From: an uncultured Desulfobacter sp.
Lineage (GTDB): Bacteria; Desulfobacterota; Desulfobacteria; Desulfobacterales; Desulfobacteraceae
Direction of reading: 5' to 3'
Assembly (NCBI GenBank): GCA_963665095.1
Contig: OY762069.1
Coordinates: 800,001 to 864,000 of the forward strand
Length of the DNA: 64,000 bases
Every line of letters starts with the position of its first letter. Positions within the stretch are counted from its first letter, which is position 1. The notes beneath the pieces were generated by a model. That model was not told where the DNA came from. It did no database searches and saw nothing but the letters and a program-made list of their open reading frames with translations. Positions 1 through 64,000 of this stretch are shown one piece after another. Position numbers and translations under genes: made by a program.

Positions 1-752
1 TCAAGCACATCTGCCCTGAAAGTGACAACCTGGGTATCCAGGTCCGGATGCACTTGATTAATGGTCGGGATAGTGCCAAGGAAAACAGATTCTCCCAGCC
101 GGATATTATTGATCCGGCCTGGAAGCTGCTTGTCCTGAAGCCATTTCAGCAAAACAGAACCGCCCACGGATATGGTTTTGACCTCTATGCCCAGTCTGGT
201 TTCAATCCGTTCGGCAAGTTCGGCCATAAGGCATAGGTTCTGATCATCCGGGACAGTGCCGGCACAGCAGCCAAGGTTGGTACCTATACCGGCAAAATCA
301 ATGACCCTGTGCCTGATCTGGTGAATTTTTTTTACCATGCTCAGAACCTGGTCAGGCATAACCCCCTCCCTAAGGTCTCCGGTGTCCACCATCAGCAGGA
401 TTTGATGGGGGCAGTTCATAGAAATGGCAGTCTGGTTGATCTGTTCAATTACAGCCATTTCAGAATTGAAACTTAAGCTGAAGTTCTGAACCACGGCAGG
501 CAGTTCGTGAATGGAAGGAAGGGCAATATAAATGGGCCGCTTGGGAAAGACAGCCTGTGTCCTGGGGCCGTCAGGCACCTTGGATATCCCTATATTGTCA
601 AATCCTTGTTCCAGCATTTCCCTGATAATTTTGGGGTCACCAGCCGGGTCCTTGATGATACCGGTAACCCTTAACCCGTGTTCAGCGCAATGCCGGGATA
701 AAAAACAAATGTTGTGCCGGAGTTTTTCCAGGTCAAGGATTAGTTGACTCAT
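1..752 (-). CDS. Alanine/ornithine racemase-family PLP enzyme (runs off left edge, 3' end missing)
   Basis: Not in ORF track (no stop in window). Manual translation from ATG at 752 is open: MSQLILDLEKLRHNI...VTGIIK...HQILLMVDTGDLREGV...GIGTNLGC...ISVGGS...INNIRLGE, typical Orr/YhfX-type racemase motifs. Confidence 0.85.
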   Translation of the reverse strand, partial: MSQLILDLEKLRHNICFLSRHCAEHGLRVTGIIKDPAGDPKIIREMLEQGFDNIGISKVPDGPRTQAVFPKRPIYIALPSIHELPAVVQNFSLSFNSEMAVIEQINQTAISMNCPHQILLMVDTGDLREGVMPDQVLSMVKKIHQIRHRVIDFAGIGTNLGCCAGTVPDDQNLCLMAELAERIETRLGIEVKTISVGGSVLLKWLQDKQLPGRINNIRLGESVFLGTIPTINQVHPDLDTQVVTFRADVL

Positions 753-764
753 AACAGCATAAGG

Positions 765-1290
765 TTATTTATGAAATTTTATCATCAGCATGGCAATATC
801 GTCCGACGGAGGGGGCTGTCCCAGCATGTTTCCTGATACTGTCCAGAAGCGTGTGAAGTAATTTTTCCGGTTCAAGTTTCCTGTCCATGGAAACCTGCTC
901 AATCTGGCGTTCATTTGAAACCTGTTCCCCGTCTTTATATTCATGGCCTTGTTTACACCGTCCGTATATAACATAAATTCTTTATGGTTGCACAGAGTCA
1001 ATGTGCGGTCTGAATATTTAAAATGCCGATCACAAGCGCGACACACATGGATCGGGGCTATCTGAACTCAATCCATTATTGATACGGGTCATCATTTTGC
1101 CCGGAGAAGCATTCCGGCCGCCGTAATGTTGATCAGATCCTGAATATTTCTGGAAAGCTCGTGGCGCATGAGAAAGAATAATGCTGCCAGATTGCCCATG
1201 TTGTCTCTAAATTTTTTAGGCAGGTGGCTCACCAAAGCCGTCTCAAGGCAGGTCAGGGCATTTAAAGGCCCTGGTTTTCAAGATTTTTCC
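765..1290 (-). pseudogene. Decayed HAMP-PP2C (SpoIIE/RsbU-like) phosphatase remnant
   Basis: Fragments in different frames match the intact gene at 26050-28080: GNLAALFFLMRHELSRNIQDLINITAA vs GTLASSFVIMRRELNKNIQDLLQVIAA; ASPGKMMTRINNGLSSDSPRSM vs ASPSQVMEKINDILSSDNPRSM; YSDRTLTL..MLYTDGVNKAMN vs YSDITLTL..FLYTDGVNEAMN; SDDIAMLMIKFHK vs SDDIAMLMIKYHGK. Frameshifts and large internal deletions; 5' boundary approximate. Confidence 0.85.
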
Positions 1291-1361
1291 GGGGAAATCC
1301 ATGAAAAATCGATTCACTGCAGAAAACATATAAAATGTCTCTTGTGTTGGATGGAAAATTA

Positions 1362-1811
1362 TCAGGCGAGCCAGAGCTGAATATTATTTTTATTATCTTT
1401 TCTTTTGTATTCGATTTTTTTTACAAACTTTTTTACCAGGAAAATGCCTAATCCGCCGGCTTGACGTTCATCAATATCCATGAAAATATCCGGATCTTTT
1501 TTTGCGAGGGGATTAAATTCGATGCCATTATCAGATATCTGTATAAAAAGCGTGTCATTCAAAACGCCGGCACTGACATCAATAATGCCGGTATCCAAAT
1601 CCTTGATGCCATAATTTATGGTATTTAAAACCAGTTCTTCAATAATGAGGTCAATGGCAAAGCTTTTCTTTTCGTGCAACGCTTCTGGGGGAAGTGTTGA
1701 CTTGACGAATTCTTGAATTTGATAAATGGATTCAATTTCAGGTTTAAATGTGTTTGTTTCCATTGAGCCGGCCTGTAGTTTATTGGTATTCATATTTAAG
1801 ATTTGATGCAT
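1362..1811 (-). CDS. Anti-sigma factor-type Ser kinase (RsbW/SpoIIAB-like, HATPase_c_2)
   Basis: EELVLNTINYG (N box), ISDNGIEFNP (G1), GGLGIFLVKK (G2). True start may be a downstream Met. Confidence 0.9.
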   Translation of the reverse strand: MHQILNMNTNKLQAGSMETNTFKPEIESIYQIQEFVKSTLPPEALHEKKSFAIDLIIEELVLNTINYGIKDLDTGIIDVSAGVLNDTLFIQISDNGIEFNPLAKKDPDIFMDIDERQAGGLGIFLVKKFVKKIEYKRKDNKNNIQLWLA

Positions 1812-1861
1812 TTAACCGCCTGGGATGCTCTAAGATATTGACCTTATAGTTCAGGAGGCGT

Positions 1862-2206
1862 TCAAACTTCTGTAATTTTTTGTTTTGCAGCCTCAATGCT
1901 ATCACAAATCGTCATGAATGCATGGAATCCTGCCATTTCTATTATTTCATAAACATTTTTATTGGCGTTGCATATGCATAAGTTGCCTGAACCGTGTACT
2001 TTTTTGGTTATTACTACCAGAATTCTAAGACCTGCACTGCTGATATAGTTAGTATTCTCAAGGTCGAGAATAATATTGGCCTCCCCTTGATCAATCATTC
2101 CTGAGAGCGTGGTTTCAAGTTTTCCTGATGTTGTTGCGTTAATTTTCCCACTTACGTGGACAATGGAAAAGTTGTCCTCTTTATCTGTCTGGATAGCAAT
2201 ATCCAT
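1862..2206 (-). CDS. STAS anti-anti-sigma factor (RsbV/SpoIIAA-like)
   Basis: 114 aa, ILDLENTNYISSAGLR with conserved phosphoacceptor Ser, YEIIEMAGF. Confidence 0.9.
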   Translation of the reverse strand: MDIAIQTDKEDNFSIVHVSGKINATTSGKLETTLSGMIDQGEANIILDLENTNYISSAGLRILVVITKKVHGSGNLCICNANKNVYEIIEMAGFHAFMTICDSIEAAKQKITEV

Positions 2207-2535
2207 TGGAAAAAGCTCCTCATGGTTTTTGGATAGGGCAGGAATTTTTTTAAATATTAACTTACCTTTTTTTAAACTGAAAGTTCAAGTGCAATTTTGA
2301 ACTGCCAAATCAAAACAGAAGGAAATTTGTATCAGTTTGTATGAAAGTCCCGGTAAATTGTGTTATAACCTTCACAACAGCTTGGTTGTGTACTCAGTTT
2401 TTTATTTATTGTGCGCTTGAAATAAGGTGCTGGGCACAGGCGTCTGGAGAATGACCTATAGACCAGGAGATAGGGCGCCGTGAAAAGTTGTAAAACAGCT
2501 CAAATACGAAACGGATCTCACAGGAGCATGAAATA

Positions 2536-2868
2536 ATGGAAATTACTATCAATGATCAACCACAGGCGCTTATTGTCTCTGCCACCGGAAATATTGATGC
2601 ATCGACTGCACCCCAGCTGGAAAAGGCAATTCGTGATTTTGTAACAAAGCCTGAAAAACCCCTGGTGTTAAATCTGGATAAACTGGATTATGTGAGCAGT
2701 GCCGGGTTAAGGGTCGTCCTGTTATCGGCAAAACAGCTTAAGGCAAAAGGCCAGGAACTGATTCTTTCCGGGTTGCACGGCGGAGTCAAGGATGTCTTTG
2801 AACTTTCCGGGTTTTATTCTATTTTTAAAATATTTGAATCCCCTGAAGATGCCCTGGCAGCGCTTTAA
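2536..2868 (+). CDS. STAS anti-anti-sigma factor (RsbV/SpoIIAA-like)
   Basis: 110 aa, GNIDASTAP, LDYVSSAGLR, VKDVFELSGF; AGGAG RBS upstream. Confidence 0.92.
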   Translation: MEITINDQPQALIVSATGNIDASTAPQLEKAIRDFVTKPEKPLVLNLDKLDYVSSAGLRVVLLSAKQLKAKGQELILSGLHGGVKDVFELSGFYSIFKIFESPEDALAAL

Positions 2869-2895
2869 TCCTGAACAGTGTCCATCCGTTAAAGA

Positions 2896-2940
2896 GAAAA
2901 AAGCCTGCTGAAACGGGCATGGTTTGGCAGGCTACTCCTT
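2896..2940. terminator. Hairpin after STAS gene (possible intrinsic terminator)
   Basis: AGCCTGCTGAAAC...GTTTGGCAGGCT inverted repeat with an A-run on its left side. Confidence 0.4.
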
Positions 2941-3100
2941 AGAAGGAGATTGTTTCCAAAATACACCCGGGCTGTTTTATTTCAAAGATCTTGTCTTTGT
3001 GTTGGCCGGGTGCTATTAGAGCATAGGTGGGGAACCTTGTTTTTCAGCCATTCTTAACTTTCTAATACCCAAGCGGGAAAATGCCAAAACGGGAGCAGCA

Positions 3101-3481
3101 ATGAGCGGTAATGCAGTCAGGCGTCATGACCCAAACGATGGCCCGGTTCAGATTCGTCACATTGATCTTGAATCAGGCGGCAGGGTCAGTGTGGTTTCAA
3201 AAAAGGACGGGGAACGTGTTCAGATCTCAGCGGGTGACGATCGGCTTTTTATGGAGATCAGGTTTACCCCGGAAGGACCGGTTGTCTCTTTAGATGGTGC
3301 CTGTCTCGAGTTGTCTGCAACCCGTGAGATATCCCTGGATGCGGAAAAGGTAAATATTCGGTCTAAAAAGAACACCGAAATTAGCAGCCACGGGACTTTA
3401 AAGATTGATATACAAGAGGATGTGGATCTTCAATCTGATCAGGAGATCCGTTTACAGGGCAAAATGATCCATTTAAATTAA
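3101..3481 (+). CDS. Small gp5/VgrG-C-terminal-like beta-helix protein (putative spike tip adaptor)
   Basis: ~8-residue beta-strand repeats (ELSATREISLDAEKVNIRSKKNTEISSHGTLKID) ending QGKMIHLN, like VgrG C-termini; 10 nt upstream of PAAR gene. Confidence 0.5.
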   Translation: MSGNAVRRHDPNDGPVQIRHIDLESGGRVSVVSKKDGERVQISAGDDRLFMEIRFTPEGPVVSLDGACLELSATREISLDAEKVNIRSKKNTEISSHGTLKIDIQEDVDLQSDQEIRLQGKMIHLN

Positions 3482-3491
3482 AGGGACTGAT

Positions 3492-3875
3492 ATGCCGCCA
3501 GCTGCACGTGTGTCAGATTTAGTATTACAGGATAATCCCCATTGCCATGCCCCCATTCATCCACCGGCTCCGGTCCCGGCCACAGTACCTCATCCCGCAG
3601 TGCCGCTGGCTATTGTCAAAGGAGCCACCACGGTCTTTATCGGTGGATTACCGGCAGCCACGGCTACCAGTACAACAGCCCCGTGTACCCCGGCCGGATG
3701 TACACCTGCAGGCCCCGGTGTTGTGGCCAAGGGTTCTGCCACCGTTTTTGTGCAGAATCTGCCTGCTGCACGGGTTAATGATACCACAGCCCATGCCTCC
3801 TGTGTGGCACCGGTTCCGGGGGCGACCGGGAAGATTCTCCCTCCGGGATGTTTAACTGTGATGATCGGAGGATAA
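3492..3875 (+). CDS. PAAR domain spike-tip protein
   Basis: PAARVSD, PAATATS, PAARVND motifs; His/Cys metal ligands; ends TVMIGG. Confidence 0.92.
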   Translation: MPPAARVSDLVLQDNPHCHAPIHPPAPVPATVPHPAVPLAIVKGATTVFIGGLPAATATSTTAPCTPAGCTPAGPGVVAKGSATVFVQNLPAARVNDTTAHASCVAPVPGATGKILPPGCLTVMIGG

Positions 3876-3900
3876 TGCCATCAATCCAGTCCATTTTGAC

Positions 3901-5010
3901 ATGCTTAAGCCGGTCTGCCCCCTGTGCCGGAAAGATGGACGGGGTGAAAACAGGCTTGAGATTTATCAGGTTTTAAAGCAAGATGACGGGGATATAGACC
4001 AGGGGATTCTGACCTGCACCCACCCTCAGTGCCGGTGCGAATACCCGATTATTGATGGTGTCCCGGTCATTGTGGCTGATATAAGGCACTATGTCACCCA
4101 CAGTGCCTATCCCATTATCAGACGAAACGATCTATCGGAGTCTCTGGAATCTCTTATAGGCGACTGCATGGGACCGGGGTCGGTGAATGACCTGATGCGT
4201 CAGCATTTAAGTTCCTACGGGTATGATCATTATGAAGGTATGGATTCCGGTGCCTCAGTCACTGATGACCGGGCCAAAAGAGATGGGCCGGCTGACGGTG
4301 TGCCTGGGCCGGGGGCCTGCGCAGGACTGATGCTCAGAAATCTGGAAGGGATGAACGCAGCCTCCTCGGGCCCGATAATTGACCTTGGATGTTCAGTGGG
4401 GCGGACTACTTTTGAGGTGGCACGATATTTTAAAGAGCTTACCCTTGGTATTGATTTGAATTTTAATATGATCAAAGCTGCGGCCAGTGTCTTGAAAACA
4501 GGCTTTTTTAGCTACCCTAAACGAAAAACCGGCATGGTATATGAACAAAGGTGCATCAAGACCCCGTTCAAAGCAGAGAAAAACGTTGATTTCTGGGCCT
4601 GCGATGTGTTGAATCTGCCGTTTTCCCGGAATCAATTCGGTTTCGCCGTCAGCATGAACCTGCTGGATTGTGTGTCAGAGCCGTTTTCTTATCTTCAGGA
4701 GGTGGAACGTATACTAAAGCCGGGTGGTCAGGGCCTGATGTCAACGCCCTATGACTGGAATACAAATGCCGTGCCTGTGGAAAACTGGCTGGGTGGGCAC
4801 TCACAAAGAGCTGAGTCAGGGGGGCGCAGCGAAGTGATGATCCGCTCCCTTTTTGCCGGTGGCAGTCATTCCCATGCATTAAAACAGCTTGGCCTGGTAT
4901 ATGAAAAAGAAAATCAGCCGTGGCCGGTAAGGGTTCATGAACGCAGTACCATGCAGTATCTGGTTCATGTGATGGGCATTGAGAAACACAATAAGGGGAC
5001 AGGGGAATGA
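3901..5010 (+). CDS. Class I SAM-dependent methyltransferase with N-terminal Trm112-like Zn-ribbon
   Basis: CPLC...LTCTHPQC..YPIIDGVP N-terminus; IIDLGCSVGR SAM motif; DVLNLPF; LKPGG. Confidence 0.85.
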   Translation: MLKPVCPLCRKDGRGENRLEIYQVLKQDDGDIDQGILTCTHPQCRCEYPIIDGVPVIVADIRHYVTHSAYPIIRRNDLSESLESLIGDCMGPGSVNDLMRQHLSSYGYDHYEGMDSGASVTDDRAKRDGPADGVPGPGACAGLMLRNLEGMNAASSGPIIDLGCSVGRTTFEVARYFKELTLGIDLNFNMIKAAASVLKTGFFSYPKRKTGMVYEQRCIKTPFKAEKNVDFWACDVLNLPFSRNQFGFAVSMNLLDCVSEPFSYLQEVERILKPGGQGLMSTPYDWNTNAVPVENWLGGHSQRAESGGRSEVMIRSLFAGGSHSHALKQLGLVYEKENQPWPVRVHERSTMQYLVHVMGIEKHNKGTGE

Positions 5011-5345
5011 CAGACAAAATAGACAAGTTGTTTTCACCGGAACGGCTTCGGGGGAAATGGTCAATGGATACAAGGGCGTCTAAAAACCCTGTTGCGTTTG
5101 ATTTACCCCGGGTGTCTGAAAAATACAGCGCCATTTTCCTGGAACTGCGGGATGTAATATTTCATAAATTTTCAGACGATATCCGCCTGCTTCTGGATAA
5201 TATGATGGAGGAACTGGAGAACAGTCTGGCTTCGCGCTTTCCTGCCACAGGTGTGCAATCACTTTCCCAGGAGGAAATTGCCGCACTTAATATTGCCATT
5301 GATCAGATTCTCACTCAAATGGAAGATTTGACGGAACATGCTTAA
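5007..5345 (+). CDS. Hypothetical helical acidic protein in PAAR operon
   Basis: 112 aa ORF, ATGA overlap with the methyltransferase, 3 nt before tssG. Confidence 0.7.
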   Translation: MTDKIDKLFSPERLRGKWSMDTRASKNPVAFDLPRVSEKYSAIFLELRDVIFHKFSDDIRLLLDNMMEELENSLASRFPATGVQSLSQEEIAALNIAIDQILTQMEDLTEHA

Positions 5346-5348
5346 GTC

Positions 5349-6248
5349 ATGGATGAATTTAAAATGGCACCACAAGTAGAATCATCTGCCGGCACCCTTA
5401 GAATTCAAAAGAAAATATCAGGACGAATACATGATTTTGATTTGATCTCCTTGGTACGGGTGTTGTGCCATATCGGTTATGCCATGGAGGAGATCATATT
5501 TGAAAGTGACAACAGTCTGTGCTCCCAGGCAGGCTTGATTCAGCAGGTCCGATTTTTAAAGGACCCTACAAAACAGGTAATTATCAGCCTTAATATGGGC
5601 CTTTTAAGCGCACAATCCCCGCTGCCCAGCTATTTCCAGAAAAATATCGATAAAAGCCTGATGGATGTGACGGCATTTTACGAATTCATTGGTTACTTTG
5701 ACCATATACTGATGTTTCAGTTTTTAAAATCTGTTTATCCTGAATTGAATCTGAATCCCGCCTTTGATTTACAGTCCCTTAAAGAAACGACCCTTGGCAT
5801 GCTGGATATAAAGTGCCTGACAACTTTGGACTGGCTTTTCAGGCTGGTTTTTCCGGAGCTTGAGGTCCGTGTTGAAAAGGGGTTGGTTCTAAGGCAGGTG
5901 ACCATGGTGCCGTTGATTCTGGGTAAGGCTGTTTTAGGAGAAAACAGTGTGTTTGGGGACCAGACGAAAATAATGGTATCAGGCCGAAATGTTACGTTAT
6001 TTTCCATGGACGAATTGAGTGATTTGGGAAAGCCTTGGCCCAAAGAAATTAAAGAACGTCTTAAGTCGCATATTTTTCCAATTTTGAGGAACATGGGCGT
6101 AGATCTTCAGGTATCGTTAGTTATAGAATCCCAGAAGCAGTGGGCCCGACTCCATACTGATACGTATCTTGGGTATGATAAAATTACCGGCGGCACCGAG
6201 CAATACAAGCGGATTCGGATATTTAAGGGACATCTTTCCCCGAATTGA
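5349..6248 (+). CDS. tssG: T6SS baseplate subunit TssG (IglJ-like)
   Basis: LNMGLLSAQSPLPSYF and FIGYFDH motifs of the TssG family; T6SS context. Confidence 0.75.
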   Translation: MDEFKMAPQVESSAGTLRIQKKISGRIHDFDLISLVRVLCHIGYAMEEIIFESDNSLCSQAGLIQQVRFLKDPTKQVIISLNMGLLSAQSPLPSYFQKNIDKSLMDVTAFYEFIGYFDHILMFQFLKSVYPELNLNPAFDLQSLKETTLGMLDIKCLTTLDWLFRLVFPELEVRVEKGLVLRQVTMVPLILGKAVLGENSVFGDQTKIMVSGRNVTLFSMDELSDLGKPWPKEIKERLKSHIFPILRNMGVDLQVSLVIESQKQWARLHTDTYLGYDKITGGTEQYKRIRIFKGHLSPN

Positions 6249-6419
6249 TGGTGTGCAAGAATGCGTTTTACCTGATTCTGACCATTAGCCAACCACCGAA
6301 AATCACAAAAAAGATACCGTTTATCATCATTTTGTTGACCCAAGGACGTGTATTTAATACCTGAATTTGTACTAGGTTATTTTATAAAGTGTAAACATGA
6401 CTATTTTTATGACATTGCT

Positions 6420-6560
6420 ATGCGGACAATACGTTGAATTAATGAAAAATTAATAATTTTCATTTTAGACATGCAATATAATGAAAAAATTATTATCAGT
6501 TTATTTTTTTTAAAGAATACGTTATGAATAACTAACCTGTATAAGGTTTATTCAATATCG
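6420..6560. promoter_or_regulatory. AT-rich regulatory region of main T6SS operon with palindrome and direct repeat
   Basis: AATGAAAA-N8-TTTTCATT (6441-6464); TAATGAAAAA repeated at 6440 and 6479. Confidence 0.35.
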
Positions 6561-6584
6561 CTTTTGGAGATTAATACATAAAAA

Positions 6585-7763
6585 ATGGATTGGCGTCAGT
6601 TAGATATCGAATTCCAGGTTTCTGAAGATCCGGGATTGGGAACCCTTGATCCACGGTTTGTTGAGATCGCCGGAATGATTCAGGAGAGTAATTTCTCTGC
6701 TGCGGCCCGGCAGGCCCAGGAGGTTATTGAGGAAGAAATATACGATATCAGGATTATCAGTTACTTTCTCTACGGGGTTTTCGATGAACAGGGGCCAGGC
6801 TCTCTTTACGGTATTTTAAAGGTATTATCCAATGTGCTTACCCAGAACTGGGATGCCGTCGGCCCTTTAAAAAATCGCGAAAAGCAAGTAAAAAACAGTT
6901 TAACCTGGTTTTTCAAGCAGACAAATAAAGTGCTGGAAACACAGGAGAAAAAAGAAGGCCCGGAATGGGGAAAATGGCTTAGTGAAACGGCTTCAGACGA
7001 TATACATGAAGCCATTGAAATGGGGAACGATTTCAAGGCAAATGCAGGCCGTACCCTTGAAGATCACGCCTCAGCGATTATTGATCAGGTGGCCAGGACC
7101 CTGGCATGGCTTGACAGTTTTTACCGACTGATTTACCAGGAAGAGCCTGATGCAAGTGAAGAGGAAGAGGCTGATTTTGATTCGGAGGAAGATGCCGATG
7201 ACCCTGAATCGCCGGACGCCTTCGAAGAAGATACAAGGCCTTACACCAATGAGCAGTCTGCTGCAGGGGGATCATGGCCTGGTGTTGGTCAGGCAGACAA
7301 CACAGGCGGCGGCTCATATTTGCTCCAGCAGCTTATCAGGAAGATGGCCCTGTTTGAGCGCCTTCTTGCAGAAAATAAAAATACCGGTGCGGCCCTGGTG
7401 GCTGATGACATCAATAATATTCTGGCTGATTTTGACCCCCAGGTCTATTTCCCGGAAATTTTTTCCGGTTTTGCCATGCAGTACGCATTGAATGTCGAAA
7501 AAATACTTCCCTTTCAGGGATGCCAGAATTCACCGGTGTGGCAGGCCGCAGACAACCTCTACCGGGTAGATATGGAGCGTTTTGCTGCAATGAATAATGG
7601 ATTCCACAATCAGGAACCAGACGCCTTTGCCAGGTCTGACTCATATGCACAAGAAGATGCCGGTAACCCAACTAGCTACAATCAGGATAACTATAATCAG
7701 GATCAAAACGGTTACGATGTTGAAGAGGATTATTATGGGGAAGATGAGGATGACGACTTTTAA
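6585..7763 (+). CDS. T6SS IglI-family / TssA-like protein with acidic low-complexity tail
   Basis: ImpA_N-like N-terminus (LDPRF..I, YDIRIISY), FDPQVYFPEIF C-domain; first gene of T6SS operon. Confidence 0.65.
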   Translation: MDWRQLDIEFQVSEDPGLGTLDPRFVEIAGMIQESNFSAAARQAQEVIEEEIYDIRIISYFLYGVFDEQGPGSLYGILKVLSNVLTQNWDAVGPLKNREKQVKNSLTWFFKQTNKVLETQEKKEGPEWGKWLSETASDDIHEAIEMGNDFKANAGRTLEDHASAIIDQVARTLAWLDSFYRLIYQEEPDASEEEEADFDSEEDADDPESPDAFEEDTRPYTNEQSAAGGSWPGVGQADNTGGGSYLLQQLIRKMALFERLLAENKNTGAALVADDINNILADFDPQVYFPEIFSGFAMQYALNVEKILPFQGCQNSPVWQAADNLYRVDMERFAAMNNGFHNQEPDAFARSDSYAQEDAGNPTSYNQDNYNQDQNGYDVEEDYYGEDEDDDF

Positions 7764-7904
7764 TCATGACATTTTTTTAAAATTTCATGGCTGCTTTTCA
7801 GTCGTGTTCTAATTTTCATGGTTGTATTTCCAATGTTATCTGCAGGTTGATCTATGGCTGACAATATCTATAGGCCTGCAATATATTAGGACGTAAGCTA
7901 TATT

Positions 7905-8414
7905 ATGAATTGTAAAGGCTGTGGTAAAGAAATTTGTGGCGATGATTTCCGGAAAGTCGCAGACTGGTATTTTTGCCAGGACTGCTTTCAGGGGCTTATG
8001 CAGCCTTCTGATTCAGACACTGAATCCGGTGCCTCTCAGGATGCCAGCGGGGCAGGGGGGCATGATGCTTTGTCCGATACTGAAAACAGCCAGATTTCGA
8101 GACAAAATGTGAAAAAAAAGAGTTGCGAAGTCTGCCAGGCTGAATTAGAGGAAGGTAGCGGGAAAAAGTTAGGCATCTGGCTGCTTTGCGATACCTGCTT
8201 CAACGATATGAATGCCTCAGTAAGACCAGATACCCCTGAGCCGGAGAGCGCTGAGGCGGATCTTGAGGAAGAGACAGATGAAACAGACAGCCGTCCCCCC
8301 GTTGATATGAATAAAACCATTCCATGCCATTCCTGCGGTCGCGTAATACTGGCGGTTGGAGCCAAAGAAGAAGATGGGCAGTATTTTTGCCCGGATTGCT
8401 ACTACAAAAAATAA
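7905..8414 (+). CDS. Cys-rich protein with three CxxC...CxxC zinc-finger-like units
   Basis: CKGC..CQDC, CEVC..CDTC, CHSC..CPDC separated by acidic linkers. Confidence 0.75.
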   Translation: MNCKGCGKEICGDDFRKVADWYFCQDCFQGLMQPSDSDTESGASQDASGAGGHDALSDTENSQISRQNVKKKSCEVCQAELEEGSGKKLGIWLLCDTCFNDMNASVRPDTPEPESAEADLEEETDETDSRPPVDMNKTIPCHSCGRVILAVGAKEEDGQYFCPDCYYKK

Positions 8415-8514
8415 CATGTGCTTAAGATTTACCTCTTAAGTTACCTCGGTTGACCGTAATTTCATAATAGCTTGAAACAGCGGCCGGCTGTAAATTTTTA
8501 ACAGAGGACAATTT

Positions 8515-10164
8515 ATGTTTTCTGAAACCCTGGAAATAAGCCTCTCGCTGGAAATTAGTGGCAAGTTATGCGAGATCCCCGGAGGTAACGTTCAGTTGTT
8601 TGAACTTGATCTTTATCCTTATGGATTCAGGGGGCGGGTTGGATTTGGTGTTCTTTTGGATGCAACTGAGGTGGATGAGCTGTTTGAACCATTTATTACC
8701 CATGATCTGATAACCGTTCAATTTCAGGTCAACCGGACAGACGACCTGCTTGACGATTCACCCAAGCCAGTTTCCGTTAAAGGTCTTGTAACGGAAAAGT
8801 CCATGAGAGAGACGGAATATAAAGAGGTGAAAAAGGAAAAGGTCCTGTGCCGATATTATGAAGTCTGGTTCCAGGATGGCCCCAGCATGTTGTGGCGCCA
8901 GCACTATCCTGTGGCGCTTTATACAGAGAAGACCATAGCCGATGTAGTTAAGGAACAGGTTGCTGAAAATATTTTATTTGAGATTGAAAAAGGTATCCTG
9001 GAAGATATGCCGGATATGGTTTTTCTCGGGCTGGAAAAACGGATTGAGGGACCCTGTTTTTATGATTTTTTGATGTGGTTGTCATGGTTCAGAAGTGTTG
9101 TTCCGGTTTATGATTACGAAGCTCAAAAACTCAAACTGATCAAGACAAAAAAAGACGCAGACTTAACAGGGGAGGTGGACAATTTCCTTTACCCCAATGA
9201 GGTGGATGATATTTTGATTCAGTTTCCGGAGACAGTCCGGCATGATACGCGGCTTCTTAATGCATATTTCGATCCTGAGATGGCCCAGACCATAGATAAG
9301 TTCCAGGATCAGAAACTGGATTACAGCCAGGCTGCTGAGGGGATTACCCAGGATATTGTTTTAAGGACACCTCGTGAAGAGGACTTAGATAAACGAAAAG
9401 AGCTGGAAACAAATATTTTCAACCTGTTTGAAGAAAAATTGCTTTTTGAGATGGATCAGTTTCCTTCCAGAACCTGCCTGATTGGTTACATGCTGAAACT
9501 GGATGAAAATCACTGGGCCAAGGATCGGTTTATTTTTGGTAAAAAATACAGGGTGTATGAAATCCATATGTCTGGGAAAGCTGAAGATGAGAACCTGTCG
9601 GGAAACTACAACAACGAATATGCCAAATACAATATGGAAATGAGTATCCGCCTGGAACCGGAAACATGCCCTCAGATCCACTTTCCAACCTTTAAATCCC
9701 CCAATTATCCAGTTTTTGTGGAAGGAAAAATCGTCAGTGAAGTGGGGGAAGAGACAGATAAAACCTATCAGTTTTACAATAACGACACCACATCCCAGGA
9801 TGAATACACCGTTTATGTGCCATTGTGGGATTTGAATATCAAGGCACCGTTTGTTCCAGGTATTTTTACCGGCCATTTTTATTTTCCCGCATTCAGAGAT
9901 GCCCGGGTTTTACTGGCGCTCTATTTTGACCATGCCGAAATATTGCGCTTTCTAGACTGGGGCCAGGGATCCAGGCTTCCCATGGATACCCAGGGCAACC
10001 ATATTCTGTTCGGCAAAAATGCTGACAGCCAGACCTCAATGCGGCATGTGTATGATAACGGCAAGCCCGAACTGACCATTGAACGGACCAGTGACAAGGA
10101 CACGGAGCTGATTCAGATCAAGGAAGAAACCATTATCATTCAAACCAGGGATAAGGAAGAATAA
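8515..10164 (+). CDS. VgrG N-terminal-like hub protein (gp27 + OB-fold; PdpA-like), lacking long beta-helix
   Basis: 549 aa; RYYEVWFQD...LWRQH and VFVEGKIVS...GHFYFPAFRDARVLL segments correspond to VgrG gp27/OB regions; ends after a few short strands. Confidence 0.65.
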   Translation: MFSETLEISLSLEISGKLCEIPGGNVQLFELDLYPYGFRGRVGFGVLLDATEVDELFEPFITHDLITVQFQVNRTDDLLDDSPKPVSVKGLVTEKSMRETEYKEVKKEKVLCRYYEVWFQDGPSMLWRQHYPVALYTEKTIADVVKEQVAENILFEIEKGILEDMPDMVFLGLEKRIEGPCFYDFLMWLSWFRSVVPVYDYEAQKLKLIKTKKDADLTGEVDNFLYPNEVDDILIQFPETVRHDTRLLNAYFDPEMAQTIDKFQDQKLDYSQAAEGITQDIVLRTPREEDLDKRKELETNIFNLFEEKLLFEMDQFPSRTCLIGYMLKLDENHWAKDRFIFGKKYRVYEIHMSGKAEDENLSGNYNNEYAKYNMEMSIRLEPETCPQIHFPTFKSPNYPVFVEGKIVSEVGEETDKTYQFYNNDTTSQDEYTVYVPLWDLNIKAPFVPGIFTGHFYFPAFRDARVLLALYFDHAEILRFLDWGQGSRLPMDTQGNHILFGKNADSQTSMRHVYDNGKPELTIERTSDKDTELIQIKEETIIIQTRDKEE

Positions 10165-10259
10165 GGCTGCCTTAAGTGAAAAGGCCATGTATGCAACTAA
10201 AATTTAAGAAAATATAGAAATCATCATGTACGTTAATTAATTACAGATGGAGGAACGCC

Positions 10260-12860
10260 GTGATAATTGAAAATTTTTCAATGAAAGCCCAGGGTGCCAT
10301 TGAAAGTGCCTGTCGTCTGGCCGTTAAAAAAGAACATCAGAATGTCACCCCCTGGCACATGCTGGCCGGGATACTTGAATTTGAGCAGGGCAAGGCTGTG
10401 GCGCCCCTGTTCGAGAGTGCCGGTGTGGATGCGTCGTCCCTTGAAAACCGGATCAATTCCCATCTGTTAACCCTTGCCAAGGCCTCTTCCGACAGCCAGG
10501 AAACGCCCATGAACCGTGAGCTGGAAAAAATATTTATCCGGGCGGAAGAGGAGGTGGATGCCTCAGGGGATAAATATATCGGCATGAGCCATATCCTTCT
10601 GGCCATGCTGGAGAACAAAGACATTGCAGAGGCTTTTCAGGAAGCCGGTGCCGGCAAGGAGGCCTTTTCAAAGGCATTAAAGGAAGGTGGAAAGGGGTTT
10701 GGCAAAGGCGGCAAGCTGTCCCAGGATTTTGAATATCTCAACACCTATACCACGGATCTGACGGCCCGGGCCAGGGAAGGCGGGTTTGACCCCATTATCG
10801 GCCGGGACAATGACATCCAGCTCATTGTCCAGGTATTAAGCCGCAGAATTAAAAGCAACCCGGTGGTCATTGGCGAGCCTGGTGTGGGGAAAACAGCCAT
10901 TGTGGAGGGCCTGGCCCAGCGCATTGCAAAAAAAGAGGTGCCCAAGGATCTGGAAAATGTCACCATCCTGGCCCTGGATATGGGCCAGCTTCTGGCTGGG
11001 GCCAAATTCAGGGGCGAGTTTGAAGAGCGCTTCAAACGGGTGATCCAGGAGATCACCGATGCCGGGGATATCATTTTATATATTGACGAGCTTCACATGA
11101 TTGTCGGCGCCGGCGGTGGTTCAGAAGGGGCCATGGATGCGGCCAACCTGCTGAAACCCGCACTGTCCAGAGGCGAGATCCGGTGCATGGGCTCCACCAC
11201 CCTGGAAGAGTATCGCAAGTATATTGAAAAGGATACGGCCCTGATGCGACGGTTTCAGACGGTCATGGTGGCAGAACCCACGGTGGATGAAACCCTGACC
11301 ATTCTTCGGGGCATCAAGGAAAAATATGAAATGCACCACGGTGTCCATATCATGGATTCAGCGCTCACCGCGGCAGCCAAGCTTTCCCACCGCTATATAA
11401 CAGACCGGTTCCTGCCGGATAAAGCCATTGACCTCATCGACCAGACCGCAGCCACAGTCCGTATAGAGCTTGCCTCCAAGCCCAAAGAAATTGAGGCCCT
11501 GGACCGTAAAATTGTCCAGCACAAAATAGAGCTTCGTGCCCTGGAAAATGAGACCGATGAAAAAATGGTCGCAAAAATGGAAGAGACCCGTGCCATCCTG
11601 TCGGAACTTGAAGCGGAAAGCGGGAAACTGACTGAAAAATGGGAAAAAGAGAAAAATGCCATTACTGCCGTTCAGGAAGCTACCAGGGAACTCGAGGCTG
11701 CCAGAAAAGAGTTGGAAGTCAAGATTGCCGAAGAGGATTTCGCCCGGGTGGCCGCCCTGCAGTATAAGGTGATCCCCAAACACGAAAAGATCCTTGAAGA
11801 GTATGCAGATATTGATGTGTCCGATTCAAAATTTGCCGCCAGGGGCATCACGGACCAGGATGTGGCCGGCACCGTGGCTGAACTCACAGGTATCCCTGTC
11901 TCCAAAATGATGGGTGAGGAAAAAGACCGGCTGATTCATCTGGAGGAACATCTGCAGAAACGGGTCAAGGGCCAGGATCACATCACCGAAGTCATTGCCA
12001 AGGCCGTGCGGCGGGCAAGAGCCGGGGTCCAGGATGCCCAGCGCCCCATGGCCTCCTTTCTCATGCTCGGCCCCACCGGCGTGGGCAAAACCGAGCTTGC
12101 CAAGACACTGGCTGAGTTCATGTTCAATGACGAAGCCGCCATGATCCGTTTTGACATGAGCGAATTTATGGAAAAACACTCTGTGGCACGGCTGGTGGGA
12201 GCCCCTCCCGGATATGTGGGCTATGATGAAGGCGGCCTTCTGACCAACAAAGTTCGGCGCAAACCCTATTCCGTTATTTTGTTTGACGAGGTGGAAAAAG
12301 CCCATCCTGATGTGTTTAACCTCTTCCTTCAGCTTTTTGACGACGGAAGGCTCTCAGACAGCCAGGGTCAGGTGATTAATTTCACCAATACCATTGTGAT
12401 TATGACATCCAACCTGGGTGCAGATCATATTGCCCCGGTTGAAACCGAGGAAGAGGAAAAGGCCATGAATCAGGCGGTGATGGAGGCTGTCCGTTCCCAT
12501 TTCCGGCCAGAATTTCTGAACCGGCTGGATGATATTCTCATGTTCAAACAGCTCACCATGGAGGTGATGAAGCCCATCGTCAATATCCAGCTTGCAAGGC
12601 TTGAAAAACTTCTGGCCGATAAACAGATCAGTCTTCATGTGGCAGAGGAGGCCAAGGAGCTTCTGGCAAAGGAAGGCTATAATCCGTTATATGGTGCAAG
12701 GCCTTTGAAACGCGTGATTCAGAGCCGTCTGCAGGATCTTCTGGCAGAAAAAATTATTCAGGAGGAGATCAAAGAAGACCAGACTGTGTACGTATCAACC
12801 CAGGATGACGATCTTGTGATTAACACGGATGAACCCGCGGAATCGGAAGAAATTCAGTAA
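10260..12860 (+). CDS. clpB: ClpB-type AAA+ ATPase, T6SS-encoded (TssH role)
   Basis: GTG start with GGAGG RBS; Walker A GEPGVGKT and [27 protein letters not shown]; full coiled-coil M-domain; TAATG coupling to tssM. Confidence 0.9.
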
Positions 12861-15800
12861 TGAAACTGATAAAAAAAATATTTGCCAATCCTTACGTCAA
12901 AAAGGTATTGCCCTCAGATCCCTGGGTGCTGGCAGCGGTGATCGCCGTTGCCATTCTTCTGGGACTACTGATTTACCTGATTATAAAGCGCAGGAAAAAG
13001 GCAAAGGATCCGGCACCTGAAGCAAAGGAAAAGCAGGATTTTCTCAAACCCAACAGCCTGGTTCGTGTGTGGAAGAATTTTTTAAGGGATGTGCCTGTCC
13101 GTTTCAGGCGGTCCATACTCATGTACCAGCCATATATTGTCATGGGTGAGGCCGGCTCCGGTAAAAGCCAGCTCATTAACAACTATTCCGACTGGAAAAA
13201 TCAGGCCAATCAGTTCTATCCCAGCCGCACCCAGGACGATCTGCTGCAGATTTACCTGGGGTCAAGGGTGCTTGTGCAGGAGATATCTGCTGTCCTGCTC
13301 CACGATATTTCTGCCCCCACAAGAAAGGCACTTGTTAACCTGTGGAAACGGTTCAGACATAAAAACAACCTGACAGTTGTCATTACCCTGAAAGGCGAAG
13401 ATCTGATCCATAAAGACCCTGATGAATTCAAGGCCCAGGCCCAGATGCTCCGGGGTAAGGTCAATGTCTTATCTGAGATCATCAGGCAGCCTGTTAAAGT
13501 TAAAATTGCACTGACGTTTATGAACAGGGTGCAGGGGTTTTCTGAATTCTCAGCATTTATGAATAAAAACCAGGCCCCCTTTGAGTTTGATATCAAAAGC
13601 CAGGGTGATTTAAAGGGCCTGGCAAATTTAATGGCCCCCTACGACGCCTTTATTTCCAACGCCCTGGTGTCGGCACCAGCAAAGGATTACCTGAATATCC
13701 TGGCGTTTTACCGGAAGGCGCCCAAACTTTTGGCCGGACTGGAACGGTTTATTCACACGTTTACAGACCCGGAGCCTTTGTCTGTCTCCCCGCAGATCTG
13801 CGGTGTGTTTTTTACAGACGATTCCCCCCTTGAGGACAGGCCCTATTCCAATCCTTTGCAGAATCAGGTCTCCATTAAAACTGTCCGGGAATACCATCCC
13901 TTAAGAAAACATCAGTGGATTGCGGCCGGCATTGCGATTGCCGGTACCCTGTTTCTCGCGTTTTCATATACATATAAAGACCGGCAGGTTCGTGAGATGA
14001 TGGACAGCCTGGACCGTATCAGTTTTGATGCAATAAAGACCGGTGCCCCGGTCAGCAGGGATACCTGCCTGGCCCAGGCAGAACTGCTGATGTCAAATAT
14101 GGAGAAACTGTCTGCCCGGAAACTGGATGACCGGTTTATTGTTGATTTTTTCCCGGACGCCAAAGACAGGATTGATAGGCGGGTTGCCCGGACCAGGCAC
14201 TCCCTGCAGGAACAGTTGATTAAAAGAGTATTTATGCCGGAACTTGTGTTGCTTGAGAACCGGCCGGATGCCCATAACAAAAACCTGATGTTACTGGGCT
14301 TAATCTATGCGTCAGGCACCAATCAGCTCGGAAAACTTATTGAGAACAACCTTAATCTCTGGTGCCGGATCTGCAATCTGCCTGAAACGGTTATTTCCGA
14401 ATATATCCGGCTGAACCCGCGCGCATGGGACAGAAAAATAAGCATCCAGGGATTTCTCAAACCGGCAGCAGGAACAGCCGAGACCATTAAAAATCAGTCC
14501 TGGGTGCTGTTTCTTAAAAAAATTGAAAAAGTGATCAACCAGACCCATGTCAGTCCAAGAAATCTGGCCCGGCTTCAAAAACAGGCAGCGTCACACTGGA
14601 CTGAAGTTGAAGAGAGTCTGACCGCTGACTGGTTTGCCAAGGTGTCAACACTGTTATCCAGGGAAACGGTTTTAGCAGATGATATGCAGTCATTGGAATC
14701 ATCCGTCAGTAAAAACGATTTAGGGCGGTTCCAGACATTTTTAGCCTATTTCCAGGGCCTGGCCATTGTCTACCCCGATGTGGCGCATATGACCATTGCC
14801 CAGCTTTTCGAGCGGCTTGAAGGAATGATGGCGTTTAAAAGTCCGGATAAGGAAGAATTCCAGTTCCGGGTCAATGAACAGTCCTGGTATTTTAACTCGG
14901 ACGACTTCACCCTGCTTATGACCAAGAGCAGTATGGTTCAACTGTTAGGTGAATACGTCGCCACCCACGGCCGTCATCCCGGACTTGCCTTTTTCCAGGA
15001 CCGGGAGGGATATGAAGATCTTGTGGTGGATATATCATCGGATGATAATTTTTATTTTTCCAAACGCACGGTGATTGACGGGCGATATACCCGGGATGTA
15101 TATGATTCCGAAATCAAACCCATACTTTCCGAGCTGCCGGCCCTTCTGGATAAACTGCCGGTGAGCCGGGCTGATAAAGGCCATTTTTCAAGTTTTATGT
15201 CCAGGGAGGTGGCGGCCTATATTAACGCCTATCTTTCTGCCTATGAGAACTATTATAAAGGATTTCGCATCCATGCGGATTCTGTGGGAGAGCTGCGGTA
15301 TATGCTGACCCAGATGAGCCTGCCTCTATCCCAGTTCCAGGAATTTTTAATGGTTATCAATGATAATATATCCCTGGATCTCGGAGACAACTCCTATTTC
15401 AGTCTGATTAAAAACAGGATGCGTCCCTTACGGTTTATCTCTTTGCTCATGCAGGCAGACAAAGATCAATATCCTGAGTTTGAAAAGTATAAAGCCATTT
15501 TAAGACAGATCAATGAAGACCTGGTGGCCCAGGATGCACCGGAAGAGGCAACTGAAGAAAACGGGGAGGACCTTCAACTGCTGAAGTCGCGCCTGTCTGC
15601 CGTGGGAAGGATCAGCCTTGATATTTTTCTGGACAGGCCTGAATCCTATTATAAAATGGTCAGAAAATGGTCCGTAAGTGTGGGGATTCCTGAAAATTGG
15701 CTTTATCCTTTTACCGAGCCTGTGATTCAGGCATATCTCATCGGTCGGGAGCAGATCGAAAAAAGCGTTGCCGGTCAGTGGCAGACCCTGTCCCGGACCT

Positions 15801-16471
15801 ATATTGACCCGGTTTTAGCCTGCTTTCCATTTAATCCGGACAGTCCCACGCCCGTTTCTTTGGCGGCAATGACCGCCCTTGCATCGCCAAACAAGGACTT
15901 CTGGAGCAGGTTTTCAAGCGGAATTCGTCCTTTTTATAAAAAAGGGCCTGACAATAAATGGAAGGCCCGGACCTTTGACAAAGGCCGTTTGAACCTGCCC
16001 GGCGAAATTGTCCCACGGATCAATTTCATCAGCACGCTGACCCGGACCTTTTTTGATGAAAACGGCCTGCCTGCACCGCTTTATTTGTCTGTCAAACCCG
16101 AACCTCTGCCACCGGTTGAGGAAGATATGCTGTTTGTGGTGCTGTCATATCTTAGATCCGGAGAAAATACGGTTTTTGGCTTTAATCAGCAGCCTGTCTG
16201 GAACAAGCTCAAGCTTCCATGGTGGGAAGAGCTCGACGCCAGTGTCGGGGCGGAATTCATGAAGAAACTGGATAAACCGGAAAAAAGTTACGCACAGGTC
16301 AGTGTACCCCGCTCTTTTTTCAGTTTTTACAGACTGCTGCAAAAAGCGGATACGTCTGAACCCGGGAAGTGGATGTGGGCCATTGAAAGTCCGGGTGAGG
16401 TGCCCTGGAAGCGGGCCATTACATTTACCATAAAACAGGACCCATGGGCGTTTTTTAAACCGGCAGAATAA
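12860..16471 (+). CDS. tssM: T6SS membrane complex TssM/IcmF (PdpB-like)
   Basis: 1203 aa; N-terminal TM, Walker A GEAGSGKS, second TM (WIAAGIAIAGTLFLAFSY), large periplasmic region; context. Confidence 0.75.
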   Translation: MKLIKKIFANPYVKKVLPSDPWVLAAVIAVAILLGLLIYLIIKRRKKAKDPAPEAKEKQDFLKPNSLVRVWKNFLRDVPVRFRRSILMYQPYIVMGEAGSGKSQLINNYSDWKNQANQFYPSRTQDDLLQIYLGSRVLVQEISAVLLHDISAPTRKALVNLWKRFRHKNNLTVVITLKGEDLIHKDPDEFKAQAQMLRGKVNVLSEIIRQPVKVKIALTFMNRVQGFSEFSAFMNKNQAPFEFDIKSQGDLKGLANLMAPYDAFISNALVSAPAKDYLNILAFYRKAPKLLAGLERFIHTFTDPEPLSVSPQICGVFFTDDSPLEDRPYSNPLQNQVSIKTVREYHPLRKHQWIAAGIAIAGTLFLAFSYTYKDRQVREMMDSLDRISFDAIKTGAPVSRDTCLAQAELLMSNMEKLSARKLDDRFIVDFFPDAKDRIDRRVARTRHSLQEQLIKRVFMPELVLLENRPDAHNKNLMLLGLIYASGTNQLGKLIENNLNLWCRICNLPETVISEYIRLNPRAWDRKISIQGFLKPAAGTAETIKNQSWVLFLKKIEKVINQTHVSPRNLARLQKQAASHWTEVEESLTADWFAKVSTLLSRETVLADDMQSLESSVSKNDLGRFQTFLAYFQGLAIVYPDVAHMTIAQLFERLEGMMAFKSPDKEEFQFRVNEQSWYFNSDDFTLLMTKSSMVQLLGEYVATHGRHPGLAFFQDREGYEDLVVDISSDDNFYFSKRTVIDGRYTRDVYDSEIKPILSELPALLDKLPVSRADKGHFSSFMSREVAAYINAYLSAYENYYKGFRIHADSVGELRYMLTQMSLPLSQFQEFLMVINDNISLDLGDNSYFSLIKNRMRPLRFISLLMQADKDQYPEFEKYKAILRQINEDLVAQDAPEEATEENGEDLQLLKSRLSAVGRISLDIFLDRPESYYKMVRKWSVSVGIPENWLYPFTEPVIQAYLIGREQIEKSVAGQWQTLSRTYIDPVLACFPFNPDSPTPVSLAAMTALASPNKDFWSRFSSGIRPFYKKGPDNKWKARTFDKGRLNLPGEIVPRINFISTLTRTFFDENGLPAPLYLSVKPEPLPPVEEDMLFVVLSYLRSGENTVFGFNQQPVWNKLKLPWWEELDASVGAEFMKKLDKPEKSYAQVSVPRSFFSFYRLLQKADTSEPGKWMWAIESPGEVPWKRAITFTIKQDPWAFFKPAE

Positions 16472-16496
16472 ATGCCACTGGAGAGTTAAAATCTAA

Positions 16497-16958
16497 ATGA
16501 AAGTATCCACAACAGTTTACCGCTTACGATGTGCAAAGATGTTCCGGATATCAGGAGCAGTCATGGTGCTGACGTTCATGCTTTTGATAGGCATAGGGTG
16601 CGGGGCAAAGCAGCCGGTGTTGAAATTCCAGGTGAAGTCAGATGAGACAGTTAACAACGGCCAGCCTGTTTATATCGTCATCCGGACGGTTACCCCCAGT
16701 GATTTTGTCTCTCAGGATTATCAGAGTGTGGCCTCCATGGTCATGCAGAACCCTCCGGATAAAACCGTTGTATTCACGCAGCTGATCCTGCCGGACCGCA
16801 AAATTAAATTTAAAGTGAATAAGCCGGATAACCAGTCCCTGGCTGTGTACTGCATGTTTACCGAGCCTGACCCTGCGCAATGGAAGGTGTTTTTACAAAA
16901 ACCCCTTGAAAAGAAATATAAATTTATCCTGGAAGAGAACAATCTATTATTAAAATAG
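16497..16958 (+). CDS. tssJ: T6SS lipoprotein TssJ (IglE-like)
   Basis: Lipobox IGIGC; NNGQPVYIVIR, F..QDYQSV, LAVYCMF, WKVFL match the TssJ fold pattern; follows tssM. Start may be downstream. Confidence 0.7.
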   Translation: MKVSTTVYRLRCAKMFRISGAVMVLTFMLLIGIGCGAKQPVLKFQVKSDETVNNGQPVYIVIRTVTPSDFVSQDYQSVASMVMQNPPDKTVVFTQLILPDRKIKFKVNKPDNQSLAVYCMFTEPDPAQWKVFLQKPLEKKYKFILEENNLLLK

Positions 16959-16991
16959 TGCCGTTTAAGCCCCCGGAAGGTTAAAAGGACA

Positions 16992-18698
16992 ATGACCCAA
17001 CATTACACGCCCGAACAGCTTGCCAAAACCATGGACCTTGAGCAGTTTGCGGCGCCGACGCCCATTGCATGGCTGGAAGAGAGCTGGATTCATCCGGATG
17101 AATTCTGGCCGGCGTTATGGGCGTCTCACCAGGCAGCCATGGGTGTACCAGCCAAAAGCAGCCCTTTTGCCAGGTACGATTTTTTCCATGACCTGGTGGT
17201 CCGGAACCGGGAGCGGAAAAATCCGGCAATGATCTGGTATGATCCTTTAACCAAGCCTGATGACCCCTGGCAGCAGCTTTCATTTAAGGAGCTGGAAACA
17301 AAGGCCGGCCATATTGCCGCCGCATGGAAAGGGGCAGGGGTCAAGCCTGGTCAGGTGCTGTGTATTTTAGAGCACCCGGGGGATAAATTTTTAATACACC
17401 TTGCTGCCGGCTTGAAGTTAGGTGTTGTTCTGGCGTTTGTTCATCCAGGTCCCAGAACCTGGCTGGAAAAACAGATTGAGGCCCTTGATCCTGATTTTAT
17501 CTGTACTCAAGAGATCTATCTGTCCGAAGTTCAGCAATGGCAGGACAGGGTACTTGAACGATCCGGGCCAGGCATAGAAGACCATGTAAATTCCTACTCC
17601 TATTCGCGTGGAGAACCCGTGGCACTGATCTTTGACGCCATGTCCGAAGCACCGTTTGAACCCAGGCCTGTCAGTTCGGACCTGCTGTTTATGTGTGCGG
17701 TTCGTGACGGGTTCATGGGGTTGCGGCTCTTGGCCGGGGATATATTTACGGCCCCGGGATTTGAGACATGCCTGACCCAGCCCTGCTTTCTGCTGGCAGC
17801 CCTGGCCAACGGGAGTACCTATCTGCATCTGGATATGGCAGCCGTTGAAAATGATCCGTTGCTGCTCACCCGCTATCCTTTAAAAGTATTGGGAATCTGC
17901 CGGCAACTGCGTAATGTCCTTATGCAAAATCCCGTGGGCAAGGTGAAAATCTGGGATTCCTGGTTCCGGGACCCTGCCCAGGCTTCGGATATGGATGTAT
18001 GGGATCATTTTATCAAGAAACTGGCGCTGGAGGATGTACCTGCCGGTACCATGGTGTGGAATGCGGCTTTGGGCGGCTGTATCCTTTTTTCAAGACGGCG
18101 CAAGGGCCAGGCCCTGCAGAATGTGCTGCCCTGTGCCGGAAGATGCTGGCACAAAGCCATGCCGGCAAAGGCAGAGATTCCTGCGCTGGACGGTTTCGGC
18201 CTGTTATCTGTGGCAGCAACGCTGGATAACTTGGCAGAGGAATACTGTGCCAGTCCCTGTTTTCTGGCTGCCACCTATCTGGAGGATATTTTTCTGAAGC
18301 TGGATTTGCCGTCACGATATGGCTCTTTTTATCCGGGAGAGGTGGTTGAGGGGGTTGTGAAAAAAATTCCCGGATGCCGGGATTCGGTCATTGCAGAAGT
18401 GCCTGTGACCGGGAAGGGGGTGTTTTCAGAATTTCACCTGCTGGTTTTTTCAGCAAGGTTCCGGCCGGAAGACCTGGCAAAGACTGCTGAAAATTTAAGA
18501 CAGGCCATTGGGTTAGAGATAGGGAAAAAGTTTTTGCCTGACCAGATTAAATTTTTTCCCCTGGTGCCCCGCAGAGATGAGAACAATGAAGTTGACCGGG
18601 TGTGGTCTGTTGAACAGTATCTGTACGGCGGGCTTGAGCAGAAATCAAAGGATGCTGTTTTTCTGGGAATATCCAGATTAAGAGCGTTAATAACTTAA
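16992..18698 (+). CDS. AMP-binding (acetyl-CoA synthetase-like) fold protein with degenerate catalytic motifs
   Basis: SWIHPDEFW, PAMIWYD, LSFKEL, GVKPGQVL, KLGVV and FLPDQIKFFPLVPRR resemble ACS; P-loop and catalytic Lys motifs absent. Confidence 0.7.
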   Translation: MTQHYTPEQLAKTMDLEQFAAPTPIAWLEESWIHPDEFWPALWASHQAAMGVPAKSSPFARYDFFHDLVVRNRERKNPAMIWYDPLTKPDDPWQQLSFKELETKAGHIAAAWKGAGVKPGQVLCILEHPGDKFLIHLAAGLKLGVVLAFVHPGPRTWLEKQIEALDPDFICTQEIYLSEVQQWQDRVLERSGPGIEDHVNSYSYSRGEPVALIFDAMSEAPFEPRPVSSDLLFMCAVRDGFMGLRLLAGDIFTAPGFETCLTQPCFLLAALANGSTYLHLDMAAVENDPLLLTRYPLKVLGICRQLRNVLMQNPVGKVKIWDSWFRDPAQASDMDVWDHFIKKLALEDVPAGTMVWNAALGGCILFSRRRKGQALQNVLPCAGRCWHKAMPAKAEIPALDGFGLLSVAATLDNLAEEYCASPCFLAATYLEDIFLKLDLPSRYGSFYPGEVVEGVVKKIPGCRDSVIAEVPVTGKGVFSEFHLLVFSARFRPEDLAKTAENLRQAIGLEIGKKFLPDQIKFFPLVPRRDENNEVDRVWSVEQYLYGGLEQKSKDAVFLGISRLRALIT

Positions 18699-18738
18699 GA
18701 AAATGGACATGTTATAAACATAACTCAAAGGAGGTAGT

Positions 18739-19266
18739 ATGGCGATTCAGGATGAAATACCAAAATCCAGGTTAACCTTAAGGTACAAAACAGAGGTGAA
18801 CGGCCAGCCCGAAGACTTGACCCTGCCCATGCGGTTTCTGGTTACAGGTGATTTCTCCCAGGGCTCTTCCAAAGACCGCAAGGTGGATCTCGATGAGAGA
18901 AGTACCCGTAACATGAATGGGAAAAACACCGATGCCATAATGAAAGATATGGGAATTCGCCTTAATTACGCGGTTTCCAATAAAATCAATCCGGACCAGG
19001 AGGAGGATCTCCAGGTGGATCTGCCCTTTACCGGCATGAGATCTTTTTCTCCGGATGAGGTGGCCAAGAATGTGCCCAAAATCAAGGGACTGCTCAAGCT
19101 CAAGGAGCTTTTGGAAGAGGTGGTGTCCAATGTGGACAACCGCAAAGGGTATCGCAAACTGCTTGGTGAACTGATGGCGGATGAAGAGGCCTTGAAAAAG
19201 ATGATGGAAGAGCTCAAAGAGTTTGAGAGCTTTAAACTGCCTTCTGCAGGCGCAAAAACTGAATAA
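18739..19266 (+). CDS. tssB: T6SS contractile sheath small subunit TssB (IglA-like)
   Basis: IPKSRLTLRY...LPMRFLVTGDFS...FSPDEVAKNVP; GGAGG RBS. Confidence 0.95.
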   Translation: MAIQDEIPKSRLTLRYKTEVNGQPEDLTLPMRFLVTGDFSQGSSKDRKVDLDERSTRNMNGKNTDAIMKDMGIRLNYAVSNKINPDQEEDLQVDLPFTGMRSFSPDEVAKNVPKIKGLLKLKELLEEVVSNVDNRKGYRKLLGELMADEEALKKMMEELKEFESFKLPSAGAKTE

Positions 19267-19292
19267 CGGATAAACAATTAAGGAGAAATAAT

Positions 19293-20789
19293 ATGGCTGA
19301 TACAGATCAGACAACCGAAACCCAGGAAGCCATAGATCTGAAACGGTTTCTGTCCAGCATGCGCCTCAATACGGAGGTGGCTGATCCTACCCCCATGATT
19401 ACAGACAACCTTGAAACTATTATTGAGGATGTCAGTGAGGAAAACCGGTTTATCTCCGGGATGGCGGCATTCCTGTTCAATGTGGACACCTCTTCCGGAC
19501 GTTTGGACAAGGGGGCTATTTTTGAAGTCATTGCCCGCATTGACACCATGGTCAATGACCAGGTCAATGAGATCATTCAGAACGACCAGTTCAAGGCCCT
19601 GGAGTCCAACTGGCGCTCTTTGAACGATCTGATCCTCAACACCAACTTCAAGGCCGATGTCATGATCGATATTCTGGACGTGACCAAGGAGGAGCTGTTT
19701 GAGGATTTTGAAAGCAATGCCGTGGACATCACCGGCAGCGCCCTGTTTCAAAAGGTTTACATTGCAGAGTATGACCAGTACGGTGGAAAACCCATGGGCT
19801 CCATTCTCGGGCTGTATGAATTTGAACATACCCCGGATGATGAGTTCTGGCTTAGAATCATGGGCAAAGTTGCCGCAGCAAGCCATGCGCCTTTTGTGGG
19901 ATCGGTCTCCCCGAAATTTTTCGGCTGCGATTCCGTAAAGGAACTGGACGCGATCAAGGATCTTGAAGGTCTGATGAACCATCCAAAATACGGCTCCTGG
20001 AATAAGCTTCGGGAATCCGAAGAGGCGGCTTATATCGGGTTGACGCTTCCCCGGTATATTGCCCGGCTCCCCTATGATCCGGAAAGCAACCCCTGCCGGG
20101 AAATTAATTTCACTGAAAAGGTGACCGGAGATAACGACAAAGATTACCTGTGGGGCAGCGCAGCTGTCCTGTTTGCCCAGAACATGGTCAGGTCCTTTGA
20201 AACCTCGGGCTGGTGCCAGTATCTCAGAGGCCCCAAAGGCGGCGGCCTGGTCAGCGGGCTGCCGGTTCACATGTTTAACATCCGGGGTGAAGACGAGATG
20301 AAGGTACCTGTGGAGATGGTGATCCCGGATTACAGGGAACTGGAGTTTGCCAACAGCGGATTTATTCCTTTGATTTACCGCAAGGGCACCGCTGATGCCT
20401 GCTTTTTTTCCTGCCAGTCCATAAAGAAACCCAAAAAGTTCAAAGATCCCAAGGACAGTGAGAATTCCCAGCTGGTTACCAACCTGTCCTACACCTTTTC
20501 CATCACAAGAATTGCCCATTATCTCAAATGCATCATGCGTGATAACATCGGCAGCTCTGCAGATGCGGCATACATTAAAAACAGCATTGAAAACTGGATT
20601 TCAAAGTATGTCACCACCGTGGTAAATCCTGATGATCTGACCCTGAAATACTATCCGTTCAAGGCATACTCCGTAAATGTTGAGGAACGCGAAGGCATGA
20701 TCGGCTGGTATGACTGCTCGGTTGGTATTCTGCCCCATATCCAGTTTGAAGGCATGGACGTGGAGCTGCGACTGGATGCCAGATTGTAA
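19293..20789 (+). CDS. tssC: T6SS contractile sheath large subunit TssC (IglB-like)
   Basis: FKALESNWRSL, EYDQYGGKP, AAASHAPF, RLPY, YLWGSAA, RIAHYLKCIMRDNIG, PHIQFEG. Confidence 0.97.
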   Translation: MADTDQTTETQEAIDLKRFLSSMRLNTEVADPTPMITDNLETIIEDVSEENRFISGMAAFLFNVDTSSGRLDKGAIFEVIARIDTMVNDQVNEIIQNDQFKALESNWRSLNDLILNTNFKADVMIDILDVTKEELFEDFESNAVDITGSALFQKVYIAEYDQYGGKPMGSILGLYEFEHTPDDEFWLRIMGKVAAASHAPFVGSVSPKFFGCDSVKELDAIKDLEGLMNHPKYGSWNKLRESEEAAYIGLTLPRYIARLPYDPESNPCREINFTEKVTGDNDKDYLWGSAAVLFAQNMVRSFETSGWCQYLRGPKGGGLVSGLPVHMFNIRGEDEMKVPVEMVIPDYRELEFANSGFIPLIYRKGTADACFFSCQSIKKPKKFKDPKDSENSQLVTNLSYTFSITRIAHYLKCIMRDNIGSSADAAYIKNSIENWISKYVTTVVNPDDLTLKYYPFKAYSVNVEEREGMIGWYDCSVGILPHIQFEGMDVELRLDARL

Positions 20790-20911
20790 CAGGCAATTAA
20801 TAAAAATACCGGGGCGATATCATTCGTCTCGCACCGTTTTCAAACTTAGCACAATGTTCCGGATAAACTTTTGGATTTTAAACAAAATATGCTTTTAAAA
20901 AGGAGAGAATC

Positions 20912-21484
20912 ATGGCAGATTTGAGTTTTAGTTGCAGTATTGACCAGGGATTTAACTTTCATCCCGATGCCCAGGATTACGTAGGACATCTGACCACCCT
21001 TAAAATCGGAGGGGTAGAAATTAAGGCCAACCTTGAGGTGACCAATCCCGCAGAGAGCACCGGGGATAATGTGCCTGTGGTCGGCGTGCTCAGCGACATT
21101 TTCTGGGGCGGTGGATTTGCAGAGGGTATTAATTTCAGCGCCCAGGTAAATGTGAACAATAAAACCGAACTTGCAAAACTTCAGCATTCTGATTTGAGCA
21201 ACACCGAAGTGACGTTCTCATTTAACGTTTATGCCTATGATCAGGCCGCCAAAAAGTTTTACCTGGCATTCCATTCCAACGAGACGGACCTTGAAGGGCT
21301 GGTGGAAAAACACGGTTCGGAGCTTAATTTTAATATAGAGATGGATCCATCGCCTGAAGTTGCCAACCCGCTTAACTTTACGCTGACGCTTGGGGTTATG
21401 CCCAAGGAACTTGCCCAGGAGGTTCATGTGGCGGTTTCTGATACGGATAAGTTTGTCAAACAATGGGGTGTTACCGTATCATAA
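20912..21484 (+). CDS. Probable tube protein (non-canonical Hcp, IglC-like)
   Basis: 190 aa beta-rich protein between tssC and tssK (iglA-iglB-iglC-iglD order), strong AAGGAG RBS; no canonical Hcp elsewhere in the cluster. Confidence 0.7.
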   Translation: MADLSFSCSIDQGFNFHPDAQDYVGHLTTLKIGGVEIKANLEVTNPAESTGDNVPVVGVLSDIFWGGGFAEGINFSAQVNVNNKTELAKLQHSDLSNTEVTFSFNVYAYDQAAKKFYLAFHSNETDLEGLVEKHGSELNFNIEMDPSPEVANPLNFTLTLGVMPKELAQEVHVAVSDTDKFVKQWGVTVS

Positions 21485-21524
21485 TTTTTTATTTACCAAG
21501 AAAACCGCAGAAGGGAATTGATTT

Positions 21525-22766
21525 ATGACAGATAATCTTGCTCGGGTAAAATGGGAAATGGGGCAAACCCTTCTGCCTGTTCACTTCAGGGCCCAGGAAG
21601 ACGCCCTGCTTGCGGAATCCGTATTGCGGTTCCGGATGCAGGGCCTTCCGGCCTATGGTGTGGCTGAGCTGGTATGGAGTCCCACCCTGATTAAGGACGG
21701 GGTGGTTTCCGTCCAGTCTCTGACGGCTGTTTTTCCCTCGGGGTTGATGGCTCAGGTGCCGGGAAATGCCAAAGTCTCCCCTTTCAACCTCAATGTGCCG
21801 GGTGATGTAACCGTTGGGCTCTACTGCCATCTGATGGTGGACAAAGGCCAGGAAGAGAATGTGGATGAAACCTGGGACACCGGGGAGGAAAAGGATGTTA
21901 CCAGACACCATTACACCTTGGCTTTAACCTCGGAGCAAAGCACGTCAGGGGCACTTGAGACGCTGAAACTGGCCCAGTTCAAAAAAATGCCGGACAATAC
22001 CTGGCAGCTTTCCAAAGAGTATATCCCCCCGCTGCTTCAGGTGGGACTTTCTCCGTTTTTGCAGGATGCTTTGGAGGCGCTCAGCCAGGCCCTGGAACTG
22101 TTTCATTACAATCTGGCCCTGGATGCATCCGGATTCCTGTCCGGAGAAAGCCTTCAAAATGTTAAACAATGTATGAAAAGCAGCCTGAAAATGCAGCGGA
22201 CCATTGCCAATATCAATGGGCAGATTCACTGTCATCCCTATTTTCTTTATGAAATTCTGGCTGAGTTTTATACCGAGGTGAGCTATTACCGGAAAGTGGT
22301 GCCGGAAAATGTCACAGAACCCTACCGGCATGAACAGCTGGCAGCCTGTTTTGACCGGTTGCTTACGCCGTTGATGAAACAAATGCAGATGATGGAGGAA
22401 AAATCTCCCTATCTTGCGTTTGAATTCAAAGACGGGGTGTTCCGTCTGGATCTGCCTTCGGAAATCCGGGAAGCCAGGGATGTCTATTTTCTGGCCCAGA
22501 AAGGTCATGTTACAGACAAGGTGGACGTGTCCGGCATCAAGCTTGGCAGTTTTGCCCGCATCGGGTTAATCCACAAAATGGCCCTGCCGGGGGTGCCGTT
22601 GAAAAAAACGGAAAAACCGCCTTTTCAGCACTCATTTGGTTCCGAGGTGGATTTTTTCAGGGTTGTGGAGGGTGAGGAGTGGGACCAGGCACTGAAGGCG
22701 CTCTCCCTGGCCTTTTACCACCAGGATATGTATACCGGGATTGAGTTCTTCCTGTACTGGAGATAA
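21525..22766 (+). CDS. tssK: T6SS baseplate subunit TssK (IglD-like)
   Basis: RVKWEMGQTLLPVHFRAQE, YIPPLL, HPYFLY, PYRHEQL, ALPGVPL. Confidence 0.9.
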   Translation: MTDNLARVKWEMGQTLLPVHFRAQEDALLAESVLRFRMQGLPAYGVAELVWSPTLIKDGVVSVQSLTAVFPSGLMAQVPGNAKVSPFNLNVPGDVTVGLYCHLMVDKGQEENVDETWDTGEEKDVTRHHYTLALTSEQSTSGALETLKLAQFKKMPDNTWQLSKEYIPPLLQVGLSPFLQDALEALSQALELFHYNLALDASGFLSGESLQNVKQCMKSSLKMQRTIANINGQIHCHPYFLYEILAEFYTEVSYYRKVVPENVTEPYRHEQLAACFDRLLTPLMKQMQMMEEKSPYLAFEFKDGVFRLDLPSEIREARDVYFLAQKGHVTDKVDVSGIKLGSFARIGLIHKMALPGVPLKKTEKPPFQHSFGSEVDFFRVVEGEEWDQALKALSLAFYHQDMYTGIEFFLYWR

Positions 22767-22777
22767 GTCGTTCATCC

Positions 22778-23155
22778 ATGGCATTGTTTAAAAAATTTAT
22801 GATCAAAGAGGACCCTACCTGGGACGGGAGCAGAGATATTGTGGATAATTTGAACAATATCCTGAACACCAAAAAAGGGTACGGATCCATCCTTGACGAT
22901 TATGGCATCAGGGATTTGAACGAGTTCAGGGACAAGGAGGGTATCACTGATGTCATCGTGGAGGAAGTGATCCGGTGCGTTGCCAAATATGAGCCCCGGG
23001 TTAAAATTATCCAGGTGGACAAAGAGAAAGGCAGCGGACTCTTTCAGCTTTCATTCAATATTCAGTGCATGATCAGGGAGACCCGTCAGAGCATGAATAT
23101 GGTATTTGATACCGTGGGCAGCCAATTTACGATAAAAAAAGGGAAAAACAGGTGA
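22778..23155 (+). CDS. tssE: T6SS baseplate subunit TssE (gp25-like)
   Basis: LNNILNT, DYGIRD, YEPRV motifs. Confidence 0.9.
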   Translation: MALFKKFMIKEDPTWDGSRDIVDNLNNILNTKKGYGSILDDYGIRDLNEFRDKEGITDVIVEEVIRCVAKYEPRVKIIQVDKEKGSGLFQLSFNIQCMIRETRQSMNMVFDTVGSQFTIKKGKNR

Positions 23156-23158
23156 TAC

Positions 23159-23734
23159 ATGGGATCTCTGGTCTGCCGCATTGAACTGCATAAACAGGAC
23201 GGGATTACCGTTACCGTTGAAAACGGGGATGATGGCATTACCCAGACCATCGTCATGGACGGGCAGACCATCACCACTACCTGCAAAGGGTCTGACGACA
23301 CCAGTACCATTACCCAGGCCCCGGACAGCATTACCATCAAATGCAAGGACTTCAAGGTTGATGCAGACACCATCACCTGCGAGTCTTCTGCGGAAACCAC
23401 GCATAAAAGCGGCAAGGACTATACCGTGGAAAGTTCTGCGACAATGGATTTGTCCGCCTCAAAGACCTTGGATGCCACTGCTTCCTCAGCCATGACACTG
23501 ACAGGCAAAAGTGTGGATGTAAAGGCATCGTCAACCGGGGACGTGGCCATTTCAGGTAAAAATGTGGCATCAACCGCCAGCATGAAAGCGTCCCTTTCCG
23601 GCAAGCAGTTTGAGGCAAGCGGCTCAATTTCAGCCAAAGTATCAGGTGGCAAGGTGGATGTTGACGGGAAAATGACCACAGTGAACGGATCCACTGCCAC
23701 TGTAATAAAGGGCACTGCTATTAAAATCGGATAA
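23159..23734 (+). CDS. vgrG: Short VgrG needle (gp5 C-terminal beta-helix only)
   Basis: 191 aa Ser/Thr-rich with ~8-residue beta repeats ending VIKGTAIKIG; sits between tssE and tssF. Confidence 0.7.
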   Translation: MGSLVCRIELHKQDGITVTVENGDDGITQTIVMDGQTITTTCKGSDDTSTITQAPDSITIKCKDFKVDADTITCESSAETTHKSGKDYTVESSATMDLSASKTLDATASSAMTLTGKSVDVKASSTGDVAISGKNVASTASMKASLSGKQFEASGSISAKVSGGKVDVDGKMTTVNGSTATVIKGTAIKIG

Positions 23735-23752
23735 AGGGGCACAATACCCAGC

Positions 23753-25363
23753 ATGGAAATGGATGAACAGTTATACCGGGCATTTCTTGAGCAGATGCAT
23801 GAACTTGATAATTTTCGTATGGAATACGCGTCCCGGCATCCGTCTGCCCCTCTGGACCGGGATGACCCCGATGTCAAACGCCTGGTGGAGGCCATGGCCT
23901 TTTTTTCCGCCCGGACCCACATGGCTGGTCTGGATAATATTGTAGCGTCCCGGCTCAGAATTTTTCAGCAGTTTTTCCCTTTTCTGCTCTCACCCTTGCC
24001 TGCCATGGGAATGGTTCAGGCACAGCCGACAGGCCAGTTTTCAGAAACTGCGCTGCTACCCAGAGAGACCCGGTTCCTGGTCTCTTCGCCCAAAGGTGAC
24101 GGGTGGGTCTGCCGTACCATGAAAGATCTTAGAATCCTTCCTGTTTTTTTAACGGAGACAAAACTTCTGATGCGCCCCAATAAGGGGTACCGCATGATAA
24201 TGGCCTTTGAATCCGGATATGAAAGGGCAGACACCATAGGGAAGATAGCGGTTTACCTGGATCATTTAAACAGTTACCAGGCCTCTTTAATGTTGTTTGA
24301 TGCCTTGAAAACCAACTTGGTCCGCGCTTCTGTGGTATTTGATAAAAAAACGGATGAGCAGATTATCGGCATGCCCTGTGAGGTATCGTTCGGCACCTTG
24401 CCGGATGAAGAGGCCCTTGATCAAAGAAAGATGCATCCGCTTCAGCAGGCAAGAACTTTTTTTCATTTTCCCTGGCAGGAACTGGTCATGACCATTGATG
24501 TGCCCCAGACAAACCTGGCCTGGAAAAAATTTTATGTTTGTCTGGATCTGTCTGATAAATGGCCGCGTAAACTGCCTGTTAATAAAGATGTATTCCGGCT
24601 GCACACAGTGCCTGTGGAAAATATAAGCCGGGAATCCACAACACCGATTGTATATGAAGGCACAAAAGAGCGGTTTCTGATCCGCCATCCTGATCCGACA
24701 CTGGGGTTTGAGCTTCAGACTATTCTTGGGGTATATAAAATCAGGGATGGGGGTATGGTGCCGGTTAAGCCGGGTATTTTGTCCGGGGGTGAGGGCACAT
24801 ATGAGATTTCACAGAAAACAGATTCGGTCAAAGGCAGCCGTTACTGGCTGTGCATGCACGACCCTTCTGCGTTTGTTGAACCGGTTACAGTGGTCCTTGA
24901 CGGATTGTGGCACCAGCCTGACTTTTCTCGGAATTTTTCACAGATGCTTAAAACACGGCCATACAGCCGGACCATTGCAGGCGTGAATTGGGATTTGTGC
25001 GAAAATATGGTCAGATCCCTGCAAAACCGGTTTCAGGAAAATATGGATGAATATATTCACCTGCTTACCATTAAAAATAAATCTGCCTTGAATTTTGATG
25101 ATATCTGTGCCCTTATTCAAATGCTGGGCACCGTGTGGCAGGGAGATTATAAACCGGTAAAAGACCTGTTTTACGCAGTGAGGGTGGAGCAGGCTCCGAG
25201 AGCCGGCGGTTTGCTTAAACAGATTTACCATCTTCGGTTCAGACATTGTGAACCCGTCACCCTTCCGCTGGTCAGCACGTTTACCCAAAAGCTTGGACGG
25301 ATTCTGGATGTGTGGATTTCAGAAGTGGTTGTTGAAACCCGTATGGAGATGGATAGGGCATAA
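23753..25363 (+). CDS. tssF: T6SS baseplate subunit TssF (IglH-like)
   Basis: DDPDVKRLVEAMAFFSART, FPFLLSPLPAM, FFHFP, FRLHTVPVEN. Confidence 0.9.
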   Translation: MEMDEQLYRAFLEQMHELDNFRMEYASRHPSAPLDRDDPDVKRLVEAMAFFSARTHMAGLDNIVASRLRIFQQFFPFLLSPLPAMGMVQAQPTGQFSETALLPRETRFLVSSPKGDGWVCRTMKDLRILPVFLTETKLLMRPNKGYRMIMAFESGYERADTIGKIAVYLDHLNSYQASLMLFDALKTNLVRASVVFDKKTDEQIIGMPCEVSFGTLPDEEALDQRKMHPLQQARTFFHFPWQELVMTIDVPQTNLAWKKFYVCLDLSDKWPRKLPVNKDVFRLHTVPVENISRESTTPIVYEGTKERFLIRHPDPTLGFELQTILGVYKIRDGGMVPVKPGILSGGEGTYEISQKTDSVKGSRYWLCMHDPSAFVEPVTVVLDGLWHQPDFSRNFSQMLKTRPYSRTIAGVNWDLCENMVRSLQNRFQENMDEYIHLLTIKNKSALNFDDICALIQMLGTVWQGDYKPVKDLFYAVRVEQAPRAGGLLKQIYHLRFRHCEPVTLPLVSTFTQKLGRILDVWISEVVVETRMEMDRA

Positions 25364-25393
25364 ACAGTGCCCCTCAGGAAATAAGGAAAAAAT

Positions 25394-26026
25394 ATGGAAC
25401 CCGAACTTTGGAAAGCCATTCAAGTCCTGTTTGCCACCATGGAGAGAGCCTTTGGCTTTAGAGAGGCAGATTGGGATTCTGACAATCCGTCTGATATCCA
25501 GATAGACCCGGAAAACCTTATCAAAGCCCGCTCCGAGATCCGGAAGGGGTTTGATGATCTCAGGATTACTTTATTGGGGAGCCTGTCCGAGCAGGAGACC
25601 TATCAGGTTCTTTTCCCTTTGGTTGTCTATGTGGATGAACTGGTTCAGGCCAGGTATTTTGGAAACAGACAGGTCTCATGGCCCCTGCTTCAAATGGAGC
25701 TTTATGAGGTGGATGACGGTGGCCGCCTGTTCTATGACACCCTGGATTCCATCCTGAAAAAACCCCAGACCTCCCAGTTTGTGTATGAAGTTCATTATTT
25801 TTGTCTGAAACACGGCTTTGAGGGAAAATATGTGGCAGACCCTGTCCGGATCAACAAATACCTGGAGCAGCTTAAGGAAAAGATTGCCATCTCTGACATG
25901 GACAGGATAGAAATTATGGCTGAAGAGACCGGGGAGATGAAATATTTTGCTTCTCCCGTATGGCTCTATGCCGGAGTGCTGATCTGTTTAATCCCGGTAT
26001 ACTGTCTGTTTAAGTTTCTGGCATGA
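25394..26026 (+). CDS. tssL: T6SS TssL/DotU
   Basis: VVYVDELV, WPLLQMELY..DDGGRLFY, EVHYFCLKHGFEGKY, C-terminal TM, no OmpA domain. Confidence 0.92.
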   Translation: MEPELWKAIQVLFATMERAFGFREADWDSDNPSDIQIDPENLIKARSEIRKGFDDLRITLLGSLSEQETYQVLFPLVVYVDELVQARYFGNRQVSWPLLQMELYEVDDGGRLFYDTLDSILKKPQTSQFVYEVHYFCLKHGFEGKYVADPVRINKYLEQLKEKIAISDMDRIEIMAEETGEMKYFASPVWLYAGVLICLIPVYCLFKFLA

Positions 26027-26049
26027 TATTGAGTTAGAGGATTTCGTAT

Positions 26050-28080
26050 ATGGCGCGTTGGATACTATCAACCATCAAGGGTAAAATTATCGTTTGCGTG
26101 ACGCTGGTCATGGTTGTTTCAACCGTCGTCAACCTCTACTTTACCAAAAGGGATGTCGGGTCTGCCATCATGGTGGCCCAGGAAAAGTCCGCCAAAAATA
26201 TTCTGCACTCCTTTTATCTGGTAATCCGGGAAGATTATCATACACTTCTTTCTTCCAAGCGGACCATGACTTTGGAAAAAAGAAATCATCTGAAAAAGAC
26301 CGCACAGATGATTCACTCCGTATTTGCAGGGTTTTACAAGTCGGTTCCCATCGGTTCAGACCCTTCTGCGGCCATTCGAAGTGCCCTTGACTGGATGGAT
26401 GGTGCGCCTTTCGAGAAAACGCATTTCTACATTCTGGACAAAAATTTTCATCTGCTTTCAACCTCTAATAAGAACATCACCAGGAATGCCTTGGAGGTAA
26501 TTAAAGACCTTAAGGGCAGGCAGATATCTGATGCCATGTGTTTTGACAGGTTAAGATCATCCGGGGATTATGCAATTTTTAATATGCCGGGTGAGAACGG
26601 AGAAGAGAACCGGCTGGTCCTCTCCTTTTTTCTGCCCTTTTCTTCCTGGGAATTCACCATTGCCGTCTCCGTGGATATCAGTGATATTGAGGCCGAAGCA
26701 GAAGCGGCAAAAAAAAGGTATATCAAATCCCTCAAAGATTATGCCAGTCAGGTGACTGTCACGGAAAGCGGGTTTGTCTGCATGGTTGATGCAGACGATC
26801 AGGTGTTGATTGCACCACCGGACCATGTCAGCGTAACTATGGAGGGGATTTCACGCCGGATCAAAGAAGAGATTGATCCTGACAAACTTCCCACGTCAGA
26901 TACCACACAGGTGTCGGAAATCAGGTATATGACCCGGGAGAATGACGGCAGCCGGCCAATGATCATCTACTGCACCTATTTTAAACCGCTGAAATGGTAT
27001 ACCGGTGTTGTCATTCCCTTAAATGAAATCAATGAACCTGCCAGAAATCTGGTTATCCGTCAGAGTCTGATCATTGCGTTTATGTTCATGGCAGGCCTTA
27101 TTGCGGTTTTTATCCTGGTCTCCCGGATATCAAAGCCCCTGCATCTGTTATCCCTTCATGCAAGGAAACTGCCCCAGCTGGATCTGTCCAAACCGCTGCC
27201 TGATTTTCCAGCCATTGATGCGCTGACCCGGAAACATAAAGATGAAGTGGGCACGCTGGCCTCCTCTTTTGTGATCATGCGGCGGGAGTTAAATAAAAAT
27301 ATCCAGGATCTTCTTCAGGTCATTGCCGCCCGGCACCGGATTGAAAGCGAGTTGAATATTGCCAGAGAGATTCAGCTGGGCATGGTCCCCAAAACCTTTC
27401 CGTTTCTTCCGGAGATCCCTGAATTTGATCTCTATGCCACGTTGCAGCCGGCTAAAGAGGTGGGCGGTGACCTCTATGATTTTTTTCTAATTGATGAGGA
27501 TCATTTATGTTTTACCCTGGGCGATGTGTCTGAGAAAGGGGTGCCGTCTGCCCTGTTCATGGTGGTTACCCGAACCTTGATCCGCACCCTGAGTGAAAAA
27601 ATGGCATCCCCGAGTCAGGTCATGGAGAAGATCAATGATATTTTAAGTTCAGATAATCCCAGATCTATGTTTGTTACACTGGTCATCGGCCTGCTCAATA
27701 TCCGTACCGGTGAAATAAAATATGCCAACGGCGGGCACAATCCGCCTGTGGTCATACCCCATGATTCAGACTGCTATTATCAAAAGGGAAAGAACCAGCC
27801 TCTTGTAGGGGCCATGGAGGGAATTCCCTATTCAGATATAACACTGACCCTGTCTGCCAAAGATAGTTTTTTCCTTTATACGGATGGTGTTAACGAGGCC
27901 ATGAATGCCGATTCCGAACAGTTTTCCAGTGAGCGGCTGCTTGCCTGTCTGCAGAAAAACAAGACAAAAAATTCAGATCAGGTGATTGACGCCATGCTGA
28001 AAGATGTCAGGGATCATGCCAAAGACGCGCCCCAGTCTGACGATATTGCCATGCTGATGATCAAATACCATGGGAAATGA
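26050..28080 (+). CDS. Membrane sensor PP2C phosphatase (Cache-HAMP-SpoIIE, RsbU-like)
   Basis: Two TMs flanking a Cache-like region, HAMP, PAKEVGGDLYD, GDVSEKG, NGGHNPP, YTDGVNEA, QSDDIAML. Confidence 0.92.
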   Translation: MARWILSTIKGKIIVCVTLVMVVSTVVNLYFTKRDVGSAIMVAQEKSAKNILHSFYLVIREDYHTLLSSKRTMTLEKRNHLKKTAQMIHSVFAGFYKSVPIGSDPSAAIRSALDWMDGAPFEKTHFYILDKNFHLLSTSNKNITRNALEVIKDLKGRQISDAMCFDRLRSSGDYAIFNMPGENGEENRLVLSFFLPFSSWEFTIAVSVDISDIEAEAEAAKKRYIKSLKDYASQVTVTESGFVCMVDADDQVLIAPPDHVSVTMEGISRRIKEEIDPDKLPTSDTTQVSEIRYMTRENDGSRPMIIYCTYFKPLKWYTGVVIPLNEINEPARNLVIRQSLIIAFMFMAGLIAVFILVSRISKPLHLLSLHARKLPQLDLSKPLPDFPAIDALTRKHKDEVGTLASSFVIMRRELNKNIQDLLQVIAARHRIESELNIAREIQLGMVPKTFPFLPEIPEFDLYATLQPAKEVGGDLYDFFLIDEDHLCFTLGDVSEKGVPSALFMVVTRTLIRTLSEKMASPSQVMEKINDILSSDNPRSMFVTLVIGLLNIRTGEIKYANGGHNPPVVIPHDSDCYYQKGKNQPLVGAMEGIPYSDITLTLSAKDSFFLYTDGVNEAMNADSEQFSSERLLACLQKNKTKNSDQVIDAMLKDVRDHAKDAPQSDDIAMLMIKYHGK

Positions 28081-28096
28081 TCACGTTCCAACGATT

Positions 28097-28567
28097 TCAA
28101 TCTGAAGGAATAATCGCCTGTCCCCTGGAAGTGAACGAAGACCGCGAACCGATCATTACGGTTTCAACGATGGGTGCATTTACCGGAGTAGCCGCAGTCC
28201 ACTCAACAAGAAAATTTGCCCCGGAGCCCCCGGATTTGTCATTATGTGCAATAACATAGTTGGCAGTTCCAAGGGGCGGCAGAGAAACAGCTGATGTCTG
28301 ATATCTTTTTAACCGGTTGCCGCCCGTATCGTAATAATCCACACAGACTATCTCAATGGCATGAGCCGGGTCTGTATTACGGACACTGAGGGTGATGGTT
28401 AAAAGGGACTGGATTTGTCTGTTTCCGGAGTAAATGTGGGAATATGCCGGTACATACACTTTTTGCCCCGTGGATAAACCGCTGGTGTTTCCCGCCATGC
28501 TGATGCCGGCACCGGAAACTATCAGGGCAACACACAGAATAGTTCCGTACATTATATTTTTTTTCAT
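28097..28567 (-). CDS. DUF3124 domain protein (secreted)
   Basis: VYVPAYSHIY, TLSVRNTD, DYYDT.G, GGSGANFLVEW, PIVETVMIG; signal peptide from MKKNI at 28567. Confidence 0.85.
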   Translation of the reverse strand: MKKNIMYGTILCVALIVSGAGISMAGNTSGLSTGQKVYVPAYSHIYSGNRQIQSLLTITLSVRNTDPAHAIEIVCVDYYDTGGNRLKRYQTSAVSLPPLGTANYVIAHNDKSGGSGANFLVEWTAATPVNAPIVETVMIGSRSSFTSRGQAIIPSD

Positions 28568-28980
28568 AGAAAAGTTTTCCGTTTCCTGTTTTACCATGGG
28601 TGTCAGGCCGCTTCCATTTATTTTATACCGCTTAACACTAACCTGACAGCCAGTATTTTTGCAAGGGCGGAGCAAAAAATCTGCGAGGTGTCAGCCGGGA
28701 AACCGGCCCTGTGGTAGTGAGTATAACATGGTTGCCAATTGAGACTTTCTGAAATTTTCTTGAGATAACTTTTTTGCGATCAAACTTCACCCATGATATA
28801 TAGTGGGGCGATGCATGGTTGATGGAAGGCAACTGCCGGTGATATAAGCCTTTTTTGCCATGAGACCTTGTCAAAAAAGGGGCGGACGGCAGATGGGTAA
28901 AAGCTGTGCCCAGAAACAGGAAACGTAACTTAGAGAGCCCGGGTGGCTGTCGTTGGAAATTTGAGTTCGGGGAAAAGTGA

Positions 28981-31900
28981 ATGAAGAAATATTTTAATAT
29001 AAAAATAATAGGTTTGGGCATTGTGATTATTTATGCCCTTTATTTAATGTTAACCGGTCTTGTGGCACCTTATGCCGGAAAACGTATTGCACAGAAATCG
29101 CTAACTGATGTACTGGGACGTAACACACAGATTGGTGCCATTACCTTCAATCCCTTTACCCTGGAAGCCAGGGTGAAAAATTTTAATATCCAAAGCAAGG
29201 TTCAAGGCGAAAATCTGGCCTCAATCCAACTGATCTATGTGAACCTGTCTGCCGCCTCCCTGTTTCATCTTGCCCCGATTATCTCGGGGGTGCAGATAAC
29301 CTCCCCGCATTTCAGCCTTCACCTGAACAAGGATAACACCCTTAACATTTCAGACCTGCTTGGCAAAGACAAAGAGGGGGAAACGGCACCTGAAAAAAAA
29401 AAGACATCCTCTTTGTTTGAATTTAAAGTGGCAAATGTCAAAATCGAAGACGGGGCCCTGATTTTTACCGACCATCTTCATTCTGTCACCCACATTGTGG
29501 AACAGCTCAATCTGGACCTGCCCCTGGTCAGCACCATGAAAAAAGATTTGCCTGTCCCGATTACGGCTGTGCTGAACTGTCTGGTAAATAAAGCCGGGCT
29601 GGAATTGAATCTGTCGGGAACCCCCTTTGATATCAGTCGTAAGATGGCCGTATCCTTGAAAACTCAACCGCTGGATTTGAATCCTCTGGCTGCCTATGTT
29701 GACCTGCCCAGACCTTATAAAATAAAGTCCGCCGGCAACCTGGCCCTGTCCCTGTCCGGAGCGTATGAGATTCCGGCAGGAAAAAATGCAGCTGACCAGA
29801 CGCTGTCAGTCAGCCTGAACACCCAGATTCGCAATATGGACATGGAAAGTGTGGCAGGTGCACCCCTTTTGTCCTGTCCCAGGATTTTAGTGGATGCCTC
29901 GTCAGATAATGTTTTTACAAAAAAATTTCTGGTAAACCAGATAGCACTCGATCACATCTCTTTATTTGTTGAGCGCGATGAACAGGGCCGGATCAACCTG
30001 GTTCCCCAAGGGACGTCCGATAAGACACCCGAATCACCATCGAGCCAGTCAGACAACCCCCAGACAAAAGAAACCCGGATGTCAGTTGCAACAGATGCCT
30101 CCCAAGCAGCAGCCGCCATAGAGGATACCACGGCAATGGCCACTCAGGCAAATGCTGTATCTGAAGCCGAAGCCAATACAATTTCAAACCAAACTGCCGG
30201 TTCAGATGCTGCCCAGACTCAACCGGGTCCAGTCCAAAATCAGGCACAAAATCAGGTCCAGAGCCAGGATCCTAACGCCGCACCGGACCAGAACCCGGAA
30301 CATTCCCCGGCACCGCTGATTTCATTTACATTACCGGTTAGTGTTAAGATCCGTCAGGCTGCGGTGAATGACATGCATATCCGGTTTAATGACAGGGCGG
30401 TTTCCCCTGAGGTTGTCAAGGAGATATCTGATCTTGATGTTATTCTCACAGACGTTGAAATCGGGCCTGAAATCGCCGGAACTCTGGATTTGCATATCCT
30501 GACAGGCGATGCAGAAGAAGTAAAAGCAGCCGCTGGTTTCACCCTTGACAATGCCCTGTCTGTGGACGGCAGCTTTGCCCTGTCAGGGCTTGCCATGGAA
30601 AAATACCGTTCCTATCTGACCGCCTATCTTGGCGACAATATAACCCTTGAAAATCTGGGTACCTCTTTGAATTTCAAGGTGGGTCTCAGTGGGAACAGTC
30701 TGGATGTGAAAGTGACAGACGGCAGCATAACCCTGGATAAATTCAATTTAACAGAGCAGGGGAAAGAGACGCCTGTGGTCCGGTTCGAACAGCTGGGTCT
30801 CTCACAAATATCCTGCGATCTTTCAGGGAAGCAGGCGGGTGTGGGGCTTGTAGCGCTTCGTAACGCTGAGGTACGTATAAGCCGGGACAAATCCGGAACA
30901 ATGGATCTGCTCACGGCCATTGAGCAGGCTGTAAAGAAAAGCGAAAATTCACCGGATCCCGACTCAGCTGAAAAGAGTTCCCATGCCAATGGCAAGAATC
31001 AGGAGAGTGAGGCTGCGTCGTCATCCCCCTGGACAGCTGTTGTGAATAAAACGGTTCTGGAACAGTGCCGGGTCGAGTTTATTGACAATGTTGCCAAGGA
31101 ACCTGTGGATATCATCCTTGCTGATATGGGCGTGACAGTGGAGAACATATCCACTAAAGAGGGTGAGAACGCCAATTTCACAGCGTCTATGACCAATAAG
31201 AACAAAGGCAAGATAAATCTTGACGGCTCCTTTGATATCTCAGGCCCCTCAGCCACGGTGAATGTGGATATTAACCGGATAGATGTGAATACGGCTGAAC
31301 CCTATTTCACCGATTTTTTAAAGATTTCTATATCAAAGGGATATCTGAACACCAAAGGCGCGGTGGCTTTAATTCCGGCCAAAGACAAAGATGCCCCGCC
31401 GACTATCACCTTTAAAGGCAGTGTTTCGCTCAACGATTTTTTATCCAAAAACAAAGTGGATGATACCGAGTTTTTCTCCTGTAAATCCCTTTATGCAGAT
31501 GGCATGGATATTTCTGTTAATCCCATGAAAGTGGCTATCAGGGAGGTGGCGCTGACAGATTTTTACCAGCGGGCCATTCTGAATAATAAAGGAGAGTTGA
31601 ATTTTAAACAGGTCATGGTTGAAAAGCCTGCGGATGATAAAGCCGCTGCCGGTAAAACGGATAAGAACAAAACGGCCTCACAGAAAACGGCTGAGAATGT
31701 GCCTGACATCCGCATTGATTCCATCACGCTGCAGGGGGGGCACATCAATTTTAGCGATTATTTTACCAAGCCTAATTTTACATCCAATATGACCCAGATT
31801 GCCGGCAGCCTGACAGGGCTGTCATCCCGGGGTAAGGAACATGCCAGACTGGCACTTAAAGGCGTCCATGGCGGCCATGCCCCCTTAGATATTACAGGAC

Positions 31901-32883
31901 AGCTGGATCCTTTAAAAAACAGCCAGTTTGTTGATCTGACAGTTTCTTTTAAAAATATAGAACTGCCCCGGTTCAGTGCCTATTCCGGTAAATATCTGGG
32001 ACGGGAAATCCAGAAAGGCAAGCTGATTCTGGATCTGCATTACAATATTGACGGTGATAAGCTCAATTCAAGCAACCGGGCCATTTTTGACCAGCTGACC
32101 CTGGGCAAAAAAGTGGAAAGTGAGAATGCAACATCTTTGCCTTTAGATCTGGCCCTTTCCCTGCTCAAGGATACGAAGGGACAGATTAATCTTGATCTGC
32201 CCATTGATGGGGATATGAGTGACCCGACATTCCATTTCGGGAAGGTTCTGGGTACGGTGTTGAAAAATTTTATTACCAGCGTGGTGACCCAGCCCTTTAA
32301 ATTTTTAGGCGGTCTGGTGGGCATAGGCAGCGGTCAGGATCTGGGGTTTGTGACATTTGATCCCGGTGCTGGCCAGCTTGACCAGACTCAAAAGGAAAAA
32401 CTGGATAAGCTGGCAATGGTACTTAATAAAAAGCCTGGCCTGAAACTTGAAATTCTGGGCCAGTACAACAAGGTTAATGACGCTGAGCAGCTAAGGCAGG
32501 GGAAATACGAAAAACTGATACTGTCCATGGATACAACCGGTTCCCGGGAGGGTGATACCAAACTTGCGGATATACCCGAAGAGGAACGAAACTTTCTGAT
32601 AGAAGCGGCTTATGAGGCAGCCACATTTCTTAAACCACGGGATGAGTCCGGGAACATTAAAGAAGTGAGCCTGACGGAAAAAGAAAAATTATTGGTCACC
32701 AGCATGCCTGTCGATGAAGGGGAACTCAATGATCTGGCCCTTCAGCGGTCCAGCGGAATCATTGAGTATTTAACTGCCACAGGCGGGATTGACACAGGCC
32801 GGCTCTTTGTTACAGATCCGGAAGCGGTTTCAGATGCAGAAGAAAACAGCCGGCAGGTTAAAGCCACTTTTACATTGAAATAG
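28981..32883 (+). CDS. DUF748 / AsmA-like envelope protein with C-terminal OmpA-like region
   Basis: N-terminal TM, FNPFTL, LNISDLL, repeated beta modules, LPLDLALSLLKD..G.INLDLPIDGDMSDPTF. Confidence 0.85.
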   Translation: MKKYFNIKIIGLGIVIIYALYLMLTGLVAPYAGKRIAQKSLTDVLGRNTQIGAITFNPFTLEARVKNFNIQSKVQGENLASIQLIYVNLSAASLFHLAPIISGVQITSPHFSLHLNKDNTLNISDLLGKDKEGETAPEKKKTSSLFEFKVANVKIEDGALIFTDHLHSVTHIVEQLNLDLPLVSTMKKDLPVPITAVLNCLVNKAGLELNLSGTPFDISRKMAVSLKTQPLDLNPLAAYVDLPRPYKIKSAGNLALSLSGAYEIPAGKNAADQTLSVSLNTQIRNMDMESVAGAPLLSCPRILVDASSDNVFTKKFLVNQIALDHISLFVERDEQGRINLVPQGTSDKTPESPSSQSDNPQTKETRMSVATDASQAAAAIEDTTAMATQANAVSEAEANTISNQTAGSDAAQTQPGPVQNQAQNQVQSQDPNAAPDQNPEHSPAPLISFTLPVSVKIRQAAVNDMHIRFNDRAVSPEVVKEISDLDVILTDVEIGPEIAGTLDLHILTGDAEEVKAAAGFTLDNALSVDGSFALSGLAMEKYRSYLTAYLGDNITLENLGTSLNFKVGLSGNSLDVKVTDGSITLDKFNLTEQGKETPVVRFEQLGLSQISCDLSGKQAGVGLVALRNAEVRISRDKSGTMDLLTAIEQAVKKSENSPDPDSAEKSSHANGKNQESEAASSSPWTAVVNKTVLEQCRVEFIDNVAKEPVDIILADMGVTVENISTKEGENANFTASMTNKNKGKINLDGSFDISGPSATVNVDINRIDVNTAEPYFTDFLKISISKGYLNTKGAVALIPAKDKDAPPTITFKGSVSLNDFLSKNKVDDTEFFSCKSLYADGMDISVNPMKVAIREVALTDFYQRAILNNKGELNFKQVMVEKPADDKAAAGKTDKNKTASQKTAENVPDIRIDSITLQGGHINFSDYFTKPNFTSNMTQIAGSLTGLSSRGKEHARLALKGVHGGHAPLDITGQLDPLKNSQFVDLTVSFKNIELPRFSAYSGKYLGREIQKGKLILDLHYNIDGDKLNSSNRAIFDQLTLGKKVESENATSLPLDLALSLLKDTKGQINLDLPIDGDMSDPTFHFGKVLGTVLKNFITSVVTQPFKFLGGLVGIGSGQDLGFVTFDPGAGQLDQTQKEKLDKLAMVLNKKPGLKLEILGQYNKVNDAEQLRQGKYEKLILSMDTTGSREGDTKLADIPEEERNFLIEAAYEAATFLKPRDESGNIKEVSLTEKEKLLVTSMPVDEGELNDLALQRSSGIIEYLTATGGIDTGRLFVTDPEAVSDAEENSRQVKATFTLK

Positions 32884-32913
32884 ACGGGTAACTTGAGGTT
32901 AATGAAGATAATG

Positions 32914-32952
32914 CAATGGGCACCCGAGGAATTGGGGTGCCCATTGATTTTT
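32914..32952 (+). terminator. Intrinsic terminator
   Basis: CAATGGGCACCC-loop-GGGTGCCCATTG perfect 12-bp stem followed by ATTTTT. Confidence 0.8.
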
Positions 32953-33009
32953 AAAGATGTGTGATTCTAAGAATCTGGAGCCGTGACAAATCCTGTGGCC
33001 TTTGAGCCC

Positions 33010-34545
33010 CTAAACTTCCTGAATATCGTCACCCTGCATATCCGCATCTCCCGGCTCAATTTCAGACAGGCGTCTGCAGGGCAGCTTCAGTGTGACAGTG
33101 GTACCTTTGTTCTGGGCTGTGGTGACTGAAATATCTCCCTCACAGCTCAGCGCCACGCTTTTTGCAAAAGAGAGTCCTAATCCCTTTTTCTTTTCAGACC
33201 AGCCTGAGTAATAGGGAGTGAAAATCTGGGATACCTGATTTTGCGGCATTCCTATTCCGGCATCTGTTATGTGAACATATAGATTGGCAGCCTCATAACG
33301 GGTCACAATGAAAATATTGCCATTGGGTTCAATGGCGTGGACGGAATTTTCAATAATCGCCTCAATGGCTTCGGTCAGGTTCTGGCGCGGCATGGGAACA
33401 ATGGGTGTGGATTGAAGATCATACTGGACAATGGCATCTTTTTCCTTGCCAGGTTTCTTTTGGCGTATCGTCTCTATAATCTGATTAATATCTATGGTTT
33501 CATAGATTTCATCATTGATGGCAATGAACCGTTTCACATCGCTGACGGCAATGGACATTTTTTCGCAATCAATAATGGCATTGTCTATAATTTCAGGGTA
33601 ACGCTGGGTAATGCTTTCAAAGTCCATTTCCTGTTTAAGTGTTCTAATATCTTCAATGCATGTGCGGGCTTTATCAACGACGCCCTGGGCATCGCCCTGT
33701 TCTGCTATGTCCTCTTCCAGAACGTCATATTTCTCTAAAAGCGTTTTAATCTGCAACCGGTGATCGCTCATCAGATGCAGATAGGTATCAAGGGCGGTAT
33801 TGGATTTGTCGAAAACCTCCAGGGCCAGGGTGGAAACATCTGAGACAATGGCGGCTTTCTGGGTGGTAAACAACTGTCTTTCAACCTGCTCAAGGGCGGT
33901 TAAAGCCTCTTTGATTCGTTTTGTTTTGGATTCAATCAGACGTTCAAGGGTTTTATTGTATTTGGTCAGGTTGGATTCTGCAACGATACGCCGTGCGATT
34001 TCATCGTTCAGCCGGATGTTTTTGCTGTTGATCTCTCTGTTTTTATCATCAAGTTCGCACAGATGCATGTAGGAACGCAATGCAGTGGTAATGCTCGTAT
34101 AAAGCTTCTGGTCTGTCAGTTCGGTTTTTTGTTTGTAATCATTTATATCATAATTAAGAATGACATCCTTTTCAGGTGCCTGGCCCGGCTGGCCGGTACG
34201 AAGGATAATGCGAATTTTTTTATTGAACAGCTCCTCCCGGATGTATCTGGCCAGTTCAAGACCGGCATGATTGGTCTCCATGACAACATCAAGCAGGCAG
34301 CAGGCAATATCTTCTTCCTGCAGAAGAATGTCCCTGGCTTCCTGACCTGTAAAGGCTGATATAAATTCAAGGCCTTTGTCCATGTACCGGTATCCGTCAA
34401 GCACCAGTTTGGTCATGGAATGGATCTCCTGTTCATCATCCACAATGAGCAGTTTATATTTCTCCTGATCTTCTTCCGGGGTGCTTTCTGTTATTTCTTC
34501 TTCCGTGGCAAAACACAGAGTATCGTCATCTAGGATATCATTCAT
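33010..34545 (-). CDS. Receiver-domain / histidine kinase-like hybrid
   Basis: REC (IVDDE, LLDVVME, LRTGQPG, DYKQK) plus HATPase (ENSVHAI, DAGIGM, GLGLS); H-box appears degenerate. Confidence 0.85.
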   Translation of the reverse strand: MNDILDDDTLCFATEEEITESTPEEDQEKYKLLIVDDEQEIHSMTKLVLDGYRYMDKGLEFISAFTGQEARDILLQEEDIACCLLDVVMETNHAGLELARYIREELFNKKIRIILRTGQPGQAPEKDVILNYDINDYKQKTELTDQKLYTSITTALRSYMHLCELDDKNREINSKNIRLNDEIARRIVAESNLTKYNKTLERLIESKTKRIKEALTALEQVERQLFTTQKAAIVSDVSTLALEVFDKSNTALDTYLHLMSDHRLQIKTLLEKYDVLEEDIAEQGDAQGVVDKARTCIEDIRTLKQEMDFESITQRYPEIIDNAIIDCEKMSIAVSDVKRFIAINDEIYETIDINQIIETIRQKKPGKEKDAIVQYDLQSTPIVPMPRQNLTEAIEAIIENSVHAIEPNGNIFIVTRYEAANLYVHITDAGIGMPQNQVSQIFTPYYSGWSEKKKGLGLSFAKSVALSCEGDISVTTAQNKGTTVTLKLPCRRLSEIEPGDADMQGDDIQEV

Positions 34546-35012
34546 AACATCTCCGAAAAAGGCGAAAAAGAGGTTTTTTTATACGAAACGCATACATCGT
34601 ATTAGATTTGTAAAGCATTGTCAATTCACTAATGTACTAAAATTGACTCCTCCTGCTGGGCAGGTATCCTTTGTCAATAGAATACAGCAATGGCCAAAAC
34701 CTTGTATCGTCTTTCATCATCGTTATTTAAGCTGACTTTGATCTTATCACTGGACTGTTTATATTTTTACATGCTTATGGACAACTATAGCCTAATGAAC
34801 CGGACATGAAAAGTATTTTTATGATTGTGTTTCAGGTTGTTGCTGTTTTTATTTATAGCCGGGCCTGAGCACATGGTTTAATCTTAACGTATTGTCTGAA
34901 AACATTTGCGAAAACCGCCTGCCGGGTAGAATGAAATAATCATTGCCTTAAATTTAACAAGTCAGGTATAGTCACTTCCAAAGTAATCCATTTATAATTT
35001 GGAGGAGGAACA

Positions 35013-35666
35013 ATGGCAAATCCGATTGATAATTACTGGCAGCTTAAGTTGGAGGCAGTAAAGGAAAGTCTGGAGAAAAATAATTTTGAAGTTCATATCG
35101 CCGATGATGCTTCCAAAGCCAAAGATCTGGCACTGGAAACCATTATTCCTCCCCTGGGGGCAAAGAGCGTTTCCTGGGGAGGATCCATGTCGTTTATTGC
35201 CACCGGCCTTTTTCATGCCCTGAAAGATAATCCTGCCTTTGAAGTGCTCAATACCTTTAACAAAAAGCTGTCTGCGGAAGAGATGTATGATGTGCGGCGA
35301 AAATCGCTGATGACGGACCTGTTTATCACCGGGACCAACGCAATTACAGAAGCCGGTCAGCTTGTGAATCTGGACATGGTGGGCAACCGGGTGGCCGCCA
35401 TTATGTGGGGACCAAAAAATGTCCTGCTGATTGTAGGCCGCAATAAAATCTGCGCTGATCTCGAAGACGCCATGTTTCGGGTTAAAAATTATGCCGCACC
35501 AGTGAACTGCATGAATCTTGACAAGAAAACGCCCTGTGCAAAGGCCGGGTTCTGCCATGACTGCTCAAGTCCTGATAGAATATGTAATTACTGGACCATT
35601 ACGGAAAAATCCTTCACCAAAGGCCGGATCAAAATTATTCTGGTTAATGAGGATTTGGGGTTCTAG
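35013..35666 (+). CDS. LUD domain (lactate utilization LutC-like) protein
   Basis: GGSMS, FITGTNAIT..GQLVNLD..GNRVAA, GRNKI, TPC...G.CHDC.SP.RICN. Confidence 0.88.
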   Translation: MANPIDNYWQLKLEAVKESLEKNNFEVHIADDASKAKDLALETIIPPLGAKSVSWGGSMSFIATGLFHALKDNPAFEVLNTFNKKLSAEEMYDVRRKSLMTDLFITGTNAITEAGQLVNLDMVGNRVAAIMWGPKNVLLIVGRNKICADLEDAMFRVKNYAAPVNCMNLDKKTPCAKAGFCHDCSSPDRICNYWTITEKSFTKGRIKIILVNEDLGF

Positions 35667-35777
35667 AAAATAAATCGGTTTTTTTTTGCTTTCTGCCGGT
35701 CTGCTGCGCACAGGCCGCGGATCAGATGTCTGGCGGGTGGCAGGGCCGGAAAATTCAGCAATATCCGCAGGTTTAGA

Positions 35778-36059
35778 TTAGAACCGTACGTCAAAATCAG
35801 TAACCGCCGGATCCACCGGTACGGTTTTGGTGGTGACCTGGTCCACCCGGGAGAAGGTAGCGCCTTTTCGGCACCACGCTACCATTGCCCGGGTCTTTTC
35901 CTGTGTTCCCTGGAACAAGGCCTGTACAGATCCGTCAGACATGTTTCTGACATATCCCGATACCCCGCAGTCCCGGGCGGCAAGGCGGGTTTCATGCCGG
36001 AAACAGACCCCTTGAACCCTGCCGGTGATAGTGACGTGAATGGCACAAAGATCAGTCAC
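35778..36059 (-). CDS. acyP: Acylphosphatase (internal GTG start within dinB frame)
   Basis: ITGRVQGVCFR, GYVRNMSDGSV motifs; AGGAG 8 nt upstream of in-frame GTG at 36059. Confidence 0.8.
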   Translation of the reverse strand: MTDLCAIHVTITGRVQGVCFRHETRLAARDCGVSGYVRNMSDGSVQALFQGTQEKTRAMVAWCRKGATFSRVDQVTTKTVPVDPAVTDFDVRF

Positions 36060-37250
36060 TTTCTGGTCTCCTATGTATTTGGGTGAATCAATGGGAAAAT
36101 CTAAACTTGCCTTTTTTAATGCCTGAATTCCGAATTTGGCCTGCACAGCATCCATGGCCCGGTCCACGGCACTCCACTGATCATAAGCCTTATTTCCGGG
36201 ATCTTCAAATAAAGACAGTTGTACAGGCCGGCCCGGATCCTGAAGGTCTGATACACCCACCCCGACCAGGCGGATCTTTTTTTTCACGGTTACTTGGTTG
36301 AACAGGTCCATGGCATGGTCAAAGATAGCATTAGACGATGAGACCGGTTCCCCAAGGGTTTTTCCCCGGGTAATCTGTGAGAAATCAGAAAATTTCAGTT
36401 TGATATTCACCTTGCGGCATACTTTGTTTTTGGCACGAAGCTGTCGGCCCACCCTCTGGGCCTGGGCAAGAATTAAAGGCTTTACCTCAGTGGAATCAAA
36501 GATATCTTTTGACAGTGTCACTTCTGCAGAAATGGATTTCCGGATGCTCTCGGGTTCCACCGGGGTCAGGTCAATGCCCCTGGCAAGCTGTGAAAGCCGT
36601 TGCCCGAACTTGCCGAATTTATGTTCAAGAAGGCGGGAATCAAATTTTTTTACATCTCCCAGGGTCTCGATGTTAAGAACCTCCATCTGTTTCATGGCCC
36701 GGGTGCCCACTCCCGGAACTTTACTGATGGGAAGAAAGTCAATGACTTTTTGCATCTCCGCTTGGTGAATGATGGTCAATCCGTCCGGTTTCTGCATGTC
36801 TGATGCAATTTTCGCCATAAACCGGACCGGTGCCCCGCCAATGGAGCAGGTTAACGACAACTGCCGGAAGATGGTCTCTTTGATTTTGACTGCCACCTGT
36901 TCCGGTGTGCCGAGAAGTTTTTCACAGCCTGTGATGTCCAGGAAGGCCTCATCAATGGAAACCGGTTCCACCAGCGGAGAGAATTGCCCCAGAATGGCCA
37001 TGATTTTTCGTGAATCCCCGGCGTATTTCTCCCGGCTTCCCGGCTGGATAATCAGATCCGGGCATCTCTGCAACGCCTGGAATACGGGCATGGCAGAGTG
37101 GATGCCAAACCGACGGGCTTCATAACTTGCTGCAGACACCACGCTGCGGCTGGAGTGTCCCGCCACAATAACAGGCTTACCCTTAAGTGCGGGATTATCC
37201 CTTTGTTCCACCGATGCAAAAAATGCATCCATGTCCACATGGAGAATCAT
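35778..37250 (-). CDS. dinB: DNA polymerase IV, in-frame fused to C-terminal acylphosphatase
   Basis: ILHVDMDAFFASVE, SYEARRFGIHSAMP, SIDEAFLD, KPDG, QLSLF clamp motif; last 93 aa are AcyP. Confidence 0.92.
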   Translation of the reverse strand: MILHVDMDAFFASVEQRDNPALKGKPVIVAGHSSRSVVSAASYEARRFGIHSAMPVFQALQRCPDLIIQPGSREKYAGDSRKIMAILGQFSPLVEPVSIDEAFLDITGCEKLLGTPEQVAVKIKETIFRQLSLTCSIGGAPVRFMAKIASDMQKPDGLTIIHQAEMQKVIDFLPISKVPGVGTRAMKQMEVLNIETLGDVKKFDSRLLEHKFGKFGQRLSQLARGIDLTPVEPESIRKSISAEVTLSKDIFDSTEVKPLILAQAQRVGRQLRAKNKVCRKVNIKLKFSDFSQITRGKTLGEPVSSSNAIFDHAMDLFNQVTVKKKIRLVGVGVSDLQDPGRPVQLSLFEDPGNKAYDQWSAVDRAMDAVQAKFGIQALKKASLDFPIDSPKYIGDQKVTDLCAIHVTITGRVQGVCFRHETRLAARDCGVSGYVRNMSDGSVQALFQGTQEKTRAMVAWCRKGATFSRVDQVTTKTVPVDPAVTDFDVRF

Positions 37251-37492
37251 GCTTTAAGATGCCATGGCTCCTTTTGCCTTATTTTTTTTGTTTTCTGCCA
37301 GCAGAATTCTTTCTGCGCGTATCGTGCACGCTAAAACAGATCTAAACAGGGCCGCTGTATTATCGAAGCTGATGCTATCCTATCCGTATTAACGGGTCAA
37401 GAACATTGGAGATAGCAAACAAAGCAACCATATTTATATAATAGATACAGTTTGTGTTCAAATTCAGTCTTGTCCGGTCAGTAAATCCTTTC

Positions 37493-37520
37493 TTGACAAA
37501 AACAGCCATGCGTATAAATT
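37493..37520 (+). promoter_or_regulatory. Candidate sigma70 promoter upstream of ABC substrate-binding gene
   Basis: TTGACA (37493-37498), 16 nt, TAAATT. Confidence 0.4.
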
Positions 37521-37771
37521 AAAAACTTGTTTTTAGATGGCATTTACATGCCGGAACGATGCTCTTGAGTGTCACAACAGCCAGGGCCAGGGGATTTAGA
37601 GGACAAACGGCCGGCCTGTGATGGTTCTTGCAGGGTCTATGCTTCCTGCCCCGGGGAGAGGATCGATCTCATAGGTACAAGCAGGGGTAAATAAGGAAAC
37701 ATCAAATTCTAAGTCTGTTTATAAAAACAGCGGCATCCGCTGTCCGGAAATTTCGTTTTGCCTGCTGCCTG

Positions 37772-39610
37772 GTGCTTTTTTTACTCTGTGCCGGGTGCAG
37801 CAGAGATGGCGCTGACTCTAAAGCTCCTGCTGATCCACCTTCCAATGCAGGGTTGCCGGACGTTGTTTATGAAAAGCTGCCGGAAAATATCACCTGGCTG
37901 ACCAATGATGAAGACCCGGTATTTTCATCCCCCCATGCCCAAAAAGGCGGGATGGTCAGGGAAGCCATCATGAATTTCCCCATGACCTTCCGGGTGGTGG
38001 GCCCTGATTCCAACGGGTCTTTCAGAAGTGCGATTCTGGATAACCAGCTCTCTTTGATCAATATCCATCCGGTGACCCGAAAAATTGTTCCGGAACTTGC
38101 AACCCACTGGGCATATGCTCCGGATAAAAAGACCATGTATTTCAGGCTGGACAAAGATGCCAGATGGTCAGACGGGGTACCGGTAACTGCCAGGGATTAT
38201 ATTTATACCCTGACATTCATGCGCTCCGAAAATATTGTGGCACCCTGGTACAACGACTATTATACAAAGGAGATTGAATCGGTTACGGCATTTGATGATT
38301 ACACCATTGCTGTGAAAAGCACCAAATCTGTGCCGGATCTTTATCTCAAGCTTGGCATCTCTCCTGTGCCTGAACATTTTTATAAAGACCTGGGGGCTGA
38401 TTTTGTATCAAGATTTAACTGGGCAATTGTTCCAAATACAGGGGCGTACCAGATTCGTGACTTTAAAAAGGGGCGGTTTATCCGGTTTGTCCGAAAAAAG
38501 AACTGGTGGGGCAGGGAGAAGCGGTTTTTTAAAAACCGGTTTAATGTGGATACGGTCCTTTTTACGGTGATCCGGGATTTCAACATGCAGTGGGAATATT
38601 TTAAGAAAGGCCGCCTGGATTCTTTTGGTATTATCCTGCCCAAATTCTGGTATCAGAAATCCAACACCCCGGTAATAAATAATGGATATGTGGAGCGGAT
38701 CTGGTTCTTTAATGATCTGCCCCAGCCGTCCCGGGGGCTGTGGCTGAATCTGGACTGTCCGATATTCAAGGATGTCCGGGTTCGTCTGGCCTTTGCCCAT
38801 GCCATGAATATGGACAAGGTGATTCAAAAGGTCCTCAGGGGCGATTACTACCGGCTGCCCCAGGCGTTTTACGGGTATGGGAAATATACCGATTACACCA
38901 TTCAACCCAAAAGGTTCGATATTTCAAAGGTTGAAGCACTGATGACCGGGGCCGGCTGGCACCGGGGAACAGACGGGGTCTGGTGCCAGGCGGATATGCG
39001 GTTTTCCGTGGTTGTAACCTATTATCTGGAAGAGCATATGCCAAGACTTGCGGTGCTAAAGGAAGAGGCGCTTAAAGCCGGGCTTGAGTTGACGCTTGAA
39101 CGGCTGGACCCCACGGCCATGTTCAAAAAGACCCTTGAGAAAAAACATGAAGCTGCCTGGATGGGGTGGAGTACCGGCATGCGGCCCTCCTACTGGCAGG
39201 GGTGGCATTCGGACAACGCCCACAAACCCCAGACCAATAATATTACCAATACAGATGATCCTGAATTGGATCAACTCATTGACCAGTACCGGGACAGCCT
39301 GGATGAACAGGAACGCATTGGGCTTTCTTTAAAGATCCAGAACAAGATCCAGGAAGTCTGTGCCTATGTGCCATCATATATGGTGCCCTATGTGCGTATG
39401 GCTTACTGGCGCTGGATGCGGTTGCCGAAATTTCACGGCACGCCAATGTCCGACGGGGTGTTCGACCCTTTTGCCGCCGGCACGGGCGGGCTTTTCTGGA
39501 TTGATGAAAAGATACGGCAGGAGACACTTGCGGCCATGGGGCAGGGCAGAACCTTTGCGCCGGTAACGATTATTGATGACAAATATAAAAGGGGTCTCCC
39601 TGAAAAATGA
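37772..39610 (+). CDS. ABC transporter family-5 extracellular solute-binding lipoprotein (YejA/OppA-like)
   Basis: Lipobox LCAGC, AQKGG, ARWSDGVPVTA, TGAY, FKDVRVRLAFAHA. Start uncertain. Confidence 0.88.
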   Translation: MLFLLCAGCSRDGADSKAPADPPSNAGLPDVVYEKLPENITWLTNDEDPVFSSPHAQKGGMVREAIMNFPMTFRVVGPDSNGSFRSAILDNQLSLINIHPVTRKIVPELATHWAYAPDKKTMYFRLDKDARWSDGVPVTARDYIYTLTFMRSENIVAPWYNDYYTKEIESVTAFDDYTIAVKSTKSVPDLYLKLGISPVPEHFYKDLGADFVSRFNWAIVPNTGAYQIRDFKKGRFIRFVRKKNWWGREKRFFKNRFNVDTVLFTVIRDFNMQWEYFKKGRLDSFGIILPKFWYQKSNTPVINNGYVERIWFFNDLPQPSRGLWLNLDCPIFKDVRVRLAFAHAMNMDKVIQKVLRGDYYRLPQAFYGYGKYTDYTIQPKRFDISKVEALMTGAGWHRGTDGVWCQADMRFSVVVTYYLEEHMPRLAVLKEEALKAGLELTLERLDPTAMFKKTLEKKHEAAWMGWSTGMRPSYWQGWHSDNAHKPQTNNITNTDDPELDQLIDQYRDSLDEQERIGLSLKIQNKIQEVCAYVPSYMVPYVRMAYWRWMRLPKFHGTPMSDGVFDPFAAGTGGLFWIDEKIRQETLAAMGQGRTFAPVTIIDDKYKRGLPEK

Positions 39611-40617
39611 CGGATTCAGATACACCTGTGCTATTATCAGTCAACCATCTTGGCGTGACATTTCAGACAGACCAGGGTGAGGTGCGGGTCGTGGATGATG
39701 TCAGCTTTCAGCTCAAAGCCGGTCAGGTTCTCGGGCTTGCCGGGGAATCAGGGTGTGGAAAAAGTGTGACAGCTTTAAGCCTGATGCGCCTGCTGCCCTG
39801 TCCGGTGGCCCGGATCCGGAAAGGGGCCGTCTTGTTTAAGGGCATGGATCTTCTCGGGTTGCCCATTGATGCCATGCACCGTATCCGCGGCCGGCAGATA
39901 TCCATGATTTTTCAGGAGCCCATGACCGCATTAAATCCGGTTCAGCCCGTAGGTCGTCAGATTACTGAAGTGTATACCCTTCATTTCGCCGGTATGACTG
40001 CCCGTGAAAAAAACTCAGCAGCCCTGGAGATGCTTGAAAAAGTGGGGATTGCCGATGCCGGCCAGGTGATGAAAAAGTATCCCCATCAATTGTCCGGCGG
40101 CATGCGCCAGCGGGTGATGATTGCCATGGCGCTGGCCTGTGAACCGGATATCCTTATTGCAGATGAACCTACCACGGCCCTGGATGTGACTGTACAAGCC
40201 CAGATTATGGACCTTATATCTGAGTTTCAAAACCGGACAGGCATGGCTGTGATTTTAATTACCCATGATCTGGGTCTGATTGCAGAAAATTGTGATGAGG
40301 TGGTTGTGATGTATGCCGGGCAGGTGGCGGAGACTGCCGGGGTAAAAGATCTGTTCAAACATCCATTCCATCCTTATACCATGGGGCTCCTTGGGTCAAT
40401 TCCCTCCAGAGCGCAAGTTGCGAAAACCCGGCTGCCCACCATTCCGGGCAATGTACCTTCTTTTGCTGAAATGCCTGCTGGCTGCAGGTTTTGCCGGCGC
40501 TGCAGCCATGCGGTGGATCTGTGTAAAAATCTGCGGCCACAATTACTTCAGATTGGCACAAACCATTATGCAGCGTGCCATCTGGTTGATCCTATTCAAA
40601 AAAAAATAATTTTTTAA
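39607..40617 (+). CDS. Peptide ABC transporter ATP-binding protein (OppD/DppD)
   Basis: [31 protein letters not shown]-terminal GCRF..RC cysteine motif. Confidence 0.93.
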
Positions 40618-40625
40618 AATTTTCC

Positions 40626-40653
40626 TTGATTTTTAAGCAAAAGCTAATAATAT
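40626..40653 (+). promoter_or_regulatory. Candidate sigma70 promoter of cold-shock gene with ~120-nt 5' UTR
   Basis: TTGATT-16 nt-TAATAT. Confidence 0.45.
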
Positions 40654-40778
40654 ACATTCAAAGCTTTCGTGAGCAGGGCTTTTAAAGTTTCGTTCTAAGG
40701 GCTGGACCCCATTTGTTGGCGTGGCAGGACCTGAGTTTGAAACTAAAATTATTCACTTAAAGTAAGGAGAGTGTCGCA

Positions 40779-40979
40779 ATGGCAAATGGGATCGTAAAGT
40801 GGTTTAATGATGCAAAGGGGTACGGATTTATCGAGCAGGAGGAGGGACCTGACGTATTCGTGCATCATACCGGTATCAACGCAACTGGCTTTAAGTCTTT
40901 GAACGAGGGTGACCGGGTCACTTTTGATGTGGAAGACGGACAGAAAGGACCGGCAGCGGTTAATGTAACTGTCCAGTAA
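40779..40979 (+). CDS. csp: Cold-shock protein
   Basis: 66 aa, GIVKWFN..KGYGFI (RNP1), DVFVH (RNP2). Confidence 0.97.
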
Positions 40980-40993
40980 AAAAAAGTCTTTTG

Positions 40994-41036
40994 TAAAAGG
41001 GTTTTTAGCTGCTCCGGTTAAAGGCCCTTTTTTATT
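40994..41036. terminator. Probable bidirectional terminator between csp and dadA-like gene
   Basis: AAAAGGGTTTTTAGC...GTTAAAGGCCCTTTTTT hairpin with A/T runs on both sides. Confidence 0.65.
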
Positions 41037-41067
41037 GTTCAATTCAACAATCATCTCCAGTTATAAA

Positions 41068-42318
41068 TCAAAATCTGTCTGGTGAAAACGGTGCAGGATT
41101 AATTTCAGGTTGATTATCCAGAATAAGGTCACTGACCAGTTTACCTGTTCCCGTGGCAAAGGTGAGGCCCAGCATGCCGTGGCCGGTTGCCACAACCATG
41201 TTATCAAATCCCTTCATCCTGCCAATGGCAGGCATGTCATCCCAGGCCATGGGACGCAGGCCTGTCCACTCTTCCACAACCGGGTACCCTACCGGAGACC
41301 GCATATATTCTGCCGCACCCTGGATCAGTTTGTTCATTCGGGTCCGGTTTAATGTCTTTGAGAAGCCTGAAAATTCCATGGTTCCGCCCAGACGGTATCC
41401 GCTCTTCCAGGGCGTTACCACCATATTCCTTTCATGAAGCATGCAGGGAAGATCCGGGCAGATCTCAGGCCTGTTCATGGTGATGCTGTAGCCTTTCCCT
41501 GGTTGTATGGGCAGCCGCAAGTTCAGGAAGGCTGCAATTTCAGGTGTCCAGGTCCCGGCCGCCAGGACAAAGGCGTCTGCTTCATATGTGCCATAGCTTG
41601 TTTTAACCCCGTGGATGGTTCCATTGTCATGGGAAAATCCTGTGGCCCGGCACATCTCTTTGATTTTAAGACCTTTCTGCAGCAGGTTGTTTTTCCAGGC
41701 CGAAACAAGACGGTCCGGGCGGACGTGCCAGTCATTCTTAGAAAACCATGACCCTACGACAGCCGGTGACAGGGCCGGTTCCATATTCAATGTCTCTTCC
41801 CTGCTCAGCCGTTTATATCCCAGTCCGTATTTTTCAAGAAAGGCATTGGTCTGCTCAAAGGCATTGAACTCTTTAGTGGAGAGATATGCGGTTAATATCC
41901 CCTTATTTTCAAAATCACAGGATAGGTTGCCCGTATTAAACAGTTCTTCAAACAGCTTGCCAGAATATGCCAGAAGTTCATATTTGCTTCTGGCAGCCTG
42001 GTTCATGTGTCCTTTGGTGCACTTCATGGCAAAATGCAGCAGCCAGGTGATACGATCTTTGTCCAAGTCCGGTTTGATATAAAGGGGGGTGGTGCCTAAA
42101 AGTGTCCGGATAATTTCCTTGGAAACAGCGCCTGGTGCACAAAGGGTAATGATATCACTAAAATAAAGCAGGCCGCAGTTGCCGTGGGAAGCCCCGCCCC
42201 CGGTCTGTTTTTCTTCCAGGATCGTCACTTCTGCCCCTTGCTTTATCAGGTAGTGGGCGCAGGCAAGCCCGATAATGCCACCACCAATAATAATGATCTT
42301 TTTTTTATCTGCTGCCAT
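41068..42318 (-). CDS. dadA: D-amino acid dehydrogenase-like FAD oxidoreductase
   Basis: IIGGGIIG, ASHGNCG, PGKGYSIT, WTGLRP, TGHGMLGLT. Confidence 0.85.
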   Translation of the reverse strand: MAADKKKIIIIGGGIIGLACAHYLIKQGAEVTILEEKQTGGGASHGNCGLLYFSDIITLCAPGAVSKEIIRTLLGTTPLYIKPDLDKDRITWLLHFAMKCTKGHMNQAARSKYELLAYSGKLFEELFNTGNLSCDFENKGILTAYLSTKEFNAFEQTNAFLEKYGLGYKRLSREETLNMEPALSPAVVGSWFSKNDWHVRPDRLVSAWKNNLLQKGLKIKEMCRATGFSHDNGTIHGVKTSYGTYEADAFVLAAGTWTPEIAAFLNLRLPIQPGKGYSITMNRPEICPDLPCMLHERNMVVTPWKSGYRLGGTMEFSGFSKTLNRTRMNKLIQGAAEYMRSPVGYPVVEEWTGLRPMAWDDMPAIGRMKGFDNMVVATGHGMLGLTFATGTGKLVSDLILDNQPEINPAPFSPDRF

Positions 42319-42415
42319 AATTCAATGTCCCCAATATTTAGAAAAAAGCAAAATAGAACACTTTTTGTAATATTTCAACTCAAAAAAATGTGCTTTTTGT
42401 CACATAAGTTTCAAA

Positions 42416-45400
42416 TCAGGTTATCTGTGCCTGGAGCAGGTATTCGGCTTTTTGGGGAGGCAACGGTCTGGAATAATAATATCCCTGGATAAAGTCGCAT
42501 CCAATGGCCTTAAGGGTTTCAAGCTGATCTTCGGATTCAATGCCTTCTGCAATCACTTCGAGCTTAAGATTCTGGGCCAACGTAATGATAGCTTTGGCGA
42601 TTTCAAGGTTTTCGTGATCCTGGTTGATATCATCCACAAAGGACTTATCCATTTTCAGGTAATCCAGAGGGAAGTTTTTCAGATAGGCCAGTGAGAAATA
42701 TCCTGTACCAAAATCATCTATGGCGATTTTAATACCGCTGTTTTTCAGGCGGTTCAGATGCCCGATGACGGCATCGGGTTTTTCGATCACGGCACTTTCA
42801 GTCAGCTCTGCCACAAGGCAATGGGCTGAAAGTCCATAGGTATCAATGGCATGTTCAATGATTTTTTCAAGATTGTTATATGAAAACTGCGGAACTGAAA
42901 TGTTTACGCTGACTGTCATATCCTGTGTCCCGGGAAACCTGCTCTGCCATGACTTAAGCTGACGGCATGCCGTTTCGATCACCCATTGGCCAATGGGTAT
43001 GATCAATCCGTTATCTTCGGCAATGGGGATAAAATCAGACGGCGGTATCACTCCCCTTGTGGGGTGCTCCCACCTGATCAGGGCCTCAAAGCCTTTGATT
43101 TTTTCGGTTTTTGAAAAGAGAATGGGCTGGTAATACAAGGTGAACTGATCTTTTTCCAGTGCTTTTTTCAGATCATTTTCAAGCTGCAGGGCATCATGGG
43201 CCATCTGGTGCAGTTTTTTTCCAAAAATTCTGAACCTTGATTTTCCGGTTGTCTTTGCCCTGTACATGGCAATGTCCACATCCCGAAGAATGTCGTCTGC
43301 CCGGATGTAGCGTGATAAGTCCAGGATAATGCCGATGCTTGCGCTGATGGTCACCCCTTTGTCCTCCAGTATAAAGGGTCGGGCGGTTTCATTGCGGATT
43401 CTTCTGGCAATGGCAATGATCTGCCTGGGGTCGCTGATATCTTCCAGCAGCACGGCAAATTCATCTCCGCCCAGGCGGGCTACAGTGTCCATTGATCTGA
43501 CACAGGAGAGAAATCTGCGGGTTGTTTTTTTTAAAAGCACATCGCCTGCCTGGTGGCCTAAATTGTCATTGACCCATTTAAATCGGTCAAGATCTATCAT
43601 AAATACGGCCGCCTGTGTTTGTTTGCTGCGTTTCTGCCGTTTCAGGGCCTGGTTGAGGCGGTCAAGAAAGAGTACCCGGTTGGGCAGTCCGGTGAGGCTG
43701 TCGTAAAAGGCTTTTCTGTAAAGCTGGTCTTCCAGGGTTTTGCGCTCGGTAATGTCCTGATAAATGTAGAAGGCACCTTGAATCAGGTTGTTAATAAAGA
43801 TGGGGAATCCTAGGAGCGAAACCGGAATAAGGCGTCCGGATTTATGCTTGCGGTGTGTCTCTTTTTCAACAGCTTTCCCGCTTAAAATAGTCTGGTTGAT
43901 GGTTGCAGTTTCAAGAAGAAGATTGTCGGGGATAATGGTTGAAAGGTTTTGTGCGCCGGCAATGGCTGCGGCCGGGTATCCGAACAAAACTTCAAAGCCT
44001 TTATTGGCCTGCAAGATCCGGCCGCTGGCATCTGTGGAGACAACTGCCTGGGGGGAGCCGTCGAACAGTTGCTGAAACCGTTCACCGACATGTTGCAGGG
44101 CTTCCATCATTTTATTATACCGACCGGCAATGAGTCCTGTGTCTGTAAATGGGTCAGCCGGTACTCTAAGGGAAAGATCTCCTGTTTCTTCCTGTATCTG
44201 CATGATACGCAGGAAATCAAACGCTTCGGTCTTGACGCCGTGTTCAGAAACATTCAAGCCTATCTCTTCGTCATGGGCAGAGACCCGTAATGGTGACATC
44301 CGGTTAATCTGGCGGATAATAAAATAGGGAATGATAAAGCCCACCACGCAGGCGGCAAGGATACCGATGATCTGGATTATAAGCTGGGATGTAAAGTCAA
44401 GTCCTGTGGCAAGGATAGCCGGGTCGCCAAACAGGGCAACAGCCAGGGTGCCCCAGATGCCGCAGCCTAAATGAACCGGTACGGCGCTGACAGCGTCATC
44501 TATATATAAGTGAAACAAGAGCTCTTCCACAGCCAGGCAGACAGCACCTGCCACGGCACCGATAAAAACCGATTCTGAAACAGTGACACAATGGCAGCAG
44601 GCCGTGATGGCCACAAGTCCGCCCAGGGAGCCGTTAATTAAAAAGGAGATTTTGGATATTCTGGTTATAATATAGCCGATTAAAAGACAAAATGCGGCGC
44701 CTGATGCTGCCGCAAGGATGGTTTTCACGATAATGCCGGGCACCCGGGCATCCATGATCAGGGTGCTGCCCCCATTAAAACCAATCCAGCCGATCCATAA
44801 AAGAAGGGTGCCTAAAACCGACAATGGCACATCATTGCCATAAAAATCCACGGGCTTGCCGTTATCTGAAAACCGTCCTTTTCTTGGGCCGATAACGATC
44901 AGGGAAGCCAAAGCCACCCATCCGCCAATACTGTGAACAACTGTGGAGCCTGCAAAATCAACAAACCCGGCAGCACCCAGCCAGCCGGTACAGGTGCCGC
45001 TTTCTATCCCGTTCCAGGCCCAGTGGCCAAACAGAGGGTAGATTATAACTGACAGCAGTACGGCCACCTGAAGATAGGAGCTAAATCTCATTCTTTCCGC
45101 CACTGCGCCGGAGAATATGGTTGTGGCTGTGCCGCAGAACATGGTCTGAAAAAGGAAAAATGACATCATATGGAAGTTGTCACCAAACTCAGGCATAAAA
45201 CAGGTTGTGCCAATGATTCCCCCCCGGGAAAGACCGAACATGATGGCAAAACCGGCCAACCAGAAGCCCATAACTGAAAAAACAAAGTCGGCAATATTTT
45301 TAATGGCCACATTGATACTGTTTTTGGGTCGTGTAAGACCAGACTCAAGGCACATGAATCCCGGCTGCATTAAAAACACCAGTACGGCTGAAACAATAAC

Positions 45401-45430
45401 CCAGAAATTGTCTATAATCGTGATGCCCAT
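42416..45430 (-). CDS. Ammonium transporter-PAS-GGDEF-EAL fusion
   Basis: Amt motifs (SGAVAER, DFAGSTVVH, GFNGGS, DDAVSAVPVH), PAS, RLGGDEF, EALIRW, DDFGTG. Confidence 0.95.
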   Translation of the reverse strand: MGITIIDNFWVIVSAVLVFLMQPGFMCLESGLTRPKNSINVAIKNIADFVFSVMGFWLAGFAIMFGLSRGGIIGTTCFMPEFGDNFHMMSFFLFQTMFCGTATTIFSGAVAERMRFSSYLQVAVLLSVIIYPLFGHWAWNGIESGTCTGWLGAAGFVDFAGSTVVHSIGGWVALASLIVIGPRKGRFSDNGKPVDFYGNDVPLSVLGTLLLWIGWIGFNGGSTLIMDARVPGIIVKTILAAASGAAFCLLIGYIITRISKISFLINGSLGGLVAITACCHCVTVSESVFIGAVAGAVCLAVEELLFHLYIDDAVSAVPVHLGCGIWGTLAVALFGDPAILATGLDFTSQLIIQIIGILAACVVGFIIPYFIIRQINRMSPLRVSAHDEEIGLNVSEHGVKTEAFDFLRIMQIQEETGDLSLRVPADPFTDTGLIAGRYNKMMEALQHVGERFQQLFDGSPQAVVSTDASGRILQANKGFEVLFGYPAAAIAGAQNLSTIIPDNLLLETATINQTILSGKAVEKETHRKHKSGRLIPVSLLGFPIFINNLIQGAFYIYQDITERKTLEDQLYRKAFYDSLTGLPNRVLFLDRLNQALKRQKRSKQTQAAVFMIDLDRFKWVNDNLGHQAGDVLLKKTTRRFLSCVRSMDTVARLGGDEFAVLLEDISDPRQIIAIARRIRNETARPFILEDKGVTISASIGIILDLSRYIRADDILRDVDIAMYRAKTTGKSRFRIFGKKLHQMAHDALQLENDLKKALEKDQFTLYYQPILFSKTEKIKGFEALIRWEHPTRGVIPPSDFIPIAEDNGLIIPIGQWVIETACRQLKSWQSRFPGTQDMTVSVNISVPQFSYNNLEKIIEHAIDTYGLSAHCLVAELTESAVIEKPDAVIGHLNRLKNSGIKIAIDDFGTGYFSLAYLKNFPLDYLKMDKSFVDDINQDHENLEIAKAIITLAQNLKLEVIAEGIESEDQLETLKAIGCDFIQGYYYSRPLPPQKAEYLLQAQIT

Positions 45431-45678
45431 TCCTGATAAGATTCCTGTATAATGTCTTGTATATCACAAATTTGTTTTAAATAGCGCCTTATTGCAATAC
45501 GTTTATGTTATTTATTCTTATATCTTTACGGTTTTTGCCCAAAATATAAAGAAAGGTAATCATATAGGGTAAATACCTGATTTTGTCAACAAACCTGAAA
45601 ATCTCTGCCTTGTGTCAAAGGCAGATGCTGTGTTATTTCTGAACGAATATATGAATAATCTGCTTTGCTGGAAAAGAA

Positions 45679-46689
45679 ATGGCGCAGTTACAACATAGGA
45701 CAGACACCCTGCCAACAGACCGCCAACCGGTTCTGGATATCAGGCATCTTAAAAAATATTTTCCGGTCACCTCAGGGGTTTTTCTGCGGCACACCGGAGA
45801 TATCCATGCGGTGGATGATGTCAGTTTCAGTGTGTTTAAGGGTGAGACCCTTGGTATTGTAGGAGAATCCGGATGCGGGAAGACCACCCTGGGCCGGTGT
45901 ATCATGGGACTGTATCCTTTAACTGACGGCTTTGTTCAGCTGGACGGGCACCGGCTGTTCCCCATGACGCGTAAAATGCGCAAGGCCTTTTCAACAAGAG
46001 TGCAAATGATTTTTCAGGATCCTTTTGAATCTCTGAATCCCCGGCAGACAGTCCGGCAGATCCTTGAGGAAAAATTTCAGATTCACGGATATCCTCCCCG
46101 GAAGAGTGCGTTGGAAATTGAGACACTTCTGGGGCAGGTTGGCCTGGACACCGATGCATTGACCCAGTATCCTCACCAGTTTTCCGGCGGGCAGCGCCAG
46201 CGTATCGGTATTGCCCGGGCCATCAGCATGACCCCGAAAATTGTGATCTGTGATGAACCGGTCTCTGCACTGGATGTTTCTGTGCAGTCAAAGATTCTGA
46301 ACCTTCTGCTGGACCTGCAATCGACCATGGGACTGACCTATTTATTTATCTCCCATGATCTTTCCGTGGTTCGCCATATGTCTGACCGCATCATTGTCAT
46401 GTATCTTGGCAAAATCATGGAGGTTGCCGCTGCAGACGTCGTGTACAATACGCCCAGCCATCCTTATACCCGGGCACTTCTGGAAGCGGTTCCCGTCCCG
46501 GATCCGGATGCCGGATATTCACGTACCCCATTGAAGGGCGAGATCCCGTCGGCCCAGTATCCGCCCAAAGGGTGCCGGTTTTGTTCCAGATGTCCCCGTG
46601 CCAGGTCTTTGTGTTTTGAAACCCCGCCTGACCTTGTATCCCATGACAACGATCCCCTTCACTTGACAGCCTGCCATTTCCCGGGGTGA
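45679..46689 (+). CDS. Peptide ABC transporter ATP-binding protein (OppF/DppF)
   Basis: GESGCGKT, IFQDPFESLNPR, FSGGQRQRIGIARA, DEPVSALD, HPYT. Confidence 0.93.
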   Translation: MAQLQHRTDTLPTDRQPVLDIRHLKKYFPVTSGVFLRHTGDIHAVDDVSFSVFKGETLGIVGESGCGKTTLGRCIMGLYPLTDGFVQLDGHRLFPMTRKMRKAFSTRVQMIFQDPFESLNPRQTVRQILEEKFQIHGYPPRKSALEIETLLGQVGLDTDALTQYPHQFSGGQRQRIGIARAISMTPKIVICDEPVSALDVSVQSKILNLLLDLQSTMGLTYLFISHDLSVVRHMSDRIIVMYLGKIMEVAAADVVYNTPSHPYTRALLEAVPVPDPDAGYSRTPLKGEIPSAQYPPKGCRFCSRCPRARSLCFETPPDLVSHDNDPLHLTACHFPG

Positions 46690-46771
46690 TCCCCTGCCGG
46701 AGATGGGTTTGGGGTTGCTAAAACAAGGGCTTAATGCTAAAAGCTTTCCAAATTTATGGAACGATTGGTAT

Positions 46772-47515
46772 ATGAATTACAGCTTGAATAAGTTTTGTCA
46801 TGGCATCATGGATAGACGGTGTTTTCCGGGCATTGTTGCTTTTCTGTCTGTCTTTGTTCTGGCAAATGCTCTGCTATGCATATCAGGGTGTACAGAGCAG
46901 CAGGAGATCGACTCCAGGACAGCTGTCATTACAGCCGGCACAATAACCATTGACCTGGCCGCTTTCAGCCGGGAGCTTGAGACAAAACTCTCCAGCTACC
47001 CCTATGATATAAAAGAGAATCCTGAAGATTATAACGCCATGGTGCTGGATCTTGTGTCTGATCTGGCGGATGAGGCTGTCCTTCTGGCTGCCGCTGCAGC
47101 CCAAGGTATTGAGGTGTCACCTGAAGAGCTTGATGCGGCAGTTGCCGAATTTAAGAAAGATTATCCTGAGGACAGTTTTGATAAGATGCTGCTTGAAAGA
47201 GCCATATTATATCCGGTCTGGAAAAAGAGTCTGAAAAAAGATATGGTCATTCAAAAGTTGATTGGCCGGGATCTGGTCGATGTCCAGGAAATCCATCCCC
47301 AGGACATGATTGCCTTCTATGGCAGTCTGGCAGGTGAGTATAACGCACAGGATAATACCTCACCGGGGGATATGGATGAAAAAGAACTTGTGCAGCAGCT
47401 TCGACTGGAAAAAAGCCGGAAAGCATTTGAAACATGGATGCTTGGGTTGAAACAAAAATATCCGGTTCAGATAAACCAGTACAGTGTCACTGCCTTTTTA
47501 ATAAATCAGGAATAG
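46772..47515 (+). CDS. SurA N-terminal-domain lipoprotein
   Basis: Lipobox-like CISGC; A...GIEVS.EELDAAV helical SurA_N pattern. Start uncertain (46703/46772/46808). Confidence 0.7.
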   Translation: MNYSLNKFCHGIMDRRCFPGIVAFLSVFVLANALLCISGCTEQQEIDSRTAVITAGTITIDLAAFSRELETKLSSYPYDIKENPEDYNAMVLDLVSDLADEAVLLAAAAAQGIEVSPEELDAAVAEFKKDYPEDSFDKMLLERAILYPVWKKSLKKDMVIQKLIGRDLVDVQEIHPQDMIAFYGSLAGEYNAQDNTSPGDMDEKELVQQLRLEKSRKAFETWMLGLKQKYPVQINQYSVTAFLINQE

Positions 47516-47524
47516 ATAATAAGA

Positions 47525-48478
47525 GTGGAACATATGGCAAAACATTCAGGCAGAAATTTCCTTTTCATGTTGCTGATAATTCTATGGGCAGGAGCCTGCC
47601 AGGCCGAAGAGGTGATTGACCGTATTGTGGCAATTGTCAATGAAGATATTGTCACCCTTTCTCAGATGAACAAGGCTGTAGCACCCTACCGGGAAAATGT
47701 TATGACCTCCCAGGAATCATCCCCGCGCAAAGCGGAGATGGTTGCCCAGTTGAACTCCCAGATACTCGGCAGGATGGTGGAGGAGCAACTGATACTGCAG
47801 GAAGCAAAAAAAATGGGCATTACAGTGGAATCGTCTGATGTGGACAATGCGGTGGAAAATTTTAAGACAGAACACCACCTTGATCAGGAAGCCCTGGAAA
47901 AAGGGCTTGCCCAGCAGGGTATGACCCTTGAGGGATACCGCAAAAACATAAAAAATCAAATCCTTCAATCCATGGTGGTCGGAAGAGCGGTACGCGCCAA
48001 AGTTGTTGTTACCGAAGAGGAGATTCAAGCGTATTATGACAGTCATCCTGACCAGTTTAAGCCTGTGAAAAAATATCGTTTAAAAAATATCATTATAAAG
48101 GATGATAAAGATCTTGCCACGGTTCGGGAACAACTGGAAAATAAAGCTGATTTTTCCCAGCTGGCCCAAAAATACTCAATCAGTTCCAATGCTGCCTCAG
48201 GCGGGGAACTCGGCATGTTCGACATCGCAAGCTTCAGCCAGGATGTCAGAAACGTCCTTGAAGGTGTGGACAAGGGGGAATATACCCGGCCTGTCAACAT
48301 GGGTGATGCATTTCAGATTCTTTATGTTGAAGATATTATCACCGGAGAGCAGGACGCTGCAAAAGAAGAGACAGAAAAGAAAATTCATGACATCCTTTTT
48401 AAGGAACATGCAGAAGCCCAGTATAACAAATGGATTGAATCCCTTAAAAAGAATGCACATATCAAATTAATGCTTTAG
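47525..48478 (+). CDS. surA: SurA-like chaperone / parvulin PPIase
   Basis: DRIVAIVNEDIVT, FSQLAQKYS..SNAASGGELG, LKKNAHI. Confidence 0.85.
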   Translation: MEHMAKHSGRNFLFMLLIILWAGACQAEEVIDRIVAIVNEDIVTLSQMNKAVAPYRENVMTSQESSPRKAEMVAQLNSQILGRMVEEQLILQEAKKMGITVESSDVDNAVENFKTEHHLDQEALEKGLAQQGMTLEGYRKNIKNQILQSMVVGRAVRAKVVVTEEEIQAYYDSHPDQFKPVKKYRLKNIIIKDDKDLATVREQLENKADFSQLAQKYSISSNAASGGELGMFDIASFSQDVRNVLEGVDKGEYTRPVNMGDAFQILYVEDIITGEQDAAKEETEKKIHDILFKEHAEAQYNKWIESLKKNAHIKLML

Positions 48479-48517
48479 CCTTCCGAAACACTGAACTATC
48501 CGCCTGAAAGGGAAGAC

Positions 48518-49882
48518 ATGCAAAAAGAACAGATCCAGATACTTGAGACAAGCATCACACGGTTGCTTCGCCGGGGGGCAAACAAGCAGCTGATCAACAT
48601 TATTAAAAAAACCCACATGGCGGATCTCTCTATTGTTTTTGAACACTTAAGTCCCTTGAACCGTGAGAAGCTGTTTAATCTTCTGGATAGCCCCGAAGAC
48701 ATCGGGCTGATATTTTCACATTTGCCGGAGTCCACGTTTGTGGATTTTGTCAAAACGGTTGATTTTAACAAACTAGTCAATGTGTTTGACCATATGCCCT
48801 CGGATGATGCCGCCGAACTGCTCGGCTGTCTGGATGAGGAGCTGTCCGACAAGATTCTGTCCAAAATGAAAAAGGAAGAATCCGACAATGTCGAACAGAT
48901 CATGAGCTATGACGAAGACACTGCCGGCAGCTTCATGGTCAAGGATTATGTGGCCCTGGAAGAGGATGTTAAGGCAAAAGAGGTAATCGAGGCGTTACAG
49001 AACAAGTATCTGGATGTTGAGATGCCTTTTTATATCTATGTCATAGACGCTTATGGCAAGCTTGTGGGGGTCAGCTCCCTGCGTCAGCTGGTGGTGGAGT
49101 CTCCGGACAGGCCCCTCAAGGAGTTCATGGCCACGGACATCGTTTCAGTCAAGCCTTACACAGACAGGAATGTTGTGGCACGTCTTGTCTCCCGTTATGA
49201 TTACCTGGCCATTCCCGTGGTGGACGATGACAACCGGATTATCGGTATTGTCACTGTGGATGACGTCATTGACATCCTGCACGAAACCGCCACCGAAGAT
49301 ATGTTGAAAATGGCGGGTGTGGGTGAAGATTATGTTGAAACCACCACCATTCTTAAAGGCACCCGGATCCGGCTGCCCTGGTTGTTTGCCAGCTGTCTAG
49401 GCGGTATTGCCAATTTTTTTATCATTGGCCGGTTTGAGTCTACCCTGACCCAGCTCACAGGGCTTGCCGCGTTTATTCCCATTATCATGGGCATGGGTGG
49501 TAACATCGGTACCCAGAGCGCCACCATTGTGGTACGCGGGATTGCCACAGGCCGGGTGAATGTCCGGGACTTTGTCAAGGTGATCTCACGGGAACTCGGG
49601 GTCGGCCTTATTCTCGGGATGATTTACGGTTCACTGATTGCAGCCGTGGCCAAATTCAGTTTTATGGCGGAATCCTTTTCCTGGGCTCTGTCCCTGGTGG
49701 TGGGATGTTCCATTTTGTCCTCCATGACCGTGGCTGCACTGGTCGGCACCTCGGTGCCGTTGATTTTCCAGCGACTTAATATTGATCCGGCCGTGGCCAC
49801 AGGTCCCTTTGTCACCACCACTATGGACCTTCTCAGTATTTGCTGCTATTTTTCAATCACAAGGCTTCTGCTCGGATTCTAA
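48518..49882 (+). CDS. mgtE: Magnesium transporter MgtE
   Basis: MPSDDAA, CBS pair, TVDDVID, RLPWL, GMGGNIGTQS, DPAVATGPFVTT. Confidence 0.96.
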   Translation: MQKEQIQILETSITRLLRRGANKQLINIIKKTHMADLSIVFEHLSPLNREKLFNLLDSPEDIGLIFSHLPESTFVDFVKTVDFNKLVNVFDHMPSDDAAELLGCLDEELSDKILSKMKKEESDNVEQIMSYDEDTAGSFMVKDYVALEEDVKAKEVIEALQNKYLDVEMPFYIYVIDAYGKLVGVSSLRQLVVESPDRPLKEFMATDIVSVKPYTDRNVVARLVSRYDYLAIPVVDDDNRIIGIVTVDDVIDILHETATEDMLKMAGVGEDYVETTTILKGTRIRLPWLFASCLGGIANFFIIGRFESTLTQLTGLAAFIPIIMGMGGNIGTQSATIVVRGIATGRVNVRDFVKVISRELGVGLILGMIYGSLIAAVAKFSFMAESFSWALSLVVGCSILSSMTVAALVGTSVPLIFQRLNIDPAVATGPFVTTTMDLLSICCYFSITRLLLGF

Positions 49883-49893
49883 ACGTAAAACGC

Positions 49894-50754
49894 ATGGTCG
49901 ATTTTCAAACGGATGCCATACTGCTTCGAAAAGTCGAATATGGGGACCATGACCTGATCATCACCTTTCTGACCCGGGACAAAGGAAAGATCAGTGTGAT
50001 GGCCAAAAACGCCAAAAAAAGCGTGCGCAGGTTTTCCGGCGCCATGGATCTGTTCTCCGCAAATTTTATTCAATGCGCCTTTCCCAGGAAGAACCGGGAC
50101 GGGATGATTAATCTGTGTGCAACTGAGATTGCAAACGGTTTTTCGCATATCCGGTATGACGTGGTTAAAACCGCCTATGCATCTTACTGGACTGAGATTG
50201 TCAGCATGTGGCTTGAAGAGGGAAAAGCACAGCCCGATATTTTTGAGCTGCTGTACACCGCCTTTGACATGCTGGACACAGGTGGAATTCAGACTGAGGT
50301 GATCAGCCTGCTTTTTCAGATCCGCTTCATGCGTCTGTCTGGATTTTCCCCGGGCCTTGAGGTGTGTGACAGCTGCGGCACCCGGTTGGAACAGATTGAT
50401 TCCGGCCGGATCTGGTTTGATTTCAAAGAGGGGCGTGTGGCCTGTCCAAACTGCTTAAATGTCCGGAGCGGGCATGGCGAAAATGACCAGACCGGGAACC
50501 TGCCGGAAGAGGTGGCGGAGCCGCTGCAGCCATATTGGCCAGCGTGCCGGACTAATGGCTGCTGGGTATCCAAGGGCACCTTAAAACAGTTAACCTGGAT
50601 AAATGCCGTTGACATGGACCGGGCAGACCGTATCAGGTTTTCACCCGCTGCCATCAGGGAGGGGGAAACCCTGCTTGAATCCTTTATCCCGTTTCACATC
50701 GGACGCAATTTTAAGAGCTTGAAATTTTTAAAACAGATGAGATCAGACCAATGA
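49894..50754 (+). CDS. recO: DNA repair protein RecO
   Basis: DAILLRKVEYGDHDLIITFLTRDKGKI, AKKSVRRF, CDSC...CPNC zinc finger. Confidence 0.92.
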   Translation: MVDFQTDAILLRKVEYGDHDLIITFLTRDKGKISVMAKNAKKSVRRFSGAMDLFSANFIQCAFPRKNRDGMINLCATEIANGFSHIRYDVVKTAYASYWTEIVSMWLEEGKAQPDIFELLYTAFDMLDTGGIQTEVISLLFQIRFMRLSGFSPGLEVCDSCGTRLEQIDSGRIWFDFKEGRVACPNCLNVRSGHGENDQTGNLPEEVAEPLQPYWPACRTNGCWVSKGTLKQLTWINAVDMDRADRIRFSPAAIREGETLLESFIPFHIGRNFKSLKFLKQMRSDQ

Positions 50755-51794
50755 ACCTGGCTCCCATACTTGAAAATAAACCCATTCACACCTCTGTGCC
50801 CTGCAGGATTGATTTCGGCGGGACCCTGGATATCTCCACTTTTTACCTGGCCCTGGCAAGGCTGAAACCTGCCACCTTGAATATTGCGCTGGACATGCGA
50901 ACCCATGTCTATCTGTCCCCCTGGAAAGAAGGACGGATCAAAATTTCTTCAAAGGGGTTTGACACCCTTGAGCGCAGCGGGGATGAAAAGGGGTGGGATA
51001 CTCCCTTAGGGTTCATGGCGGCTGTTTTACAGTATTTTGATGTACATGGACTGCATCTGCACATTGAGTCCCACTCTCCACCAAGAAGTGCTCTGGGCGG
51101 GTCTTCTTCTGCTGCGGTGGCTGTAATTGCCGCCATTTGCACCGCCCTTGAAAAGCCGGTTGAGCCCGGGCACATTGCCTGGCTGGCCCACTATCTTGAA
51201 GGGGCTGTGGCAGGGGTGCTTTGCGGGGTCCAGGACCAGACCGCCGCAGCCTTTGGCGGGGTACATCTGTGGGAATGGATTTTTGAGGATAAGAATCCGG
51301 GGTTCCTTCGTTCCCAGGTGTTTGAGGACCCCAAACAACTGGCAGATTTAAATTCCCACCTGCTTGTGGCCTATTGCGGCATTCCCCATGAATCACAGGA
51401 TATTAACTCCAGGTGGGTGAATCATTTTAAATCAGGTAAGGTGGTGGGTGAATTTGAACAGATCGCCACCATTACCAGGCAGTTTTCAACCGCACTGACG
51501 CATTCTGACTATGCCATGGCAGCAGAGCTGATGAACCAGGAGACTGCCATCCGGTGTGAAATGACACCGGATGTGCTGGACAATACCGGGTATATGCTGT
51601 GGACCACGGCAAAGGCGCTGAACTGCGGTGCCCGGTTCACCGGAGCCGGCGGTGGCGGATGTTTGTGGGCCATAGGGGAAACCGGGCCGATCAGTGCGTT
51701 GAAAGATCAGTGGCAATCCATTCTTGGTGCGGTTGTTGGGGGCAGGGTTCTGGATACCGCTGTTGATCCGTCAGGTATTGTCATTCATGAGTAA
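50751..51794 (+). CDS. GHMP-family sugar kinase
   Basis: PCRIDFGG, SPPRSALGGSSS, GVQDQ, ARFTGAGGGG. Confidence 0.88.
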   Translation: MNLAPILENKPIHTSVPCRIDFGGTLDISTFYLALARLKPATLNIALDMRTHVYLSPWKEGRIKISSKGFDTLERSGDEKGWDTPLGFMAAVLQYFDVHGLHLHIESHSPPRSALGGSSSAAVAVIAAICTALEKPVEPGHIAWLAHYLEGAVAGVLCGVQDQTAAAFGGVHLWEWIFEDKNPGFLRSQVFEDPKQLADLNSHLLVAYCGIPHESQDINSRWVNHFKSGKVVGEFEQIATITRQFSTALTHSDYAMAAELMNQETAIRCEMTPDVLDNTGYMLWTTAKALNCGARFTGAGGGGCLWAIGETGPISALKDQWQSILGAVVGGRVLDTAVDPSGIVIHE

Positions 51795-52084
51795 ATGGAC
51801 ATCTAAATTCCTGGTGCCGGCATGGTTTAATTCTAAAATTTAATAAATGATGAAATATAATAACTGATAAAAAGGAGGCAGTATGGCAGGATATGATCCG
51901 GAAATGGATAAAAAAATCGCTGAGTGGAAGAATGAGGAAACAGGGTTGATTATCTCCATCCAGCAGTATGGTGACGGAGAGCCCAAGCTCCAGGTGGGTC
52001 CCCGGATTCTTAAGAAGAAAGACGGGTCAGACCGTGCGCCCATGAAGGCAGGGCGGCTTTCTGTGGAAGACGTCATGTGGCTGT

Positions 52085-54930
<2,846 letters not shown>

Positions 54931-55030
54931 AAAACCAGGGAAAACAAAGCAAATCGTCCCAGTTTTTAGAAAACAGTGTTATGCCATGATGGGTATCCTC
55001 CTGAACCAGATACTCCTGAAAGGCCTTTTT

Positions 55031-55100
55031 TCCGGGTAGAAGCACAGTTACCCCGCGCTCCCACATCCCATACATGAGGCGTTACCTTATACCGCTCCTT
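55031..55100 (-). mobile_element. Probable degenerate group II intron domain V/VI relic
   Basis: Minus strand reads GAGCGGTATAAGGTAACGCCTCATGTATGGGATGTGGGAGCGCGGGGTAACTGTGCTTCTACCCGGA: AGC triad-like D5 hairpin followed by a D6-like stem with bulged A. Confidence 0.55.
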
Positions 55101-55418
55101 TCGTACCATCGGCATGTGATTCGCCTATTAATTCTGATTATCAATTTAGCATTTTTTCGTTGATGTTCTTAGCCCGGCAACAGGTCTGTTGTCCAGGGTC
55201 TCAGTGGGATAAGGCAGCATATCGCTCCATCTTTGTCTAAACACTAATCAAATCCTAAATTTGTTCAAATAATTCCAACAACCAAGTTTGATACTTTGCT
55301 AGAACTGAACAGCAAGTGAAAGGCCTTAAAAGATTTTTAGGGCAGTGGGTAAAGCATTGCGATCGTCTTGGATAGAGGCGCCGCAGCCATTTGAAATTAT
55401 TTTACTGGAGAAGAAGAA

Positions 55419-56918
55419 ATGAAATGTATTAGATTTAAAGTCTGTCTTGCGTTACTGATGCTGGTAATTTTTGCAGGCACCACCTGGGCTTCGGCACCTA
55501 AGTATGTATTTTATTTTATCGGGGATGGCATGGCAAGTCCCCAGATTCATGCCACTGAGGCATATCTGGCATCCCTTAGCGAGGCAGATGAGGTTGAAGG
55601 CGGCGTAAAAGAAGTCAGATTGAACATAACTCAGCTGCCGGTTCTGGGCATGCAGACAACCTATGCCAGTGATCGGTTTATCACGGATTCAGCCGCAGCC
55701 GGCACAGCCCTTGCCTGTGGGAAAAAAACAAACTGCGGGGTTATCGCCATGGATGCCACCGGGAGCATCAGCTATAAATCCATTGCCGAAGCAGCCAAGG
55801 AAATAGGTATGAAAGTCGGCATTATCTCAAGCGTTTCCATTGACCATGCCACGCCCGCTGTTTTTTATGCCCATCAGGCAAGCCGGAACAATTACCTCAT
55901 GATCGGCGCTGAACTCGTGCAAAGCGATTTTGATTATTTTGCCGGAGGCGGGTTTCGCGTGAACAAATGGAACGACGACACCTACGGACCATTGTCAGAC
56001 GATGAGAGCTGGGAAGAGCTTGAAAAAGTGGCGGTTGAAGATTTTGGATTCACTTTTACCAATACCCGCACCGAATTTGATGCGCTGACCAGTGATTCCG
56101 GCCGGGTGATTGCTGTAAACCCTTACCTGGACAGCTCCAATGCCATTCCATACGCCATCAACCGACTGAATAACCCATCTTATGATGGCTCAATTACTCT
56201 TGCTGAGTTTACCCAGAAAGGCATCGACCTGATGGCGGACAACAGTGCAGGGTTCTTTATGATGGTTGAAGGCGGAAAAATTGACTGGGCCTGCCATGCC
56301 AATGACGCCATGGCCACCATTCAGGATACCATTGCCTTTGATGATGCCGTAAAAGTTGCCATTGATTTTGCAGAACAATATCCTGATGAAACTTTGATTG
56401 TTATTACTGGTGATCATGAGTGCGGCGGCATGACTTTAGGGTATGTGGCCACAGCCTATGATTCCTATTATGAAAAACTGGCTAACCAGACCATGGCCTA
56501 TGATGATTTTGACAGTTTGGTTGATGACCACATCGCAGCATATGGGGACACTATTCCTGCAGATATAGATGATGGCCTCTGGACCATGATGGAAACCTAT
56601 TTTGGCCTGCACAAAAGTGATCTGTCGGATTACGAAATCGGATTGCTGGAAGACGCATTTGACAAGGAGGTGAACGGCACCAGTGAACACACCTCTGATG
56701 AAGATTATGTGATATATGGTGGTTACAGCCCCATCAGTGTTACCGTTACCCATGTGCTCAATCGTCAGTCCGGATTGTCCTTTTCATCCAGTTCACATAC
56801 AGCCGTACCCGTGCCTGTTTACGCGTCAGGAACCGGGTCAACCACATTTTCCGGATATTATGACAATACGGATATTGCAAAAAAACTGGCTGAGGTTATG
56901 GGTGTGACATTGGACTAA
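55419..56918 (+). CDS. phoA: Alkaline phosphatase
   Basis: Signal peptide; FIGDGM, TDSAAAGTA (catalytic Ser), HATPA, EGGKIDWACHAND, TGDHE, HTAVPVP. Confidence 0.95.
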   Translation: MKCIRFKVCLALLMLVIFAGTTWASAPKYVFYFIGDGMASPQIHATEAYLASLSEADEVEGGVKEVRLNITQLPVLGMQTTYASDRFITDSAAAGTALACGKKTNCGVIAMDATGSISYKSIAEAAKEIGMKVGIISSVSIDHATPAVFYAHQASRNNYLMIGAELVQSDFDYFAGGGFRVNKWNDDTYGPLSDDESWEELEKVAVEDFGFTFTNTRTEFDALTSDSGRVIAVNPYLDSSNAIPYAINRLNNPSYDGSITLAEFTQKGIDLMADNSAGFFMMVEGGKIDWACHANDAMATIQDTIAFDDAVKVAIDFAEQYPDETLIVITGDHECGGMTLGYVATAYDSYYEKLANQTMAYDDFDSLVDDHIAAYGDTIPADIDDGLWTMMETYFGLHKSDLSDYEIGLLEDAFDKEVNGTSEHTSDEDYVIYGGYSPISVTVTHVLNRQSGLSFSSSSHTAVPVPVYASGTGSTTFSGYYDNTDIAKKLAEVMGVTLD

Positions 56919-56957
56919 TGATTCAAGCGAACCATTTATAAATAAGTTACCATATTT

Positions 56958-57006
56958 TTACAGAACGCAGGCAAAGACAGGCTTGTCTTTTGCCTGCGTT
57001 CTGTAA
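56958..57006 (+). terminator. Strong hairpin between phoA and yibE/F (terminator or mRNA stabiliser)
   Basis: TTACAGAACGCAGGCAAAGACA-loop-TGTCTTTTGCCTGCGTTCTGTAA, ~22-bp near-perfect stem. Confidence 0.7.
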
Positions 57007-57035
57007 TTTGCTCTGTCAAGATTGTTTAAAAACCA

Positions 57036-58151
57036 ATGATAAAAAATTACATAACACAAATTATTTTTACCCTTCTTTGCATAATTCTCTGGCTCGTTCC
57101 CACGGGATTTGAGCACAGTGCTTCAAAAAAGACATACCTCCATAAAGCCCAGGTTCAGTCAGTGGACAACCTGGATTTAAGACAGCACCAGGTGATCCGT
57201 ACCGGCACCCAGGACCTGAAGGTTATACTGACGCAGGGCCCCTACAAGGGAAGGGTCGTCAGAGTTGTGAATCCATTATTCGGAAAGCTTGAGGTGGATG
57301 AAATATACCAAAAAGGGGATCTGCTTCTTGTGGAATACCAGGTCCATAAGGAAAAGATAAAGATGGCCTATGCCCGGGGACATTACCGTCTCTCCCATGA
57401 GTTGCTGCTGGTAATTCTTTTTTTGATATTTTTAGTCGCCGTAGCCGGGACCACCGGTTTGAAAGCCATCCTGTCTTTAATCTTTGCCGCCCTGACTCTT
57501 TGGAAAGTGCTGATTCCCTGTTTCCTTAAAAATATGGATCCCATTCTTGTAGCCCTTGGCGTGGTTGCGGCCCTAAGTGCTTCGGTGAGCTTTCTGGTGG
57601 GCGGATTGACCCGAAAGGGCCTGACCGCTTTTTTAGGGTCCTTTGCCGGCCTGTTGCTTGCCTGTGTGCTGGCAAAACTATTTTCCGGCGGGTTCTGCCT
57701 CAACGGGGCTGTCAGGCCATATGCGGAAAATTTGCTCTATTCCGGATATGCTGATCTGAATCTCATGGATATATTTTTGGCTGGAATTTTTATTGCCTGC
57801 TCCGGTGCTGTGATGGATATTGCCATGGACATTGCGGCATCCATTGGGGAAGTTAAAAAAAAGAAGCCCGATATTGGGCTTATGGAACTTTTTCGGTCAG
57901 GTATGGCTGTGGGGCGGGCGGTTATCGGGACCATGACCACAACGCTTCTGCTTGCCTATTCCGGAGGCTATACGGCCATGATCATGAATTTCATGAGTAT
58001 GGGGTTTAAAATCCGGCAGATACTGAATATGAATCACGTAGCCGCAGAAATCCTGAATATTTTTGTGGGAAGCTTCGGGCTCGTTGCTGTAGCGCCTTTT
58101 ACCGCCATTATTGGCGCCGTGCTTTACAGCTACAAAAGTGATGCGTCCTGA
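57036..58151 (+). CDS. YibE/F family membrane protein
   Basis: Multiple TMs; GAVMDIAMDIAASI, G..VGRAVIGTMTTTLLLAYSGG. Confidence 0.9.
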   Translation: MIKNYITQIIFTLLCIILWLVPTGFEHSASKKTYLHKAQVQSVDNLDLRQHQVIRTGTQDLKVILTQGPYKGRVVRVVNPLFGKLEVDEIYQKGDLLLVEYQVHKEKIKMAYARGHYRLSHELLLVILFLIFLVAVAGTTGLKAILSLIFAALTLWKVLIPCFLKNMDPILVALGVVAALSASVSFLVGGLTRKGLTAFLGSFAGLLLACVLAKLFSGGFCLNGAVRPYAENLLYSGYADLNLMDIFLAGIFIACSGAVMDIAMDIAASIGEVKKKKPDIGLMELFRSGMAVGRAVIGTMTTTLLLAYSGGYTAMIMNFMSMGFKIRQILNMNHVAAEILNIFVGSFGLVAVAPFTAIIGAVLYSYKSDAS

Positions 58152-58159
58152 TATGAAAG

Positions 58160-58213
58160 AAACAGGGATGGACATTGTCTTATCTCAAAATCGACATATC
58201 TGCATCCCTGTTT
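58160..58213. terminator. Possible bidirectional terminator between convergent genes
   Basis: AAACAGGGATG...CATCCCTGTTT 11-bp inverted repeat with a large, partly paired loop. Confidence 0.45.
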
Positions 58214-58229
58214 GATTCAAATTCAGGCC

Positions 58230-60272
58230 TTAATTTGAATACAGGCCCATCAATTGTCCCCAGGTAAGGATGTGGCCGCTCATTGCCGCTTCCACCTCTG
58301 CTTTGGTGGCCCCGGCGGTTAAGTTCAGAGTTGTATCAAGAGCGTAAAATTTAAAATAATACCGATGGGTGGTGCCGGAAGGCGGGCAGGGTCCGCCGTA
58401 TGCATTATCTCCAAAATCATTTACCCCGTGGATCGCACCGTTTTCCAGATTATCGGTGGCAGGTATACCAGCGCTTAAAGACCGGGTGGCTGCCGGCAGA
58501 TTAAAAAGCACCCAGTGGACAAAGGTGCCATAGGGGGCATCTGGGTCATCACAGATCAGGACAAGGCTTTCAGTGTCATCAGGAACGCCGGATATGGAAA
58601 GATCAGGAGATATATCCGATCCATTGCAGGCATAATCATCCGGAATGGATTCCCCCTCACTGAATGCCGTGCTGGTAACCGCCATGGCCGAGGTAACCGG
58701 TACAGACATCCCGGTAATGGGAAGGGCTGCAGGCTCATTTGACGGATCTGTGACTGCACGGGCGACCACCACGTAATTTCCTTCGGAGGGAAAGGTGTAT
58801 TCACAGGTGTTGCTGGTGGAATAAGGCTGGACAAGGGTCCAGTCTGTTCCATAAGAGGCGGTTCCATATCCCGGACAATAATAGAACGCATAATACAAAT
58901 CTGCACTGCTGCCGGCAGAGGCGGATACTGTAAAGGTTGTCGGTATATTGGCTGCTGTGGTTGCTGTCTGACTTTTTTCAAGGGCGATTAAATTAACACC
59001 ATCTTCTGAACCAACTGAAACCGCCTGCCCTATTAAAGGAAGCGCATCTGGCTCATTGGCGGTATCAGTAACCCCTCTGACAACAATGATGTAATCTCCT
59101 GCCAACGGGAAGGTATAGTCACAGGTGTTGGATGTGGAGTACGGCTGGACAACCGTCCATGGTGTTGTTTCATAGTTATCCGTACCATAGTTGGCACAGT
59201 AAAAAAATTTATAATATACGGTTTCCCCGGTGTCGCTCTGTGCATCAACTGTAACGGTTACGGGTGTTCCTGCCTGGGGTTGGGATGAGGAAAGAACCAG
59301 ACTGGAAAAACTGACGCTGGCGGAAGAGGTTGTCCCGGATCCCACTGACTCCTGCCAGGTATTATAAAAATAATTGAGAAGATCCACAAACTCTTCCGTG
59401 GCCTTCCGGTGGCCCGCTGAACTGGGATGGCTGTCCCATTCATCCGCAGGGTATGCACTGAAATTATACTCAGTTCCGGTGACATGTTCCTCGCTGTTAT
59501 TATTCCACCGATGATGATTGTTGGTACCTGTCAGAATATTATAGTAATCAAATACCGCCACATTACTGTATGGGTAATCATCCAGCCAGTCGTTCACCAG
59601 CCAGTTGTTGAAGGCCCTGGCATTGGCTGCCCGCTGGGCCGGCGTCTGCTCATCCTCGGAATACTCGTTTTCATTCTGGGGCGGTGCTGTGATAACTATG
59701 AACAGCTTGTCCGTCCGGGTGCGAAAATAGGTTAGAAGATTGTTGTACACGGCTTTGGCATTGCTAACCGTATACTGATCGTTCGGGGTTGACCCTGCCG
59801 CATCATCAGGATTTCCAAAAAGATCCGAATTGGGAAAACAGGATTTGAACAGGATGATCTCATTTTCACCCCCCGGGTCTGAGGCCAGTCTGGACCACTC
59901 CCCATAGCCCTCAATATTCTGACCGGTTTCATCGTAGAGTGCTGAAAGAACCGTGCTGCTTTGAGATCCGGTAAACCAGCCTGGCCAGTTGGGAATATCC
60001 GTGCTGTCCCCGATACTGTCAGGCCCCCAGCCGTAATTGGTGGCACTGACATAATAGTTGTTGTTCATCAACGCCGCTCCCAGCCCGCCGCTGGGCTGGT
60101 CGGAATTTTCATCTGCCAGCCAGTTTCCCCCGGTGGAATGGTGGATGAAAATCAGTTTAACTGTCTCAGACGGAGGCGAATTATCCGCTGCCGCTATCAA
60201 AATGGAGGTCTGTAACAACAATGCCATGGTTGTCATCACACAAAATTTTGCTGTTTTGTAAATCAGGTTCAT
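58230..60272 (-). CDS. Secreted multidomain protein: SGNH-like N-domain, two Tyr-rich Ig-like repeats, C-terminal YbhB/YbcL (PEBP) domain
   Basis: Signal peptide; IFIHHSTG, FKSCFPN, DSHP; two YxF.YC..YGT..Y..WT.VQPYSTSNTC.YTFP repeats; DDPDAP, FVHWVLFN, YGGPCPP, HRYYF. Confidence 0.85.
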   Translation of the reverse strand: MNLIYKTAKFCVMTTMALLLQTSILIAAADNSPPSETVKLIFIHHSTGGNWLADENSDQPSGGLGAALMNNNYYVSATNYGWGPDSIGDSTDIPNWPGWFTGSQSSTVLSALYDETGQNIEGYGEWSRLASDPGGENEIILFKSCFPNSDLFGNPDDAAGSTPNDQYTVSNAKAVYNNLLTYFRTRTDKLFIVITAPPQNENEYSEDEQTPAQRAANARAFNNWLVNDWLDDYPYSNVAVFDYYNILTGTNNHHRWNNNSEEHVTGTEYNFSAYPADEWDSHPSSAGHRKATEEFVDLLNYFYNTWQESVGSGTTSSASVSFSSLVLSSSQPQAGTPVTVTVDAQSDTGETVYYKFFYCANYGTDNYETTPWTVVQPYSTSNTCDYTFPLAGDYIIVVRGVTDTANEPDALPLIGQAVSVGSEDGVNLIALEKSQTATTAANIPTTFTVSASAGSSADLYYAFYYCPGYGTASYGTDWTLVQPYSTSNTCEYTFPSEGNYVVVARAVTDPSNEPAALPITGMSVPVTSAMAVTSTAFSEGESIPDDYACNGSDISPDLSISGVPDDTESLVLICDDPDAPYGTFVHWVLFNLPAATRSLSAGIPATDNLENGAIHGVNDFGDNAYGGPCPPSGTTHRYYFKFYALDTTLNLTAGATKAEVEAAMSGHILTWGQLMGLYSN

Positions 60273-60807
60273 GGTTTCTCTCCTTGTTTCTTTTGGTGTT
60301 ATGGATTGAAATAACTTTTGTTAAGTTTATCTTCCGGGGAAATTTAAAGCGGAACAAGCCCCCCTGATCATCAACCTCAACGACAACAAAACGCTGACCT
60401 GGATAACGAGCTGAAATGAACGGCTAAATCAGGGACGACACTGTGTTCAACAATCATCGCAACGCATATGAACCCCGTGCTTTGTTCCACATAACCTTTT
60501 ATTTTTTTAAGAAATCTCTTTTGTAACAACTATGATTCAACCATTAGCACATTGTGTTTATTATGCCAACAAACATACTGCCGTATTGAAAATTTCGCCC
60601 GGTATTAGCATAATAGATTTAAAATATCCCCTCCAGGGAAGATTAAACGGATTCAAAATAGAGCCATATTTGTAAGTGTCTTTTTTTTTGACCAGCACTT
60701 TAATTTACGCTAAGTATATCCTGATGCCTGTCTGTTATAATTTTGCAATTTGGTTGATATCCAGTACCCTCGGCGATTCCTTTGGAGGGGAAAGGAAACG
60801 TTTTCGA

Positions 60808-63192
60808 ATGAGAACGACAAGAATTATCGTACTCCTTGCGTCATGCCTGCTGGTGCTTCTGGCCCATACGGCATGGTCCGGGCCGGTCTACACCATAGAG
60901 TTTATCAACGGATCTGAAAAAGAATCCGGGGTTCAAACATTTCAGGACCAGATCAGAGACGAGATAAACGCGTTGATGAAAAGCCGGGGGAAAATCCAGT
61001 ATCAGACCCGTCTCGTCCCGGTATTTCCCCCGGAAAAAAGTGTGGATGCCATTGCCGCTCTTACAAAGGACACTGCGGTGGACTGCTTTATCAGCGTCGG
61101 ATTTGACATCACTGACAGGGTGGTCCGGCAGGAGAGTTATCCAAGGCCTGTTATTGCCGTAGGCGTTGTGGACCACAAGCTCCAGGGAATTCAAAGAACA
61201 GCTGAAAAGACCAGCGGAGTTCACAATTTCAACTATATCGAATCCCACTTTGACATTGAACAGGATCTACGGACATTTAAATCGCTTTACGAATACCGGC
61301 ATTTAGCTGTTGTCCTGCCCAGGGACGATGCCCGCACATCTCTTCTTCTTGAAAATTATTTCAGCCGGATTCATTCATCCATCTCCCCGGAGTCGGATTA
61401 TTCCATTATCATTATAAGTCCGGACCATATAACCCCGGGCATTCCCGAAATTCCTGAAAGTATTGATGCGGTATACCTTCTGCCCCTGTTCTCGGAGAAG
61501 GGGGAGCAACAGATGGCAGCCGTCATCCGGGAGGTCAACAACCGGAAGCTGCCCTCCTTTGCCCTTTTAGGGGAATCCCATGTCCGTTTAGGGGCCATGG
61601 CCGCCATTGCCCCGGCCCGCAATATTTCCGTGATGGCCCGGCGGGTGGCCATCAACGTCCTGGAAATTCTGGAGGGCCGGGACCCTGCCACCCTGCCCGT
61701 TTCCATATCCAGGTATGCGCAGAATTTTGTGGTCAATGTGGAGACTCTGCAGAAAATTGATTTTTATCCGGCCTGGACCGCTGTGGAAAAAGCCCGCCTC
61801 ATCAACCTTGAAAAGCTGCACCAAAAAGGTCCGGGGCTTCAGCTCAAACAGGTTATTTTTGAAGCCCTGGAACGGAACCTGGACTATCTTTCGGCAAAAA
61901 CTGCTACCCGGATCCAGGAAGAGGAAGCCGGCAAGGCCGGGGCGGCCCTCCTGCCCCAGGTCAGCCTGTCTGCCGGGGTGACACAGATTGACGAAGAGCG
62001 GGTGGAAATTTCACAAACCTACCCGGCCCAGACCACCCTTCTGGCATCGGCCGGTCTGGACCAGATTGTATTTTCAGATGATATCCTGGCCAACCGCGCC
62101 ATCCAGAACATGTTGACCCGGGCCCAGCAGCATGAGGAGGCAACCGTCCTTCTGGATACAGTGCTGACCGCGGCCAGGGCCTACATCAATCTGCTCCTGG
62201 CCACAAGCGCCCAGACCATCCACAACGACAACCTCGGGGTGACCCGTAAAAACCTGGAGATTGCGAAAAACAAGGCGTCTGTGGGTACGGTCAACGCCTC
62301 AGAGGTGAGCCGCTGGGAAAGTGAAATGGCCGCCAACCAGATCAGCCTGAACGATGCGTTCCGGGACCAGCAGCTGGCCCGGATGACCCTGAACCAGGTC
62401 CTGGACCGACCCATCACCCGGGACTTCACCATAGAGGATATTACGCCAGGCAAGGGCATCGAACTGATGATCACGGATTCTGAAGTATACCAGCACCTGG
62501 GCAATTTAAAAAAAGTCAGGCGGTTCAGCCGGTTCCTGATCCTGGAGACCGACCGGTACCTTCCGGAACTCAGGCAGATCCGGGAAAATATCAAAGCCAG
62601 CGAGCGCCAGGTACTGAACCGGGAACGCGCCCTGTACCTGCCCGATGTCGTCCTCCAGGGATCTGTGGACAAGGTCATGAAGGAGTACAATTACCGGGAA
62701 AAGACACCGTCGGACCTTGACCATCCCTGGACGGTCTCCCTGATGGCCTCCTGGCCGCTGTTCACCGGGGGCGCCGACAAAAAGGCGCTTTCCCAGAGCC
62801 GCTGGCAGCTGAAACGGCAGCAGCTGCAGGAACGGAACATGGTTAACCAGTACCACATGAACACCTGTGCAAAACTGGAAACCGCGGCGGTCTCCGCCCG
62901 GGAGATTGATCTGGCTCAGACCCGGCATGCCGCCGCATTGAAAAGCTTTGAAATTATCCAGGCCGGGTATGCCGAGGGCCGCAACAGTGTCACAGAACTG
63001 ATTGACGCACAGAATGCCAAGCTGGGCAGTGAACAGGCCCTGGCCTCAGCCCGGTACCAGTTTGTCCTTGATCTCCTTGAAATGGAACGGGCCACCGGCC
63101 GGTTTTACTTCCTGGACACCCCGGACGAGAAACAGGCGTTTTTCAACCGCCTGAAGGAACATATGGAAACAACCCTGAAAGACAACGCCTAG
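60808..63192 (+). CDS. TolC-family outer membrane efflux protein with N-terminal substrate-binding-like domain
   Basis: Signal peptide from MRTTR; C-terminal OEP repeats (ALERNLD, LLPQVSL, YINLL, YAEGRNSVTELIDAQ). Confidence 0.88.
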   Translation: MRTTRIIVLLASCLLVLLAHTAWSGPVYTIEFINGSEKESGVQTFQDQIRDEINALMKSRGKIQYQTRLVPVFPPEKSVDAIAALTKDTAVDCFISVGFDITDRVVRQESYPRPVIAVGVVDHKLQGIQRTAEKTSGVHNFNYIESHFDIEQDLRTFKSLYEYRHLAVVLPRDDARTSLLLENYFSRIHSSISPESDYSIIIISPDHITPGIPEIPESIDAVYLLPLFSEKGEQQMAAVIREVNNRKLPSFALLGESHVRLGAMAAIAPARNISVMARRVAINVLEILEGRDPATLPVSISRYAQNFVVNVETLQKIDFYPAWTAVEKARLINLEKLHQKGPGLQLKQVIFEALERNLDYLSAKTATRIQEEEAGKAGAALLPQVSLSAGVTQIDEERVEISQTYPAQTTLLASAGLDQIVFSDDILANRAIQNMLTRAQQHEEATVLLDTVLTAARAYINLLLATSAQTIHNDNLGVTRKNLEIAKNKASVGTVNASEVSRWESEMAANQISLNDAFRDQQLARMTLNQVLDRPITRDFTIEDITPGKGIELMITDSEVYQHLGNLKKVRRFSRFLILETDRYLPELRQIRENIKASERQVLNRERALYLPDVVLQGSVDKVMKEYNYREKTPSDLDHPWTVSLMASWPLFTGGADKKALSQSRWQLKRQQLQERNMVNQYHMNTCAKLETAAVSAREIDLAQTRHAAALKSFEIIQAGYAEGRNSVTELIDAQNAKLGSEQALASARYQFVLDLLEMERATGRFYFLDTPDEKQAFFNRLKEHMETTLKDNA

Positions 63193-63199
63193 GAAAAAT

Positions 63200-64000
63200 A
63201 TGACACGTTCCAGTTTTTCTATTCTGGTCTGCCTTTTTCTTGTTGCCGCCGGATGCGGCAGCACGGAGAATGAAACCAGGGAAGAGACCGCGACCGCGGT
63301 ACGTCCGGTGCGCTATATTGTGCTTGAGCCGGTGACCCAGACCGTAAACCAGCGCTTCAGCGGTACTGCCCAGGCAAAAAAAGAGGCGGTCCTCAGCTTT
63401 AAGGTAAGTGGCACCATTGAAAACATCCCTGTAAAAATCGGAGACCGGGTTTCCAAAGGAGACCTTTTGGCCCGGCTGGACGAGACCGACATCCGGATTG
63501 ATGTGGAGACATCCCAGGCAGGACTTAAAGCATCCCAGGCCGATGTAAAGTCTGCCCAGACCAATGTCTATACCACCCGATCCAACTATGACCGGATCCA
63601 GAAACTTTACGAGAATGACAATGTCTCTCTCAGCGAGTTTGAGCAGGCCCGGGGCAATTATGAAACGTCCCTTGCAAGCCTCCAGGCGGCAAAGTCACGG
63701 ATGACCACAGAAACATCCAAGCTGCAGGCGGCAAAAAATCAGCTCATGTACACCCGGCTCACCGCCCCCTTTACCGGGATTGTCAATTCAATTCCCGTGG
63801 AAGAGAACGAGGAAATAACGCCTGGCAGCCCGGTGCTGACCCTGAGCGGTGCGGGTAACCTTGAGGTCAGCGTGAGTGTGTCAGACCTCTACATCGCCCG
63901 GATCCGGACCGGCATGCCCTGCCAGGTGACCTTTGCCCCCTTGCAGGAGCCCCTGTTTGATGGCCGGGTAACCGAAGTCTCCTACGGCGCCACAGATGCG
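63200..64000 (+). CDS. RND efflux periplasmic adaptor subunit (runs off right edge)
   Basis: Manual translation MTRSSFSILVCLFLVAAGC (lipobox)...LSFKVSGTIENIPVKIGDRVSKGDLLARLD...YTRLTAPFTGIV. Confidence 0.9.
   Translation, partial: MTRSSFSILVCLFLVAAGCGSTENETREETATAVRPVRYIVLEPVTQTVNQRFSGTAQAKKEAVLSFKVSGTIENIPVKIGDRVSKGDLLARLDETDIRIDVETSQAGLKASQADVKSAQTNVYTTRSNYDRIQKLYENDNVSLSEFEQARGNYETSLASLQAAKSRMTTETSKLQAAKNQLMYTRLTAPFTGIVNSIPVEENEEITPGSPVLTLSGAGNLEVSVSVSDLYIARIRTGMPCQVTFAPLQEPLFDGRVTEVSYGATDA

Follow-up and report, generated by a model that had tools for sequence, protein, structure and literature searches.

A 2026 paper (PMC12955703) and a 2023 review (PMC10433429) state that type VI secretion systems (T6SS) of type ii (T6SS-ii) are exclusive to Francisella. 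The Francisella island (FPI) lacks TssE, and the identities of its IglH with TssF and of its IglJ with TssG have been proposed without sequence similarity (PMC9600919); the TssA of type ii is marked with a question mark in PMC5924787. According to PMC5481754, no sheath assembles at all in Francisella without iglI, and sheath disassembly employs ClpB. The Francisellales also carry second, non-FPI islands, a type described from F. novicida (PMC5014421, PMC9600919).

We analysed a window (the whole stretch of 64,000 nucleotides) from a sulfate reducer of the genus Desulfobacter, in which positions 3101-26026 hold an intact type VI secretion locus of 20 ORFs. All of its gene blocks lie on the + strand and, by sequence and family searches, the ORFs are uninterrupted. 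Very probably, this is an intact T6SS locus with a type ii sheath and a predicted IglC-fold tube, likely encoding a reusable, membrane-anchored contractile injector. Judged by its sequences, it is a type ii (Francisella-type) system and not a midpoint between types i and ii. No description of this locus type was found in the literature searched, and the Desulfobacter locus, together with about 50 relatives, contradicts a Francisella-only T6SS-ii. These relatives also supply the deep alignments hitherto wanting for the Francisella proteins.

Integrity and distribution of the locus

Contigs from all four sequencing runs examined cover the region 6200-26100. The locus is unbroken in the contigs of two runs, which may be the assembly's own source; the other two represent strain variants, for which just two indels are listed. 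We found no second type VI secretion locus in the genome. Base content gave no overall signal of lateral transfer (48.1% versus 48.7% GC), and a promoter and terminator scan of 2200-10400 performed no better than chance. The preliminary description had set out the blocks tssB-tssC-[190 aa]-tssK, tssE-vgrG-tssF-dotU and hub-clp-tssM, with tssG and an IglI-like gene, and all of them were recovered where it had placed them; a conserved gene for 568 amino acids at 16992 was absent from its gene list.

Copies of this locus are present in Desulfobacterota, Methylococcaceae, Alteromonadales, Zixibacteria and Planctomycetota and on myxobacteria-like contigs, and its gene set is preserved through rearrangements across several phyla. 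The host is therefore not special, and the earlier suggestion that the novelty lay in the host falls. Related loci had also been said to be known from myxobacteria: myxobacteria-like copies do exist in sequence, but no publication describing them came to light, and the solved sheath of Myxococcus xanthus (5urw) belongs to a system with an Hcp-type tube. Among harmless cultured carriers is Desulfobacter vibrioformis DSM 8776, which opens the machine to study. Scans based on Hcp or VgrG would overlook or half-annotate such systems.

The injector is likely directed at neighbouring microbes, although its target is a guess, because no recognisable toxin or immunity gene lies within 3101-26026. Candidate antibacterial cargo is encoded in related loci: L057 has a peptidoglycan hydrolase and L101 a phospholipase D. 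The locus might instead be a silent relic, or a device not meant for killing and serving adhesion, metal uptake or partner-cell contact. Either would accord with the lack of an effector found in the locus, with its patchy occurrence (four of the 24 other Desulfobacter genomes) and with signal-peptide-bearing tube homologs, which suggest surface roles for the fold. Yet all 20 ORFs are intact, the listed strain-variant indels are intergenic, and no module is missing, be it for membrane anchoring, baseplate, tail or recycling. A dead relic is unlikely, a non-killing role conceivable; we give this reading as a whole little credence.

Sheath phylogeny and relation to the described subtypes

The sheath is encoded by TssB/IglA (18739..19266) and TssC/IglB (19293..20789), assigned from family hits and trees and, for TssC, from an AU test. 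The motifs quoted for both proteins in the preliminary description are present, and its suggestion that they stand closer to IglA and IglB was borne out in searches of solved structures, where TssC scored 432 bits with IglB versus 379 with the best T6SS-i chain and TssB 89 bits with IglA versus 80 for T6SS-i. In the TssC tree, the Desulfobacter locus and all Francisellales islands stand apart from T6SS-i with support of 100/100, and the TssB tree gives the same split (100/98). TssC is thus not nested within T6SS-i, and forcing it to join the nearest T6SS-i group was rejected (p-AU 0.0006) against 19-20 T6SS-i references whose subtypes are not formally assigned. The trees cover only types i and ii and assume a root on T6SS-i; L074 and L078 (not T6SS-i), one long-branch row and near-duplicates were left out of the TssC tree. 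IglB forms a long branch there, and the shorter Francisellales branches reproduce the same split.

The Desulfobacter-type lineage occupies one side of a branch in the TssC tree (96/90), which could suggest a separate subtype that is either basal or lies midway between types i and ii; the root would then set the Francisellales islands apart from everything else, and the features shared with Francisella would be ancestral rather than derived. Such a subtype would be in keeping with the presence, as in T6SS-i, of TssE, a Walker-A TssM, a locus Clp and Pfam-recognisable TssF and TssK, and with three genes (for a pseudo-enzyme, a 112-aa protein and a CxxC protein) that occur in no island examined. 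We nevertheless consider it unlikely: in the TssC tree a short branch of about 0.18 parts the lineage from the Francisellales islands, compared with about 1.0 from T6SS-i, TssC is 50-58% identical to non-FPI Francisellales islands (55-58% for some) versus 36-41% to T6SS-i, the TssB tree mixes the lineage with Francisellales islands, placing it on one side in just 33% of bootstrap trees, and the Clp is not ClpV. TssC is 43-44% identical to IglB itself. An 'intermediate T6SS lineage', as first proposed, is accordingly too weak a term for a TssC that lies on the type ii side by both tree and identity.

Comparison of the gene content, with type ii as the preferred assignment, extends the likeness to the FPI. 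Nine Francisella island proteins were matched by hhalign at 86-100%, with decoys below 1%; the leftover ORFs, when compared with the island, yielded matches to IglC, PdpA, VgrG, IglE and IglI. The two systems share the sheath clade, an IglC-fold tube, a split VgrG, IglE, IglI, IglD and DotU, two predicted membrane segments in TssM/PdpB, a recycling ATPase of ClpB type rather than ClpV, and counterparts of the blocks iglABCD and pdpA-pdpB-iglE. Unlike the FPI, the Desulfobacter locus encodes TssE, a TssM with Walker A, a ClpB paralog of its own and a PAAR-motif tip, and adds a methyltransferase, a CxxC protein and a pseudo-enzyme of adenylation fold; it yields no IglF match, and no long ORF remains for PdpC- or PdpD-like effectors. 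The closest outside relatives are the non-FPI Francisellales islands, whose tube, TssF, TssG, IglI and DUF4280 proteins link both ways. Four of these islands were examined and gave no match to TssE or the pseudo-enzyme and no Walker A.

With T6SS-i, the locus shares the roles of TssB, C, E, F, G, K, L and M, PAAR, a Walker-A TssM and a locus-encoded Clp, but it differs in lacking Hcp, a fused VgrG and ClpV and in having a separate sheath clade, an IglE-type lipoprotein in place of TssJ, and TssA as an N-terminal domain only. T6SS-iii is defined by a Bacteroidota-type membrane complex in place of TssJLM; in contrast, TssM, DotU and IglE are present here, and no Bacteroidota T6SS family was matched.

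Tube, spike and candidate assembly cap

The 190-aa tube protein (20912..21484) is predicted to adopt the IglC fold. Its model (pLDDT 94.5; Foldseek match E 3.7e-7) aligned with IglC (2qwu) at Z 15.8 and an rmsd of 2.9 over 177 residues, the next match being Hcp at Z 8.8. Kinship with IglC is visible only through this model and bridge proteins, since the direct sequence match is not significant (0.3-3.6%) and no PDB sequence matched; the bridge runs at 96% to other Francisellales tubes and from these at 73% to IglC (hhalign). As the genome holds a single TssC and no Hcp was found in it, the IglC-fold protein is the sole T6SS tube candidate found. Among the best 150 representatives of the tube family, 47 have a hydrophobic N-terminus and several bear Ig-like or sorting domains, and the IglC fold thus appears to be used outside injectors as well. 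Orphan tube genes were also considered as effector cassettes and rejected, their neighbours resembling mostly housekeeping genes.

VgrG is divided between two genes. The PdpA-like hub (8515..10164) represents the N-terminal part (gp27-like plus OB); it aligned with PdpA at 95% (hhalign), PF05954 and PF04717 are found in the named Atlas clusters closest to it, and its alignment gave no PDB sequence match and no plasmid match. The short spike (23159..23734) aligned with Francisella-type VgrG at 86.5% (hhalign), and in many relatives its gene lies directly 3' of the hub gene. A PAAR-motif tip (3492..3875; PF05488, 43.9 bits) completes the set, and no DUF4280 (IglG-type) tip was found in the Desulfobacter genome. 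PAAR copies 69-76% identical adjoin the locus in three of five genomes tested. As a trait of the lineage, PAAR has to be rejected: 20-kb windows of the related loci contained it in 0 of 50 cases and DUF4280 in 13 of 50. PAAR likely stands in for the DUF4280 tip of other relatives, as a swap within a sub-lineage. Another PAAR/gp25 site in the genome, at C1:1.31 Mb, proved to belong to the tail region of a prophage.

The IglI-family protein (6585..7763; NF041244, 280 bits against a cut-off of 100) aligned full-length to IglI at 99.5% (hhalign) and carries an ImpA_N (TssA) N-terminal domain, recognised at E 2.2e-5, which narrowly misses the Pfam cut-off, and against a solved TssA chain (6rju) at E 1.7e-5. 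ImpA_N was found in 27 of 66 IglI-family members (best 1e-8). Because this relative of IglI bears the N-terminal domain of TssA, the sequence evidence points to it as a likely TssA equivalent and assembly cap, and offers IglI as a candidate for the TssA missing from type ii. The equation of IglI with TssA is transitive, as none of six Francisellales IglI proteins matched ImpA_N directly.

Baseplate, membrane complex and accessory genes

TssK/IglD (21525..22766) scored 330 bits with TIGR03353 and aligned with IglD at 98% (hhalign). The sheath initiator TssE (22778..23155) passed TIGR03357 narrowly (54.1 bits, cut-off 53.2), also matched PF04965 (gp25), and is encoded in 40 of 50 related loci. 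For the wedge proteins, TssF/IglH (23753..25363; PF05947, 96 bits) reached IglH at 94% with a joint profile; the TssG/IglJ-like protein (5349..6248; PF06996 at E 3.7e-5, below the cut-off) matched Francisellales bridge proteins at 97.9%, and these in turn IglJ at 61%, a weak link. Sequence support is thereby gained for both proposed identities. In the membrane complex, TssM/PdpB (12860..16471; PF14331; TIGR03348, E 4e-13; PdpB by hhalign, 95%) has an intact Walker A, GEAGSGKS, kept in 26 of 26 full-length relatives. The short DotU/TssL (25394..26026) scored 66.5 bits with PF09850 and aligned with the island DotU at 99% (hhalign). The gene first called tssJ encodes instead an IglE-type outer-membrane lipoprotein in the TssJ role (16497..16958), with a lipobox Cys and 78.5 bits with PF22361 (cut-off 26) versus 22 for TssJ.

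TssE, the Walker-A TssM and the dedicated Clp ATPase, all noted at the outset, are real. The last (10260..12860) is a ClpB paralog that likely serves as sheath unfoldase: it scored 1113 bits with ClpB versus 771 with ClpV and falls in the Clp tree in its own clade beside ClpB, outside ClpV. The housekeeping ClpB is separate (C1:5807289), and one Gammaproteobacterial ClpB copy (L176) lies outside the locus Clp clade. Francisella's use of ClpB would then be explained by a clade in which ClpV was never present and ClpB was recruited repeatedly.

A mosaic, in which a type ii sheath and tube had acquired baseplate, membrane complex and ATPase from T6SS-i, might be read from the scores of TssK, TssE and TssF with T6SS-i family models and from PAAR in place of DUF4280. 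However, the lipoprotein is of IglE type, the hub and spike are of PdpA/VgrG type, Francisellales proteins tie TssF to IglH and TssG to IglJ, and the same gene set moves together across phyla, leaving a mosaic highly improbable.

By analogy with work on T6SS and Francisella, IglE, TssM and DotU would span the envelope, and TssK would dock a wedge of TssE, TssF and TssG; this would surround a PdpA-like hub trimer, on which the short VgrG spike and its PAAR tip sit. The IglI-like protein would act as the TssA cap during polymerisation of IglC-fold rings and TssBC sheath, whose contraction would propel tube and spike before the ClpB paralog dismantled it. The Francisella island has likely arisen from a wider clade by fast evolution and reduction, and the Desulfobacter-type cluster likely preserves parts that Francisella lost, including the probable IglI-related cap. 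We lean slightly towards a broader reading, in which T6SS-ii is a widespread environmental subtype and this lineage its complete form (possessing TssE, a TssM that binds ATP, a structural subunit derived from an enzyme, and a ClpB paralog whose recruitment was independent of ClpV), IglI is TssA, the Francisella island is a stripped-down descendant, and the IglC fold has been redeployed as a Sec-exported surface domain.

The putative enzyme-derived subunit is the 568-aa adenylation-fold (ANL) pseudo-enzyme (16992..18698), which matches NRPS and acyl-CoA ligase chains. It lacks catalytic motifs (the P-loop motif occurs in 0 of 31 aligned members), and most likely it serves the tail or baseplate as a structural component or adaptor rather than as an enzyme. 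Present in 34 of 50 related loci, it was not found in four of five Gammaproteobacterial genomes bearing the locus and is thus not universally needed. Its occurrence agreed with that of TssE in four of five genomes, all related, and for this reason was not used as evidence. We set it aside as a counterpart of IglF, which it equals in size and whose case drew on its adjoining a DUF4280 gene in myxobacteria-like loci, for want of a profile match; a 13-sequence IglF alignment likewise gave no profile match to five locus families.

At the upstream end, a cassette begins with a 126-aa protein (3101..3481) with a short spike-like beta-repeat (weak NF033848 and NF041249 matches; hhalign to the spike family, 73.5%), whose gene also adjoins PAAR in G934 and G935. 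PAAR follows, then a SAM-dependent methyltransferase with an N-terminal Cys motif (3901..5010; PF08241, E 9e-14), an accessory or candidate cargo that comes directly after PAAR in three of three PAAR-bearing relatives. Upstream of tssG lies a conserved 112-aa protein without a family match (5007..5345), present in 23 of 50 related loci. The 169-aa protein (7905..8414) is recognised by its repeated CxxC motifs, likely zinc fingers, and occurs in 15 of 50 related loci, every one seen being of Desulfobacterota type.

Gene content of the locus and its island counterparts

The T6SS gene cluster at positions 3101 to 26026 is a real, intact type ii system. All 20 of its ORFs lie on the + strand and are uninterrupted. 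Pfam and NCBIfam models recognize TssB, TssC, TssK, TssE, TssF, DotU, TssM and a PAAR protein, with a weak family match only for the TssG gene. The lipoprotein is of the IglE type (PF22361, 78 bits, versus 22 bits for TssJ) and the IglI-family protein scores 280 bits against a cut-off of 100. The host genome, 97% complete, contains a single TssC and gave no match to Hcp. Contigs from four runs span the locus; two of these runs are possibly the assembly's own source, while the other two represent variants whose listed indels are all intergenic. The TssC of one same-genus genome is identical to that of Desulfobacter vibrioformis, and this assigns the host to Desulfobacter.

The tube protein (190 aa, encoded at 20912) has no family match. 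Its predicted model (pLDDT 94.5) finds its best structural match among 48,161 chains in IglC (Z 15.8, rmsd 2.9, 177 residues), versus Z 8.8 for the best Hcp, and IglC is the sole Foldseek match with E <0.001. A search of 401 Gammaproteobacteria with the IglC family picked out two Francisellales genomes, and their islands served as the hhalign reference; the island genes were named from order, size and family matches, and these names are in part provisional. Among selected pairs, the percentages were 100 for TssC-IglB, 99.8 for TssB-IglA, 99.3 for DotU, 98.7 for IglI, 98 for TssK-IglD, 95 for both TssM-PdpB and hub (8515)-PdpA, 94 for IglE and 86.5 for spike (23159)-VgrG, with all decoys below 1. 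Compared directly, TssF-IglH and TssG-IglJ are weak (2-3%); via other Francisellales island proteins the former becomes clear (94%) and the latter partial (98%, then 61%).

The IglI-like protein probably serves as TssA. ImpA_N matches occur in 27 of 66 family members, the family matches a TssA chain (E 1.7e-5), and its residues 24-336, a stretch that includes the ImpA_N region, align to six IglI proteins from Francisellales (99.5%). This role would fit because the accessible text of PMC5924787 leaves the Francisella TssA unassigned and that of PMC5481754 reports that sheath assembly requires iglI. On the other hand, no direct ImpA_N match is seen in any of those six IglI proteins, which speaks against the role. 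No IglI-TssA link was found in the open-access text searched.

The structural roles are predicted from homology. Most likely the locus encodes an injector that is anchored in the envelope and can be reused, and that would assemble, fire and then be recycled; its target would presumably be bacterial.

Sheath phylogeny

To the preliminary description TssC looked closer to IglB than to VipB, and the trees agree. A first tree set the lineage beside 20 T6SS-i references and three IglB sequences; lineage and IglB together parted from T6SS-i with 100/100 support, and a long-branch warning was raised. The second, of 41 rows picked from a larger set with near-duplicates dropped, added seven short-branched TssC of other Francisellales islands; the warning disappeared and the split remained 100/100. 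In this tree a branch at 96/90 has the lineage on one side; for the Francisellales islands the corresponding branch is at 90/89. Joining the lineage to the nearest T6SS-i group, picked post hoc from the tree, was rejected (p-AU 0.0006). TssB repeated the main split (100/98), with the lineage itself not resolved. The root was placed on T6SS-i by assumption and the trees are without T6SS-iii, so 'ancestral' and 'lost' are to be read conditionally.

Range across genomes

The lineage is widespread and apparently undescribed. A tube alignment search of GTDB genomes gave 63 loci, 50 with TssC, in Desulfobacterales, Syntrophales, Methylococcaceae, Pseudoalteromonas, Aliikangiella, Shewanella, Psychromonas, Zixibacteria and Planctomycetota. 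Corallococcus and Archangium encode homologs of the 568-aa protein (gene at 16992). Searching with one of these homologs retrieved eight metagenome loci of high GC content, and in three the sequence runs from the 568-aa gene across sheath, tube and hub. Occurrence is patchy within the genus (4 of 24 other genomes). TssC is present in 46 of 401 genomes of the host's phylum, the best-scoring ones placed in trees being T6SS-i, and one genome (G806) carries both types.

In their accessible text, PMC12955703 and PMC10433429 describe type ii as exclusive to Francisella, and PMC13577199 and a 2026 preprint give it for Francisella only; the open-access text searched yielded no description outside Francisellales. 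According to PMC8651086, Desulfobacter curvatus has a PAAR gene linked to a T6SS, the system not being typed there; PMC13669386 offered nothing further. Some non-Francisella proteins already bear the NCBI label 'IglI family'; annotators have therefore noticed parts of this picture.

Several variants were also observed. Eleven of the 63 loci (L006, L011, L016, L017, L020, L024, L029, L030, L033, L035, L064) are orphan tube genes located apart from any T6SS, with mostly housekeeping-like neighbours, and some Desulfobacter-genus genomes have 3 to 7 matches. The tube family with the IglC fold numbers 824 representatives (including P0017, P0018, P0043, P0094 and P0157); a signal-peptide-like N-terminal stretch marks 47 of the best 150 versus 0 of 59 locus tube ORFs, and some such homologs also bear an Ig-like, T9SS-sorting or thrombospondin domain as a fusion. 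Tandem-repeat forms occur in the family as well. In an Alteromonadales/Zixibacteria sub-lineage (L022, L023, L026, L032, L043, L060) the TssC N-terminus is ~140-165 aa longer, and several of these loci have a short TssM remnant only and no IglE nearby; DotU, TssM and IglE were not found in the stretch fetched from Pseudoalteromonas rubra. Francisellales genomes often have 2-5 TssC genes, among them a T6SS-i with ClpV in addition to several type ii island variants (G130:C16:603340-629149; G885, G887, G891, G923); of 65 genomes scored, 48 carry one or more TssC.

Departures from Francisella, spike tip and surroundings

Per-gene counts, taken from windows of <=20 kb, are lower bounds: TssE is present in at least 40 of 50 related loci, whereas six Francisellales islands gave no match, and Francisella has no TssE according to the accessible text of PMC9600919. 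Likewise, all 26 full-length TssM relatives carry Walker A, in contrast to none of five island PdpB/TssM proteins. In a quick tree, the locus Clp (10260-12860) and its G063 and G806 counterparts form one clade (SH-aLRT 100), whose sister is housekeeping ClpB and which falls outside ClpV (support 95); a separate housekeeping ClpB is kept elsewhere in the host genome. The locus Clp probably recycles the sheath. The Shewanella locus (L100 / L176, G064:C18:40798) has a recruited copy of Gammaproteobacterial housekeeping ClpB, and in G328 the sole ClpB match directly adjoins an FPI-type island (L107:12325).

The 568-aa protein matches adenylation enzymes, and none of 31 family members has the expected P-loop motif; this pseudo-enzyme probably acts as a structural element or adaptor in the tail or baseplate. 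Its gene is in at least 34 of the 50 related loci and was not found in four of five Gammaproteobacterial genomes tested.

The usual tip of the lineage is DUF4280, whose profile also matches IglG. The host genome has no DUF4280 and in its place carries a cassette (3101-5010) of a 126-aa gene (3101), PAAR and methyltransferase, which adjoins the locus in three of five genomes tested, two of them without a DUF4280 match. No effector is evident in the locus, the methyltransferase behind PAAR being the sole candidate. Among relatives, genes for a peptidoglycan hydrolase, a phospholipase D and an adenylate-cyclase-like protein lie within the locus or next to it; in Methylobacter (L099:1143-5058), a DUF6765 protein and an Anthrax_toxA (adenylate cyclase-like) family match lie between pseudo-enzyme and clp.

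A partner-switching set flanks the locus (765-2868 and 26050-28080), comprising an RsbW-like kinase, two STAS proteins, a SpoIIE fragment and a Cache-HAMP-SpoIIE phosphatase, and is a possible regulator of it. RsbW and STAS genes likewise flank the cassette in another genome, G934. Elsewhere in the host genome, a prophage region (G000:C1:1296000-1318000) encodes a contractile tail and has PAAR-like and gp25 genes of its own, and a DNA polymerase IV gene at 35778-37250 (-) encodes an in-frame C-terminal acylphosphatase domain.

Follow-up and report, generated by a model that had tools for sequence, protein, structure and literature searches.

The T6SSii of Francisella, encoded on the FPI, is among the described systems closest to the locus reported here. 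It comprises an IglA/IglB sheath, a spike formed by PdpA and a short VgrG, and the proteins IglG, IglE and IglI. T6SSii is stated to be exclusive to Francisella in the available part of a 2026 article (PMC12955703), and the accessible portion of another reports homologues of IglG, and partly of IglI, outside Francisella, with most other FPI genes confined to close relatives (PMC7431613). The excerpts available of PMC5014421 describe an iglF gene between vgrG and iglG whose product binds IglG (also PMC5349215), a binding that requires the N-terminal helix of IglG, and describe IglF as unique to the FPI when compared with the second F. novicida island. IglF is a protein of 67.9 kDa (available part of PMC5924787, Table 3), and deletion of iglF leaves approximately one sheath assembly per 400 cells (available part of PMC5481754).

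The window, i.e. the whole stretch of 64,000 nucleotides analysed here, contains a T6SS gene cluster in which a gene for a protein of 568 amino acids begins 33 nt after the tssJ/iglE stop and ends 40 nt before tssB (Table 1). The initial annotation had regarded this protein as a catalytically dead member of the acetyl-CoA-synthetase (ACS) fold. Recomputed coordinates and gaps were the same, and the ACS-like landmarks on which that reading was built were found at their places in the ORF.

Table 1. Features of the T6SS gene cluster and eroded motif positions of the pseudo-enzyme (window coordinates)
Feature	Position	Strand	Evidence or remark
126-aa ORF, weak DUF3540 similarity	3101..3481	+	E 0.0013, below cut-off
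Canonical PAAR	3492..3875	+	PF05488
SAM methyltransferase	3901..5010	+	accompanies PAAR gene
TssG-like	5349..6248	+	PF06996, E 3.7e-5, just under cut-off
IglI family	6585..7763	+	NF041244, 280 bits (cut-off 100); ImpA_N/TssA-like N-terminus
Cys-rich putative zinc-finger protein	7905..8414	+	kept in Desulfobacterales clusters
PdpA-like spike hub, 549 aa	8515..10164	+	sole PDB match of its profile: Francisella PdpA 6u9e_A, E 1.5e-7
ClpB-like unfoldase	10260..12860	+	1113 bits as ClpB, 771 bits as ClpV, neither reaching its cut-off
TssM/IcmF-like	12860..16471	+	
TssJ of IglE type	16497..16958	+	PF22361 (IglE_N), 78 bits, over cut-off
ANL/acetyl-CoA-synthetase-fold pseudo-enzyme, 568 aa	16992..18698	+	profile-profile alignment and structure model
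Eroded A3 P-loop position, residues 212-227	17625..17672	+	family consensus LFSP..P
Eroded A5 position, residues 354-362	18051..18077	+	T-E lost, GG kept
A7-A8 region, residues 432-451	18285..18344	+	Asp of A7 gone; hairpin and hinge shorter by 17 residues
A10 position, residues 526-535	18567..18596	+	no catalytic Lys
TssB	18739..19266	+	
TssC	19293..20789	+	top PDB match Francisella IglB 3j9o, 432 bits; VipB 379; 5urw TssC 358
Tube (Hcp/IglC-position) candidate, 190 aa	20912..21484	+	position and size only
TssK	21525..22766	+	
TssE	22778..23155	+	
Short VgrG, needle only, 191 aa	23159..23734	+	profile matches Francisella VgrG 6u9e_B, positions 13-164, E 5.7e-6
TssF	23753..25363	+	
TssL/DotU	25394..26026	+	

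The fold assignment rests on profiles and a structure model, because the ANL signal is weak for the single sequence: PF00501 covers just residues 74-181, where its 29.3 bits fall short of the cut-off of 29.9, and the top match of a phmmer search of the PDB has an E value of 0.25. A 12-sequence profile searched against 1.84 billion representatives retrieved 348 clusters (50% identity level) at E <= 1e-30, the named members belonging to Desulfobacteraceae and myxobacteria. The best 150 of these, together with earlier matches, yielded an alignment (A2) of 145 near-full-length members, from which fragments and most long forms were left out. Aligned profile to profile with 18 P-loop-bearing ANL enzymes of the window's genome, A2 matches over residues 68-546 (prob 99.6, E 1.8e-24), and both the profiles and the model display the ANL topology of a large N-terminal and a small C-terminal domain. 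Together they show that the family has the ANL fold, as modelled. In a midpoint-rooted tree of 33 of the 145 members and 26 ordinary ANL enzymes, the family forms one clade with a long stem (1.29, support 0.88), which speaks for a single origin.

Adenylate-forming enzymes carry motifs named A3 (the P-loop), A5 and A7 (T-E and G-D, ligands of nucleotide and Mg), A8 (the R..D hinge and G-x-R) and A10 (the catalytic Lys). In the profile-profile alignment IFDAMSEAPFE of the pseudo-enzyme falls on YTSGTTGQPKG, VWNAALGG on WWQTETGW and PRRDENNEV on PKT-RSGKI. The P-loop position is occupied by LIFDAMSEAPFEPRPV, and the A10 position reads PRRDENNEV from residue 526 onwards, both as initially reported. 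The loose A3 pattern [ST][SG]G[ST][ST]GxPK is present in none of the 145 members and in 18 of 25 ANL controls (27 non-self matches, from which a repeated match within one ORF and a frame of 98 aa were removed); two members have [ST][SG]G in the aligned A3 stretch. Patterns for A5 and A10 occur in five members, all off the A5 site, and in four members, respectively, as compared to 18 and 14 of the 25 controls. At the aligned positions, [TS]E of A5 is found once in 145 sequences and GD of A7 never; GK near A10 is found in 12 members, and the column of the A10 Lys (K609 of Acs) holds K in 13 and E533 in P0001. Alignment to ANL/ACS enzymes thus reveals no intact A3 or A10 motif in the pseudo-enzyme, and the catalytic erosion first noticed in one ORF extends to its relatives. 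As judged from the sequences, these counts show that the family has lost the ANL catalytic motifs and with them every canonical ATP-binding motif. Relatives bear database names such as 'AMP-binding protein' and 'long-chain fatty acid-CoA ligase', which the motifs do not support, and the finding therefore corrects this label.

Other positions have been retained. In the A7-A8 hairpin and hinge 17 residues are missing, yet on the A8 side R442 (72%), G444 (87%) and E451 (73%) are partly conserved in the family, as are both glycines of the A5 GG (90% and 99% across the 145 sequences). The polar residues D67 (98%), D239 (97%), R307 (94%), S367 (94%) and D535 (92%) are conserved, likewise R238 and R527; mean column identity in A2 is 25%, and no column is invariant. 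The ratio dN/dS lies between 0.15 and 0.38 in 39 of 40 pairs, one pair being saturated and the other Desulfobacterales pairs near saturation. This indicates purifying selection, and the gene is therefore maintained and not decaying.

The T6SS setting had also been recognised in the initial annotation. The pseudo-enzyme proved to be a fixed part of the T6SS gene set, but the system is of Francisella type (T6SSii-like) and not canonical, with an IglB-like sheath and a split spike. The sheath protein TssC scores higher against IglB than against canonical TssC, and the spike consists of a PdpA-like hub and a short VgrG, the profile of which matches a canonical VgrG tail with a slightly higher score than Francisella VgrG, over a shorter stretch. 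Genes of the IglI and IglE families exceed the cut-offs of NF041244 and PF22361; NF041245 gives the IglE-type TssJ 60 bits against a cut-off of 75. The tube candidate has no PDB sequence match, and a search for PdpE, with an uninformative control, gave no match in five genomes. In a TssC tree that includes no Francisella sequence, a stem of 0.71 (a split without support value) separates 20 sequences from pseudo-enzyme-bearing clusters from 20 others of the same order; one further sequence inside the pseudo-enzyme group comes from G062, itself a carrier of the gene. Since the NCBI IglI model already scores these clusters over its cut-off, they have not gone wholly unnoticed.

Several side observations concern these clusters. 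In the window, a 112-aa protein without Pfam or NCBIfam match is encoded at 5007-5345, and also at the same place in G062 (L068). The Cys-rich protein, which has no family match over cut-off, follows iglI in Desulfobacterales clusters, mostly before the PdpA-like gene. Anti-sigma/anti-anti-sigma-like ORFs (recognised by eye) and a Cache-HAMP-SpoIIE phosphatase flank the cluster at 1362-2868 and 26050-28080, possibly forming a partner-switching regulator. The cluster of G062 (L067, L131) is without a tube gene after tssC; on another contig, a tube gene does follow a related tssC. A lone IglI-family gene lies among IS elements in a Francisella novicida plasmid record (L058:19634-20653).

Across genomes, the pseudo-enzyme co-occurs strictly with one T6SS lineage, in counts that are not independent, as many loci are close kin. 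Among 151 Desulfobacterales genomes, 51 have TssC, ten have IglI over cut-off and nine carry the pseudo-enzyme gene, all nine belonging to the ten; the tenth (G014) has neither the gene nor a match to TssC, on a contig that breaks off within the cluster. The gene was found neither in the other TssC-bearing Desulfobacterales genomes (0/42) nor in 300 further genomes of the window's phylum. In Myxococcota, pseudo-enzyme gene and PdpA-like hub occur in the same 41 of 201 genomes, and the ten genomes with two pseudo-enzyme copies give three hub matches each. The initial reading depended on homologues being linked to T6SS loci, and a synteny survey bears this out: a T6SS gene stands beside the pseudo-enzyme in all 39 GTDB loci and is present in 102 of the 107 matching locus slices, a set that includes some duplicates. 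Four of the remaining five slices stop at the 3' end of the pseudo-enzyme gene, and the fifth covers little of G116, a genome whose T6SS linkage shows further upstream.

Some myxobacterial genomes, among them Corallococcus coralloides (G155), have a second cluster of this type (L101, L104-L108, L114, L115), where the genes for pseudo-enzyme and DUF4280 stand together as a unit of two that converges on tssF. Most myxobacterial clusters, including that of G155 (L118:9455-11041), have a second PdpA-like hub gene with a longer frame at the far cluster end. Very large repeat-rich proteins are often encoded upstream of myxobacterial clusters (L004:1225-9972, L023:244-5958, L039:1654-8871).

Adjacency to tssB holds in Desulfobacterales, but it is lineage-specific, the downstream neighbour in myxobacteria being a DUF4280 PAAR-like gene. 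A DUF4280 start lies 24-76 bases after the match in 36/36 non-Desulfobacterales GTDB loci (34 labelled myxobacteria, two 'delta proteobacterium'); L102 shows no DUF4280 adjoining the gene. The order tssJ-gene-tssB is found in eight of the nine Desulfobacterales genomes (in G114 split over two contigs), G116 deviating. The order tssM-tssJ-gene-DUF4280-iglI-tssG of L037, L109, L111 and L112 suggests that this arrangement is ancestral, and tssJ upstream is a neighbour as old as DUF4280 downstream. DUF4280 is located elsewhere in the cluster in G006, G007 and G116, whereas the window, G062 and G210 keep the pseudo-enzyme and have PAAR and a methyltransferase instead, with no DUF4280 in the regions examined. 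A profile search of the window's genome, in which the control was silent, found no DUF4280 gene. The pair of PAAR and SAM methyltransferase (Zn-ribbon-like N-terminus, weak OvoA C-terminal match) was seen at 3492-5010 of the window, in L068 and in L110, three examined clusters without DUF4280 nearby, and is possibly an alternative tip module.

One protein sequence, P0136, is an in-frame natural fusion of the pseudo-enzyme with DUF4280 (67 bits). Two long members, P0148 and P0074, seem to continue out of frame into the gene that follows, and read-through artefacts therefore occur in the long-member set. A search for long fusions returned only P0098 and is weak evidence; P0098 combines half a pseudo-enzyme with Ig-like (choice-of-anchor D) repeats and may itself be such an artefact.

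On balance, we favour a role of the pseudo-enzyme as a non-catalytic assembly factor of the Francisella-type T6SS, a rigid two-domain scaffold that would help to assemble spike and baseplate. An ancestral enzyme of acetyl-CoA-synthetase type is likely to have been recruited once, before the spread of the T6SS lineage over Desulfobacterales and Myxococcota; the sequences show that it lost its chemistry, while the two-domain fold was retained. According to the model, the shortened hinge probably fixes the protein in a closed, thioester-state arrangement. Encoded once per T6SS gene cluster, it would most likely sit inside the baseplate, bound to the PdpA-like hub and to the DUF4280 or PAAR tip of the spike, help the spike to nucleate tube and sheath assembly, and perhaps leave with the spike. 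The DUF4280 gene next door in the 36 non-Desulfobacterales loci and the P0136 fusion speak for this; the clusters that have PAAR in place of DUF4280 or DUF4280 at a distance, and the equally old tssJ neighbour, speak against it. Its divergence resembles that of TssM, the PdpA-like protein and IglI (47/30/30% identity), unlike that of the sheath or ClpB. Such a role would be that reported for Francisella IglF, the gene of which is found at the corresponding place, ahead of the DUF4280 gene.

The wider FPI order, which we take to be pdpB-iglE-vgrG-iglF-iglG...iglI-iglJ, parallels tssM-tssJ-gene-DUF4280-iglI-tssG. Like iglF, the pseudo-enzyme gene lies directly upstream of the DUF4280/IglG gene, in the 36 non-Desulfobacterales loci and not in the window or other Desulfobacterales; the two proteins are similar in size, and IglF is needed for efficient sheath assembly (available part of PMC5481754). 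It is a tentative possibility that the family is a hidden IglF orthologue. In that case IglF, too, would have the ANL fold and be a pseudo-enzyme, the T6SSii lineage would possess a dead acyl-CoA synthetase as a dedicated core subunit of spike/baseplate, and T6SSii would be old, widespread in myxobacteria and sulfate reducers, and no speciality of Francisella. That IglF is unique to the FPI, as compared with the second F. novicida island, counts against orthology, as does the absence of the IglG N-terminal helix from 35 aligned DUF4280 proteins (128-aa myxobacterial). The full-text literature search found no description of IglF as an ANL-fold protein.

A position outside the spike, as a non-catalytic partner of the membrane complex (TssM/TssJ/TssL), is unlikely, even though part of the gene order speaks for it. 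Such a cytoplasmic scaffold or brake would position or gate baseplate docking. It would agree with the order tssM-tssJ-gene, which Desulfobacterales share with the divergent loci L037 and L109-L113 of myxobacteria, with retention of the gene when the tip switches from DUF4280 to PAAR, and with a divergence matching TssM. In Myxococcaceae and Archangiaceae, however, the gene stands at a distance from tssM-tssJ, as the first of a unit that includes DUF4280, and the one fusion found, P0136, is to DUF4280.

Less probable again is a metabolite sensor, a role for which the initial annotation had named acyl-CoA/AMP and carbon metabolism; the dead pocket would still bind AMP, cAMP or acyl-CoA and couple firing to the carbon or energy state. 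Acs itself has been crystallised with cAMP (title of 5jrh). Conservation of R442, G444, E451, the A5 GG, R238/D239, R307, S367, R527 and D535 would suit a ligand pocket, but the idea has little support because A5 T-E and A7 D, the AMP-contacting residues, are gone, along with A3. R584 of Acs, which has a role in CoA and appears in the titles of 2p2q and 2p20, aligns to a non-conserved site. Position 445 is S in P0001 but R in 81 of 145 members, and the shortened hinge would remove the domain rotation that a sensor would use.

That this T6SS lineage secretes the protein as a conserved effector or cargo is very improbable. Its gene adjoins or fuses with a PAAR-like domain, a usual effector arrangement (available part of PMC8651086), and IglF has been proposed as an effector (PMC5349215; available parts of PMC5014421 and PMC5924787). 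Against this stand the single copy that each cluster has in both phyla, the strict co-occurrence of gene and machine and the lack of recognisable catalytic residues; in the window, the direct tssJ and tssB flanks leave no space in which an immunity gene could adjoin. That the protein is still an enzyme, with rebuilt chemistry such as acyl transfer onto a T6SS protein, is hardly credible: several polar residues look invariant (D67, D239, R307, S367, D535), but no column is fully so, every canonical ATP-binding motif is gone, and the immediate neighbours examined include no recognisable gene for a carrier protein or a substrate.

In the full-text literature searched, which most subscription papers lie outside, we found no description of the gene family, of a T6SSii-like system in Desulfobacterales or Myxococcota, or of a metabolic-enzyme fold turned fixed part of a contractile injection machine. 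This suggests that, within that literature, the pseudo-enzyme, our proposed assembly factor, is a previously undescribed component of a known kind of system. It is an exact marker of a Francisella-like T6SS in about one fifth of the sampled Myxococcota genomes, whereas T6SSii is still held to be exclusive to Francisella in the available part of PMC12955703. Harmless cultured myxobacteria (Corallococcus, Archangium) would offer a setting in which to work out spike and baseplate building in this subtype, and the nature of IglF.

Compared with Salmonella enterica Acs (PDB 2p2f, 2p2j, 2p2q, 1pg4) and the ANL superfamily (PF00501/PF13193), the pseudo-enzyme has 10-15% identity, is without the A3, A5, A7 and A10 catalytic residues, has a hinge region 17 residues shorter and is T6SS-linked wherever flanks are readable. 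The T6SS of Myxococcus xanthus (MXAN_4800-4813) shares a phylum with most pseudo-enzyme relatives and is likewise contractile. Its TssC, which we take to be 5urw, scores below IglB against the TssC of the window. The M. xanthus cluster is canonical, with vgrG1 and tagF (available part of PMC5801462). With the T6SSii of Francisella the present system shares the IglB-like sheath, the split spike, the IglI and IglE families, a ClpB-like unfoldase and, in most clusters, a DUF4280 tip. It differs in its occurrence in Desulfobacterales and Myxococcota, in a recognisable TssE and an in-cluster unfoldase gene, in a PdpA-like protein of about 550 aa as compared to 820, and, in the window, in a canonical PAAR tip.
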